Origin: Eledone cirrhosa
Taxonomy: Eukaryota
NCBI GenBank assembly: GCA_964016885.1
Contig: OZ024743.1
Coordinates: 305,288,001 to 305,352,000, forward strand
Length of the DNA stretch: 64,000 bases
Direction of reading: 5' to 3'
The translations under genes were made by a program, and so were the position numbers. Shown here one piece after another: positions 1-64,000 of this stretch. Below the pieces are notes generated by a model, which was not told the DNA's origin, did no database searches, and was given only the letters and a program-made list of their open reading frames with translations. Positions within the stretch are counted from its first letter, which is position 1. Each line of letters starts with the position of its first letter.

Positions 1-3000
1 ACATCTCTGTTCTCTAAGGTGTATACACTGTACCTAGAGATATAGATATCTCTGTTCTTTAAGGTATATATACTGTACCTAGAGATATAGACTATCTCTA
101 TTCTCTAGGGTATATATACTGTACCTAGATATATAGACCATCTCTGTTCTTTAAGGTATATATAATGTACCTAGAGATATAGACCATCTCTGTTCTCTAG
201 GGTATATATACTGTACCTAGAGATATAGACCATATCTGTTCTCTAAGGTATATATACTGTACCTAGAGATATAGACTATCTCTGTTCTTTAAGGTATATA
301 TACGGTACCTAGAGATATAGACCATCTCTGTTCTCTAGGGTATATATACTGTACCTAGAGATATACACCATCTCAGTTCTCTAAGGTATATATACAGTAA
401 CTAGAGATATAGACCATCTCTGTTCTCTAGGGTGTATATACTACACCTATTTAGATATCTCTGTTCTCTAGGGTATATATACTGCAGCTATATAGACATC
501 TCTGTTCTCTAGGGTATATATACTGAACCTATATAGACATCTCTGTTCTCTAACGTATATATATTGCACCTAGACATATAGACCATCTCTGTTCTCTAAG
601 GTGTATACACTGTACCTAGAGATATAGATATCTCTGTTATTTAAGGTATATATACTGTACCTAGAGATATAGACTATCTCTATTCTCTAGGGTATATATA
701 CTGTACCTAGACATATAGACATCTCTGTTCTCTAGGGTATATATACGGTACCTATAGATATAGACTATCTCTGTTCTCTAAGGTATATATACTGTACCTA
801 GAGATATAGACCATCTCTGTTCTCTAGGGTATATATACTGTACCTAGAGATATAGACTATCTCTGTTTTCTAAGGTATATATACTGTACCTAGACATATA
901 GACATCTCTGTTCTCTAGGGTATATATACGGTACCTATAGATATAGACTATCTCTGTTCTCTAGTGTATATATACGGTACCTATAGATATAGACCATCTC
1001 TGTTCTATAAGGTATATATAGTGTACCTAGAGATATAGACCATCTCTGTTCTCTAGCGTATATATACTGTACCTAGATATATAGACCATCTCTGTTCTTT
1101 AAGGTATATATAATGTACCTAGAGATATAGACCATCTCTGTTCTCTAAGGTATCTGGAGATATAGACCATCTCTGTTCTCTAGGGTATATATACTGTACC
1201 TAGAGATATAGACCATCTCTGTTCTCTAAGGTATATATACTGTACCTAGAGATATAGACTATCTCTATTCTCTAGGGTATATATACTGTACCTAGACATA
1301 TAGACATCTCTGTTCTCTAGGGTATATATGGTGTACCTAGAGATATAGACATCTCTGTTCTCTAAGGTATATATAGTGTACCTATACATATAAACCATCT
1401 CTGTTCTCTAGGGTATATATACTGTACCTAGAGATATAGACCATCTCTGTTCTCTAGGGTATATAAAGTGTACCTAGGGATATAGACATCTCTGTTCTCT
1501 AGGGTATATATAGTGTACCTAGAGATATAGACATCTCTGTTCTCTAAGGTATATATAGTGTACCTATACATATAAACCATCTCTGTTCTCTAGGGTATAT
1601 ATACTGTACCTAGGGATATAGACATCTCTGTTCTCTAGGGTATATATAGTGTACCTAGAGATATAGACATCTCTGTTCTCTAGGGTATATATAGTGTACC
1701 TAGACATATAAACTGTCTCTGTTCTCTAGGGTATATATACTGTACCTAGAGATATAGACATCTCTGTTCTCTAGGGTATATATAGTGTACCTAGAGATAT
1801 AGGCGATCTCTGTTCTCTAAGGTATATATACTGTACCTAGAGATATAGACTATCTCTATTCTCTAGGGTATATATACTGTATCTAGACATATAGACATCT
1901 CTGTTCTCTAGGGTATATATAGAGTACCAAGAGATATAGACATCTCTGTTCTCTAAGGTGTATACACTGTACCTAGAGATATAGATATCTCTGTTCTTTA
2001 AGGTATATATACTGTACCTAGAGATATAGACTATCTCTATTCTCTAGGGTATATATACTGTACCTAGATATATAGACCATCTCTGTTCTTTAAGGTATAT
2101 ATAATGTACCTAGAGATATAGACCATCTCTGTTCTCTAGGGTATATATACTGTACCTAGAGATATAGACCATATCTGTTCTCTAAGGTATATATACTGTA
2201 CCTAGAGATATAGACTATCTCTGTTCTTTAAGGTATATATACGGTACCTAGAGATATAGACCATCTCTGTTCTCTAGGGTATATATACTGTACCTAGAGA
2301 TATACACCATCTCAGTTCTCTAAGGTATATATACAGTAACTAGAGATATAGACCATCTCTGTTCTCTAGGGTGTATATACTACACCTATTTAGATATCTC
2401 TGTTCTCTAGGGTATATATACTGCAGCTATATAGACATCTCTGTTCTCTAGGGTATATATACTGAACCTATATAGACATCTCTGTTCTCTAACGTATATA
2501 TATTGCACCTAGACATATAGACCATCTCTGTTCTCTAAGGTGTATACACTGTACCTAGAGATATAGATATCTCTGTTTTTTAAGGTATATATACTGTACC
2601 TAGAGATATAGACTATCTCTATTCTCTGGGGTATATATACTGTACCTAGACATATAGACATCTCTGTTCTCTAGGGTATATATACGGTACCTATATATAT
2701 AGACTATCTCTGTTCTCTAAGGTATATATACTGTACCTAGAGATATAGACCATCTCTGTTCTCTAGGGTATATATACTGTACCTAGAGATATAGACTATC
2801 TCTGTTTTCTAAGGTATATATACTGTACCTAGACATATAGACATCTCTGTTCTCTAGGGTATATATACGGTACCTATAGGTATAGACCATCTCTGTTCTA
2901 TAAGGTATATATAGTGTACCTAGAGATATAGACCATCTCTGTTCTCTAGGGTATATATACTGTACCTAGAGATATAGACCATCTCTGTTCTCTAGGGTAT

Positions 3001-3480
3001 ATATACTGTACCTAGACATATAGACCTTCTCTGTTCTCTAGGGTATATATACTGTAGATAGAGATATAGACAATCTCTGTTTTCTAGGGTATATATACTG
3101 TAGATAGAGATATAGACAATCTCTGTTTTCTAGGGTATATATACTGTACCTAGACATATAGACATCTCTGTTCTCTAGGGTATATATACTGTACCTAGAG
3201 ATATAGACCATCTCTGTTCTCTTGGGTATATATACTGTACCTAGAGATATAGACATCTTTGTTCTCTAGGGTATATATACTGTACCTAGACATATAGACA
3301 TCTTTGTTCTCTAAGGTATATATACTGTACCTAGACATATAGACCATCTCTTTTCTCTAGGGTAAATATACTGTACCTAGAAATATAGACCATCTCTGTT
3401 CTCTAAGGTATATATACTGTACCTAGAGATATAGACCATCTCTGTTCTCTAAGGTATATATATAACATACCTATAGACAT
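1..3480. repeat. 46-bp minisatellite (GTACCTAGAGATATAGACCATCTCTGTTCTCTAGGGTATATATACT)n, intronic; continues beyond the window start
   Basis: Unit recurs every 45-46 nt (e.g. 121, 167). A variant block at ~1-930 recurs at ~1940-2870 (offset 1939). The reverse-complement array is at ~39085-41300. Confidence 0.97.
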
Positions 3481-5712
3481 AGCTCATCTCTACTGTCTGT
3501 AATATAGATATTCTACCCTGTTCTCTAGGCTGTATAGTGTACCATAATTTTACCCTAAGGGATTGTGTTTGTGCATATTCAAACATTACACTCCTTGCAA
3601 CTTTCCTTTCTAATCTAGATATTACATGACTTCATGTATCTTTAGCTCAATCCCCTTGTCCACACTTTTTGAAATATAACTGCTGTCTCTACTAGTCCTT
3701 GAATTCATCAGTCAATTATTATTTTATATCAAGGATTTTTATCTCACTTTACACCTCAGTTGGTCACTTGAAAGTTCATGACTCTTCTTGACTTTTGTAT
3801 TCTTCCTTATTTGTACTGTATTCTTCCTTATTTGTACTCCTCCAATCTTACACAATCCTTGACTTGTCACAATAATTAGGACCGTCGAAAAATATATTTG
3901 ATTGACATGCAGCAACTTCAAACACCGTTGTTTTTTTCTCATTTGCAAGCCAAGTCCCTACTAAATCTTAACCATCTATGAACCTAACAGATCATTAGAC
4001 AATTCTACCCATAGCTTTTCACATACCATATTCTCTTTCATCTCATGAACATTATATCAATATAGAAGTTAGCAAACTTATCGGAGGGCTCCACTACTCT
4101 TGGCAATAATTGGGTTTCAAACTTGATCACAGTTAAATACAGATGTAACTGAAACTATTTCTTTTCTTTTGGCCTGTTCCATCACATCCGTCATCCACCT
4201 CAAAGTCATAGGCACAAATCACCTGAAATTATTCACACCTAAATATGCAGCTACACTTAAGTAAAGAATGCTGCTAGCAATTCCCCCAAAAAGCCACTCC
4301 TACCAACAAAATGACTACCATCCATAAAAAAAAATATGTCTTCAAGTATCACATAGCTTGCACATTCTTTCATCTCTTGAATTGTAACCAATTCTTATGG
4401 TTTCTTGCCCAACGAATTTCTACCAACTTAGTGGAACTTCCTTACCCTTCACTCCTCAACAATGTAAGCAGTACTCCTATGGATAACATTTCTATGTGCA
4501 TTATCTGACATGTATTCAACTCTACATTGTATACACTTTGCAAACATCAATAAAACATTATTTCTCCATTACAATAGTTTCCCTACTATGTATATGTATA
4601 TATACACGCCAGTTGGAAAGCCTTTATGTAGAAACTCAACTTGCAAGAAATAGCAGGTAAATCAGCTTCAAATCACATCCTATTGGGTTGAAAAAATGAT
4701 AAGCACATTGGAAGATGTAGTTTTTGATATACAAGATAAAAATGAGATAATTATTGCAATATCGAAGTTCATTTGGGTTTAAACTATAATAATAACACAT
4801 CAAGTAGGTAAACACCCAGCCTGTTCTATCATCCTTAAAACCTGCTCTTCAGAGCTTGACTCTATGCCAAACTCTTGAATAAATCCACAGGAATCTCTTA
4901 TGATCCTTGGAAATATGCTGTTGTTTGTCCTGCTCCCAAGAAGATAGCTCACTTTGATTTCACCAAATACTGATATATTTATTTCACTTTCAAAATTTCT
5001 TTTACAACTTGGATTTGAACAAACACTTTATGATGGCAGAAAGGTAAATGTATGAGCTGTAGAGCAATTTAGTTACATCTGTTCTCCAGGATATGATCTG
5101 AAGATCTAGAACTACATTATCCAGTGTGTCTCTAATTATTATGACTATTCTTAAGAATACAATATAGCAGCTTCAGTTGAATGAACAATAAATCCAGTTG
5201 GTAGAATGTATGTTCCAAGTGGGTGTCTCTGACCATTCTCCACAGTAATGCCTTTGTCTGTGGGGTGTGGCTGAGGCTCTGTTCAGACTGGGATGTAATG
5301 TCTGTTTCTTCCCCCTCTCCTTTTCTTTTATTTCTTGATCCCTTTTTTTCTTTACTTTTTTTCTTCCCATTTTTGTTCCCTTTAATAATGTGTTTTTTAT
5401 TAAATACTGCTCAATAATTTTTATACAATGTCAATGAGTTTTCCACGACGTTGTGAGATTTGGTATATTGAAAATATTTGTTTTTTTCATTTAAATTATT
5501 TTATAATAAAAATTCTGCCTTAAAAAAATAATATCTATTATGTGCCGTTTCTATCTGAGGATTATAATATGAAGACAAGTGGTAAAAATACTACTTGAGA
5601 CATTGCATCTTATGCAAAACATATAAAATGTGGAAAATTTACTGAAACAGAGATTGTGATAATTAAAAGATAGTTTATGAAGAGAAAAATTATAAAAACT
5701 GAAACTAATTAC

Positions 5713-14847
<9,135 letters not shown>

Positions 14848-15160
14848 CTGTAAAGAGTAAATATTCATTTATGTCTTAAATATTCCTTTATGTCATGTTG
14901 ATAGATATATCAACTATTTCAGAATGTTAGTATATGTGTTAATACTGTTGAATATAGCAGTGGTTAGTGTATGTTATATTATATCGTAAAGGTGATGATG
15001 ATGATGATGATGATTATGATATTAAGAATCTTGACATGAATATGCATATATGCGTATATATCTAGCTGAAACTTTACAATAAGAACAAAACATGCCGAGA
15101 CTTATCTCCCAAACTTATCATGGCGGAGTTCGCTACCCGCAAGTGCGAGCCCTGCAAAAT

Positions 15161-15485
15161 GGAATGGCTGTTACAGTATGTCTCCCTCGCCTTCCTCCGA
15201 GGCAATATCCTCTCCATCCTGTTCACTAGCACCATGAGGTGGAGTGGCTGTTCCTGTGTGTCTCCTTTGCCATCCTCCGAGGGAATATCTTCCCCATCCT
15301 CTCCCCCGGGACCACGAGATGGAGTGGCTGTTCTAGTGTGTCTCTCGAGCCTTGCTCCGAGGCAATATCTTCTCCATCATATCCCCCCCGGGACCACTAG
15401 GTGGAGTCACTGTTCCTGCGTGTCTCCCTTGTCATCCTATGAGGCAATGTCTTTTCCATGCTATTCACCAAAACCACGAGACAGT
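15161..15485. repeat. 80-bp GC-rich tandem repeat, about 4 diverged units (mirror ~27441..27765)
   Basis: GGAGTGGCTGTTC/GGAGTC starts near 15161, 15241, 15321 and 15403. Confidence 0.85.
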
Positions 15486-15594
15486 GATCAATATTAATAT
15501 ATGATCTAAGCTTTTATTATTTTCAATAAGTTATTGTTACCAAACCATTGTATCTCAGTATTATCAAATAATTGAACGTGTGTTTTAAAATGTG

Positions 15595-15875
15595 GATTCG
15601 CATGTCCTAGTGGTATGTTTATTGGACTTACGATGATAATATCGTATGTTTGATTCCTGGACTATGTTGTGTGTTGTGTTTTTGAACACATTACTTTATT
15701 CACGCTGCTCCAGTATACTCAGCTGAAAATGAGTACCAGTAATAGCTAGATGTTTGACCCTGCGATCGACTGGCGTGCTGTCCAGTGGAGATTCTTAAAC
15801 TTTCAGTCACTTAATACTATGGAAACTGGGATAATAGCCAGCTCAAGGAGCCTCCGAGCTCGAGACACACTTTAG
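15595..15875 (+). mobile_element. Diverged tRNA-derived SINE (mirror ~27055..27330 -)
   Basis: CATGTCCTAGTGG A-box remnant, GTTTGATTCC B-box, CTCCAGTATACTCAGCTGAAAATGAGTACC body. Confidence 0.7.
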
Positions 15876-16206
15876 ACATTTAGTTTAGAAACGATGAGAG
15901 GATTTTGAAAAGTATGAGAAAGTTATAATCTTCACATAACATTTTTACTTTAGAAAAGTAGTCTAAATAATAGGGTATATGGCCTCCTCAACGGAAAAAA
16001 GGAACATTTGCACCTGTGGTACTTACACTGTGGTTTGCTGGGCGGAAATACTACCATTATACTGAAGAGCATGTTACATTTTCTTCCGTTATTTCAAAAT
16101 TATATTGGTCATTAACTACTATCTTGTCATATATTATTTTGACTTTTTAATTTTCATATACCACTTCACACACTTAAATATACTATTATTCATTGTAATG
16201 CATTCA

Positions 16207-16271
<65 letters not shown>

Positions 16272-16280
16272 TACACGCAT

Positions 16281-16312
<32 letters not shown>

Positions 16313-16370
16313 GTAATACGGTGAAAGCTTATATTTCTAATTTCAAAGTCGCTCACTGTTTCAAAACATA

Positions 16371-16415
<45 letters not shown>

Positions 16416-16458
16416 AATTATAAAAAATAAACAAAGAAGCCTTCAATACATCAAAAGT

Positions 16459-16514
16459 CTTTATTAGCTGACAGTGTTCGTCCCATTAATAGGGACTCAT
16501 CAGAGCAAGTAAAG
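16459..16514 (-). ncRNA. Degenerate type-I hammerhead motif in a Penelope-like pLTR remnant (mirror 26326..26381 +)
   Basis: CTGATGA-GTCCC(tattaat)GGGAC-GAAC-act-GTC. The core has GAAC where GAAAC is canonical. Adjacent to 41-bp tandem repeats. Confidence 0.55.
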
Positions 16515-16635
16515 AGACAAGAAGTATTAACGGCCAGAACAAGCCAAAAGTAAAGAGACAAGAAGTATTAACGGCCAGAACAAGCCAAAAGTAAAGAGAC
16601 AAGAAGTATTAACGGCCAGAACAAGCCAATATATA

Positions 16636-16836
16636 TATGTATTGAAACAGTGAGCGACTTTGAAATTAGAAATGTAAGCTTTCACCGTATTTTTTACTAA
16701 ACATTTTTTTAGCCTGATAGTGGAGTTTAGAACCCTCAGAGAAATAGAAAAAGATGAGTATTGACGTACATGGGAGTCGAACCCACATCTTTGGTTATCC
16801 ATACCACTGTGCTACCATTAAACCGACACATCACCC
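16636..16836 (-). mobile_element. tRNA-derived SINE (mirror 25963..26160 +) with an inverted copy of its 3' 55 bp at 16316..16370
   Basis: A-box-like GGTTTAATGGTAG and B-box GGTTCGACTCC. No complete cloverleaf is evident. Confidence 0.7.
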
Positions 16837-17973
16837 ATCTACTTCCATTCAAATTAGAAGTTACATTCTCAGCAAGTAAATGTCAAGTAAGTATATATAT
16901 ATATATATATATATATTAACACTTTCAGCTATGATTATAATTCATTTAAACTCAACTACCTTGTTTATGTCCTTGATCAAAGCACTGAACGTATTCAGTT
17001 ATGATTTAAGACAAGACTATGAACTCTTCACTCTCCTCTCTCTATATTCTTGGACAAACAACTTATCTCTTCCTCTCCTATATGGTTGATTTCATTTGTG
17101 ACTTTCAACAAAATAATAACCTCTCCCAGATGTATCCTGTAGTAAAAATTCATACAATAAAATAACGGACTTTATTCTGACAAACAGAAAATACAAGTAT
17201 ATACATATATCGGTATAAGCAAGGCCGAAGTGTCTTCTGATACTCTTAATCATGCAATGTTCAGAAAATACCATGCTGGATGGGCGAAACATTGGAACAG
17301 ATTTACTACTATCTTGTTTCATCTTTCAAGCATCCAGTTATGAGAATCTCGACGGCGTTAGTGAAACATATATAATCCTTGAAATCCCGGAATAGAAACT
17401 ATAAGAAAAATTGAAGTGTCATCTAAAAACTGAAAGATTATGTTAACAGATTCAGGTGAGGATTACTTTGAACTATCGAAAATATATAAATATTTCAAGA
17501 CATAAAAGCCTCCAATTAATGACTGGATTTCAAAAGCGAAATATTTGCATACTGTCCTCATATTCGAAAATATTTGCTTGTTTCTTGGAAAACCTGTCCA
17601 CCTGAACACCAACCACATCAGCGAACAGAAAACTCATGTCAAATGATTTCACCCTTATCCATGACTTCCTTACATTATATACCCTTAGCTACCCAAAGAT
17701 TCACCCAACATAGAGTTCTACTTGGCTCTTAGTAATACCATTCTCTGGACCATTATTAACCAATGTATCCGGACTGAATGATCGATACTTCCTTTCAAAT
17801 ATTTTCAACTTTATATACACTCTTCTTCAAAAGTATACTATTCACTAACTAAACATTTGCCCAACATACAGCTCTTACTTTTCTCAGATCTAACAAATTA
17901 ATAACACAAAAAGAAGAGATGACATCCCTCATTCCTCAATTTTTCACAGATACCGTACAATTTTTGTAATTTC

Positions 17974-18022
17974 TTGCTGTATTTGCAATACATCTTGATA
18001 AGATGTATTGCAAATACAGCAA
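17974..18022. repeat. Perfect hairpin, 23-bp stem and 3-nt loop
   Basis: TTGCTGTATTTGCAATACATCTT-GAT-AAGATGTATTGCAAATACAGCAA. Confidence 0.95.
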
Positions 18023-18185
18023 TGTCTGAAAAATGCGGAGAGTATGTTAACTCAATAAAACTGTCTCGGATATTCTCAAAACAGATAGTTAGTCACTGAT
18101 GAAATTCCAACATACATATATACATATATTTATATATACATACATACATGCACACACATTCACACACACACACACACACAACGTG

Positions 18186-19162
18186 AAAAAACGAATTATA
18201 CGTCATTAATAGGAGCGGTGAAAAACAATTACGCGCAAAGACAGAACCACGTTTATGGTATAAAAGAGGTCGTAGACTAATGTTCTCTTCGGTGGTGCAT
18301 AGAGACGTTCTCTGGCAATGAACGAAAAAACGAAGATAATACGTCATAAGTTATATCCTAACGGATAGTACGATCTATACGTGGATATTTTACGTCTTGA
18401 TGTGGGAGCTAAGTATATGTTTTGTTTATTCCTTTACTAATGTGCATAGGTAAGTATATATTACCCGTATGTTTTGTGAAGGTACGTATACCTTCTCGTA
18501 CGTATATTTGATCGTTATGGCGTATAATTCTATATATTCTGGTACGTAGGGTTTGGCTATGTGTATACGGGAATTTTGCGTCCGTACGTATGGTGGGTGT
18601 GTGTATATGTGTACCTCTTGTTTTAGTTGACTTACGTCTCCGTACATTCGTGTATTTATATGTAGGTATGTGTGTGCGCTTGTTATAAACGTATTTGTTT
18701 ATTTATATACGTTTATATAATTATTTATTTATTTGTATACACGCATACACACACACATATTTATATGTGCGTGGTTTTGTATACCTATGGTAAGGTTTTG
18801 CGTATGCTTGTATATGTACGTATTTGTTTGAGTGTATGTATTTATTTATTTCTATTACTTCTGTATTGTATTTTTTTACTTTGTTCTTAACTCTATAGCG
18901 GAGAGTCATTCGGTCTCCTAGTTAGAATTTTAATCTACGGCTTCTGCTATACCATTTACGTGGTTTTGTCTTTGCGTGCTATTGTTCTCCACGGTCCACA
19001 TATGACGTATTATCTTCGTTTTTTCGATCATTGCCAGAGAACGTCTCTATGCACCATCTAAGAGAACATTAGTCTACGACCTCTTTTATACCATAAACGT
19101 GGTTCTGTCTTTGCGCGTAATTGTTTTTCACCGCTCCTATTAATGACGTATTATTCGTTTTT
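18186..19162. repeat. ~160-bp inverted repeat (18186..18348 / 19001..19162) with ~650-bp spacer
   Basis: ATACGTCATTAATAGGAGCGG...GATAATACGTCATA versus its reverse complement, with few mismatches. Confidence 0.92.
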
Positions 19163-19345
19163 CCCGTTCTTCGCCAGCGAACGTTTCCACGAACCAAAGT
19201 ATCGTCTTCCTGTCTTCCTCCGGTTGCAACGTTTTTTGAAATATCCAGTTCTGCGTTTACAGATTGACTTTGTTAGTTTCAGAAGATCCCGTTAAGGGTG
19301 AAAGCAGCGATTCTTTGCTTAAACTTTAATCTGTTATTTTAATAA

Positions 19346-19377
<32 letters not shown>

Positions 19378-19568
19378 ATATATATTTATTTATATATATA
19401 TATTTATTTATATATATATATTTATTTATATATATATATTTATTTATATATATATATATATTTATATATATATTTATTTATATATATATATATATTTATA
19501 TATATATTTATTTATATATATATATATATTTATATATATATTAATTTATATATATATATATATATATA

Positions 19569-19603
<35 letters not shown>

Positions 19604-19604
<1 letters not shown>

Positions 19605-19779
19605 CGTGGGAAAGTGAAAAATCGGAGAATAGACCGTTAAAACATGTTTATTTACTATATAAGGAACACTTGTGATTGTTTATGCCCTTGAGAAGCCCAA
19701 CTGGGCGAAACGTACGTAGGTGATATTTTAAATAAACATGTTTTAACGGTCTATTCTCCGATTTTTCACTTTCCCACGT
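19604..19779. repeat. Perfect 51-bp inverted repeat (19604..19654 / 19729..19779) enclosing a hammerhead motif, between (TA)n tracts
   Basis: ACGTGGGAAAGTGAAAAATCGG...GTTTATTTA versus TAAATAAAC...TTTCCCACGT. Confidence 0.95.
19681..19725 (+). ncRNA. Minimal type-I hammerhead ribozyme, U3-A8 core variant
   Basis: TTGAGAA (19688-94), GCCC aact GGGC, GAAA, C gtac G, TA. Palindromic stem III and GUA cleavage triplet; stem I is weak. Confidence 0.65.
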
Positions 19780-19942
19780 GCTTACGCTCTGCTAACTCTC
19801 TAGCCCACTAAATATTAACACTTCGAATATTTAATACTGCCGGCACTAGTATCGAGCACCTTTGGCATACGCTACTTGGCAAATAACTATATGTATCACC
19901 TATCCCTCCTTTTTTTTTCTCTCTTTCTCGATACGTAAATAC

Positions 19943-19973
<31 letters not shown>

Positions 19974-20022
19974 ATTTATATATATATATATTTATATATA
20001 TATATATTTATATATATATATT

Positions 20023-20053
<31 letters not shown>

Positions 20054-20102
20054 ATATTTATATATATTTATATATATTTATATATATATATATATTTATA
20101 TA

Positions 20103-20143
<41 letters not shown>

Positions 20144-20150
20144 TTATATA

Positions 20151-20202
<52 letters not shown>

Positions 20203-20225
20203 AATATATATATTTATGAATATAC

Positions 20226-20291
<66 letters not shown>

Positions 20292-21348
20292 GTAGGAGGA
20301 GAGTTTTATTGTAGTACAATAAAGCAATGCAGATATCGGATAAGAAGCACTCTACAGTTTGTAAGACTGGAGTATACATAATATAAGATCAAAAGATGGT
20401 TAAAGGAGTTTCATGTATTTTATTATGCGCATTTCAAAAACAAACATCATCATGCAATAATATTTGTGTTTTCATCAGATAAAACAGGAGAACATGATAT
20501 GAAGGCTAAAAAACACTTGTGGATAGTGCAGTTTTAAATCAACATATGAAAAGTGGTTTTAGATTGATGTGTGATATTGGGAAAAATATTTTATTTAGAG
20601 AGTGGGGGGGGGGGGAAGGATGAAAAAGGGGAGGAGATGAGAGTGAAGGTGGAGAGGGAGAGATGGGTGATAGAGAGAAAGAGATAGTTTTTATAACTGA
20701 GAGAAGATATATTGTTTTACATAGAGAGGTTGAAAACCGTTGGAAGATAATGTATAAATTAAAAGAATTTGAAAATTAACGAAGGGAAAAATATGTACGA
20801 GGAAAAAATATTTTATTTAGGGAGGGGGGGAGGATGAAAAAGGGGGAGGAGATGAGAGTGAAGGTGGAGAGGGAGAGATGGGTGATAGAGAGAAAGAGAT
20901 AGTTTTTATAACTGAGAAAAGATATATTGTTTTACATAGAGAGGTTGAGAACCGTTGGAAGATAATGTATAAATTAAAAGAATTTGAAGATTAACAAAGG
21001 GAAAAATATTTACGAGGAAAGAGAGGGAGTTTATGTATGAAGATAGAGAGAAAAAATAATAATTGCGGATGAATATTCTAACGTCAAAAAGGTGTATGTT
21101 GATAGGTATTGTGGCAATTTCAAAATTAACGAAGAGAAAAAATTATTAAGGTTTGTGTGTAGAAGGATTTGAGAAAAATAATGTGAAGTTAAAGTTTGTA
21201 TATTGAAGGAATTGATAATATGTGCGAAGAAAGAGTTAATATGTATTAACAAATTATTAAGGTTTGTGTATTAGATGATTTGAGAAAAATAATGTGAAGT
21301 TAAGGTTTGTATATTGAAGCAGTTGATAATATGTGCGAAGAAAGAGTT
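20292..21348 (-). mobile_element. Inverted pseudo-LTR / 3' region of the Penelope-like element
   Basis: 21013..21348 is the reverse complement of 23321..23656. It contains a ~220-bp tandem duplication (~20580-20805 / ~20803-21020) and a hammerhead. Confidence 0.85.
20418..20484 (-). ncRNA. Minimal type-I hammerhead ribozyme in Penelope pLTR
   Basis: Minus strand: UUUUAU-CUGAUGA-[16-pair stem II with 3 G.U pairs, 1 mismatch, GCAU loop]-GAAA-U gcgc A-UA-AUAAAA. All core nucleotides are intact and stem III is palindromic. Confidence 0.85.
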
Positions 21349-23008
21349 CAACAAATTGGATAATAAAAACAAACTAAAATTTATTCAACTTGATATTGCC
21401 AGCTACTATTCCTCCATTTCGCCTTCACTTCTCAATAATGCTCTATCTTTCGCACTTAAATATTCTGACATCACCACAGATGAACTTCACATCATCCTCA
21501 CCGCACGTAAAACCATCCTAGAGTTCAACAACGAATATTGGACCAGAGCGGATACCTCTAACAACTTCGACATCACAATGGGAGCATCCGATTCATCCCA
21601 ATTGACTGATTTAATTGGTATCTTTATTTTGAACTCTTTGAGTCGGAAAATTCCTCAACTTCGCGGTGGAATTTATCGTGACGATGTACTCTTTACTATC
21701 TTAAATTGCAATATAGTTAACCTTAATATTATTAAGAACAATATACGTAATCTCTTTAACCAACATAACCTAAAAATTGAATTTGATAATAGTATCAAAC
21801 TAGCTAATTTCTTGGATGTATCTCTTAATCTTGACACTGGCCTATATTACCCTTACCATAAAAACAATGAGAACCTAAATTATGTTAACTTTAAATCTAA
21901 CCATCCTACCAATATCAAGAATACTATAGTTAGTAATATTGGAAAAAGAATATCTAACATATCTTCTAATAAAAACATCTTTGATGCTAACGCAAATTAC
22001 TATAATAACGCACTTTCTAAAGCCGGCTATCCAGATAAAATCAAATATAGTAAAGAAACAAATTCTAGAAAAACTTACAGTAGAATAATTAATCATGATC
22101 ATTCCAATAATTTTAATAAAAGACCTAGATACAAAAACATAATCTGGTATAATGCTCCTTTCTCCATCTCTATTAATAACAATATTCCTAAATTATTTTT
22201 TAGTGCCTTAAATAAATGCTTCCCTCCCTCACATATCTATAGTAAAATATTTAACAAACACACCATCAAATTTTCTTATTCTACATCCTCCAATATTTCC
22301 AACATCATCTCTAAACACAACAATAAAATACTAAATACTAAATCTCTTCCTTCCAGCATTGAATTTCATAATAACAGTAATAGTACTCCCGATGTCATTG
22401 TAAACCCTAGGCTAACTTCTGTAAACCCAAATACAACGTCAAACACAACTTCGCTAAATGTTCATAATCCAACTCTAAATCAAGAAACTATTATTCCTAT
22501 TATTCCTATCGCAAACAACTTCTCCAATCCAATTCCTTCTATAGATAACACTAGGTCACTCATTAATAATCTCTCTAATTGCAACTGCCGCATTAAAAAT
22601 AAATGTCCTCTCAACAACCATTGTCTTGATAAAAACTTAATTTATGAATGTAAAGTTATAACTAGCACCAATTCCTTCACCTATTTTGACTCCACTTCCA
22701 CCTCTTTTAAAGCTCGTCTCTATAATCACTATTCATCTTTCAAATACAAACTTAAAAGAACCAACACGGCTCTCTCAGAACTCATATGGTCCTTGAAAGA
22801 CAAAAACATTAAATATACCATCTTTTGGAAGAAAGTTTCTTCTGCATCCTCATACTTGAACAGCTCTCTATCTAAAATCTGTAATCTCTGCCTAAATGAA
22901 AAATTTACCATTATCTCTAATCTAGATTCTATAATAAATAGACGTACAGATCTGTTTTCTATCTGCCTGCATAAATTCCATAGGACTTTTCACAAAGTAT
23001 ACAGCTAA
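21314..23008 (+). CDS. Penelope-like retroelement polyprotein (RT + GIY-YIG endonuclease), 5'-truncated, probably Naiad-type
   Basis: RT motifs FIQLDIASYYSSI, FDITMGASDS, GIYRDD, NFLDVSL, SNHP. Endonuclease region CNCR..CPL..C, LIY..TYFDST..FKARLYNH, LSELIW, CNLCLNEK, CLH. The first ~12 codons derive from the inverted repeat, so the start is not native. Confidence 0.93.
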   Translation: MKQLIICAKKEFNKLDNKNKLKFIQLDIASYYSSISPSLLNNALSFALKYSDITTDELHIILTARKTILEFNNEYWTRADTSNNFDITMGASDSSQLTDLIGIFILNSLSRKIPQLRGGIYRDDVLFTILNCNIVNLNIIKNNIRNLFNQHNLKIEFDNSIKLANFLDVSLNLDTGLYYPYHKNNENLNYVNFKSNHPTNIKNTIVSNIGKRISNISSNKNIFDANANYYNNALSKAGYPDKIKYSKETNSRKTYSRIINHDHSNNFNKRPRYKNIIWYNAPFSISINNNIPKLFFSALNKCFPPSHIYSKIFNKHTIKFSYSTSSNISNIISKHNNKILNTKSLPSSIEFHNNSNSTPDVIVNPRLTSVNPNTTSNTTSLNVHNPTLNQETIIPIIPIANNFSNPIPSIDNTRSLINNLSNCNCRIKNKCPLNNHCLDKNLIYECKVITSTNSFTYFDSTSTSFKARLYNHYSSFKYKLKRTNTALSELIWSLKDKNIKYTIFWKKVSSASSYLNSSLSKICNLCLNEKFTIISNLDSIINRRTDLFSICLHKFHRTFHKVYS

Positions 23009-23656
23009 TATTCAATTCTTTATCAATTTAGAATCTTTTCTCAAAGGCACATATACATACACCTCTTTAAAATACACCCATCTTCCTACCTTACTTCAAA
23101 GGGCATTATACACTCTATAATACTTGTTTACTCATTACCCTCATTCTATCTTCACCTTGTAAAATCCTTCATAACATATACATTTGTTTTTTTGACGTTA
23201 GAATATTAATCCGCAATTATTATTATTTTTTCTCTCTATCATAAAACTTTTTAATCTCAATTTCATCCTTAATTTATTATTTTTTCTCCACATCAACGAA
23301 CTCATTCTTAATACATATTAACTCTTTCTTCGCACATATTATCAACTCCTTCAATATAGAAACCTTAACTTCACATTATTTTTCTCAAATCATCTAATAC
23401 ACAAACCTTAATAATTTGTTAATACATATTAACTCTTTCTTCGCACATATTATCAATTCCTTCAATATACAAACTTTAACTTCACATTATTTTTCTCAAA
23501 TCCTTCTACACACAAACCTTAATAATTTTTTCTCTTCGTTAATTTTGAAATTGCCACAATACTTATCAACATACACCTTTTTGATGTTAGAATATTCATC
23601 CGCAATTATTATTTTTTCTCTCTATCTTCATACATAAACTCCCTCTCTTTCCTCGT

Positions 23657-23856
23657 NNNNNNNNNNNNNNNNNNNNNNNNNNNNNNNNNNNNNNNNNNNN
23701 NNNNNNNNNNNNNNNNNNNNNNNNNNNNNNNNNNNNNNNNNNNNNNNNNNNNNNNNNNNNNNNNNNNNNNNNNNNNNNNNNNNNNNNNNNNNNNNNNNNN
23801 NNNNNNNNNNNNNNNNNNNNNNNNNNNNNNNNNNNNNNNNNNNNNNNNNNNNNNNN
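23657..23856. other. Assembly gap (200 N)
   Basis: Exactly 200 N, typical of a fixed-size scaffolding join. Confidence 0.99.
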
Positions 23857-23871
23857 TATATATATATATAT

Positions 23872-23928
<57 letters not shown>

Positions 23929-24023
23929 AATATATATATATATAAATATATATATAGATATATATATATAAATATATATATAAATATATATATATTATAT
24001 ATATATATAAATATAGATATATT

Positions 24024-24062
<39 letters not shown>

Positions 24063-24567
24063 AATATATATATATATAAATATATATATATATAAATATA
24101 TATATAAATATATATATATATATAAATATATATATATAAATATATATATAAATATATATATAAATATATATATATTATATATATATATAAATATAGATAT
24201 ATTATATATATATATAAATATATATATATTATATATATATATAAATATATATGTATATATATATAAATATATATATAAATATATATATAAATATATATAT
24301 ATTATATATATATATAAATATAGATATATTATATATATATATAAATATATATATATTATATATATATATAAATATATATATATTATATATATATATTATA
24401 TAAATATATATAAATTATATATATATATTATATAAATATATATAAATATATATATATATTATATAAATATATATAAATATATATATATTATATATATATA
24501 TTATATAAATATATATAAATATATATATATTATATATATATATTATGTAAATATATATAAATATAAT

Positions 24568-24605
<38 letters not shown>

Positions 24606-24736
24606 TATATAAATATATAAATATATATATATTATATATATATATTATATAAATATATATAAATATATATATATTATATATATATATTATATAAATATAT
24701 ATAAATATATATATATTATATATATATATTATATAA

Positions 24737-24770
<34 letters not shown>

Positions 24771-24857
24771 TATAAATATATATAAATATATATATATATA
24801 TGTTTATATATATATAAATATAATATATATATATGTTTATATATATATAAATATAAT

Positions 24858-24896
<39 letters not shown>

Positions 24897-24952
24897 AATA
24901 TATATATATGTTTATATATATATAAATATGTTTATATATATATAAATATGTT

Positions 24953-24983
<31 letters not shown>

Positions 24984-24985
24984 TT
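23857..24985. repeat. Imperfect (TA)n microsatellite, ~1.1 kb, abutting the right palindrome arm
   Basis: Read directly; further (TA)n tracts lie at 19346..19603 and 19942..20291. Confidence 0.97.
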
Positions 24986-25841
24986 ATGACGGATACATTG
25001 GTTAATAATGGTCCAGAGAATGGTATTACTAAGAGCGAAGTAGAACTATATGTTGGGTGAATCTTTGGGTAGCTAAGGGTATATAATGTAAGGAAGTCAT
25101 GGATAAGGGTGAAATCATTTGACATGAGTTTTCTGTTCGCTGATGTGGTTGGTGTTCAGGTGGACAGGTTTTCCAAGAAACAAGCAAATATTTTCGAATA
25201 TGAGGACAGTATGCAAATATTTCGCTTTTGAAATCCAGTCATTAATTGGAGGCTTTTATGTCTTGAAATATTTATATATTTTCGATAGTTCAAAGTAATC
25301 CTCACCTGAATCTGTTAACATAATCTTTCAGTTTTTAGATGACACTTCAATTTTTCTTATAGTTTCTATTCCAGGATTTCAAGGATTATATATGTTTCAC
25401 TAACGCCGTCGAGATTCTCATAACTGGATGCTTGAAAGATGAAACAAGATAGTAGTAAATCTGTTCCAATGTTTCGCCCATCCAGCATGGTATTTTCTGA
25501 ACATTGCATGATTAAGAGTATCAGAAGACACTTCGGCCTTGCTTATACCGATATATGTATATACTTGTATTTTCTGTTTGTCAGAATAAAGTCCGTTATT
25601 TTATTGTATGAATTTTTACTACAGGATACATCTGGGAGAGGTTATTATTTTGTTGAAAGTCACAAATGAAATCAACCATATAGGAGAGGAAGAGATAAGT
25701 TGTTTGTCCAAGAATATAGAGAGAGGAGAGTGAAGAGTTCATAGTCTTGTCTTAAATCATAACTGAATACGTTCAGTGCTTTGATCAAGGACATAAACAA
25801 GGTAGTTGAGTTTAAATGAATTATAATCATAGCTGAAAGTG

Positions 25842-25912
<71 letters not shown>

Positions 25913-26325
25913 TTGACATTTACTTGCTAAGAATGTAACTTCTAATTTGAATGGAAGTAGATGGGTGATATGTTGGTTTAATGGTAGCACAGTGGTATGG
26001 ATAACCAAAGATGTGGGTTCGACTCCCATGTACGTCAATACTCATCTTTTTCTATTTCTCTGAGGGTTCTAAACCACACTATCAGGCTAAAAAAATGTTT
26101 AGTAAAAAATACGGTGAAAGCTTACATTTCTAATTTCAAAGTCGCTCACTGTTTCAATACATATATATATTGGCTTGTTCTGGCCGTTAATACTTCTTGT
26201 CTCTTTACTTTTGGCTTGTTCTGGCCGTTAATACTTCTTGTCTCTTTACTTTTGGCTTGTTCTGGCCGTTAATACTTCTTGTCCCTTTACTTGTGGCTTG
26301 TTCTGGCCGTTAATACTTCTTGTCT

Positions 26326-26381
26326 CTTTACTTGCTCTGATGAGTCCCTATTAATGGGACGAACACTGTCAGCTAATAAAG
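26326..26381 (+). ncRNA. Degenerate type-I hammerhead motif (mirror of 16459..16514)
   Basis: CTGATGA at 26337, stem II GTCCC/GGGAC, then GAAC-act-GTC; preceded by four ~41-bp tandem units (three in the left arm). Confidence 0.55.
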
Positions 26382-26507
26382 ACTTTTGATGTATTGAAGG
26401 CTTCTTTGTTTATTTTTTATAATTTTTTTAATATATATATATATATATAAGTATGTTTTGAAACAGTGAGTGACTTTGAAATTAGAAATATAAGCTTTCA
26501 CCGTATT

Positions 26508-26718
<211 letters not shown>

Positions 26719-26834
26719 ATGAATGCATTACAATGAATAATAGTATATTTAAGTGTGTGAAGTGGTATATGAAAATTAAAAAGTCAAAATAATATATGAC
26801 AAGATAGTAGTTAATGACCAATATAATTTTGAAA

Positions 26835-26899
26835 TAACGGAAGAAAATGTAACATGCTCTTCAGTATAATGGTAGTATTTCCGCCCAGCAAACCACAGT
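26835..26899 (+). other. Candidate non-coding first exon of the SRCR-MAM gene (mirror ends at 16027 on -); start approximate
   Basis: Consensus donor GTAAGT at 26900 in non-repetitive sequence. An upstream exon is implied because the ATG exon begins right at a pyrimidine-rich AG acceptor. Confidence 0.35.
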
Positions 26900-28069
26900 G
26901 TAAGTACCACAGGTGCAAATGTTCCTTTTTTCCGTTGAGGAGGCCATATACCCTATTATTTAGACTACTTTTCTAAAGTAAAAATGTTATGTTAAGATTA
27001 TAACTTTCTCATACTTTTCAAAATCCTCTCATCGTTTCTAAACTAAAAGTCTAAAGTGTGTCTCGAGCTCGGAGGCTCCTTGAGCTGGCTCTTATCCCAG
27101 TTTCCATAGTATTAAGTGACTGAAAGTTTAAGACTCTCCACTGGACAGGACGCCAGTCGATCGCAGGGTCAAACATCTAGCTATTACTGGTACTCATTTT
27201 CAGCTGAGTATACTGGAGCAGCGTGAATAAAGTAATGTGTTCAAAAACACAACACACAACATAGTCCAGGAATCAAACACACGACATTATCATCGTAAGT
27301 CCAATAAACATACCACTAGGACATGCGAATCCACATTTTAAAACACACGTTCAATTATTTGATAATACTGAGATACAATGGTTTGGTAACAATAACTTAT
27401 TGAAAATAATAAAAGCTTAGATCATATATTAATATTGATCACTGTCTCGTGGTTTTGGTGGATAGCATGGAGAAGACATTGCCTCATAGGATGACAAGGG
27501 AGACACGCAGGAACAGTGACTCCACCTAGTGGTCCCGGGGGGGATATGATGGAGAAGACATTGCCTCGGAGCAAGGCTCGAGAGACACACTAGAACAGCC
27601 ACTCCATCTCGTGGTCCCGGGAGAGAGGATGGGGAAGATATTCCCTCGGAGGATGGCAAAGGAGACACACAGGAACAGCCACTCCACCTCATGGTGCTAG
27701 TGGACAGGATGGAGAGGATATTGCCTCGGAGGAAGGCGAGGGAGACATACTGGAACAGCCATTCCATTTTGCAGGGCTCGCACTTGTGGGTAGCGAACTC
27801 CGCCATGATAAGTTTGGGAGATAAGTCTCGGCATGTTTTGTTCTTATTGTAGAGTTTCAGCTAGATATATACGCATATATGCATATTCATGTCAAGATTC
27901 TTAATATCATCATCATCATCATCACCTTTACGATATAATATAACATACACTAACCACTGCTATATTCAACAGTATTAACACATATACTAACATTCTGAAA
28001 TAGTTGATATATCTATCAACATGACATAAAGGAATATTTAAGACATAAATGAATATTTACTCTTTACAG

Positions 28070-28163
28070 ATGATGAAGTTGAAAATGTATCCATCTCACC
28101 TGAGTTATACTTACCTTATATTAAGTGTATTGGTTGCTCTGACTTTATCTGAAGACGTTACAT
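28070..28163 (+). CDS. Copy R exon 1: start codon and signal peptide
   Basis: [31 protein letters not shown]; tctttacag|ATG ... ACAT|gtaagt. Confidence 0.82.
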
Positions 28164-31100
28164 GTAAGTAGAGAACAATCTATGTTTTCTGTCGGGGAAA
28201 GAAAAGAAAAATATATGTATTTATAGCTATTAAAATAAGGCCTCAAGTCAAGTATTCTATCTCTAGGGAAAAAAAAAAAATTATAATTGCCAAGATATAC
28301 CCACAGCACCAGTATTTTATTAAAAATATAAATGATCTATTTGTGCCACACAATAGATATAACATCCCCTCGGAGGAACAAGTCCAGTAAAGGTTGTTCA
28401 GGTAACACCAGTACTCACCCATACATACCATTCTCCCCTCTCCACACCACAGATTCAGCCCAAGGAAAAGCTGATACAATTTGGTACCATTGACATTGCA
28501 ACTCATTTCTACAACTGAGTGAACTGGAGCAACATAAAGTAAAGTGTTTTGCTCAAGGACACAATGCACCACCTGGTCTGGAATGTGAACTCATAACCTC
28601 ATGATAATTCCAACGTTCTAACCATATATATGAGAGAGAGAGAGAGAGCGAGAGCGAGAGAGAGAGAGAGAGAGAGTGTGTGTGTGAATTTCATATATCT
28701 AATGATATACGGTATGTTTAATAAACAAACATTTGGAAAGACTAGCTATGTATATTGAAAGGCTGACGGCTAGCACTGCCTAGCGGATTCCAGCAGAAGC
28801 AGAGGGGGACAACTGTCAATGTACATTTCAGGTTCTGGCCATCATCAGCACTGTACTTCCCTGTTATCTCCTAGAACATGAAACAGGAGAAAACATATAG
28901 TTTCTTCACCTGTATAGATGGGATGATTAGCCTCATATGCAAATTACACTAATTATCAGTGGCAGGACTTAAGGACTTGGACAGTACTACCATCCGTACT
29001 CATCCTGAGCCCATTTTGGACTACTAGAAAAACCACTTTCAGTGCTTCCTCAACGACCATGTCACCACCCCAGAAATCCTCCTGCAGAACACCACCACCC
29101 CAACTTCCTCTCCAGCATTGGATGTCACTCACCCTAACATTCAAGAATTAAAAAGAAGCATTTTACTCCATGAAACCCAGAAAAGATCCCGAAACCAACA
29201 ATGTGGATTTTTCTCCCATGGTCACCCTGAACTGAAGACCCGGCTAATGCTCCTGACACGGAAAGTCTGGGGAGCTTAAACAGTCCCTGGGAATTTAAAA
29301 AATGCCAACATTGTGACAATTTTCAAGAAAGGAGACTGATGACTCTGTGGAAACTATCGCAGCATCTCCCTCCTAAGCATTGTTGGCAAGATCTTCATGT
29401 GAATCCTCCTGAATCGACCCCCACCCCCATAGCAGAAGAGTGCCTTCCAGAATCTCGATGTGGTTTCTGACATTCAAGAGGTACTGTTGATATGGTTTTC
29501 TGTGCAAGACAGTTCCAGGAGAAGAGCTTTAAACAACAGAAACCACTGATATCCATGTTTTGGGACCTGCAGTCACAAGATCATCAATGAGAGCCATAAT
29601 GTGGGTCACAAGACCATCAATGTGGGCCACTTTGTCTGCCTGGACCACTTTGTGTCTCTGATCCATATGTTCTATGATGGAATGGAAGGTTGAGTGAGCC
29701 ATCACGGTGCCCTCTTGGATCTTTTCCCCATCACTGGTGGCCTCAAGCAGGGGGCGTGTTGACTCCAACTCTCTTCTCCATATACCTTGTTGCCATGATT
29801 AACGAGATTTCCTCTGACAGCACTGGCGTTGACATCTGATATAGACACAGTAGCAAATTCTTCAGCCTCGCCTGACTTTGCTCTAATACAAAGATTACCA
29901 CCACACCGGCATGCGGAAACTTCACTTCGCTGATGACAATGTGACTGTGAACGAGACTATGATCAACAATCAGAGATCAGAAAATATTTACAACGAGGCT
30001 TACAAATGTTTAGGGATGCAGATCAATGTAAACAAATAAAGCCTTTGACCTGCAACGTCAGACGTCAGCATTAACATACACCGACAGCTGGTAGAAATGG
30101 GCAATGCATTTCACTACCCTTGCAGCATCCTCTCGAACAACATCATTTGCGAGAAAGACTTTCCCAACAGGATCAAAACGGCTGATGCTGCATACGGAGA
30201 CTTACACACCAGGTCTTCAGCAATCACAGCCTCACCATAAGAACCAATATCATGGTCTTTCGAGCCATGGTCTTTTCCACCCTTCTGTACACATGTGAGA
30301 TGGGGACCAGGTATTGTAGGATATCAAACATCTAGAGCAGTTCCAGCAAACGAATCTCTGAAGAATCCGCCGCATTAGTTGGGAGAACCACATTACCAAT
30401 AATGAGGTACTCTCTCAGGCGTCTCTCCCCAGCATTGAGGCTACCATCATTCAACATCACCTTCGCTGGGGTCATCAAGTGTCCAGAATCCATTCCACCC
30501 AACACCCTCACGTCATCCTGTTTGGAGAACTTGCCAGCAGGAAAAGGCAACACAGAGGCCCAAAACGATGCTTCATGGATCAGTTAAAGACATCCCTGAC
30601 ACAAGCCAACTTCAAACATGACATATGGGAAACCATTGCTGCGAATGGGCCTTCCTGAGAAAGGACCAAGACATTTGAATACAACATTCAACATAAAGAA
30701 GATCTGCAATGTGTTGTAAAGAAGGCCAGACTTACCCAACCACGTCCACCACCAACATTCCCTGTGACTCCTGCTCATGACTCTTCAGGAATAGACTGGG
30801 CCTCCACAGCCATATTCACCACACAAGGAGAGAGAATGAGGATCCCAGTGTTCGGACATGAGCAGGTGCCAAGGACGAGAGTCTCATGGCTCAACCACCA
30901 GTACAAACAAGAATGATTAGAGACTACTAGTGCTAAAGAGATTCTGTGGGCTCAGTGTCGGAAACACATTCTTTGTTCATATCCACAAAACTACATTGAT
31001 GTCACTGGGCATTAACATCTAAAATGAGATCAGCGTCATCAGAATCAGTACTTGCTGGTAGTCATGTTTGCAATAAAGCGGGGAAAATGTGATCACCACC

Positions 31101-34100
31101 AAACGAGAAAGCTAGAACAAATTTAAGTTCCCAGGCCACTTTAGGCTCCAATATTTTACAGAGAACCTCATGGATGAGGGAACAGTTGTAGAGGATGGAC
31201 GAAAGGTGGGCTGGCAGTGGATGGTTAGATTTTGAGTGAAAGTCATGGCCATTGAACCTCATGAGGAGTTTCACTTGTTTCCAGCCTTTGTCAACAAAAC
31301 TGATATTGCAAGTGAGTTTGGTGTAGTGACAGATAGTAACAGCAAATTTACTAGGTGACATTAATTATCAGGAGAAAGGAAATCCTAATATTCATGCCAA
31401 AAGTATGGCTTTGTGGTTAAGAATCTTACTTCACAACTATGTAGTTCCATGTTCATTTCCATAGCTTGGAATTTTGTACAGGGTTGACTAATGTGGAATT
31501 CGGTTGTTGCAAATTCTGCAGAAGTCAATAAATAACTAATAAAACTTTTGGGTTTCATGTGTCAATACTAAAACATTTTCAATTTCATTTGGGAATGATT
31601 CATAATAATGAACTTCTTGGCAGGAGTTCTGTATGAAAGATATGGTGTATTAATGTTGTTACTACAGATAAAATGGTGAATTAATGTTGATACTACAGAT
31701 AAAATAGTGTATTAATGCTAGTACTACAGATAAAATGGTGTATTAATGTTGATACTACAGATAAAATGTTGAATTAATGTTGGTACTACTGATAAACTGG
31801 TGTATTAATGTTCATACCAAAGATACAATAATGTATTAATGCTAGTACTACAGATAAAATGGTGAATTAATGCTGGTACTACAGATAAAATGGTGTATTA
31901 ATGTTGATACTACAGATAAAATGGTGTATTAAAATTGATACCAAAGATAAAATGGAGTATTGATGCTGGTGCTACAGATAAAATGATATATTAATGCTAG
32001 TACTACATGAACTGGTGAATTAATGTTGATAACAAAGATAAAATGGTGAATTAATATATATATATTAAATATATTAATGCTGGTACTACTGATAAAATGC
32101 TGTATTAATGTTGGTACTACAGATAAAATGTGCCTCCTTAATTTGAAAGGGAAAAATTTCAAAATATTATGTGGAACATTGGTCAATATGGTTACACAAT
32201 TACCCACAAGTATGTGTGCATATATATGGTCTGTATGGAACCATCCAGCCCTTGTTAGCAGAGAAAGCAGGCACTAAAACAATGATAATTTTGATGATAT
32301 ATATATATATATGTGAGTATGTTTATTCTTTTTTAGATAATGGAGATATTGACATAGATGGTAATCTAGTTAAAATCTATTATAATGGAAAATGGGGAAC
32401 CATTTGTTCAGGTTCAACTAATGTGATTAAAGTGGTATGTCGCAGTCTAGGACGCCAGTAAGTACAAGAAATATTTCTTTACAAGTTAAATATTACAATA
32501 GCTATGTGCTAGAAGAACTGTGTTGGTTTATGTCTATTATTTTGTGAAAGATAAGGTCTTGAATTAGATCCCACTGTATGGTAACTTGGACAAGTTTCTT
32601 CTATCATACCTTTGTTTTTACCCAATCTTGTGACTAAATTTGGGTTGGTGAAAACATTTCGGCGACCATAGTCGGGGCTAACATGTAATTCAAATGGTCT
32701 TCTCTTGATGATTATACCTGTACAGTCATCCATGTTTACTATGATATAATGAATAGATATCAGAATAATTATCATGAAAATTATTACAAGAAACCAAAGG
32801 TATAATGATATTGATCTAGTTTGCTTTTTCAATAGAATTTTCTTCATTTCACTTAGTTTAGTTATAAAATATAAATATCACGTCTTTATATATTTTTTTT
32901 TTACTTAGCCTTCCCAAGAATCATGCATATATCATAAATCATTGCTGTGATATCACCCCAAAATGGTCAAGTTTACTAATCAATGTAAAATATGTGTACG
33001 TATTGAACAGCATCTAAGAAAAATAAAAGACACTATTAAAGGGGACAGAAAAGGAAAAAAAAGTTACTTAAAAAGAGAAAAAGAAAAGGAAAAAAGATCA
33101 AGCAATGAAAGAAAGGAAAAGAGGGAGGGACAGAGTTACTGTGGATAATAATCAGAGACACCCATTGCAACAGCCACATCACCTCATGGGGTTCCCTCCT
33201 CATGTTAGCTGCAGCCTTTCTGATTTTTTAGAGGAAATCAGCAGTGCAGGGACTAAGGACACCAGGGGCCTTGATATAGACTGGTGCAAAGAGGGAACAC
33301 TCAGACTGCATTCATCAACAGATGACTATCTTCTCAATTTGTGGAGCTTATGAAAAGTATATATATATGAAGAGTATATATATATAGTTGTTATGATTGT
33401 TGATAAGTAGATATAAATTGTAGTACTGGCTAACACCTGCATCCTTAATTCTATGGCAATTATTTATCAATAAGTGCATTATTTATAAAATAACATACAT
33501 GGATAATTATCATCACATGATAGAGTGCACAGGAGGGGAAAAATCACAGTGCAATATGAAGTTTGTTCAATAAGTAATGAGAACATTTCAGGAGAAACAT
33601 TACTTCTTTTTATAAGCTTACAAAATGTTGTCACATTCAAATTAATGATCTCTCACATCTACACACTTGTGCAGGTGTCTCTCTCACCCCTGTAAGACTT
33701 CTTTACAGACTTTCTTCTGCAGACCTATCAGGAAATTTGCTGATGCCTTTTTCAGCTTCTTTGTTGACTTCAATCTGATTTCCCGAGGGACAGGAAGAAA
33801 TCACAAGATGCCAGGCTGGAACTGTAGAATGGGTGTTGTACCAGTTTTATTCCCCCGTTTGCAATCCAGGTGTTCACCAGCATTGATTGTATCATAGGAA
33901 AATGTCCTGGTGGAACTACTGCTCACCACTGCTTCACTGCTGTGGCCACTTCTAACTCATCTTCTCCTTGAAGCTTTTTAAAACTTCAAGATAATGTTCT
34001 TTATTCGTGATTTTGTCCTCAGAAACCCATTCAGCATGAATCAACCCCTGAGTGTCGAAGAAAGGCATTTTCTTTCCATGGCATTTTCTTTTCACTTGCT

Positions 34101-37100
34101 TATCTTTGTCTCCTTGGGCCTGGGAGAGGACACGTGCTTCCACTGACCACTCTCTGGGTCATACATGAATACCCAACTCTCATTGCAAGTTACTATTCAG
34201 TAAACCAGAATCAGCCTCTATCGTATCGAGAATGTCAGTGCAATATTCCATATGAAACTGCCTCTGGTTCTCCGAGAGAATCTTTGGCTCGAATTTGGCA
34301 TATATTTTCTGGAGGTCCAGATTTTGGTCAGAATCCATTCCTGTCTTATTGTTTAGTAATGCATCATGTGGATAGCAGCAAAGACATGTACATTAAAATT
34401 ACTCTTGAGTCACAAATAATCGGTGTGTGGGTTGGGTGGGGGAATACTCAGGGGATTTGGAATAAGCAGGGGGGGGGGGGGTCAGTAATTTTTCTAGGTT
34501 GTCTCCGTTGATTTAAAAAGAAACAGAATTGGTTGTTTAGTTTACATATTGCAAGACCCAACCCATCCTATTTATTTTATAAACATGGGATTTCTAGTAA
34601 TGTACTTTTTTTTTGTCGTGTATAATGTTTTTTAATGTATAGAGAAAATTGTCACAGGAATGTTAGCACTTAAAATAAAACTTTGCCAGAGATAGATGAG
34701 CAAAATTTAATAAGCTGGAGAGCTGGAATAAGAGTGGGGGATGGGGTGGAAAAAATCTGAAGAATTAATAAGTGTGGCAAGGTGGATTATTCAAGACCTA
34801 AGAGTTCTTTAATGTAATGAGAGCAAACCCTATAAACTCATAAAATGAGTAAAATATTGTATTGTTATTTTACTTTTTAGATATGCAAATTCTCGCAGAA
34901 TAAGTTCATCCATATCTTCCTACATGAGATCACCAATTTGCAGAGGAGATGAGAGCTCAATAATGGACTGTCATGCTTACTTTTCAAGTTACACTAGTTG
35001 TTCACGCTACAAACTTGGTGCTCGTTGCCAGGATGATCGTAAGTACAAAAGTTCATATAACATGTATCCATGTGAGATTATTATTGAAATAATTCTTTAA
35101 CTTTTTTAACAAATTACAAAACCAAGTTTTATATCTAGTTGTCTTGGTTGTTATCAAGATACTGACTTATCACTGTTAACATTTGCCACTGGAATAATTG
35201 CACTAGACACTGTAAATCAATAAAACACTTGGTAATTTCACTTTATTACAGCTGATGTTTATATTTACAGTAGTGAATTGTTATTTGTTTTGTTACATAA
35301 CATAGTCAGAGGAGAATGAAGGTACCCATAAAGTTTGAAGGCCTTCAAAGACTGGTGTACGTGAAGGTGTATGTGTAGAGAGAGGAGGTTGTGTGATTTA
35401 TTTCCTTATGATCAAGGTATGCAAATAAAATATAAATGAGAACAAAACTAGGAGCCTGGTCTGAATGTTTGTAACAGAGTGAACTGTTCTAAAGAAACCC
35501 GAAAATCTGAATGTGTGTGGCAGTGGTGGTAGAATTGGGGAGCATATGTGACCAATCACCTCATGACCAACCAATGAAAAAAGAATGATGGCACCAGCAA
35601 TGGGAGGATGTTAGAGGTATAATATTGACAGCACATGGCTCAGTGGTTAGAGCATTAGGCTTACAACCATTAGGTTGTAAGTTTGATTCCTGGGCCATGT
35701 GGTGTGTTGTGTCCTTGAGCAAGACATTTTATTTCATGTTACTCCAGTTCACTCAGCTGTAGTAATAAGTTGTGTCATCACTAGTGCCAAGCTGTATCGG
35801 CTTTTGCCTTTCCCTAGACAACATCAGTGGCATGGAGAGGAGAGACTGGTATGCATGGGTGACTTTTGGTCTTCCACAAACAACCTTGCCTTGATTTATG
35901 CCACAGAGGTGGAACTTTCTAGATGTAAATCTCATGGATATTTGTGACTGAAAGGGGTTTTTACCAATATCAAACTTTAACATGCTGAATTTTGTTATGA
36001 ATTGCTTCCCTTGACACTGTATTATGTATTAACCCTTTAATGTTCAAACTGGCCAAAACCGGCCAGAATTCTCTACCTCTTTCTGTTGAAACTGGCTGTA
36101 ACTGGTCACTCAAACTGATGTTAAGGTATTGTTCTCAAAATAAATACTTTCAAAATCTCATAGATTCGATATTATGTGAGATAATTATGCGAGATAAAGC
36201 CTTTACCATGAAAATATAATAGTATATATAGAGTAATATGAATGCTAAAGGGGAGATTACTCTATCGGTGACATAATGTGCCTAGAGTGCTGAGAAGATT
36301 AAAAAAACTAGATGACTGATTTTGAAAATGCCTAGCTTTGGCATTAAGACAAAATGAAAAATCCTCCACAAGTATTATAATTTTGATACATCTGTTATCA
36401 GTAATCTCTCTAAATATTGAATTTTAATGCACATTGGAGATAATCTTACAGAATACATATAATGAATAACAAATTAGACTTGTTTACTGGTTGGGGGTTT
36501 ATATAACATTTTATCTATATGCAAACATTCGTAGTTTAAAATATAGGATTTGCTATATCATCAATATCTGTTAGATGTTAGCACCTGTACTATACTGTGG
36601 TGTAACAATCCTTTTATGTATTTGTTTATTGAAATTAATTTAAGAAATCATTAATTATAATTTGTATGACATTCCAGCAAACAATGTGTATTGCTCCTTT
36701 GACAACAATATCTGTGAAATGACTATTGATGGCAACGATGAATATACATGGAAACGGGTACAGCCTAGCCAGTCCCCTCAAGGAAATGGACTTGACAAGG
36801 ATCACACAACTAAATCTAGATTTGGTAATTAGTTTCAGTTTTTATAATTTTTCTCTTCATAAACTATCTTTTAATTATCACAATCTCTGTTTCAGTCAAT
36901 TTTCCACATTTTCTATGTTTTGCATAAGATGCAATGTCTCAAGTAGTATTTTTACCACTTGTCTCATATTATAATCCTCAGATAGAAACGGCACATAATA
37001 GATATTATTTTTTTAAAGCAGAATTTTTATTATAAAATAATTTAAATGAAAAAAACAAATATTTTCAATATACCAAATCTCACAACGTCGTGGAAAACTC

Positions 37101-40100
37101 ATTGACATTGTATAAAAATTATTGAGCAGTATCTAATAAAAAACACATTATTAAAGGGAACAAAAATGGGAAGAAAAAAAGTAAAGAAAAAAAGGGATCA
37201 AGAAATAAAAGAAAAGGAGAGGGGGAAGAAACAGACATTACATCCCAGTCTGAACAGAGCCTCAACCACACCCCACAGACAAAGGCATTACTGTGGAGAA
37301 TGGTCAGAGACACCCACTTGGAACATACATTCTACCAACTGGATTTATTGTTCATTCAACTGAAGCTGCTATATTGTATTCTTAAGAATAGTCATAATAA
37401 TTAGAGACACACTGGATAATGTAGTTCTAGATCTTCAGATCATATCCTGGAGAACAGATGTAACTAAATTGCTCTACAGCTCATACATTTACCTTTCTGC
37501 CATCATAAAGTGTTTGTTCAAATCCAAGTTGTAAAAGAAATTTTGAAAGTGAAATAAATATATCAGTATTTGGTGAAATCAAAGTGTGCTAGCTTCTTGG
37601 GAGCAGGACAAACAACAGCATATTTCCAAGGATCATAAGAGATTCCTGTGGATTTATTCAAGAGTTTGGCATAGAGTCAAGCTCTGAAGAGCAGGTTTTA
37701 AGGATGATAGAACAGGCTGGGTGTTTACCTACTTGATGTGTTATTATTATAGTTTAAACCCAAATGAACTTCGATATTGCAATAATTATCTCATTTTTAT
37801 TTTATCTATCTTGTATATCTAAAACTACATCTTCCAATGTGCTCATCATTTTTTCAACCCAATAGGATGTGATTTGAAGCTGATTTACCTGCTATTTCTT
37901 GCAAGTTGAGTTTTCTACATAAAGGCTTTCCAACTGGCGTGTATATATACATATACATAGTAGGGAAACTATTGTAATGGAAAAATAATGTTTTATTGAT
38001 GTTTGCAAAGTGTATACAATGTAGAGTTGAATACATGTCAGATAATGCACATAGAAATGTTATCCATAGGAGTACTGCTTACATTGTTGAGGAGTGAAGG
38101 GTAAGGAAGTTCCACTAAGTTGGTAGAAATTCTTTGTGCAAGAAACCATAAGAATTGGTTACAATTCAAGAGATGAAAGAATGTGCAAGCTATGTGATAC
38201 TTGAAGACATTTTGTTTTATGGATGGTAGTCATTTTGTTGGTAGGAGTGGCTTTTTGGGGGAATTGCTAGTAGCATTCTTTACTTAAGTGTAGCTGCATA
38301 TTTAGGTGTGAATAATTTCAGGTGATTTGTGCCTATGACTTTGAGGTGGATGACGGATGTGATGGAACAGGCCAAAAGAAAAGAAATAGTTTCAGTTACA
38401 TCTGTATCTAACTGTGATCAAGTTTGAAACCCAATTATTGCCGAGAGTAGTGGAGCCCTCCGATAAGTTTGCTAACTTCTATATTGATATAATGTTCATG
38501 AGATGAAAGAGAATATGGTATGTGAAAAGCTATGGTTAGAATTGTCTAATGATCTGATAGGTTCATAGATGGTTAAGATTTAGTAGGGACTTGGCTTGCA
38601 AATGAGAAAAAAACAAGGATGTTTGAAGTTGCTGCATGTCAATCAAATATATTTTTCGACGGTGCTAATTATTGTGAAAAGTTAAGGATTGTGTAAGATT
38701 GGAGTATTACACTAGCAGTACAAATAAGGAAGAATACAAAAGGCAAGAAGAGTCATGAACATTCAAGTGACCAACTGAGGTGTAAAGTGAGATAAAAATC
38801 CTTGATATAAGATAAGAAATGACTGATGAATTCAAGGACTAGTAGAGACAGCAGTTATATTGCAAAGAGTGTGGACAATGGGATTTGAGCTAAAGATACA
38901 TGAAGTCATGTAATATCTAGATTAGAAAGGAAAGTTGCAAGGAGTGTAATATTTGAATATGCACAAACACAATCCCTTGGGGTAAAATTATAGTACACTA
39001 TATAGACTAGACAACAGTGTACAGTATATATACTACAGACTGTAGAGATGAGCTATGTCTATAGGTATAATATATATATATACCCGAGATAGCAGAGATG
39101 GTCTATATCTCTAGGTACAGTATATATACCCTAGAGAACAGAGATGGTCTATATGTCTAGGTACAGTATATATACCCTAGAGAACAGAGATGGTCTATAT
39201 GTCTAGGTACAGTATATATACCCTAGAGAACAGAGATGTCTATATCTCTAGGTAGAGTATATATACCTTAGAGAACAGAGGTGGTCTATATCTGTAGGTA
39301 CAGTATATATACCCTAGAGAACAGAGATAGTTTATATGTCTAGGTAAAATATATACCTTAGAGAACAGAGATGGTCTATATGTCTAGGTACAGTATATAT
39401 ACCCTAGAGAACAGAGATGGTCTACATCTCTAGGTACAGTATATATACCCTAGAGAACAGAGATGGTCTATATGTCTAGGTACAGTATATATACCTTAGA
39501 GAACAGAGATGTCTATATCTCTAGGTACAGTATATATACCCTAGAGAACAGAGATGGTCTATATCTCTAGGTACAGTATATATACCCTAGAGAACAGAGA
39601 TGGTCTATATGTCTAGGTACAGTATATATACCTTAGAGAACAGAGATGGTCTATATCTCTAGGTACAGTATATATACCCTAGAGAACAGAGATGGTCTGT
39701 ATCTCTAGGTACAGTATATATACCTTAGAGAACAGAGATGGTCTATATCTCTAGGTACAGTATATATACCCTAGAGAACAGAGATGGTCTATATCTCTAG
39801 GTACAGTATATATACCTTAGAGAACAGAGATGGTCTATATCTCTAGGTACAGTATATATATCCTAGAGAACAGAGATGGTCTGTATCTCTAGGTACACTA
39901 TATATACCCTAGAGAACAGAGATAGTCTATATCTCTAGGTACAGTATATATAGCTTAAAGAACAGAGATAGTCTATATCTCTAGGTACAGTATATATACC
40001 CTAGAGAACAGAGATGGTCTATATCTCTAGGTACAGTATATATACCCTAGAGAACAGAGATGGTCTGTATCTCTAGGTACAGTATATATACCTTAGAGAA

Positions 40101-43100
40101 CAGAGATGGTCTATATCTCTAGGTACAGTATATATACTCTAGAGAACAGAGATGGTCTATATCTCTAGGTACAGTATATATACCTTAGAGAACAGAGATG
40201 GTCTATATCTCTAGGTACAGTATATATATCCTAGAGAACAGAGATGGTCTGTATCTCTAGGTACACTATATATACCCTAGAGAACAGAGATAGTCTATAT
40301 CTCTAGGTACAGTATATATAGCTTAAAGAACAGAGATAGTCTATATCTCTAGGTACAGTATATATACCCTAGAGAACAGAGATGGTCTGTATCTCTAGGT
40401 ACAGTATATATACCTTAGAGAACAGAGATAGTCTATATCTCTAGGTACAGTATATATATCCTAGAGAACAGAGATGGTCTGTATCTCTAGGTACACTATA
40501 TATACCCTAGAGAACAGAGATGGTCTATATCTCTAGGTACAGTATATATACCTTAGAGAACAGAGATGTTTATATCTCTAGGTACACTATATATACCCTA
40601 GAGAACAGAGATGTCTATATAGGAACAGTATATATACCTTACAGAACAGAGATGTCTATATCTCTAGGTACAGTATATATACCCTAGAGAACAGAGATGG
40701 TCTATATCTCTAGGTACCGTATATATACCCTAGAGAACAGAGATGGTCTATATGTAGGTACAGTATATATACCCTAGAGAACAGAGATGGTCTATATGTA
40801 GGTACAGTATATATACCTTAGAGAACAGAGATGGTCTATATCTCTAGGTACAGTATATATACCCTAGAGAACAGAGATGGTCTAAATGTCTAGGTACAGT
40901 ATATATACCCTAGAGAACAGAGATGGTCTATATCTCTAGGTACACTATATATACCCTAGAGAACAGAGATGGTCTATATCTCTAGGTACACTATATATAC
41001 CCTAGAGAACAGAGATGTCTATATCTCTAGGTACAGTATATATACCCTAGAGAACAGAGATGGTTTATATGTATAGGTACACTATATATACCTTAAAGAA
41101 CAGAGATGTCAATATCTCTAGGTACACTATATATACCCTAGAGAACAGAGATGTCTATATGTCTAGGTACAGTATATATACCCTAGAGAATAGAGATATC
41201 TATATAGGTGCAGTATATACACCCTAGAAAACAGAGATGATGTATATCTCTAGGTACAGTATATATACCCTAGACGACAGAGATGGTCTATATATATATA
41301 GATACAGTATATATACCCGGGATAGTAGGGATAGTCTTTATATATATGTATATTATATGCACCCAAAATACCAGAATTAGTCTATATCTATATGTACATT
41401 ATATATACCCTAGGCAGTAGAGATAGTCTATATCTGTACATTATATATAATCTAGATGGTATAGATTGTCTTTATGTATATGTACCTTATATATACCCTA
41501 GACAGCAGAGATGGTCTATATCTATACAATATATACCCTAGACAGCAGAGATGGTCTATATCTATACAATATATACCCTAGACAGTAGAGATAGTCTATA
41601 TCCATATGTACATTATATATACTCCACACGACAGAGAGAGTCTTTATCTGTTGGCACATTGTATATACCCTAGATAGCAGAGAAGGCATTTATCCTATAT
41701 GTACATTATATATATATATATATACATTAGACAGTAGAGATATCTATAGATAAGGAATCAAACATTTATTTCTCAGAAAGGTACAGAGTCTGTGCTCTCT
41801 GTGTGAATAAGAAGTGATGGGTGGGTCCAGCTCATGCTGTAGCCTATGAATTTGTGCAAAAAAGATAATTGGAATACCTGACAGATCAAAAAAAGATTTG
41901 AAATTATCTGTGAGATGAAAAACTTGGTTATACCCCGAATGTATTTGATCATATATCGTCAGGATCTGAGACAACGGTAGCTAAAAGAAGGAGACCTTAA
42001 AATATTGTTGGACCATGTACTGCTCTCGGCATGAAACAGTAAAATAAAGAAGGAAAACAAAATTGTATATTTAATTACTAATTCACAATTAAGTTTAATA
42101 GTTTTCTCATCATGAACAAGATGTCGTTCTATCGATTTCTGTCCTTTTCTCTTTCATCCTTCTGGTTGCAAGATATCATAATAACTTCCCTTGATTCTGT
42201 ATGATGGAGAATGAAGATTTCATAATTACTTCCCTTGGTTCTCTCTGAGGTAGAATCAATATTTCATAGTTACTTCCCTTATTTCTCAAGGGGGTAGAAT
42301 GCAATTAATTGTTTCTACTTTAGGCACAAGGCCAGCAATTACCCAGTTGCAATTAATGATCAACATAAAGCATAAGATAAAGTTTTGAATTCAATTAAAG
42401 TGTTCTATGCTGTCTATCTGTCTGTCCGCTTGTCTATCTGTATGTGGTATGTATGTGTGTGTATATAAATATACGTATGTGTGTGCGTGCGCATGTTTAA
42501 ATGTATGTATGTATGTATGTATGTATGTATGTATGTATGTATGTATGTATGTATGTATGTATGTATGCATGTGTGTGTGTGTACGCACGTATGTATGGAT
42601 ATGTGTGTGTTTGTGTGTGTATGTATGTATGTATGTATGTATGTATGTATGTATGTGTGTGTGCGTGTATTTATGTATGTGTGCGTGTATTTATGTATGT
42701 GTGCGTGTATGTGTTTAATGGAAAACAGGAATTTTAAACACCACGAGTGGAGCATGTAAAATTAAAGAAGGATCTGCTTTACCTAGATTTTCAAAGAACC
42801 AAAATGACTTTATGTGCAATGAGTGTGGCCGAATTTGCCTCAGGAAATCTAGTCTTAGTCATCACACAAGTCATGTACAAAATGTTGCTGATTATGGTCT
42901 CTTTGGCATTTCTTCCTGTTGGAAGTGTGGAAAACTATGTGCCACGTCCAATCGACTGCAATGTCATTTCAAGGTTCACCAAGACAAAACAGTGAATTAA
43001 AGTTCATCACTGTAGCATATGCAGAAAGGAATGTAAATCTTTGGCAGGGCTAAAGTGTCAAGTTCGTGCCACCCATGTGTGGGAAGGAGATCAAGTAGAA

Positions 43101-46100
43101 ATAATTCTTGAAATCGAGATGCAGCCCACATGTATGTATTTTCTTCTGGTTTTATAATTTTATAAACTTTTACCAATAGAGAGAGAGAGAGAGAGAGAGT
43201 TGGTTTCTAACATAGATACAAGACTCATTAGAATTTAAACAACATCAACTAAGTAGATATGAATGTATATCTGCATACATGCATGTGTGTGCAGGTATGG
43301 ATGTTAATGTATGCCAGGATGTGAATGTTTTGTGTTATATGTGTGCATGACATATGCTTTGTATCAGTACAAGTGTGCATGCAATTATTAGATGCAAAAT
43401 TATTGGAATGTTTTATATATATTTACTGTTCCATTAATGGATTGTACTTGTAATTTCCTAACTAGTTGTGTTCTTTCTGTTTCTGCGAAGCCAAGCTTCT
43501 CAAAATTTGTATTGAGGCAGTTACTAACTTATCCCAGTGCCCCCAATAATCACAGGCATAAATCTGAAGGCATAATCAGGGTGGAGTATGTGCAGATTTC
43601 TCATCAGTTCTGCATAGATATTCTCCTTTTCGCTAATCTCTAATATTATATTGGCATCTGCTGGACAGTTAACTTCCACTATTGTGCATGCCTTCTTTTC
43701 CATGTCCCATATCATTATATTTGGTCTGTTATGCCTGCATTTTATTGGAGTTTGACTGGAACATTCCACCAGTAACTTTTCATATTAAGTATATGTATGT
43801 CTTCTACATTGCTGTAACTTTTAATGTGTTTATTGTAGGGGTTATCTTTTCTACGGAGTGCATTGTAAAGTGTTTTGGCCACTACATCATGCCTCATAGG
43901 TAGATAGTACCTTGATGACAACTTTGGACAGATACTTATGACATAGGTGACATCTTCGATGTTAATTCAGCAGAGTCTGCATTTGTTGTCACATATAGGT
44001 GTTTTACCTGCTTCCCTATCTCTGTTGTGAATCGGGTATTTTGTGTTGATTGCCTGTCCTTGGATTGCAAAACCATATTCTTCAAAGTGGGAGCCAATAT
44101 ATTGGTTGTTGGTCCTAGATAAACTAAGTTGCTTATCTATATTACTCTCACTGTGGAGTTTCCTGGCAACATATACATGCATGTTTTTTGCTGATAACCA
44201 TGCAGTGTTTCATCCATGGATTCGCTGCGTTATCCCTGGGCAATTTCTCTGGGTGTGAGCTTTTGATTATCATGCAGGGAATATCTTTCAACGAGTTATT
44301 TCCCAATTCTCATGATCTTATCTATTTCCTGAAGAAAGACATGCACAACAGATGGGCTCCCATGATTCGAAAGTCGTAAGTGTTGTTGGAGGGATTTGAT
44401 GCGACAATCAAATGCTGTTTGGACTGATGTTAAGCCTCTGCCTCACTGCTTACGTTTGAAGTAGAGGCGGTCTATGTCACTGTTGATGTGGAAGTTTCCG
44501 GTGTTGTTTAGGACTTTTCAAATTTTAACATCAATGGCTCAGATTTTGTCTATCGTCCACTCGAGTATTCCAAATGTTGATGTTAGAAAAGGCACAGCTA
44601 GCACATTGTGAGCCACTGTTTTATTGTGCACAGAGAGTTCTGCTGATCATATTTTTCTTTATCGGGTGTAATATTCTCTTGTTACGCATTCCTTATTACA
44701 AATACCATTATATTCTCATCTATCCCCAGGTATCTGTAGCAGTCCTCGTCAAATATCGGTGAAACAGGCCATTGATAAAAATAGTGCTCGATTGGGTTGT
44801 AGTTTTGCCCCACTTTACAGTCATATATGAGCATTTATCCTGGCCAAACTCCATTCCTATATCGTTTGAGAATGTTGTAACCAGGTCAAGATTTGTCTTC
44901 ATCCTATTTATGTTCTTGGCATAGAGTTTCACGTCATCTACAAAGAAATTATGGGTTAAGTTCGTATTTCTGTCCTCCTGTGAGCCATGATGTATCCTTC
45001 ACATTTCTTGAGCAGAAAGGACAAGAGGTTTAATAAGAGGATAAATAGCACAAAGAGACTGTCTCCTTGAAATACACCCCTGTGATATGCTATTTTATCA
45101 GTGAAAATAGAATCCTTCTTCTCTGTTTTTAACTTTAGGTTAGAGAACAGGAAGATAACAGCTTCTCTTTGGCTCTGACAATAATGTCTAGGAGTTTAGC
45201 AACTTGGAGAGCCTGTATCATCCAAGTGTGGGCAACAGAATCAAATGCTTTCCTGTAGTCCAGCCAGACTGTAACCTTATTCCTCCTAAGTTATCGCTCC
45301 TCTGACATCGCAACTTTGTTAATTAGGAGTTGTTCAGCACACCCCAAACACCGTTCTTTTCATCTGTGATGATGTCATTACTGTTGCGGTGATCTTGGAG
45401 GAATAAGTTCAGGTAGGCTGTATACATCTTATACATCAGATACTGGCATGTAGTGGGTTGGTATTTTTTTGTCAAGTGGATGCCTTTGTTCTTGGGGACC
45501 AGTATTGTTTGTGCTAATGTCAACCATTCTGGTATATGTGCATCTGCCTTGAAATCTTGCTGGTAGAGGTTGATAAGGTATATCCGATAGAGTATTAGTA
45601 TTTTGTACCAGTAGCCAATAATCAAGTCTCTTCATGTGTTTTCCTACCACAGTCTCATTTATTTCGTATGTTTTTGTTGTAGTGGAGCAATAGTTCTTTT
45701 GGATTTCTTTTAGCCACACTGCATCCTGTTGAAATTCTTCTTTTCACCCCATATTTTTCTCCAGAAGGAATCTGTCTTTCTGGGATGGTGCCTCAGTGAC
45801 ATTTATTACTTTGCCCTTTATGCATCTATAGACTGATGTTAGGTTTCGTCTGAATCTTTTATTAATTAATTTTCTTTTATCTACACTCTTCAGTATCGAA
45901 GCTTCTCGCTGACAGCTATCAATTCTTGTAGAGGATAATCAGTTTATATTGTAGAGTTTGTTGGTGAGGAGTGAAGTTTTTTTCTCTTTGTTTGCATGCA
46001 AGGAGCATTGTCAAATATCCTAGAGTTTTTCGTTGGTAAGCAAACTTTTTATCTATTTTAGTTATATATGATGGTATTTTTGGTGGTCTTTTGTTCTTGT

Positions 46101-47082
46101 TAATATCTCTGTTATCAAGATAATGCTCCACTGTCGTTTCTAGTGCATATAAACGGGTGTTGATTTGCTAAAATGTGGGCTTTTAATTTGTCGTAAATAT
46201 TCATCTACTATTTTAATAGCAGGTATTTGGTTTTCAGTATTCTTGTTTTATTACGTTCAGCAAAAGAAATGTTTATACATGAATTAATTTCTCTCTGGAA
46301 GATTTCGTTGAGGGAAAATTTCAATTGTTTATACTTTTGATTATTATTAGCAATAGTGTTTTCCACAACAGTGAAGGATGACTCAGATGGTACACGTGGT
46401 GTAAAATTTCTTAAGGGCATAGTTGTTTCAAGGCACTGTTCGGTCTGGCTGCTAGGCAGGCTAGCAGCATAGCGACCTGTAGCATGTGCTGTTGATTCCA
46501 TGTTTGTTCTGGGGGACTAAAAATTGATAATATTTATCTTATTTTTACGTTCAACAAAAGTTGTTTGTTGGCGTAATTGTTTGGCTGTGAAATGATTCAG
46601 CTCTGGGTGTATTTCGTCTCAGTGTAGTTTCATTCTGTTCATATAGACAACGGATGGATTTTTTTTGCCATTTTATAACGATTAAATAAATCATCATTAA
46701 GTTTGCAACTCCGTGAGAATTGCAATTTATAATTTCGGTTTATTCTTTAGCTACAACTAAATAAATGTTGTTTACTGTTCTCATTGATTTACTTCGGTAA
46801 ATTGTTCTCGTTGCTTGTGTTCGGTAAATTGTTGTTGTTGTTGATGTTCTCCGCAACCATTCTGTTTGTAGCAAATCCTTGTAAAATGAATTGTGTATTT
46901 AGTCGGATATCTCTACGAATTCGAATAAAATGTGTCTCGGGTGGATATAGTTAGAAGAATATCCAGTGGTTCAACACGACTGGTAGTTATGGCATTACTG
47001 TCGGAGATAGTATTCATTTTAAATTTAATTAATACTTTCCCGTGCCAAAATGTACGACTTATCGTGCTGTCTGTCTGTCTGC

Positions 47083-47121
<39 letters not shown>

Positions 47122-47130
47122 TGGGTGTGG

Positions 47131-47161
<31 letters not shown>

Positions 47162-50100
47162 TGGGTGTGTGTGTTTGTGTGTGTGTATGACAGGTTGCTC
47201 TCAAGTGCTACTGGTAACATGTAACCCAGTACAACCTATCTCATGGTCGGGTCGTCGGCGACTAAACCGGCAACCCCACTAAGCTTGCTTGGTGAGGAGG
47301 GTGAGACGGGATGAAATACAAGACCCGACAAAGGGCGGAGGAACTCAGCAGAGTCAACGGCCATCCAAATAGTATGTTGTTTTCACCTGGGTGTGAAAGG
47401 GCGCCAGTTGTTGTCACAACACCTTTCTAAGTGAGGGAAATTCTGAAAAAGTCCTGTGGCTTCGGAGGCATCCGATGATCTTGACCAGTTCTCATTTTAG
47501 GGGAGTGTTTTCGATGCACAGAGAGTGGGATTGGTCGAGTACAAGGCCTTTCCCCACTTAAAAAAACATTCAAAGCACAGGCATTGCTTGTTCAGGATAT
47601 GTTACAATTTTGTGTGACTGGTCATAACATAAAAGTGCACCAAACTCTATAATCCTCCAAGCAATTGCAGTAGTCTTAGCAGAGTTTGAAGCCATCATGT
47701 ATGTATGTATGTACGTATGTTCTTCTGGTTTTATAATTTCACAAATTTTTGCCAATAGGGAGAGAGTCGGTTTCTAACATAGATACAAGACTCTCTCATC
47801 GGAATTTACACAACATCAACTAGGTAGATATGTATGCATGTCTGCATGTATGTATGTGTAGGTATGAATGTTATTGTATGTGTGAATGTGCATGTTTTGA
47901 GTTGTATGTGTGCATGTGTATGCGCTTTGTATCTGTACATGTGTATATGCAGTTATTAGATGCCAACTTTTTGGAATGTTTTACATAATTTTACTGTTCC
48001 ATTAATGGATTGTACTTGTAATTTCCTAACAAGTTATGTTCTTTCTGTTCCTGTGAAGCCTAGCTTCTCAAGATTTGTATTGAGGCAGTTACTAACATAT
48101 CCCAGTGCCCCAATAATCACAGGCATAAATCTGAAGGTATAATCAGGATGGAGTATCTGCAGATTTCTCATTATTTCTGCATAAATATTCTCCTTTTAGC
48201 TAATCTTTGATATTATACTGGCATCTGCTGGGCAGTTAACTTCCACTACTGTGCATGCCTTCTTTTCCCATATCATTATATTTGGTCTGTTATGCCTGCA
48301 TTTTATTGGTGGTTTTACTGGAACATTCCACCAGTAACCTTTCATATTATGTATATGTATGTCTTCCACATTGCTGTAGCTTTTAATGTGTTTATTATCG
48401 GGGCTTTCCTTTCTACGGATTTCATTGTACAGTGTTTTCGCCACTACATCATGCCTCATAGGTAGATAGTACCGCGGTGACATCTTTGGACAGCTGCTTA
48501 TGACATGGGTGACAACTTCGATGTTAATTCTGCAGTCTGCACTTGTTTTCACATCTAGGTGTTTTGCCTGCATCCCTATCTCTTTTGTGAATCATGTATT
48601 TCGTGTTTATTTCCTGTTCTTGGATTGCAAAAGCGTATCCTTCAAAGTGGGAGTCAATATATTGGTTGTTGGTCCAAGATAGACTACTTTCTTTATCTAT
48701 ATTACACTCACTCTGGAACTTCCTGGCAACATATCTATGCATGATGTTTTGCTGATAAGCATGCAGCTTTTCATCCACGGATTCACTGTGATACTGCTGA
48801 GCCACTTACTTGGGTGTGAGATTTCGATTATCACACAGGGAATATCTTTCGAGGAGTTCCTTCCCAACTCTCATGATCTGTTTCATGCAGATAGACTTGC
48901 TCGAGTGACGGGCTCCTACGCTTCTAGGTTCGTAGATATTGTCGGAGCGATATGATGCGACATTAAAATGCTGTCTGGACTGATGTTAGGCCTCAGCCTC
49001 CCTGCTTACGTTTCAAGTAAAGGCGATCTATGTCACTGTTGATTTAGAAGTTTCCGGTGTTGTTTAGTATTTTTCGAGTTCTAACTTCAATATGTATGTA
49101 TGTAAGTATGTAAGTATGTCGCGTCACCCTTGAGGGCTACTGGTAACATGTAACCCAGTACAACCTGTCGCATGGTCGGGTCGTCGGCGACTAAACCGGC
49201 AACCCTACGAAGTTTACTTGGTGAGGAGTGTTATTTTGGACACCCTGCAGGACAAAAAACAAAACCTGACAAAGGGCAGAAAAACTCATAAGAGTCAACG
49301 GCCATCCAAAAATGTGTAAATATGTATATAGACGTGTACATATGTATGTATATGTGTATATGCATGGTAAACACTCAGACGTGATAACTGCGGGTGAAGG
49401 ACCCCTAGTCTGTGTCAGGGCATTCTTCTAGGAGAAGGCAACCCAGGAAACTGAGATAACACCAATATAAAAGCTGCGGCTCAGTAGTTACCGATGATGT
49501 TGATCTTTTCTTCTTTTCGGGTTATAGCCACTGTCGCTCAGAGAGTGGGATTGGCTCGGTGCACAGTCTTTCCTCACGTTAAAAATAATCTTCACGCACA
49601 GGCTTTGCACGATAGAATTAATTAATAATTATTAATAATGGTATATCGTGGAATAACCATACTCGATAACGAGGGGATAGCCATCATGTATGTATGTATG
49701 TATGTATGTATGTATGTATGTATGTATGTATGTATGTATGCTATATCTATATTATTAGGGAGTTTAAGGGACTAAACTTAAATTCATTAGTTATTTATTA
49801 TGAATTTTACATATCAAAATACTTTGCAAATGATGGAAATAAACCCTTACATATATATAGAATGATATTCCTTCTCTTGTTATTTCTTCTTTTACTGGTG
49901 ATGGAAGGCAGGAGACAAGATTAAGTACAACAATTGCAGTAGCTGGTGCAGTAATGTGCCAACTTCAGCGTTCAGTAATTGGAGGACGGGTAGGGGGGGG
50001 GGGGGCGTAAAGGCCAAACTCACTATCTTCAATTCGGTATGTGTGCCAACCCTTAACTATAATCATGAATCGTAGGTAACGACCGAAATGATATGATCGC

Positions 50101-52320
50101 TAATACAAGCGGCCGAAATGTGTTTCCTCCGAAGGGTCTTTGGGGTAACGTTACTCGATAGAGAGCGGAGCACGGAGATTAGAAAGCCACTTTAGGTAGA
50201 GTTGCTACTTCTCTGAATTGAGTGATCCAATTCTATGGACATGTGGTTAGAATGTCTCAGGATAGAATCGCTGGACAGATTTTACGGGCAAAGGAAAATA
50301 AAGTAAATGTTGTGAATGAAGGATATAATTCTTTGGCAGCAATTTGGGTGGGGTAGTCGATTATGTCGACCCCAGTACTTAACTGGTACTTTATTTTATC
50401 GATCACAAAAAGATGAAAGAGAAAGTTGCTCTCGACGGTATTTGAACACCGAACGTAGATAGTGATAACTAAATACTGCAAAGTGGTAACTAAATGTTCG
50501 ACGCTCTACCAATTACTGTCAATCCATCACCCTAATGAATGATATAACAACACGATATTTACCATCTAAAATGTTTAAAGTATTACTTTAAGAAATTACT
50601 TTGCAGTTTTCTAAACTAAACCGTTTTATATATACATATTAGCCGAAATCCAAACCAAATGAGACTGATAGTTGTCATTATGCCATGTTCTGGTAAGTAT
50701 ATTGTCAACAAATCACATAGATGCATTATTTTTCATATCTTTGAACATTGTATATTTAATTTTACAGGGAAATACATGCTAGCCGCTGGAGGTCTTCCCT
50801 TAATAGACAAAACAACATTGACAACAAATAGCTTCAGATATAATATGAAGAGTCTTACATTCTACTATCACATGTATGGAAAAGACACAGGGAGCCTAAA
50901 TGTCTATATTAAAAGTACTAATGGAATAAAGACTAAGATGCTATCATTAAAAGGCAGTCTAGATGATGAATGGAAATATGTATGCATTTCTCTGTCACTC
51001 AAATCAGGGTAAGAAAAATATTTCGATTTTAACATCTTTTGGTAGTTCATTGTTTATTTTATAGTAAAACTGAAAGTTTTAGCATTAGCCTTTGGTGGAT
51101 TATAGATTTTGACAGACCAACAAAAAAAAAAACCGGGCAGTAAGAATACACGATCTCCTGGGCAATAATTCTTTCGAATATTAGCACAAGGACAGCAATT
51201 TGGGGGAAGGAGAAAGTCGATTATACTGAACTCGTACTTTATTTTATTGACCCAGAAATGATGAAAATAGAGATGACCTTGGTGGTATTTGATCTCAAAA
51301 CGTAGAAATCATCACGAAAAGGCCACAAAATATTTTGTCAGATACTCTACCGATTCTACTGCCCTTCTCCTGTGCAATAATGATTTAATAATTCACCTTG
51401 ACAACCCATGTAACAACGATTTGACAGTTCACCTCTGTCTTCTGTAATACTAATTTAACTATTCCCTTTTGAACAAGCTCTACTATATGAATGACTTATT
51501 CTATTGTCGTAGGGAAGCGGAGTGAATTATTTCCCTTTGAATAAACTCTGGTCTATGAATGACTTATTTTATTGTTGTAAGGAAGCGAGGAAGCGAAGTG
51601 AATTATTGCCCTTTGAATAAACTCTCGTCTATGAATACCTTTTTTTACCAAAATGTGACGGAGTATTGGAAAGCTGTCACCAGATATTTGAATTTAAAAT
51701 ATAGAAGAACGAATCTAAATATTCAAAATTCATTATTTTCTTAAGTAAGTATAAGACTGTAGATATAATGGTAGGGAACAATCGATTATACTAACTCGTC
51801 TAGTTGACTTCTGTAAAGAACCATGACATATATAGTTTGTTTTCAAATTGTATTTTTTTCTGATATGCTTTGACTTGAGATTCTACAGTTTACATAAATA
51901 ATGGTTTCTGATTTAGGCACCAGGCCAATAATTTGGGGGATGGGAATTCGATTGAATAGACCTCAGTGCTTTATGGTTCTTTATTTTATTGACCCTGTAA
52001 GTTTGAAAGACAAAGCTAACCTCGGCGAGATTTGAACATAAAGGGACGTAACTATATGTCGTAAAGCATGCTGTCTGATGCTCTATCGATTACTACCAAT
52101 CTACCACCCTTAGTTCACATAAATAATACTGGAGGTAGAATCTCATGAGAGAACATCTTTGTAAGCTATATTCTTTATTATACACTACACTAAGCAGAAA
52201 GAAAGGGAAGTATAGACACAGAAAATAATAAGTACAGAGAGAGAAAAACAATGGAAGAGACATCAAATAAACTTTCCCATTTGTCATATGTCATAGAATC
52301 ATTTTTGTTAAGTGTGCAAA

Positions 52321-52352
<32 letters not shown>

Positions 52353-55300
52353 GGACCTTAATTTTTATTTTACAAATTGAATCTTAAGGCTCCTAAAAAC
52401 GTGTTTCATGGCAACTCATGGCTAAAAAATAAGATCTACAATACCTGGAGAAAGAAACCCTCCTGACAAAGAACAAAACAACAACTCAATAATAAAAAAA
52501 GTAACAAACTAGACAGCATTTACTCTGAACTGCAATTGTTGCAAAACCACTCTCTAAATAGCGAAGTATGCCTTCATGCATTGGATTTCATTCACACCTC
52601 CAAAACTGCAGTTGATCTTTCTGATCCTTTCGCAAAAGGATCTCCATCATATTTACAGAATCCACTTTTTCCTCAATTTCTTAATGATGATAGTTCTGTT
52701 GACATTACTCCCATGGAGAAAACCTCCACCTTCATTCTTTCTTTACTTTGCATCCAACTCCACATTGCATACACTTGATAAATTTCTTCCAGATCTATCC
52801 ACTTCCACTCTATTGAATACAACACTCAATCTACACCCACAGTGTGCTTGAAAATAACTCCAGTTGCTTTAAACCAGCTGGATCACTAGTAATGACAATG
52901 TCCCTTCCATCACCTTACAGCTACCCCCATTCTCACCTAACATTTCAATCTCTGTCTTTCTCTCTCTTCACAGGGATAGAGCTTGATATTTACAAACATA
53001 TTAAAGTGTGTCCCATTCCCAATAAGTAAAAATCCTCTGAAACTGACAAATGTTTAACAAGATTCACTTCCAATATCACAAAACTATTGGAGACAGCTAT
53101 TAATAATAACTTCCACCAAAACCTTGAATAATCATCGTCATCATCATAATCGTTTTTAGATCCATTTCATCATGCTGGCATGGGTGGGATGGAGGCATGT
53201 AGCCTAGCAGTAAGGGTGTTAGACAATCATAATGCCATAGGTTCGATTCCTGCACTGGGTTATGTCTCGTGTTCTTAAGCAAAACATTTCATTTTATGTT
53301 GCTCCAGTATGAGTACCAGCAATAGCTTGGGGTTTAATCCTGCATCATATCCAATGGGGAGTCTTGTACCCTCAGTCGCTCATAGCATGGAAACCAGGAT
53401 AAGCCTATAAGCCTCCAGGCTCAAGACAGATATCAGATATAGGTTAGATGGAATCCTTTGAGACAATGTTTTACAGCCAAATCCTCTTCATGATGCCATC
53501 CCCTTTTGTCACCTTTTACAACCTGCAGAAATATTGTGCAACTATTCTAAAAACTAGGAAACACATGGCACACTCTCCTAAATAGCCACCAATACAGCTT
53601 CTGTAATGTCAGATCTACTAGACATATATTTCTTATGTTGTTTACTAATGGCATCTCATCCAAGAGAAACATTGCCATCAACATCAGCAACACTTTTGAT
53701 TCTTTCTTGTGTGTGAATCTCTTGAAACTACTCAAGAAATTTGTCATCTCTTGGATTTGTAACTTTCTATTATGACATCAGATTAAAAAATACCTGGATG
53801 ATATGTAAGGCTGGACATTCCTCTGTATGAGGCCATAAGCTATATGAAATTTGAGGCCCTTCACTAAAAAAATATAATAAATATATTTTATATTAATGAT
53901 AAAGATAAAAAATATATAATACATATATACATATTGTTTGATGATTAAGTGTTAAAGAATAAAACTAATAACAAAATAAGAATACTTTTTTTTAAATGAG
54001 TCACCTGAGTATGTGTGGCCCTAAGCTATGGATTATTTAGCTTAGAGGTAAATTCAATACTGGATACACTGATGTCTCCGAGTGTCTATGGCCTTAATAT
54101 TGCTTATTTAGCTTGTAAGTGAGTCCAGAAATAACTTCACAGAGAACCCCGAGGGGTGTGGCCCTAAGGTATAGCTTATTTAGCTTGTAGATAAGTCCAG
54201 CAATAGCTACACTGAGGCCCCTGAGGGTGTGTGGCCTTAAGCTATAGCTTATTTAGCAGCACCGATATGTTCTGGCTTTCTCTGCACCCTGGTCAAATTT
54301 TGCTGAGGTCAACTTTGCTTTTCATATTTTCATGGTCAATGAATAGTCCAGTACTGGGGTTAGTCATCTCTCTCTCTCTCACACACACACACACATACAT
54401 ACACAATATATTCTTGATTAGATTTCCTTTTGTCTGTTTATTAAAAGGGAGTGTGGTTGTCTATATTGTATAGTTACTGGAACCCAGTTGTGAAGTCATA
54501 GTTTATATTCACTTACTACCATTATGTTGTCTTATTCAACAATTAACTTATAACTAAACTTGTTCTTGTTCGTATACACACTCTTTCTAACCACCAGTTT
54601 ACTTTAATTTCCCACCTTTATTGAGCACCAATCTTCAATGTGTAGCATTCCTTCTACATTCACATGCATGCACACTCACACACACATATATATATATATA
54701 TACATATATGTGTGTGTGTGTGTGTGTGCATCTCTCTCTCTCTCTATTATATATATATATATATATTCATTCATTCATTTCATTTCCGCTTTTCCCTGCT
54801 TGCAAGGGTGGGACGGGAACTGATTTTTTGGCATGATTTCTACAGCTGGATGCCCTTCCTAACACCAACCTCATTTACAGTGAGTGCTGGGTGCTTTTTT
54901 TGCCGTGGCACCTCCACGACCACTTTACAGTGGAATGATAGGGACCCCAGTCCCTACCATCTCATTTCTACAGCTGAGTAAACTGGAGCAATGTGAAATA
55001 AAGTGTCTTGCTCAAGGAAACAACACATCACCCGGTCTGAGAATTGAACTCACAACCTTTCGATTGCAAGGCCAATGCTCTAACCACTAAGCCATGTGCC
55101 TCCATATATATATATATATAGTGAAGGCACATGGCTTAGTGGTTAAAGCATTGGGGTTGCAATCGAAAGGTTGTGAGTTCAATTCTCGGACTGGGTGATG
55201 TGTTGTTTCCTTGAACAAGACACTTTATTTCACGTTGCTCCAGTTTACTCAGCTGTAGAAATGAATACCGGCCTGCCTACCCAGCCAGTGGGATGTCATT

Positions 55301-56370
55301 ATCTTATGGCTAAAACAGCATGATGTGCTGTGACCAGCGGCAGCGATTGGCGCCCGACAGGCTGGTCGGTCAAGGTGATCAAGGTGATATATATATATAT
55401 ATATATATATATCAGGAGTAGCACCATTTTACATCTACTGTTCGAAGCTCTTAGTGCAACATCTCAACACTCATCCCATTCTTTTGCTATCTCCTCAGCT
55501 TCAGTAATTTGAGATCAGCTCTCACCACTTCCAATGGGATCTTCCTTGGTCTTTCTCTACTGTAGCTCCCCTCCACTAGCATTTCTTGATACTCCTACAC
55601 CCAGTCATCACCATCCATGCACATCACATGTCCATACAAGCGCAGTCTTCTCTGTTTCACACTAAATTTGATTCCACTTATGCCTACCTTCTCTCTCAGT
55701 TCATCTGTGTTTTATTTTTTATACATATTAGTATTTCACATCCATTGAAACATGGTTGTTTAATTTCTCCCCAGTCATTCCATGTCCTCTGTTCACTGCT
55801 CATGTTTCACTACCATACAGCATTGCACTTTGCATGCATTTGTCATACAGCCAACCTTTCATTGTTGTTGACAGCAGGCATAGCTCTCTAAACTTCTTCC
55901 AGCCTATCCTTATTCTAACTACTATGCTCTTGCAGCACCCTCCTCTACTGCTAACCATATCACCAAGGTACCAGAAGCTATCAACCACTTCTATGGATCA
56001 TTCTTCCCTGAGATTTGGAAAGGTTTATATAACTGGCACTCTTACCATGAATTATCCCTGAACATTTATTACATACAAAGTCTTCCTTTTCTGTTAGTCT
56101 GCCTGCTATCCCACTATACATCTAGTATTCCTAAGATTTGCATTGTGTATATTGATAGAGATTATGCCAACACCTTGTCTACATATTGAGTAAGATCACT
56201 TCCCTGATGGAATCAGCACCTTGTCTTCTTTCCTGCTTATTAACAGTTTGGTTTAATACACATATATATATATATATATATACATATATATGTATGTAAA
56301 AGTTAAACAGAAATAACAACACAATTGGTACAGTTTATGGAAGGTATATGTTAGGTTAATGCTTGATATA

Positions 56371-56407
<37 letters not shown>

Positions 56408-56867
56408 GGATCCCAATGTAAATTGCTAGGTGATCACTGTTAAAAAGGTACTCAATGCATTAGTAGAGTGTAGGTATGTTCATTTTATTATTCTTCGGGA
56501 CTTGAACTGTTACCTGGTGATTTCTTATAAATGAAACAGTTTTAATTCTGTAGAGGTCATTTCTATAATGAAAACATGGGCGGGGGTGGTGAGAGCAGAC
56601 CTCAAATCACTGAAACTCACCGAGGAGATGACGAAGGACAGTGACGAGTGGAGGGATGCTATGGTGAAGAGGACCCGTCCAATCCAAAGCAGGGAAAAGC
56701 GGACGTAAAATGATGATGAGATATATATATATATATATATATATACATACATATATACATACATATATATATACATACATATATATATACATACATATAT
56801 ACATACATACATACATACATACATACATACATACATACATACATACATACATACATACATACATACA

Positions 56868-56901
<34 letters not shown>

Positions 56902-57154
56902 CATACATATATACATACATACATATATACATACATACATATATACATACATACATATATACATACATATATATATACATACATATATATATACATACAT
57001 ACATATATACATACATACATATATACATACATACATACATATATATATACATACATATATATATACATACATATATATATATATATACATACATACATAT
57101 ATACATACATATATATATACATACATATATATATATATATACATATATACATAC

Positions 57155-57185
<31 letters not shown>

Positions 57186-57231
57186 CATATATACATTATA
57201 TATATATATATGTATATATATATATACATAC

Positions 57232-57266
<35 letters not shown>

Positions 57267-58071
57267 CATACATACATATATACATACATATATACATACA
57301 TATATACATACATATATACATACATACATATATACATATATACATACATACATATATACATACATACATATATACATACATATATATATACATACATATA
57401 TATATACATGGTGGCTGCCAACTCGTTTTCGAGTACGGCCACTACTTTATATCCATGTAGGAGAACCCCTACCGATGCGCTGAACGAGTGTGACTTTTTA
57501 GTCCAGTCAGCGACTTGAAAACTCTGGTACAAACACTACACTTGTGACAATTATTGACACATAGTGCTGGGCCCATGGTACCATGTGACGGCAAGTGCAG
57601 AGAGATCTCCAGATATAAAGCAATGCCTGTGCCGTGAAGCTTTTATAGTGAGCAAAGGCACTGCACAAAGCCAGTCCCACTCTCTTAACCAAGATGATAT
57701 TTACCAAAAAGAAGAACAAGTCAACATCATTGGATACCATCAGGGTTGCAGGTGTTATATCAGAGTTTTCCTTCTCCTAGAATTCTGCCTTGACAAAGGC
57801 TAAGGGGTCATCTCTCCCAGTGATTTTGGATGGCCATTGACTCTTAAGAGCTCCTTTGCCCTTTGACAGGTTTTGTTTTTAGTCCTGCAGGATGTCCAAA
57901 GTCACTCTCCTCACCAAGAAACCTTAGTGGGGTTGCCAGTTTAGTCGCCAACGACCCGACCATGAGACAGGTTGTACTGGGATACATGTTACCAGTAGCA
58001 CCAAGTGGTGACCTGACATAATATATATACATACATATATACATACATACATATATACATACATACATATA

Positions 58072-58107
<36 letters not shown>

Positions 58108-58441
58108 TACATACATATATACATACATATATACATACATACATATATATATACATACATATATACATATATATATACATACATATATATATACATACAT
58201 ATATACATATATATATACATACATATATATATACATACATATATATATATATATATATACATACATATATATATATATATATATACATACATATATATAT
58301 ATATATATATACATACATATATATATACATATATATATACATACATATATATATACATACATATATATATACATACATATATATATACATACATATATAT
58401 ATACATACATATATATATACATACATATATATATACATACA

Positions 58442-58495
<54 letters not shown>

Positions 58496-58740
58496 CATAC
58501 ATATATATATACATACATATATATATACATACATATATATATACATACATATATATATACATACATATATATATACATACATATATATATACATACATAT
58601 ATATATACATACATATATATATACATACATATATATATACATACATATATATATACATACATATATATATACAAACATATATATATACATACATATATAT
58701 ATACATACATATATATACACATACATATATATACACATAC

Positions 58741-58779
<39 letters not shown>

Positions 58780-61700
58780 CCCAGCAGCACCTTGTCCTTC
58801 ACTCTTCCATTTATTTTTTTCCTTCCATTCTGTGCTTACACTATTCCTTCAGCCATTAAACGAAGCACTAATATGTGTTTCGGAAAATACACTCTGCTTT
58901 GGCCTCACTTGGCCTCACTAGTTTGGGAAGAGCTGCAAAGACTCGGATTTCTTTTTCAGTCTTCAGGATTAAAAAATATTTCAGCTGACTCCCTACAAAG
59001 CAGCAGCAAACAATTACTGACCTCCTAAAATCAGCTTTGAATAGTTGCTGAACCCCCCCCCCCCCCCTCCAGCAACTTTCAACAGTTATTCAACCCCTAA
59101 ATAGCACAAGTTCAACTGTCAGAGTATTACTTACAAAATTAGTACATGCAATTTCCACATGCACCCATCATTCTGAAATACATTGAAAAAGTACAAAAAC
59201 AAAAAATATATCTCCCCATGGGGATGGTAAACACTCAAACGTGATAACTCTCTTCCTTCCCATTGAAGTGAAGTAAATCTCTAATCTGGGATGTCACATA
59301 CTGGGATGCCATGTGTTACAATGCCACATGCTGCAACACCAGCCTTGTTGCTTTGGCTGCAAACCTAGGCACCACTGCTTGCAATGCAGGGTAGATGATG
59401 ATAACCAAATACCGGGGCTTAACTGTCCGCTTGCATTTCATGCTAGTTACCATCATGACTTTAATTGTTCTCAGACCCCACACTGCTGTTTTCCTCCACA
59501 AAATTGGAAAGACAGCAACCTTCCTAAGGAAGAAGCCCTATGTTGTGAGGTGGCTCTTCTATATTGCAGTGCCATCACCATTTTGTCCATGGGGCACAGC
59601 TGAAACTTACCACTCAGATTGAGGTGTCAAGCTGTCATTCCCTCCTGCCTTTTCCTTTGCTTCACTGCTTAATTTCCTTTTCCTTTTCTTTTCCTTTTTT
59701 GTTTCCTAATTCTCATTTATATTTTATGGTTTTCATCACATTTTCTCCTTAGTTTAATAAACATTTGTTTGCTTATTATTCATCCACCAACTGACTAGTC
59801 AAACAATTAATATTGTAATCATTTTGGTTTAAGCCACCTTTAAGAACATTTCTAAAATGAAAGAAACAACCCTATGTAACCTTATTTTCTAATATGGTAA
59901 AGTTTGATTTGAGGGTAATTAAGTTGACACTTCAAATAGGTTGAGTGGCTGCATAGACATTCTATCGTTCACTTCACTGTTTCAGATCATCATCATGATC
60001 ATTGTTTAATGTCCATTTTCCATGCTAATTCTAGCATGGAAAATGGACATTAAACAATGATGATGATGATGATGATCTGAAACAGTGAAGTGAACGATAG
60101 AATGTCTATGCAGCCACTCAACCTATTTGAAGTGTCAACTTATTTACCCTCAAATCAAACTAGGTTAGACGAGTTGCCCTGTTGTGAGTCAAGTCAGGTC
60201 AAGTGTTCATACAGAAATATTTCTGCTTTATGGATGCCCTTCCTAATGCCAACTATATTTACAAGATGCACTGGGTGATTTTTATCGTGGCACTAAAATG
60301 AACAAATTACTGGGTGTTTAGTAAATATAATAAATTTAAAGTTATTTGACAAGTATTCTTTTATTGGTTGGGATATCACAGAAGGCTAAATTCTAGCCTA
60401 GTTTGTTCAATCTTTTAACCATAAAAATCCAACAATCTTGCAAATATAATCAGTTTAATTTATCTATAATTTATGATAATGATACAGCAAGCCAACGATT
60501 TATAAATCTTTGACTGTAAGTAGAAAATGTGTGTGATATATCTGTTTATGTCTTCATTATTATTCAGCAAGGGCGGTGGATTGGCAGAATCGGTAGAGAG
60601 TCGGACACCATGCTTTGCAGCATAGTCACGGCCCTTTATGATCCGAGTTCAAATCCCACCGAGGTTAACTTTGTCTTTCATCCTTACGGGGTCGATAAAA
60701 TAAAGTACCAGTAATACACTTGGTAATTGCTGGCCTTGTGCCATAAGTAGAAACAATTATTATTCAGCAATGCAAAACAAGTCATTAAATGTAGTTGAGG
60801 AAAAAGATATAACCATAGCAATATAAATATATTATTATGACTATAACAACATAAATGTATTGATAGCAAAATATTAAATGTATTTTAAAATATATAAATG
60901 AAAGATGTAGAATAAAGTTAAATATTTACTTTGATATTGTGAGGTCTTCCATCACTTATCTTTGCTATAAATTTTCTATCTGTTTGTTTACTTTTTATTT
61001 AAAGCTATCACCAAATGGTATTTGAGGCTGTCCGAGGAACACATGCATTTAATAAGATAGCTATCGATGATATAACAATATCAACAAAAGGCTGCTCAAG
61101 TGAGAGAATACAAATCTTATTACATTATTTCAATGTTATTTTATAGTTTATAGCTGAACCTTATGTATATGAGGGTCAGCTGAAAAGTTTGTCTATGAAG
61201 GAGTGATGCAAGAGCTGTGAAATCTTGCATACATTAATTTTAACTCTTGCTTCTTTCCAGAGATTCCTATGAACTTTTCAGACAAACTTTGTATGTGAGC
61301 ATATATGTATGTCTGCATGTGTACATCTGCATCTGTATATGCACAAGTTTATTCCAATCCAATTAAATGTATACATTAAATCTTCACTTGCAACATATTC
61401 AATAACAGATCTTCATCACCATTTTCCATGCTGACAAGGGTTAGACAAGTTGTCACATTCTGAGGTCAGATATCATGCCTTGCTTTTATATTCCATTTTG
61501 GCATGGGTTCTACAATGCCCTTCCTAATGCCAACCACATTACAGGGTTGAACATTAAAACAGAGAAAGCATCTTATTTGCCAAGGGAAGAAATCATCCCT
61601 CAGTGGGGGAAGGAGGGGGAAAGCTTTAGGATGTAGGTAGGGCCTTGAAAAGAGTGAGTGACATCTATCAGTAGTGTGTGGGGAGATGGAATGGGATTGG

Positions 61701-63610
61701 GGGGTTAGATTTCTTCACCATCACCATCATTAGTTTCATGTCTGTATTTCTATACTGGAATGGATTATGACTATTTTCCATGCTGAGTAGTACATGCATT
61801 TTATTGTAGCACCAGCACTACCCTTTCATTTCATTTCACCATCATTTCATTTTACGTTCGCTTTTCCCTGCTTGCAAGAGTGGGACGGGAACTGATTCTG
61901 GCTTGATTTCTACAGCTGGATGCCCTTCCTAACACCAACCTCATTTACAGTGAGTGCTGGGTGCTTTATTGCCATGGCACCTACACGACCACTTTACAGT
62001 GGAATGATAGGGACCCCAGTCCCTATCTTCTCATTTATACAGCTGAGTAAACTGTAACAATGTGAAATAAAGTGTCTTGCACAAAGAAACAACACATCAC
62101 CTGATCTGAGAATTGAACTCACAACCTTTCGATTGCAAGGCCAATGCTCTAACCACTAAGCCATGTGCTTCCATGTGCCTCATAGTATATTGGGTGTGTT
62201 TTATTGTAGCACCAACACTATAGATGTTGTGAAGTCCTCAACAGGACCAAACGGTCCTCTATATCCTATGTAGTCTTGATCTGATTGTCCTTAACTTTAC
62301 AGGGAATACTGAGTGTATTTTATTGTGACAGCAACACTAGGCTAAAAGGGACATTTCTGCCCTATTCAGTCACCAATTTCTCATAAATCAACCTTTTGCT
62401 TAGCAGTGCTAGTACAGATGATGGGTCCTTCTAATACATCAAGTTGCCAGTCAATATGATCGAGTATCATCACCTTCATGGGGTTCAGTTTCTTGAAGTC
62501 ATTTTTCATTACTTAATTTCTTGTCTTCGTTGGTCTCCCTCTTCCATGTGTTTCATCTGCTACAAATACTTGTGACTTTTTTTATATAGTTCTCACTCAC
62601 CTTACTCATCACATATCCATACCAACATAATGTTCTCTTTTACATACTACATCCGACTCTTCTTATCAGTATTTTGAAATATGGGAGTTTGAAGAATACT
62701 GAGTGCATAGTTATCTAATACTTGTGATAGTGGACAGGTTATCTAATATGGTTGAATACAATGAAACAATCAAAAATGATATTATGCTCATAGTTGTTGG
62801 TAGTTATATGAAAGATACATTGATAAACTACTCAAGATACGATAGACACAAACCTGTGATATAGTGGAATTTCATTATATCATTTGTTTTTGTGCCACCC
62901 TGTATATACACACAAATATCAAGTTGTTAAGTATATGATAATAAGTGTCTCTGTCAGTTTTCAACTATGAGCATTTTGGTTGTTTAATCAATAGAATAGC
63001 CCACTTGTGAAATTAACATGCAAGTGGCTAAGCATTCCACAAATATGTATACCTTTAATGTAATTCTCATGGGGATACAGTGTGACACAGTGTGTGATAA
63101 GGCTTGTAGTCTGAATGATAAATACAATCCATCTGATGGGCTTCTAAACAGTATCTGTCCATCCAGTTTCCCTGGTAACTTGTTGGTGATTCAACTTGAT
63201 GTGTTCACAATTAAGAATATGCAACACTATCAAAGCAGCTGATATTCATATATATTAATAATTCCATAAGAAAAAACTATTATACCCAGCATAATTAAAA
63301 TATATTTCTGCTAGTTGTACAAATTAACAAAGCTTGTGGATATATTGAGAATGAAGCATTCTGTGATGAAAGATTGAAAAGAAATGTGCTTTAGAATACA
63401 GTTTGGTTACCAAAAGTGTTGACTTGGTGAGTAATTCCTCCTTTATAATTGAATTTATTTCTTAACTCAAACATTTTATATTAATTGCAGACTGGAATAT
63501 TAGCTGTAATTTTAATAGAGACAGTTGTGGTTATGATTTTGCAAAGGATTATTATCGGAGAGGCTGGAGCATTAAGAGGATTTCAGGACTAATTGACAGG
63601 AAAACTGGGG
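28070..63610 (+). CDS. Secreted or cell-surface SRCR + MAM domain protein (copy R), 3'-incomplete; exons 28070-28163, 32337-32457, 34881-35038, 36678-36824, 50768-51008, 61005-61099, 63491-63610
   Basis: Seven GT-AG exons join in frame (intron phases 1,2,1,1,2,1,1) without stops. The ~325 aa give signal peptide, six-cysteine SRCR, one complete MAM domain and the start of a second. Confidence 0.92.
28955..30850 (+). mobile_element. Degraded RTE (BovB-like) LINE fragment in intron
   Basis: [24 protein letters not shown] (~29310), [16 protein letters not shown] (~29480), GLKQG, FADD-like (~29925) and [16 protein letters not shown] (~30765); multiple disablements. Confidence 0.85.
31643..32130. 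repeat. 31-bp minisatellite, reverse-complement array, about 16 units
   Basis: GTACTACAGATAAAATGGTGTATTAATG repeats. Confidence 0.93.
32337..32457 (+). CDS. Copy R exon 2: SRCR N-terminal half
   Basis: [41 protein letters not shown] (the tail of ORF 32171..32461); ttttag acceptor, gtaagt donor. Confidence 0.92.
33555..34190 (-). mobile_element. Degraded mariner transposase fragment (mirror of 8400..9040)
   Basis: ORF 33952..34143 [12 protein letters not shown]...YLEVLK; TIR-like TATGAAGTTTGTTCAATAAGTAATGAGAA at ~33555. Confidence 0.8.
34881..35038 (+). CDS. Copy R exon 3: SRCR C-terminal half
   Basis: [52 protein letters not shown]. Confidence 0.92.
36678..36824 (+). CDS. Copy R exon 4: MAM domain 1, N-terminal part
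   Basis: [50 protein letters not shown]. Confidence 0.9.
39085..41745. repeat. 46-bp minisatellite, reverse-complement array, degenerating after ~41300
   Basis: CTAGGTACAGTATATATACCCTAGAGAACAGAGATGGTCTATATCT repeats. Confidence 0.97.
42410..42715. repeat. (TATG)n/(TG)n microsatellite
   Basis: Read directly; it explains the MYVC and HTYI ORFs. Confidence 0.95.
42716..43130 (+). mobile_element. 3' fragment of an RTE-type LINE with three C2H2-like fingers
   Basis: [41 protein letters not shown] and a third disrupted finger ([15 protein letters not shown]). Ends in CTTGAAATCGAG..GCAGCCCAC(ATGT)n, like the other RTE-type tails here; no splice sites or TGEKP linkers. Confidence 0.6.
43139..47060 (-). 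mobile_element. Near full-length degraded Dong/R4-clade LINE (RT + restriction-like endonuclease)
   Basis: Minus-strand motifs [85 protein letters not shown]; many stops and frameshifts. Confidence 0.88.
47188..47697 (+). mobile_element. Non-autonomous ~0.5-0.6 kb retroelement, copy 1 (RTE-derived, inferred)
   Basis: Shares GCTACTGGTAACATGTAACCCAGTACAACC..GGTCGGGTCGTCGGCGACTAAACCGGCAACCC and AGAGAGTGGGATTGG with 49118 and 57408; ends GCCATC(ATGT)n. Confidence 0.75.
47719..49090 (-). mobile_element. Second, 5'-truncated Dong/R4 LINE copy
   Basis: Homologous to 43139..44530; [41 protein letters not shown]; (TATG)n on both flanks. Confidence 0.88.
49118..49686 (+). mobile_element. Non-autonomous retroelement, copy 2
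   Basis: Same 5' block as copy 1; 3' stem-loop CTCGATAACGAG then GCCATC(ATGT)n. Confidence 0.78.
50330..50520 (-). mobile_element. Diverged SINE (second family; similar copies ~51180..51370 -, ~51905..52100 -, 60570..60715 +)
   Basis: Shared GTCGATTA..TCGACCCCAGTAC..CTGGTACTTTATTTTATCGA body. Confidence 0.72.
50768..51008 (+). CDS. Copy R exon 5: MAM domain 1, central part
   Basis: GKYMLAAGG...[21 protein letters not shown]...[18 protein letters not shown] matches MAM LxFxYHMYG..G.L.V...G....W; within ORF 50659..51012; tttacag acceptor, gtaaga donor. Confidence 0.93.
53190..53430 (+). mobile_element. tRNA-derived SINE
   Basis: GGAGGCATGTAGCCTAGCAG A-box remnant and GGTTCGATTCC B-box. Confidence 0.72.
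54005..54260. repeat. Degenerate ~72-bp tandem repeat (GGCCCTAAGCTATAGCTTATTTAGCTT core), about 4 units
   Basis: The core recurs at ~54017, 54090, 54160 and 54233. Confidence 0.75.
54778..55104 (-). mobile_element. Full-length tRNA-SINE with RTE-derived 3' tail (second copy ~61845..62173 -)
   Basis: A-box TGGCTTAGTGG and B-box GAGTTCAATTCT. The tail GCAGGGAAAAGCGGA matches the RTE 3' end at 56688..56705. Confidence 0.85.
55122..55380 (+). mobile_element. tRNA-SINE, head-to-head with the preceding copy
   Basis: 55122..55264 is the reverse complement of 54962..55104; the two are separated by (TA)n. Confidence 0.85.
55412..56245 (-). mobile_element. RTE LINE 3' fragment
   Basis: ORF 55800..55988 [31 protein letters not shown], followed by a RPRKI motif; typical RTE C-terminus. 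Confidence 0.85.
56570..56720 (+). mobile_element. RTE LINE extreme 3' end
   Basis: [28 protein letters not shown]-like coding remnant, ending GGACGTAAAATGATGATGA. Confidence 0.75.
56721..57407. repeat. (CATA)n/(TA)n microsatellite
   Basis: Read directly from the sequence. Confidence 0.97.
57408..58017 (-). mobile_element. Non-autonomous retroelement, copy 3
   Basis: Reverse-complement homolog of 49118..49686; tail CTCGAAAACGAG..GCAGCCACCATGT; microsatellite on both flanks. Confidence 0.78.
58018..58780. repeat. (CATACATATATATA)-type compound microsatellite
   Basis: Read directly from the sequence. Confidence 0.97.
59901..60161. repeat. Near-perfect fold-back palindrome, ~128-bp arms, 4-nt loop
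   Basis: 59901..60027 is the reverse complement of 60032..60161 around ATTC. Confidence 0.95.
60570..60715 (+). mobile_element. tRNA-derived SINE (second family)
   Basis: TGGCAGAATCGG A-box, GAGTTCAAATCC B-box, GGGGTCGATAAAATAAAGTACCAG body. Confidence 0.8.
61005..61099 (+). CDS. Copy R exon 6: MAM domain 1, C-terminal part
   Basis: [31 protein letters not shown] matches the MAM FE..RG.....IAIDDI.....C signature; phases match both neighbours. Confidence 0.93.
61845..62173 (-). mobile_element. Full-length tRNA-SINE with RTE tail (homolog of 54778..55104)
   Basis: Colinear, highly similar direct repeat of 54778..55104. Confidence 0.85.
63491..63610 (+). CDS. Copy R exon 7: start of MAM domain 2
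   Basis: [40 protein letters not shown] shows CxF..CGY...W...D; ttgcag acceptor, gtaatt donor, phase 1-1. Confidence 0.85.
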
Positions 63611-63812
63611 GTAATTATTTTTGTTCTATTTCTTATTGTTTTACGGAGAAATAATTAAAAATGGTAATCAATAATTTCAAATAATATTAAAGGATAATGA
63701 GTTCTTATATTTACATACCTGTAACCAATCTTTGGCATGAAGCTGACAGGGCAACAGGACAAATATATATAAGTTAACAAAATTACAAGCACAGCATATA
63801 AATATGTCTTAG

Positions 63813-64000
63813 TTAGTACCCAAGGCAGGGAATTGGCTGGGATATCTTATTTAGTACCCAAGGCAGGGAATTGGCAGGGATATCATATTTAGTACCCAAG
63901 GCAGGGAATTGGCAGGGATATCTTATTTAGTACCCAAGGCAGGGAAGTGGCAGGGATATCTTATTTAGTACCCAAGGCAGGGAAGTGGCAGGGATATCTT
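63813..64000. repeat. 38-bp minisatellite (TAGTACCCAAGGCAGGGAATTGGCAGGGATATCTTATT)n; continues beyond the window end
   Basis: Starts at 63814, 63852, 63890 and onward. Confidence 0.95.

Follow-up and report, generated by a model that had tools for sequence, protein, structure and literature searches.

Whether the window, the whole 64,000-nucleotide stretch of DNA analysed here, contains a genuine palindrome with two copies of one gene, or two versions of a single locus facing in opposite directions, is the question raised by this locus. The first-pass annotation had proposed a young or conversion-maintained pair of inverted paralogs and had added, as a caveat, that the two arms could be haplotypes scaffolded in opposite orientation. 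That caveat is now the leading explanation, resting on a scaffold gap between the arms, a divergence of 1.24% and the lack of equal-dose arm A letters in another sample, S1. The assembled animal was probably heterozygous for a single SRCR-MAM gene, the arms being its two uncollapsed haplotypes scaffolded head-to-head over the gap.

On re-analysis, the inverted homology was seen again between 1-17771 and 24990-41748. The arms and the sequences around them are the following:

1..3517: 46-bp satellite array at the outer end of arm A, continuing past the window edge
3518..17771, minus strand: alignable part of arm A, likely the second haplotype
17772..19341: 1.57-kb segment present in arm A and likely deleted from arm B
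19342..19604: AT tract opening with the same 35 letters as the arm B tract
23657..23856: 200-N scaffold gap
23857..24987: AT tract opening the right contig
24990..39018, plus strand: alignable part of arm B
39019..41748: 46-bp satellite array at the outer end of arm B, within intron 4

The non-satellite alignment of the two arms contains 174 substitutions in 14,030 bp (1.24%) and 23 indel events, many of them within microsatellites and VNTRs. The identity of about 99% reported earlier is therefore sound for this part (98.8% by substitutions, indels besides), and the copies are indeed inverted, but the proposed arm length of about 17 kb does not hold, the alignable non-satellite part being only about 14 kb; satellite makes up the outer 3.5 kb of arm A and the outer 2.7 kb of arm B. 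Of eight segments, seven diverge by 0.7-1.2%, whereas the 520 bp adjoining the satellite diverge by 4.8%. The variants of the 46-bp unit are ordered differently in the two arrays, and a higher-order repeat of about 1.94 kb is present in arm A, none having been seen in arm B.

Mammalian sex-chromosome palindromes undergo arm-to-arm conversion and reach an arm identity of about 99.9% or more. The present structure is like them in its long inverted arms and in the mirrored genes around a spacer, and unlike them in its 98.8% identity, 23 indels, reordered satellites, gap and absence of equal-dose arm A letters in S1. The arms thus fall short of near-complete identity, and a divergence of 1.24% together with reordered satellite arrays does not fit a young or strongly homogenised pair; with no assembled sequence linking the arms and no equal dose of arm A in S1, the paralog pair put forward at first is not upheld. 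To judge from the sequence, the differences between the arms look allelic, consisting of scattered substitutions, length changes of microsatellites and VNTRs, and reordered satellites.

The positions of the inner ends, 17771 and 24990, were given correctly, but these ends are probably not the limit of the homology and likely mark the 1.57-kb indel, a segment that contains 139-bp tandem units and a 165-bp inverted pair (18187-18351/18998-19162). Two bases past 24990, arm B reproduces exactly the first 35 letters of the AT tract that opens at 19342, the next best match outside the arm B tract being 26 letters. The motif spectrum of the whole arm B tract, compared in the inverted sense with the arm A tracts, gives a cosine of 0.84-0.91. 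Comparison in the same sense yields 0.18-0.24, and two other AT tracts yield 0-0.04; since these sequences are of low complexity, the match is supporting and not conclusive. On this sequence comparison, homology appears to continue through the 1.57-kb indel up to the gap. If it does run into the AT tract bordering the gap, the right contig contributes no spacer of its own. What had been described as a 7.2-kb spacer does contain the 200-N gap, as noted at the outset, and is really composed of 5.9 kb of left-contig DNA (mainly AT tracts and mobile-element-like remnants), then the gap, then an AT tract of 1.1 kb; the gap interrupts it, and the arms are not joined by contiguous sequence.

Such an arrangement could arise if both haplotype contigs stopped near the same hard region of AT tracts and Penelope-like sequence upstream of the gene, the arm B contig inside the AT tract and the arm A contig about 4 kb further on; a long-range scaffolder would then tend to link the two homologous ends, giving an apparent palindrome. 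An assembly gap between the copies is a hallmark of false heterotype duplications, 61-92% of which lie on the same scaffold in long-read assemblies (Ko et al. 2022, PMC9516828), and here 200 N stand between the copies at 23657-23856. Near-identical copies on one scaffold, an intervening gap and, on the allelic reading, a false partial gene gain are shared with the published cases, for which half depth and discordant pairs are the main criteria; the copies are inverted in the present locus, and the main text of that paper contains no word beginning with 'inver', though palindromic read chimeras are noted. If the arms are indeed two alleles, the locus should be flagged for curation as a false partial gene gain, and it exposes two alleles differing at seven residues of the SRCR exons.

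The gene in question has been described as an SRCR domain followed by MAM domains. This anatomy is borne out by Pfam matches on single exons:

14754..14847, minus strand: arm A exon 1, signal-peptide-like, differing from the arm B exon by one synonymous change
10174..10294, minus strand: arm A exon 2, first half of SRCR
7557..7714, minus strand: arm A exon 3, second half of SRCR, six amino-acid differences from arm B
5713..5859, minus strand: arm A exon 4, MAM start
28070..28163, plus strand: arm B exon 1, signal-peptide-like, 3' end spliced to exon 2 in RNA contigs
32337..32457, plus strand: arm B exon 2, SRCR (PF00530, E 4.8e-5, a single-exon score under the curated cut-off)
34881..35038, plus strand: arm B exon 3, SRCR (E 0.0037)
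36678..36824, plus strand: arm B exon 4, MAM (PF00629, E 8.2e-5)
50768..51008, plus strand: exon 5, MAM, single copy in the window (E 1e-9)
61005..61099, plus strand: exon 6, MAM end (E 4.8e-5)
63491..63610, plus strand: exon 7, probably opening a second MAM domain (tblastn matches it weakly to Octopus homologs; no Pfam match for this exon alone)

The remainder of the gene extends past position 64000. Contigs of an RNA run (X4) are spliced, with joints between exons 2 and 3 and between exons 3 and 4, and their loose ends reach into exons 1 and 5. The gene is expressed and spliced, and its product, which combines a single SRCR domain with several MAM domains, is probably a secreted or surface protein. 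Both copies are intact, as first claimed, with GT-AG sites and an open frame kept across exons 1-4; alleles would show intact frames equally. Arms A and B differ at seven residues within the SRCR exons. In exon 3, all six substitutions in 158 bp change an amino acid (P 0.008 against 1.1%, post hoc), and the 520 coding bases together contain eight amino-acid changes to two silent ones, near the neutral expectation. Positive selection between the copies was considered and rejected, the eight amino-acid changes among nine differences in exons 2-4 not exceeding expectation (P 0.33).

The dose of arm A was evaluated in S1, using a run presumed to be DNA (X1), the only one of three runs from which an S1 path was taken. 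Its contigs were compared with arm B over 32140-39000 (6.9 kb), and the figures derive from eight long contigs and the 40 of 190 variant rows that were listed. Over the 5,077 letters that the eight listed contigs span, 10 differ from arm B and 6 are gap letters, which places the contigs about 0.2-0.3% from arm B, compared with 1.2% for arm A; arm A, if an allele, must therefore be a deep one. Third letters at 33539 and 37464 indicate that S1 probably comes from a different individual than the assembly. With the third and mosaic letters of contig 8 set aside, at most 10 of 42 A/B clusters are A-type (P 0.0005), or 13 of 42 if those letters are kept (P 0.0098); among the 17 multi-change clusters, no more than one is A-type (P 0.00014). 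These values presume independent 50:50 choices, and long reads would break the independence and weaken them. One contig of 1,850 letters runs unbroken in B letters through 37801-37844 and 38664-38761, with a single A letter at 37844. By what we take to be the bulge rule of Minia, an arm A path would be unpoppable at both clusters, and the unbroken B path therefore argues that arm A is not at equal dose in S1. Equal dose of both arms in every individual is thus not seen in X1, judged from the contigs and the presumed assembler rule.

Some features of arm A do occur in S1. Both forms of a 58-bp indel are present at 36603-36616 (contigs end at 36602 and resume at 36617, the bounds of the cluster), and S1 carries the A form of a 4-bp indel near 32297; a hemizygous arm A is accordingly possible. 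Elsewhere, mosaic A/B letters and the B-only passage at the two clusters lean towards allelic behaviour. Single A letters stand on B backgrounds at 33553 and 37844, and runs X1 and X4 disagree at 32454, at 33206 and in the 36963 insertion, which suggests that A/B differences segregate. The listed X4 RNA contigs have B letters throughout exons 2 and 3 and no other letters. Of ten X1 differences from arm B that could be placed, eight are arm A letters and two are third letters. The evidence leans towards segregating variants, and not fixed paralog differences. Shares of arm B words in three S1 runs are 0.88, 0.83 and 0.82 (0.84 being expected with random A/B choice), 31% of arm B words being absent from arm A. 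The X1 contig depth of 23-31 refers to the arm and is not convertible to copy number without a single-copy control; in the RAD-seq runs X5 and X6, depth lies almost wholly on repeats and is near 0-2 in unique bins, which yields no genotypes at A/B sites. The read comparison covered four of seven runs, X1, X4, X5 and X6.

The left-contig spacer contains an open frame and an inverted repeat:

21293..23005, plus strand: open frame of 571 codons from a presumed Penelope-like element truncated at its 5' end (RT, followed by a GIY-YIG-like end)
21012..21348, minus strand: pseudo-LTR-like repeat of the 3' end of the element in inverted orientation, matching 23320-23656

The frame is presumed to be Penelope-like from its RT-like and cysteine motifs and its structure; it has no Pfam match to either an RT or a GIY-YIG profile, and its homologs are only unnamed proteins of 30-43% identity. 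The inverted pair differs at 4 of 337 positions (98.8% identical) and supplies the inverted 5' copy of the 3' end (pseudo-LTR) that marks such elements. In Penelope-like elements, inverted 5' copies are usual and a known trouble for assemblies (PMC8557442). The spacer element shares its 5'-truncated frame, adjoining inverted 3'-end copy, tandem terminal units and nearby (TA)n tracts with the members of this group that have a C-terminal GIY-YIG (PMC8557442), and differs from them in having no RT or GIY-YIG profile match and no detected hammerhead. Rfam found no hammerhead within 16000-27000 at E<=1, and a candidate near 19684-19716 is unsupported, since shuffled sequences fold as well as it does (z -0.43).

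The inverted duplication may instead be real but polymorphic in the species, the assembled animal carrying it and S1 lacking it or being hemizygous; this reading has a modest chance of being correct. It would account for both forms at 36603-36616, for the ratio of 8 to 2 between arm A and third letters, which is what one would expect of an arm A in the minority, and for the inner pair differing by the same 1.2% as the arms; several related paralogs in Octopus bimaculoides (P0003, P0004, P0005) and the amino-acid-changing substitutions of exon 3 also suit it. Against this, inverted copies are normal in Penelope-like elements (PMC8557442), which explains the inner pair without any large event, and 4 in 337 is a loose date; the B-type path is unbroken at both unpoppable clusters, the 8 to 2 ratio of coding changes is near neutral expectation, and a duplication old enough for 1.2% yet unfixed would be unusual without selection. 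Possibly such a duplication was a fold-back centred on the Penelope-like element, the inverted 3' copy being the innermost part of the arm. There is a slim chance that fold-back synthesis ran at least 18 kb into the host flank and produced a segregating SRCR-MAM inverted duplication with a diverging SRCR, which, if true, would be a route by which Penelope-like elements make large host-gene palindromes; a literature search found no report of these elements building such palindromes, which is weak evidence of absence.

Arm A as a recent paralog from a gene cluster elsewhere, misplaced and misoriented beside arm B, is very doubtful: near paralogs of the family exist in octopus, and order and orientation over the gap have no sequence support, but S1 likewise lacks equal-dose arm A letters. 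It is very unlikely that the species carries a fixed palindrome holding two divergent copies of the gene. True palindromes can also hold gaps at AT tracts, frame and splice sites are preserved in both copies, and 1:1 bubbles could give word shares of 0.82-0.88; the scarcity of A-type clusters in X1, its unbroken passages and the B letters of the RNA contigs over exons 2-3 oppose it.

The closest named relatives of the gene are Octopus MALRD1-like proteins. P0003, P0004 and P0005 of Octopus bimaculoides, annotated as [quoted passage not shown], are like the window gene in possessing a signal-like N-terminus and one SRCR followed by MAM, in spliced exons here, and are colinear with exons 1-7. 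These names were assigned automatically, and no LDLa match was obtained for P0003. A literature search found no report joining SRCR, the MAM domain and cephalopods. Identity to the window gene is only about 27-60% per exon, and the Octopus proteins are therefore paralogs or distant orthologs. Related SRCR-MAM genes are present in Octopus bimaculoides as several paralogs, P0005 and P0003 being 80% identical over residues 1-345.

The inverted homology between the two copies of the SRCR-MAM gene start, arm A (3518-17771, minus strand) and arm B (24990-39018, plus strand), covers 1-17771 versus 24990-41748 in the window self-comparison, and these arms probably represent an uncollapsed haplotype pair. 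The first-pass annotation had described arms of about 17 kb with about 99% identity. The inverted homology and the identity stand (174 substitutions in 14,030 bases, 1.24%, by global alignment), whereas the alignable length is about 14 kb, since the outer ends of both arms are formed by a 46-bp satellite, whose unit variants differ in order between A and B. The arms also differ by 23 indel events, many of which alter the length of a microsatellite or VNTR. Seven segments diverge by 0.7-1.2%; in the final 520 bases adjoining the satellite (38500-39019 versus 3517-4040) divergence reaches 4.8%, fourfold that of the remaining arm. Each arm carries one tRNA-like sequence (25966-26038, plus; 16762-16832, minus; Rfam tRNA, 31-32 bits), likely a SINE head or pseudogene; ARAGORN called the plus copy alone, as tRNA-Ser(gga).

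The reported spacer gap is present as a single run of 200 N (23657-23856). The left contig contains, beyond arm A:
past 17771: 1.57 kb bearing small repeats, both inverted and tandem
from 19342: AT tract, then a 175-base hairpin, then a second AT tract
21293-23005: 571-codon frame flanked by an inverted 337-base pair

The left contig terminates within the distal copy of the 337-base pair, and the right contig has a 1.13-kb AT tract at its start. In the direction leading away from arm B, after two letters, the first 35 letters of this tract are identical to those of the 19342 tract (next best, 26), and its motif spectrum is that of the left-contig tract in inverted sense. By this low-complexity match, arm B is most likely arm A without 17772-19341, with homology extending to the gap, so that the sharp inner ends proposed at 17771/24990 would not be its limits. 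The frame and its inverted pair fit a Penelope-like element that is 5'-truncated and carries an inverted copy on its 5' side, both features being described for such elements in PMC8557442. Homologs of the frame are all unnamed, and profile searches of it confirmed no domains. Two more small elements with inverted ends, 18187-19196 and 19605-19779, lie beside AT tracts and are possibly extremely truncated Penelope-like insertions; the latter contains a candidate hammerhead-like motif, which gained no support from Rfam or folding.

Four of the seven runs listed were aligned to 32140-39000 at 90% likeness: two uninformative RAD-seq runs, the spliced RNA contigs of X4, and X1, a presumed-DNA run of sample S1 whose library type is not on record. 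The Logan preprint names Minia as assembler, in a passage from which parameters are absent. Among the matches listed, X1 provides 8 long contigs, which together span 5,077 letters; 10 other letters and 6 gap letters occur in them. Letters absent from both arms (third letters) are common to X1 and X4 at 33539 and 37464, and single arm A letters at 33553 and 37844 lie within 31 bases of third or arm B letters. S1 thus has haplotypes besides A and B, and the assembled animal was probably a different one. Among the matches listed, at most 13 of 42 clusters of A/B differences can be A-type by letter counts alone (P 0.0098). This maximum falls to 10 of 42 (P 0.0005) once contig 8's third and mosaic letters are excluded, and for multi-change clusters it is 1 of 17 (P 0.00014). 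The P values presuppose that each choice is 50:50 and independent, and they would be too strong for a long-read X1. Independence is not needed at four clusters where, by the Minia bulge rule, the A path would be unpoppable. At the first of these (32297) X1 has the A form, and at the second its contigs end and restart precisely at the cluster bounds (36602/36617). It crosses the third (37801-37844, ending in one A letter) and the fourth (38664-38761) unbroken with B letters.

Under this rule, a complete, equal-dose arm A is expected to give the A form or a break at all four clusters, and X1 passes two as B. The real palindrome of paired gene copies first proposed is not borne out in its fixed form, the least probable of the readings. 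Homology running to the gap, by a low-complexity match, fits two haplotype contigs stopping near one hard region, and it also fits a palindrome of greater extent with the element at its centre. The X1 mosaic fits variants segregating at one locus, or a minority arm A copy whose paths are sometimes pruned. A real inverted duplication, polymorphic in the species, is a reading of low probability, its retroelement fold-back version is half as credible, and a real but misplaced arm A paralog is slightly less credible still.

The haplotype reading, initially only a caveat, is now favoured by the gap together with the mosaic letters in S1. Both haplotypes would have been assembled as separate contigs, each halted by the AT-tract and retroelement region. 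Purging would have missed the haplotig, and scaffolding would have connected the homologous ends. Contact-based scaffolders are expected to favour such joins. PMC9516828 gives three marks of such false duplications: an assembly gap separating the copies, read depth reduced to half, and discordant pairs. Of these, the gap is found here. Against this reading, S1 contains both forms of a 58-bp indel, and of the letters placed in the matches listed 8 are A letters and 2 are third letters (about five unplaced). S1 is also fourfold closer to B than A is to B, so arm A would have to be a deep allele. The word shares of three S1 runs (0.88, 0.83, 0.82) agree equally well with an A/B choice made at random and with a B-like individual, and the inner inverted 337-base pair is as diverged as the arms.

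Seven plus-strand coding exons, all with GT-AG sites and compatible phases, were identified:
28070-28163, plus: exon 1
32337-32457, plus: exon 2, SRCR match as single exon
34881-35038, plus: exon 3, SRCR match as single exon
36678-36824, plus: exon 4, MAM match as single exon
50768-51008, plus: exon 5, MAM match as single exon
61005-61099, plus: exon 6, MAM match as single exon
63491-63610, plus: exon 7

In this single-exon search for SRCR and MAM domains, matched by exons 2-6, exon 7 gave no match. Among named proteins, the nearest relatives found with colinear matches are SRCR-MAM proteins of Octopus bimaculoides, which points to a probable cephalopod host. As previously noted, both copies keep frame and splice sites, exons 1-4 being intact in arm A too, where, over 520 coding bases, 8 differences from arm B change an amino acid and 2 are silent. 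Six of the 8 fall in SRCR exon 3 (34881-35038 versus 7714-7557), whose 6 substitutions in 158 bp all change amino acids (post hoc P 0.008 versus background); this hints that selection may be diversifying the alleles or copies. The introns carry what translated fragments and motifs suggest are decayed mobile elements, at 28760-30920 (mirror 11930-14070), 33955-34392 (with mirror) and 43500-45940: part of a LINE-like element, part of a mariner-like transposase, and a non-LTR element bearing a restriction-like endonuclease.

The B-like gene copy is expressed and spliced: X4 joins 32457 to 34881 and 35038 to 36678 at a depth of 1,636, carries B letters across exons 2 and 3, and has loose ends running into exons 1 and 5, with one letter in exon 5 differing from the window. 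X4 reads 161 letters upstream of exon 2, of which exon 1 accounts for 94; further 5' sequence therefore exists, the place of which was not found. The main X4 contig stops at 36770, beside the A of a CAG codon and 3 bases before an A/B difference (36770-36774). A second allele could explain this, as could editing of the site or a cryptic acceptor.

Follow-up and report, generated by a model that had tools for sequence, protein, structure and literature searches.

Modular proteases and fast-evolving secreted gene families are already known kinds, and several described systems share parts of the architecture considered here. The nearest are orthologues with SRCR, MAM, LDLa and trypsin domains in O. 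bimaculoides, O. sinensis, O. vulgaris and Argonauta (45 to 51% identical), which are alike in length (about 1980 aa), in domain set and order and in the presence of a catalytic triad, and whose automatic name omits both the SRCR and the protease. Enteropeptidase (TMPRSS15) and other type II transmembrane serine proteases (TTSPs) also place MAM, LDLa and SRCR modules before an S1 protease, with an activation site of the basic residue|IVGG kind and an Asp189 pocket as canonical trypsin-type features. MALRD1 and MAMDC4 alternate MAM and LDLa modules and are of a membrane-anchored type, while arthropod ModSP, Tequila/Sp22D and clip-SPH proteins are secreted, combine recognition modules with a protease and include active and dead paralogues. 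In the receptors DMBT1, CD163 and MARCO, the calcium-dependent SRCR motifs are of the VCDD and EDAGV type.

The window analysed here, a 64,000-nt stretch of the Eledone cirrhosa genome whose positions are used below, holds parts of two copies of such a gene, L and R. The tblastn matches to the octopod orthologues are colinear along the gene, with 50 to 51% identity to the Octopus proteins over about 1937 columns, and R, L and two further copies (c5 and c3) form one clade apart from other octopod proteins (SH-aLRT 100, quick tree).

Gene model, copies and assembly layout

The features are as follows.

3467..17771, no strand: left arm of an inverted match that extends at least 250 kb outside the window
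23657..23856, no strand: 200-N scaffolding gap between the arms
24990..39068, no strand: right arm; 98.8% of aligned columns match the left arm; resumes past the satellite to at least window-relative 263,900
39019..41748, no strand: intronic tandem satellite, unit about 46 nt, spanning about 2.6 kb in R, 22 kb in L and 110 kb in c4
28070..28163, plus: copy R exon 1, signal peptide; best local match to octopod orthologue N-termini, spliced to exon 2 in an X4 contig
32337..32457, plus: copy R exon 2, SRCR first half; Pfam SRCR E = 5.7e-5 on the L twin, AG/GT ends, X4 joint 32457>34881
34881..35038, plus: copy R exon 3, SRCR second half, six replacements relative to L; spliced and letter-identical to R in X4
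36678..36824, plus: copy R exon 4, MAM 1 start; X4 joint 35038>36678
50768..51008, plus: copy R exon 5, MAM 1 core; Pfam MAM 39.3 bits, above cut-off
61005..61099, plus: copy R exon 6, MAM 1 end
63491..63610, plus: copy R exon 7, MAM 2 start; 12 replacements and no silent change relative to L
Beyond the window, to G000:C4:305,501,309: remaining 28 exons of copy R
14754..14847, minus: copy L exon 1, signal peptide
10174..10294, minus: copy L exon 2, SRCR first half
7557..7714, minus: copy L exon 3, SRCR second half
5713..5859, minus: copy L exon 4, MAM 1 start
Left of the window, to about G000:C4:305,049,840: further 31 exons of copy L

Copy R runs from window position 28,070 to window-relative 213,309 as an open frame of 1967 aa in 35 coding exons, with exon 3 the third of them. 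Two candidate exons at 32129-32210 and 37130-37401 were rejected as intronic because they are frameshifted in c3 and in a further copy, c4. The domains follow in the order signal peptide, SRCR, six MAM, LDLa, MAM, LDLa, MAM, LDLa, SRCR-like, two LDLa, SRCR-like and S1 protease, giving one SRCR, 8 MAM, 5 LDLa and one serine protease with no membrane anchor; the two late modules are labelled SRCR-like from their cysteine pattern and the enteropeptidase match, and this labelling is provisional. The first-pass annotation had proposed a recognition receptor. Read as a membrane receptor this fails, as there is a short hydrophobic stretch only at the N-terminus, no transmembrane segment is found (the top 19-residue hydropathy after residue 40 is 1.13 in R and L) and the protease domain ends the protein; the product is a predicted secreted modular serine protease.

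The first domain belongs to the SRCR group by its six spaced cysteines spread over two exons, the six-cysteine, two-exon type by which the group is defined. Each exon alone scores below the Pfam cut-off (16.9 and 23.8 bits), and the whole domain of the orthologues passes it (33 to 34 versus 26.1). The acidic ligand-binding cluster is absent from this domain, which reads ICSGS and YKLGA at those places. Homologue search with the MAM1 exon gave no match, and the MAM3 exon retrieved the orthologues.

With respect to transcription, the second sample, X4, is of a kind not on record and is taken as RNA from its GT..AG joints. One 533-nt X4 contig joins exons 1-2-3-4 at GT..AG with a depth of 1636, compared with 2 to 7 for intron contigs, and is letter-identical to R in exons 2 and 3. 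No such exon 1-4 joints are present in runs X1, X5 and X6, the RAD runs among them, X5 and X6, barely covering the unique sequence of the window. We saw no L-type contig in X4, in which contigs drop variants, and the L-specific exon-3 letters are not among the sequencing-run variants listed. In X4 the 3' half of exon 4 (36707-36882) is covered roughly twice as deeply as the contig of exons 1 to 3, suggesting that a second transcribed copy (perhaps c3) merges there.

Three young copies, L, R and c5, lie on scaffold C4 with 94 to 95% protein identity. Copy L is on the minus strand with an open frame of 1968 aa, and c5 lies on the plus strand, tail to tail with L in one gap-free contig. From exon 6 on, c5 is open over 30 exons, its 5' part being lost at the gap G000:C4:304,780,352. 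Its first five exons are missing from the assembly, and X1 contigs carry letters found in neither L nor R (e.g., at window position 34716), which could belong to c5 or to another allele. The same scaffold holds an older copy, c3, 16 Mb away with an open frame of 1963 aa, a single last exon standing alone and, at 370 Mb, a distant paralogue, d6. Copy c4 is a pseudogene (G000:C4:305,799,000-305,940,000), a 5' fragment that lacks exon 1 and contains a broken donor as well as a stop. Its exon 3 and the start of exon 4 are about 70 to 85% identical to R (75% for the exon-3 patch), with nearby introns at 92 to 95%, and the patch may come from a more distant donor, none matching in the assembly. We rejected c4 and c5 as halves of one gene, as there is no gap at c4 and no continuation in the 100 kb after it.

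We also observe several repeats around these copies. Besides the satellite listed above, intronic satellites occur at window positions 1-3517 and in introns of c3, c4 and c5. Their lengths differ enormously from copy to copy, being about 2.6, 22 and 110 kb at one intron and about 4 versus 51 kb at another. The left contig end (21012-23656) carries reverse-transcriptase-like fragments between inverted repeats, 94 to 96% identical to a copy near c3. Helicase- and Rep-like reading frames, which we take to be Helitron-like, lie within a copy R intron (L029, G000:C4 about 305,437,700-305,440,700), with relatives inside the d6 locus. On another scaffold, dozens of same-strand MAM exons with internally repeated blocks extend over about 600 kb (G000:C1:363,470,000-364,075,000), either a single giant MAM-repeat gene or an array.

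The inverted match between L and R extends for at least 250 kb on either side of the gap. A match of this size fits uncollapsed haplotypes and a large recent inverted duplication alike, so we put the odds as even that L and R are alleles of one locus placed back to back, under balancing selection and with an active/dead polymorphism, an arrangement compatible with the explanation we prefer below. The arms mirror each other around the 200-N gap, and the match takes in the gene, a spacer of 40 to 50 kb and, from the inverted copy that follows, its last exon, in keeping with alleles; past the spacer, however, the L and R contigs no longer correspond. Similarly, the R contig begins in an AT-rich repeat exactly at the start of homology, with L continuing into a flank shared with c3, and L and R are closer to each other than c5 is to R, but the joint placement of L and c5 in one gap-free contig indicates that true young paralogues exist. 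The X1 and X4 contigs mix L-type, R-type and new letters, as alleles would, yet a third copy explains them equally well, and the main X1 path has a depth of 23 to 31 where a contig carrying a c3-type insertion has 9.6, which hints weakly at about three loci, depth being no copy number. In any case, at least two loci are needed because three near-identical sequences (L, R and c5) are present in one diploid assembly.

Divergence between the copies

The first-pass annotation had singled out exon 3 as the place where the arms differ most. Its counts were reproduced: 34881-35038 (plus) and 7557-7714 (minus) differ by six substitutions in 158 nt, all of them replacements that leave the cysteines intact, and the surrounding intron is nearly clean, with one difference in 300 positions within 150 nt on either side. 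Exon 1 adds one silent change, exon 2 one replacement and exon 4 one replacement plus one silent change, for a total of eight replacement and two silent differences over exons 1 to 4. Two of the exon-3 substitutions (7695/7696) are neighbouring bases, hence five events rather than six, and with c3 as outgroup four of the changes fall in L (two adjacent, probably one event) and two in R.

Against the background of the arms (158 differences in 13,335 columns, 1.18%), the excess in exon 3 holds up if this interval is preset (P of at least six = 0.012) and disappears if it is not, since some 158-nt interval reaches six with P = 0.98. Six intron differences also lie together, inside 7059-7228. Nor do the ratios from which selection had been proposed carry that weight, as 8:2 (P = 0.49) and 6:0 (P = 0.16) are both compatible with neutrality and the four-exon counts alone do not reach significance. 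The exon-3 count is thus real but weak alone, because an interval that dense is expected in the arm and 8:2 is a neutral ratio, and we dropped it as stand-alone evidence (shuffles reach six in 98%, and the neutral ratio fits).

The whole gene gives a clearer result, with amino acids differing between L and R at 95 of 1966 codons. Counting yields N = 110 and S = 18 for a dN/dS of 2.11 (P = 0.0016), and 1.7 to 2.3 with other transition weights; with one converted exon removed (see below), it becomes 2.6 to 3.5. The size of the L/R signal varies with the model, likelihood omega being 1.34 (P = 0.27, GY94-F3x4, all exons), 1.77 (P = 0.03) or 1.83 (P = 0.02), and 2.2 to 2.9 without the converted exon (P = 0.013 to 0.0007). 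Diversifying selection, as first proposed for the exon-3 domain, gains support in this respect, dN/dS between L and R exceeding 1 in 12 of 12 counting and likelihood settings, significantly so in 11. Counting for other pairs gives 2.21 (c5/R), 1.92 (c5/L) and 1.25 (c3/R, omega 0.8 to 1.25), with no significance for c5/R and c5/L under GY94-F3x4; c5 and L, which lie in cis, show the same replacement excess as L and R.

Introns provide a second yardstick. Between L and R, exons diverge by 2.14%, the nearest intron by 1.11% and more distant intron by 1.28%, and relative to a wider intron sample (1.52%) there are 95 replacement differences versus 64 (P = 0.0002), a 1.48-fold excess with an exon-bootstrap interval of 0.91 to 2.14. 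Silent sites lie under the intron rate (14 versus 20.5), so that omega is raised. Site models for R, L and c5 reach LRT values of 58 to 60, which fall to 4 to 9 when codons with multiple differences are dropped, and for R, L and c3 without such codons the values are 0 to 0.2.

With respect to where the changes fall, exons are strongly heterogeneous (chi2 = 126, 33 df). The proposed concentration in the SRCR domain is seen among the four exons first compared and is lost over the whole gene, where SRCR has 7 of the 95 amino-acid differences (7.5 per 100 residues), MAM2 20, MAM5 18, the protease 16, MAM6 11 and MAM7 7. The hot exons have replacement/silent counts of 12/0, 12/1, 11/1, 10/0 and 7/0 with clean flanks, and the LDLa modules, MAM3, MAM8 and the last SRCR-like module are almost invariant. 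After correction over 35 exons, M2a, M7a and the converted M5a are significant and exon 3 is not. Exon 3 is nevertheless fast in c3 versus R (17/158, compared with 56/1136 in the flank, P = 0.005). It is fast again when the orthologues of O. sinensis and O. vulgaris are compared, its 52 of the 1967 codons carrying 5 of the 41 differences (P = 0.005). What emerges appears to be a diversifying family of predicted secreted sensor-proteases, with the SRCR exon among several fast spots.

The MAM residues that vary among R, L and c5 recur at equivalent positions across modules (P = 0.008) and favour the loops at one end of the sandwich (20/185 versus 6/172, P = 0.008; ends inferred from strand order). 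The loop pattern was not seen for R versus c3 (P = 0.39 to 0.50), and per-exon rates here and in the Octopus pair show no correlation (rho = -0.17). Several of the protease-domain differences sit beside the active site. AlphaFold models the N-terminal fragment of the O. bimaculoides protein with a mean pLDDT of 60.5, the SRCR lying mostly under 50.

Conversion and the catalytic site

The converted exon is MAM5 exon a of copy L, which together with about 190 nt of upstream intron resembles c3 (23 differences in 299 flank positions; 17 exon sites common to L and c3). We read this stretch as a conversion tract because silent and intron changes accompany the likeness to c3. Exon-scale conversion from a paralogue, raised at the outset as an alternative for exon 3, is thereby present in the family, at this tract around the MAM5 exon. 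The first protease exon has scattered letters common to L and c3, with clean flanks.

These observations bear on a reading with no adaptive cause, in which constraint relaxed once the gene had duplicated and patches converted from older paralogues produce the clusters of replacement changes. The MAM5 tract, the several protease-exon letters common to L and c3, the 75%-identical exon-3 patch of c4 amid introns of 92 to 95% and the dependence of site-model support on multi-difference codons are all in line with it. However, the flanks of the hot exons are clean and silent changes in them are nearly absent, whereas a tract from an older donor would import silent and intron changes as well, and omega rises to 2.2-2.9 rather than falling once the tract is removed. 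Single-difference codons alone retain an N/S of 72/9 (P = 0.002). Cysteines and frames are fully retained: none of the 95 L/R differences hits a cysteine and no stop is gained, compared with 10.6 such hits expected (P = 2e-5). Plain relaxation is disfavoured because the scaffold is constrained while change is in excess elsewhere, and we regard a non-adaptive origin as unlikely. From the pattern of substitutions, it is instead quite probable that the copies diversify adaptively.

The arms also differ at the catalytic site. The S1 triad is complete in R and c5 (TAAHC, DIA, GDSGG) and incomplete in L (TAGYC) and c3 (TSGYC), where Tyr replaces His; the His is kept in R, c5, d6 and the four named octopod orthologues, and Tyr is found in L and c3 (loci L211-L215). 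The state is read from the assembly, and the Tyr is common to two loci 16 Mb apart. R and c5 are accordingly predicted to be active S1 peptidases, and L and c3 would encode non-catalytic homologues with frames otherwise open. This His/Tyr difference between the arms is weightier in consequence than any exon-3 change. Among relatives, P0162 and P0034 have altered catalytic motifs (CYVDSGG; THPKC with VDDGG), and loss of protease activity may recur in this protease family.

Candidate function and relation to known systems

Our preferred reading is a young multi-copy family of predicted secreted modular proteases, likely shaped by positive selection and short conversions, and most likely recognizing and cutting foreign material in mucus (probability roughly 0.6). 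SRCR and MAM loops would bind a changing ligand, such as the surface of a microbe or parasite, and would thereby deliver the zymogen to its activator or substrate, after which the protease domain would cut a host or foreign substrate. Arms-race selection could then alter the loops that bind the ligand as well as those surrounding the active site. Copies L and c3 may be non-cutting partners or decoys that bind without cleavage, as serine-protease homologues act as non-cutting partners in arthropod cascades. That mucosal defence in particular is the driver we hold at slightly under an even chance.

The skin-mucus proteome of O. vulgaris contains one peptide, with two spectra, of the O. sinensis/vulgaris orthologue A0A6P7S478 in its supplement file 1 (PMC10138644, consulted in part), a protein about 50% identical to that of Eledone. 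Proteins bearing the orthologue's automatic name are among the mucus proteins that change in senescence, listed without accession in the text consulted (PMC11431876).

Selection could also be real and its driver digestion or saliva, with an enteropeptidase-like activator or a prey-protein protease diverging in substrate choice. Enteropeptidase is the best PDB match in sequence (E = 5e-38) and the best match in fold, 16 of the 95 L/R differences fall in the protease domain, several next to the active site, and SRCR genes are highly expressed in digestive tissues across invertebrates according to the part of that survey consulted (PMC10855680). The protein, however, has no anchor, no SEA or CUB domain was found in it or matched in the orthologues, the dead copies retain open frames and the mucus peptide places an orthologue in skin mucus, and we consider a digestive role doubtful. 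A reproductive driver, in which sexual selection acts on a protease of gametes, spermatophores or egg coats, appears still less likely. Zonadhesin bears MAM domains, both MAM and SRCR domains occur in gamete-recognition proteins, and quick loop evolution would be consistent with such a role, but no tissue data point to the gonad, and the one proteome consulted finds the orthologue in skin mucus.

An extension of the preferred mucus reading, which we think improbable, is an undescribed cephalopod system of non-self recognition, in which MHC-like micro-conversion under balancing selection moves MAM and SRCR loops from copy to copy of a secreted sensor-protease and the catalytic His is switched off in some copies or alleles. 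If this were true, the mucus of individuals would hold different mixes of cutting and decoy forms. Likewise, if L and R prove to be alleles, a single-locus active/dead polymorphism would be unusual. Few fast-evolving recognition genes are described in cephalopods, and the cluster gives a concrete one, in which young copies differ at 5 to 6% of residues compared with 1 to 2% in introns and in which active and predicted dead forms adjoin. It thereby enables copy-specific tests of cephalopod mucosal immunity, digestion or reproduction. In a literature search that mostly left subscription journals outside, we found no published description of the function, expansion or selection of this architecture.

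Compared with the described systems, the Eledone gene differs from its octopod orthologues in being present as three young copies plus an older one and a pseudogene, with His replaced by Tyr in two copies. Unlike enteropeptidase, its product has no membrane anchor, gives no SEA or CUB hit and has 8 MAM domains instead of one; its predicted activation bond is PN|IQGG with Pro at 189, in contrast to the basic residue|IVGG and Asp189 of enteropeptidase and the TTSPs. MALRD1 and MAMDC4 lack a protease domain (P0003), whereas the Eledone protein has a C-terminal trypsin domain. With DMBT1, CD163 and MARCO it shares the SRCR fold and its cysteines, exon 3 aligning to CD163 repeats (E = 1.5e-5), but the SRCR is single and N-terminal rather than part of an array, its last-strand acidic EDAGV type is replaced by YKLGA, and the protein is not a membrane receptor. 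The arthropod modular proteases are alike in combining secreted recognition and protease parts, with active and dead forms side by side, a likeness at the level of shared domains; their modules are others, with no MAM array.
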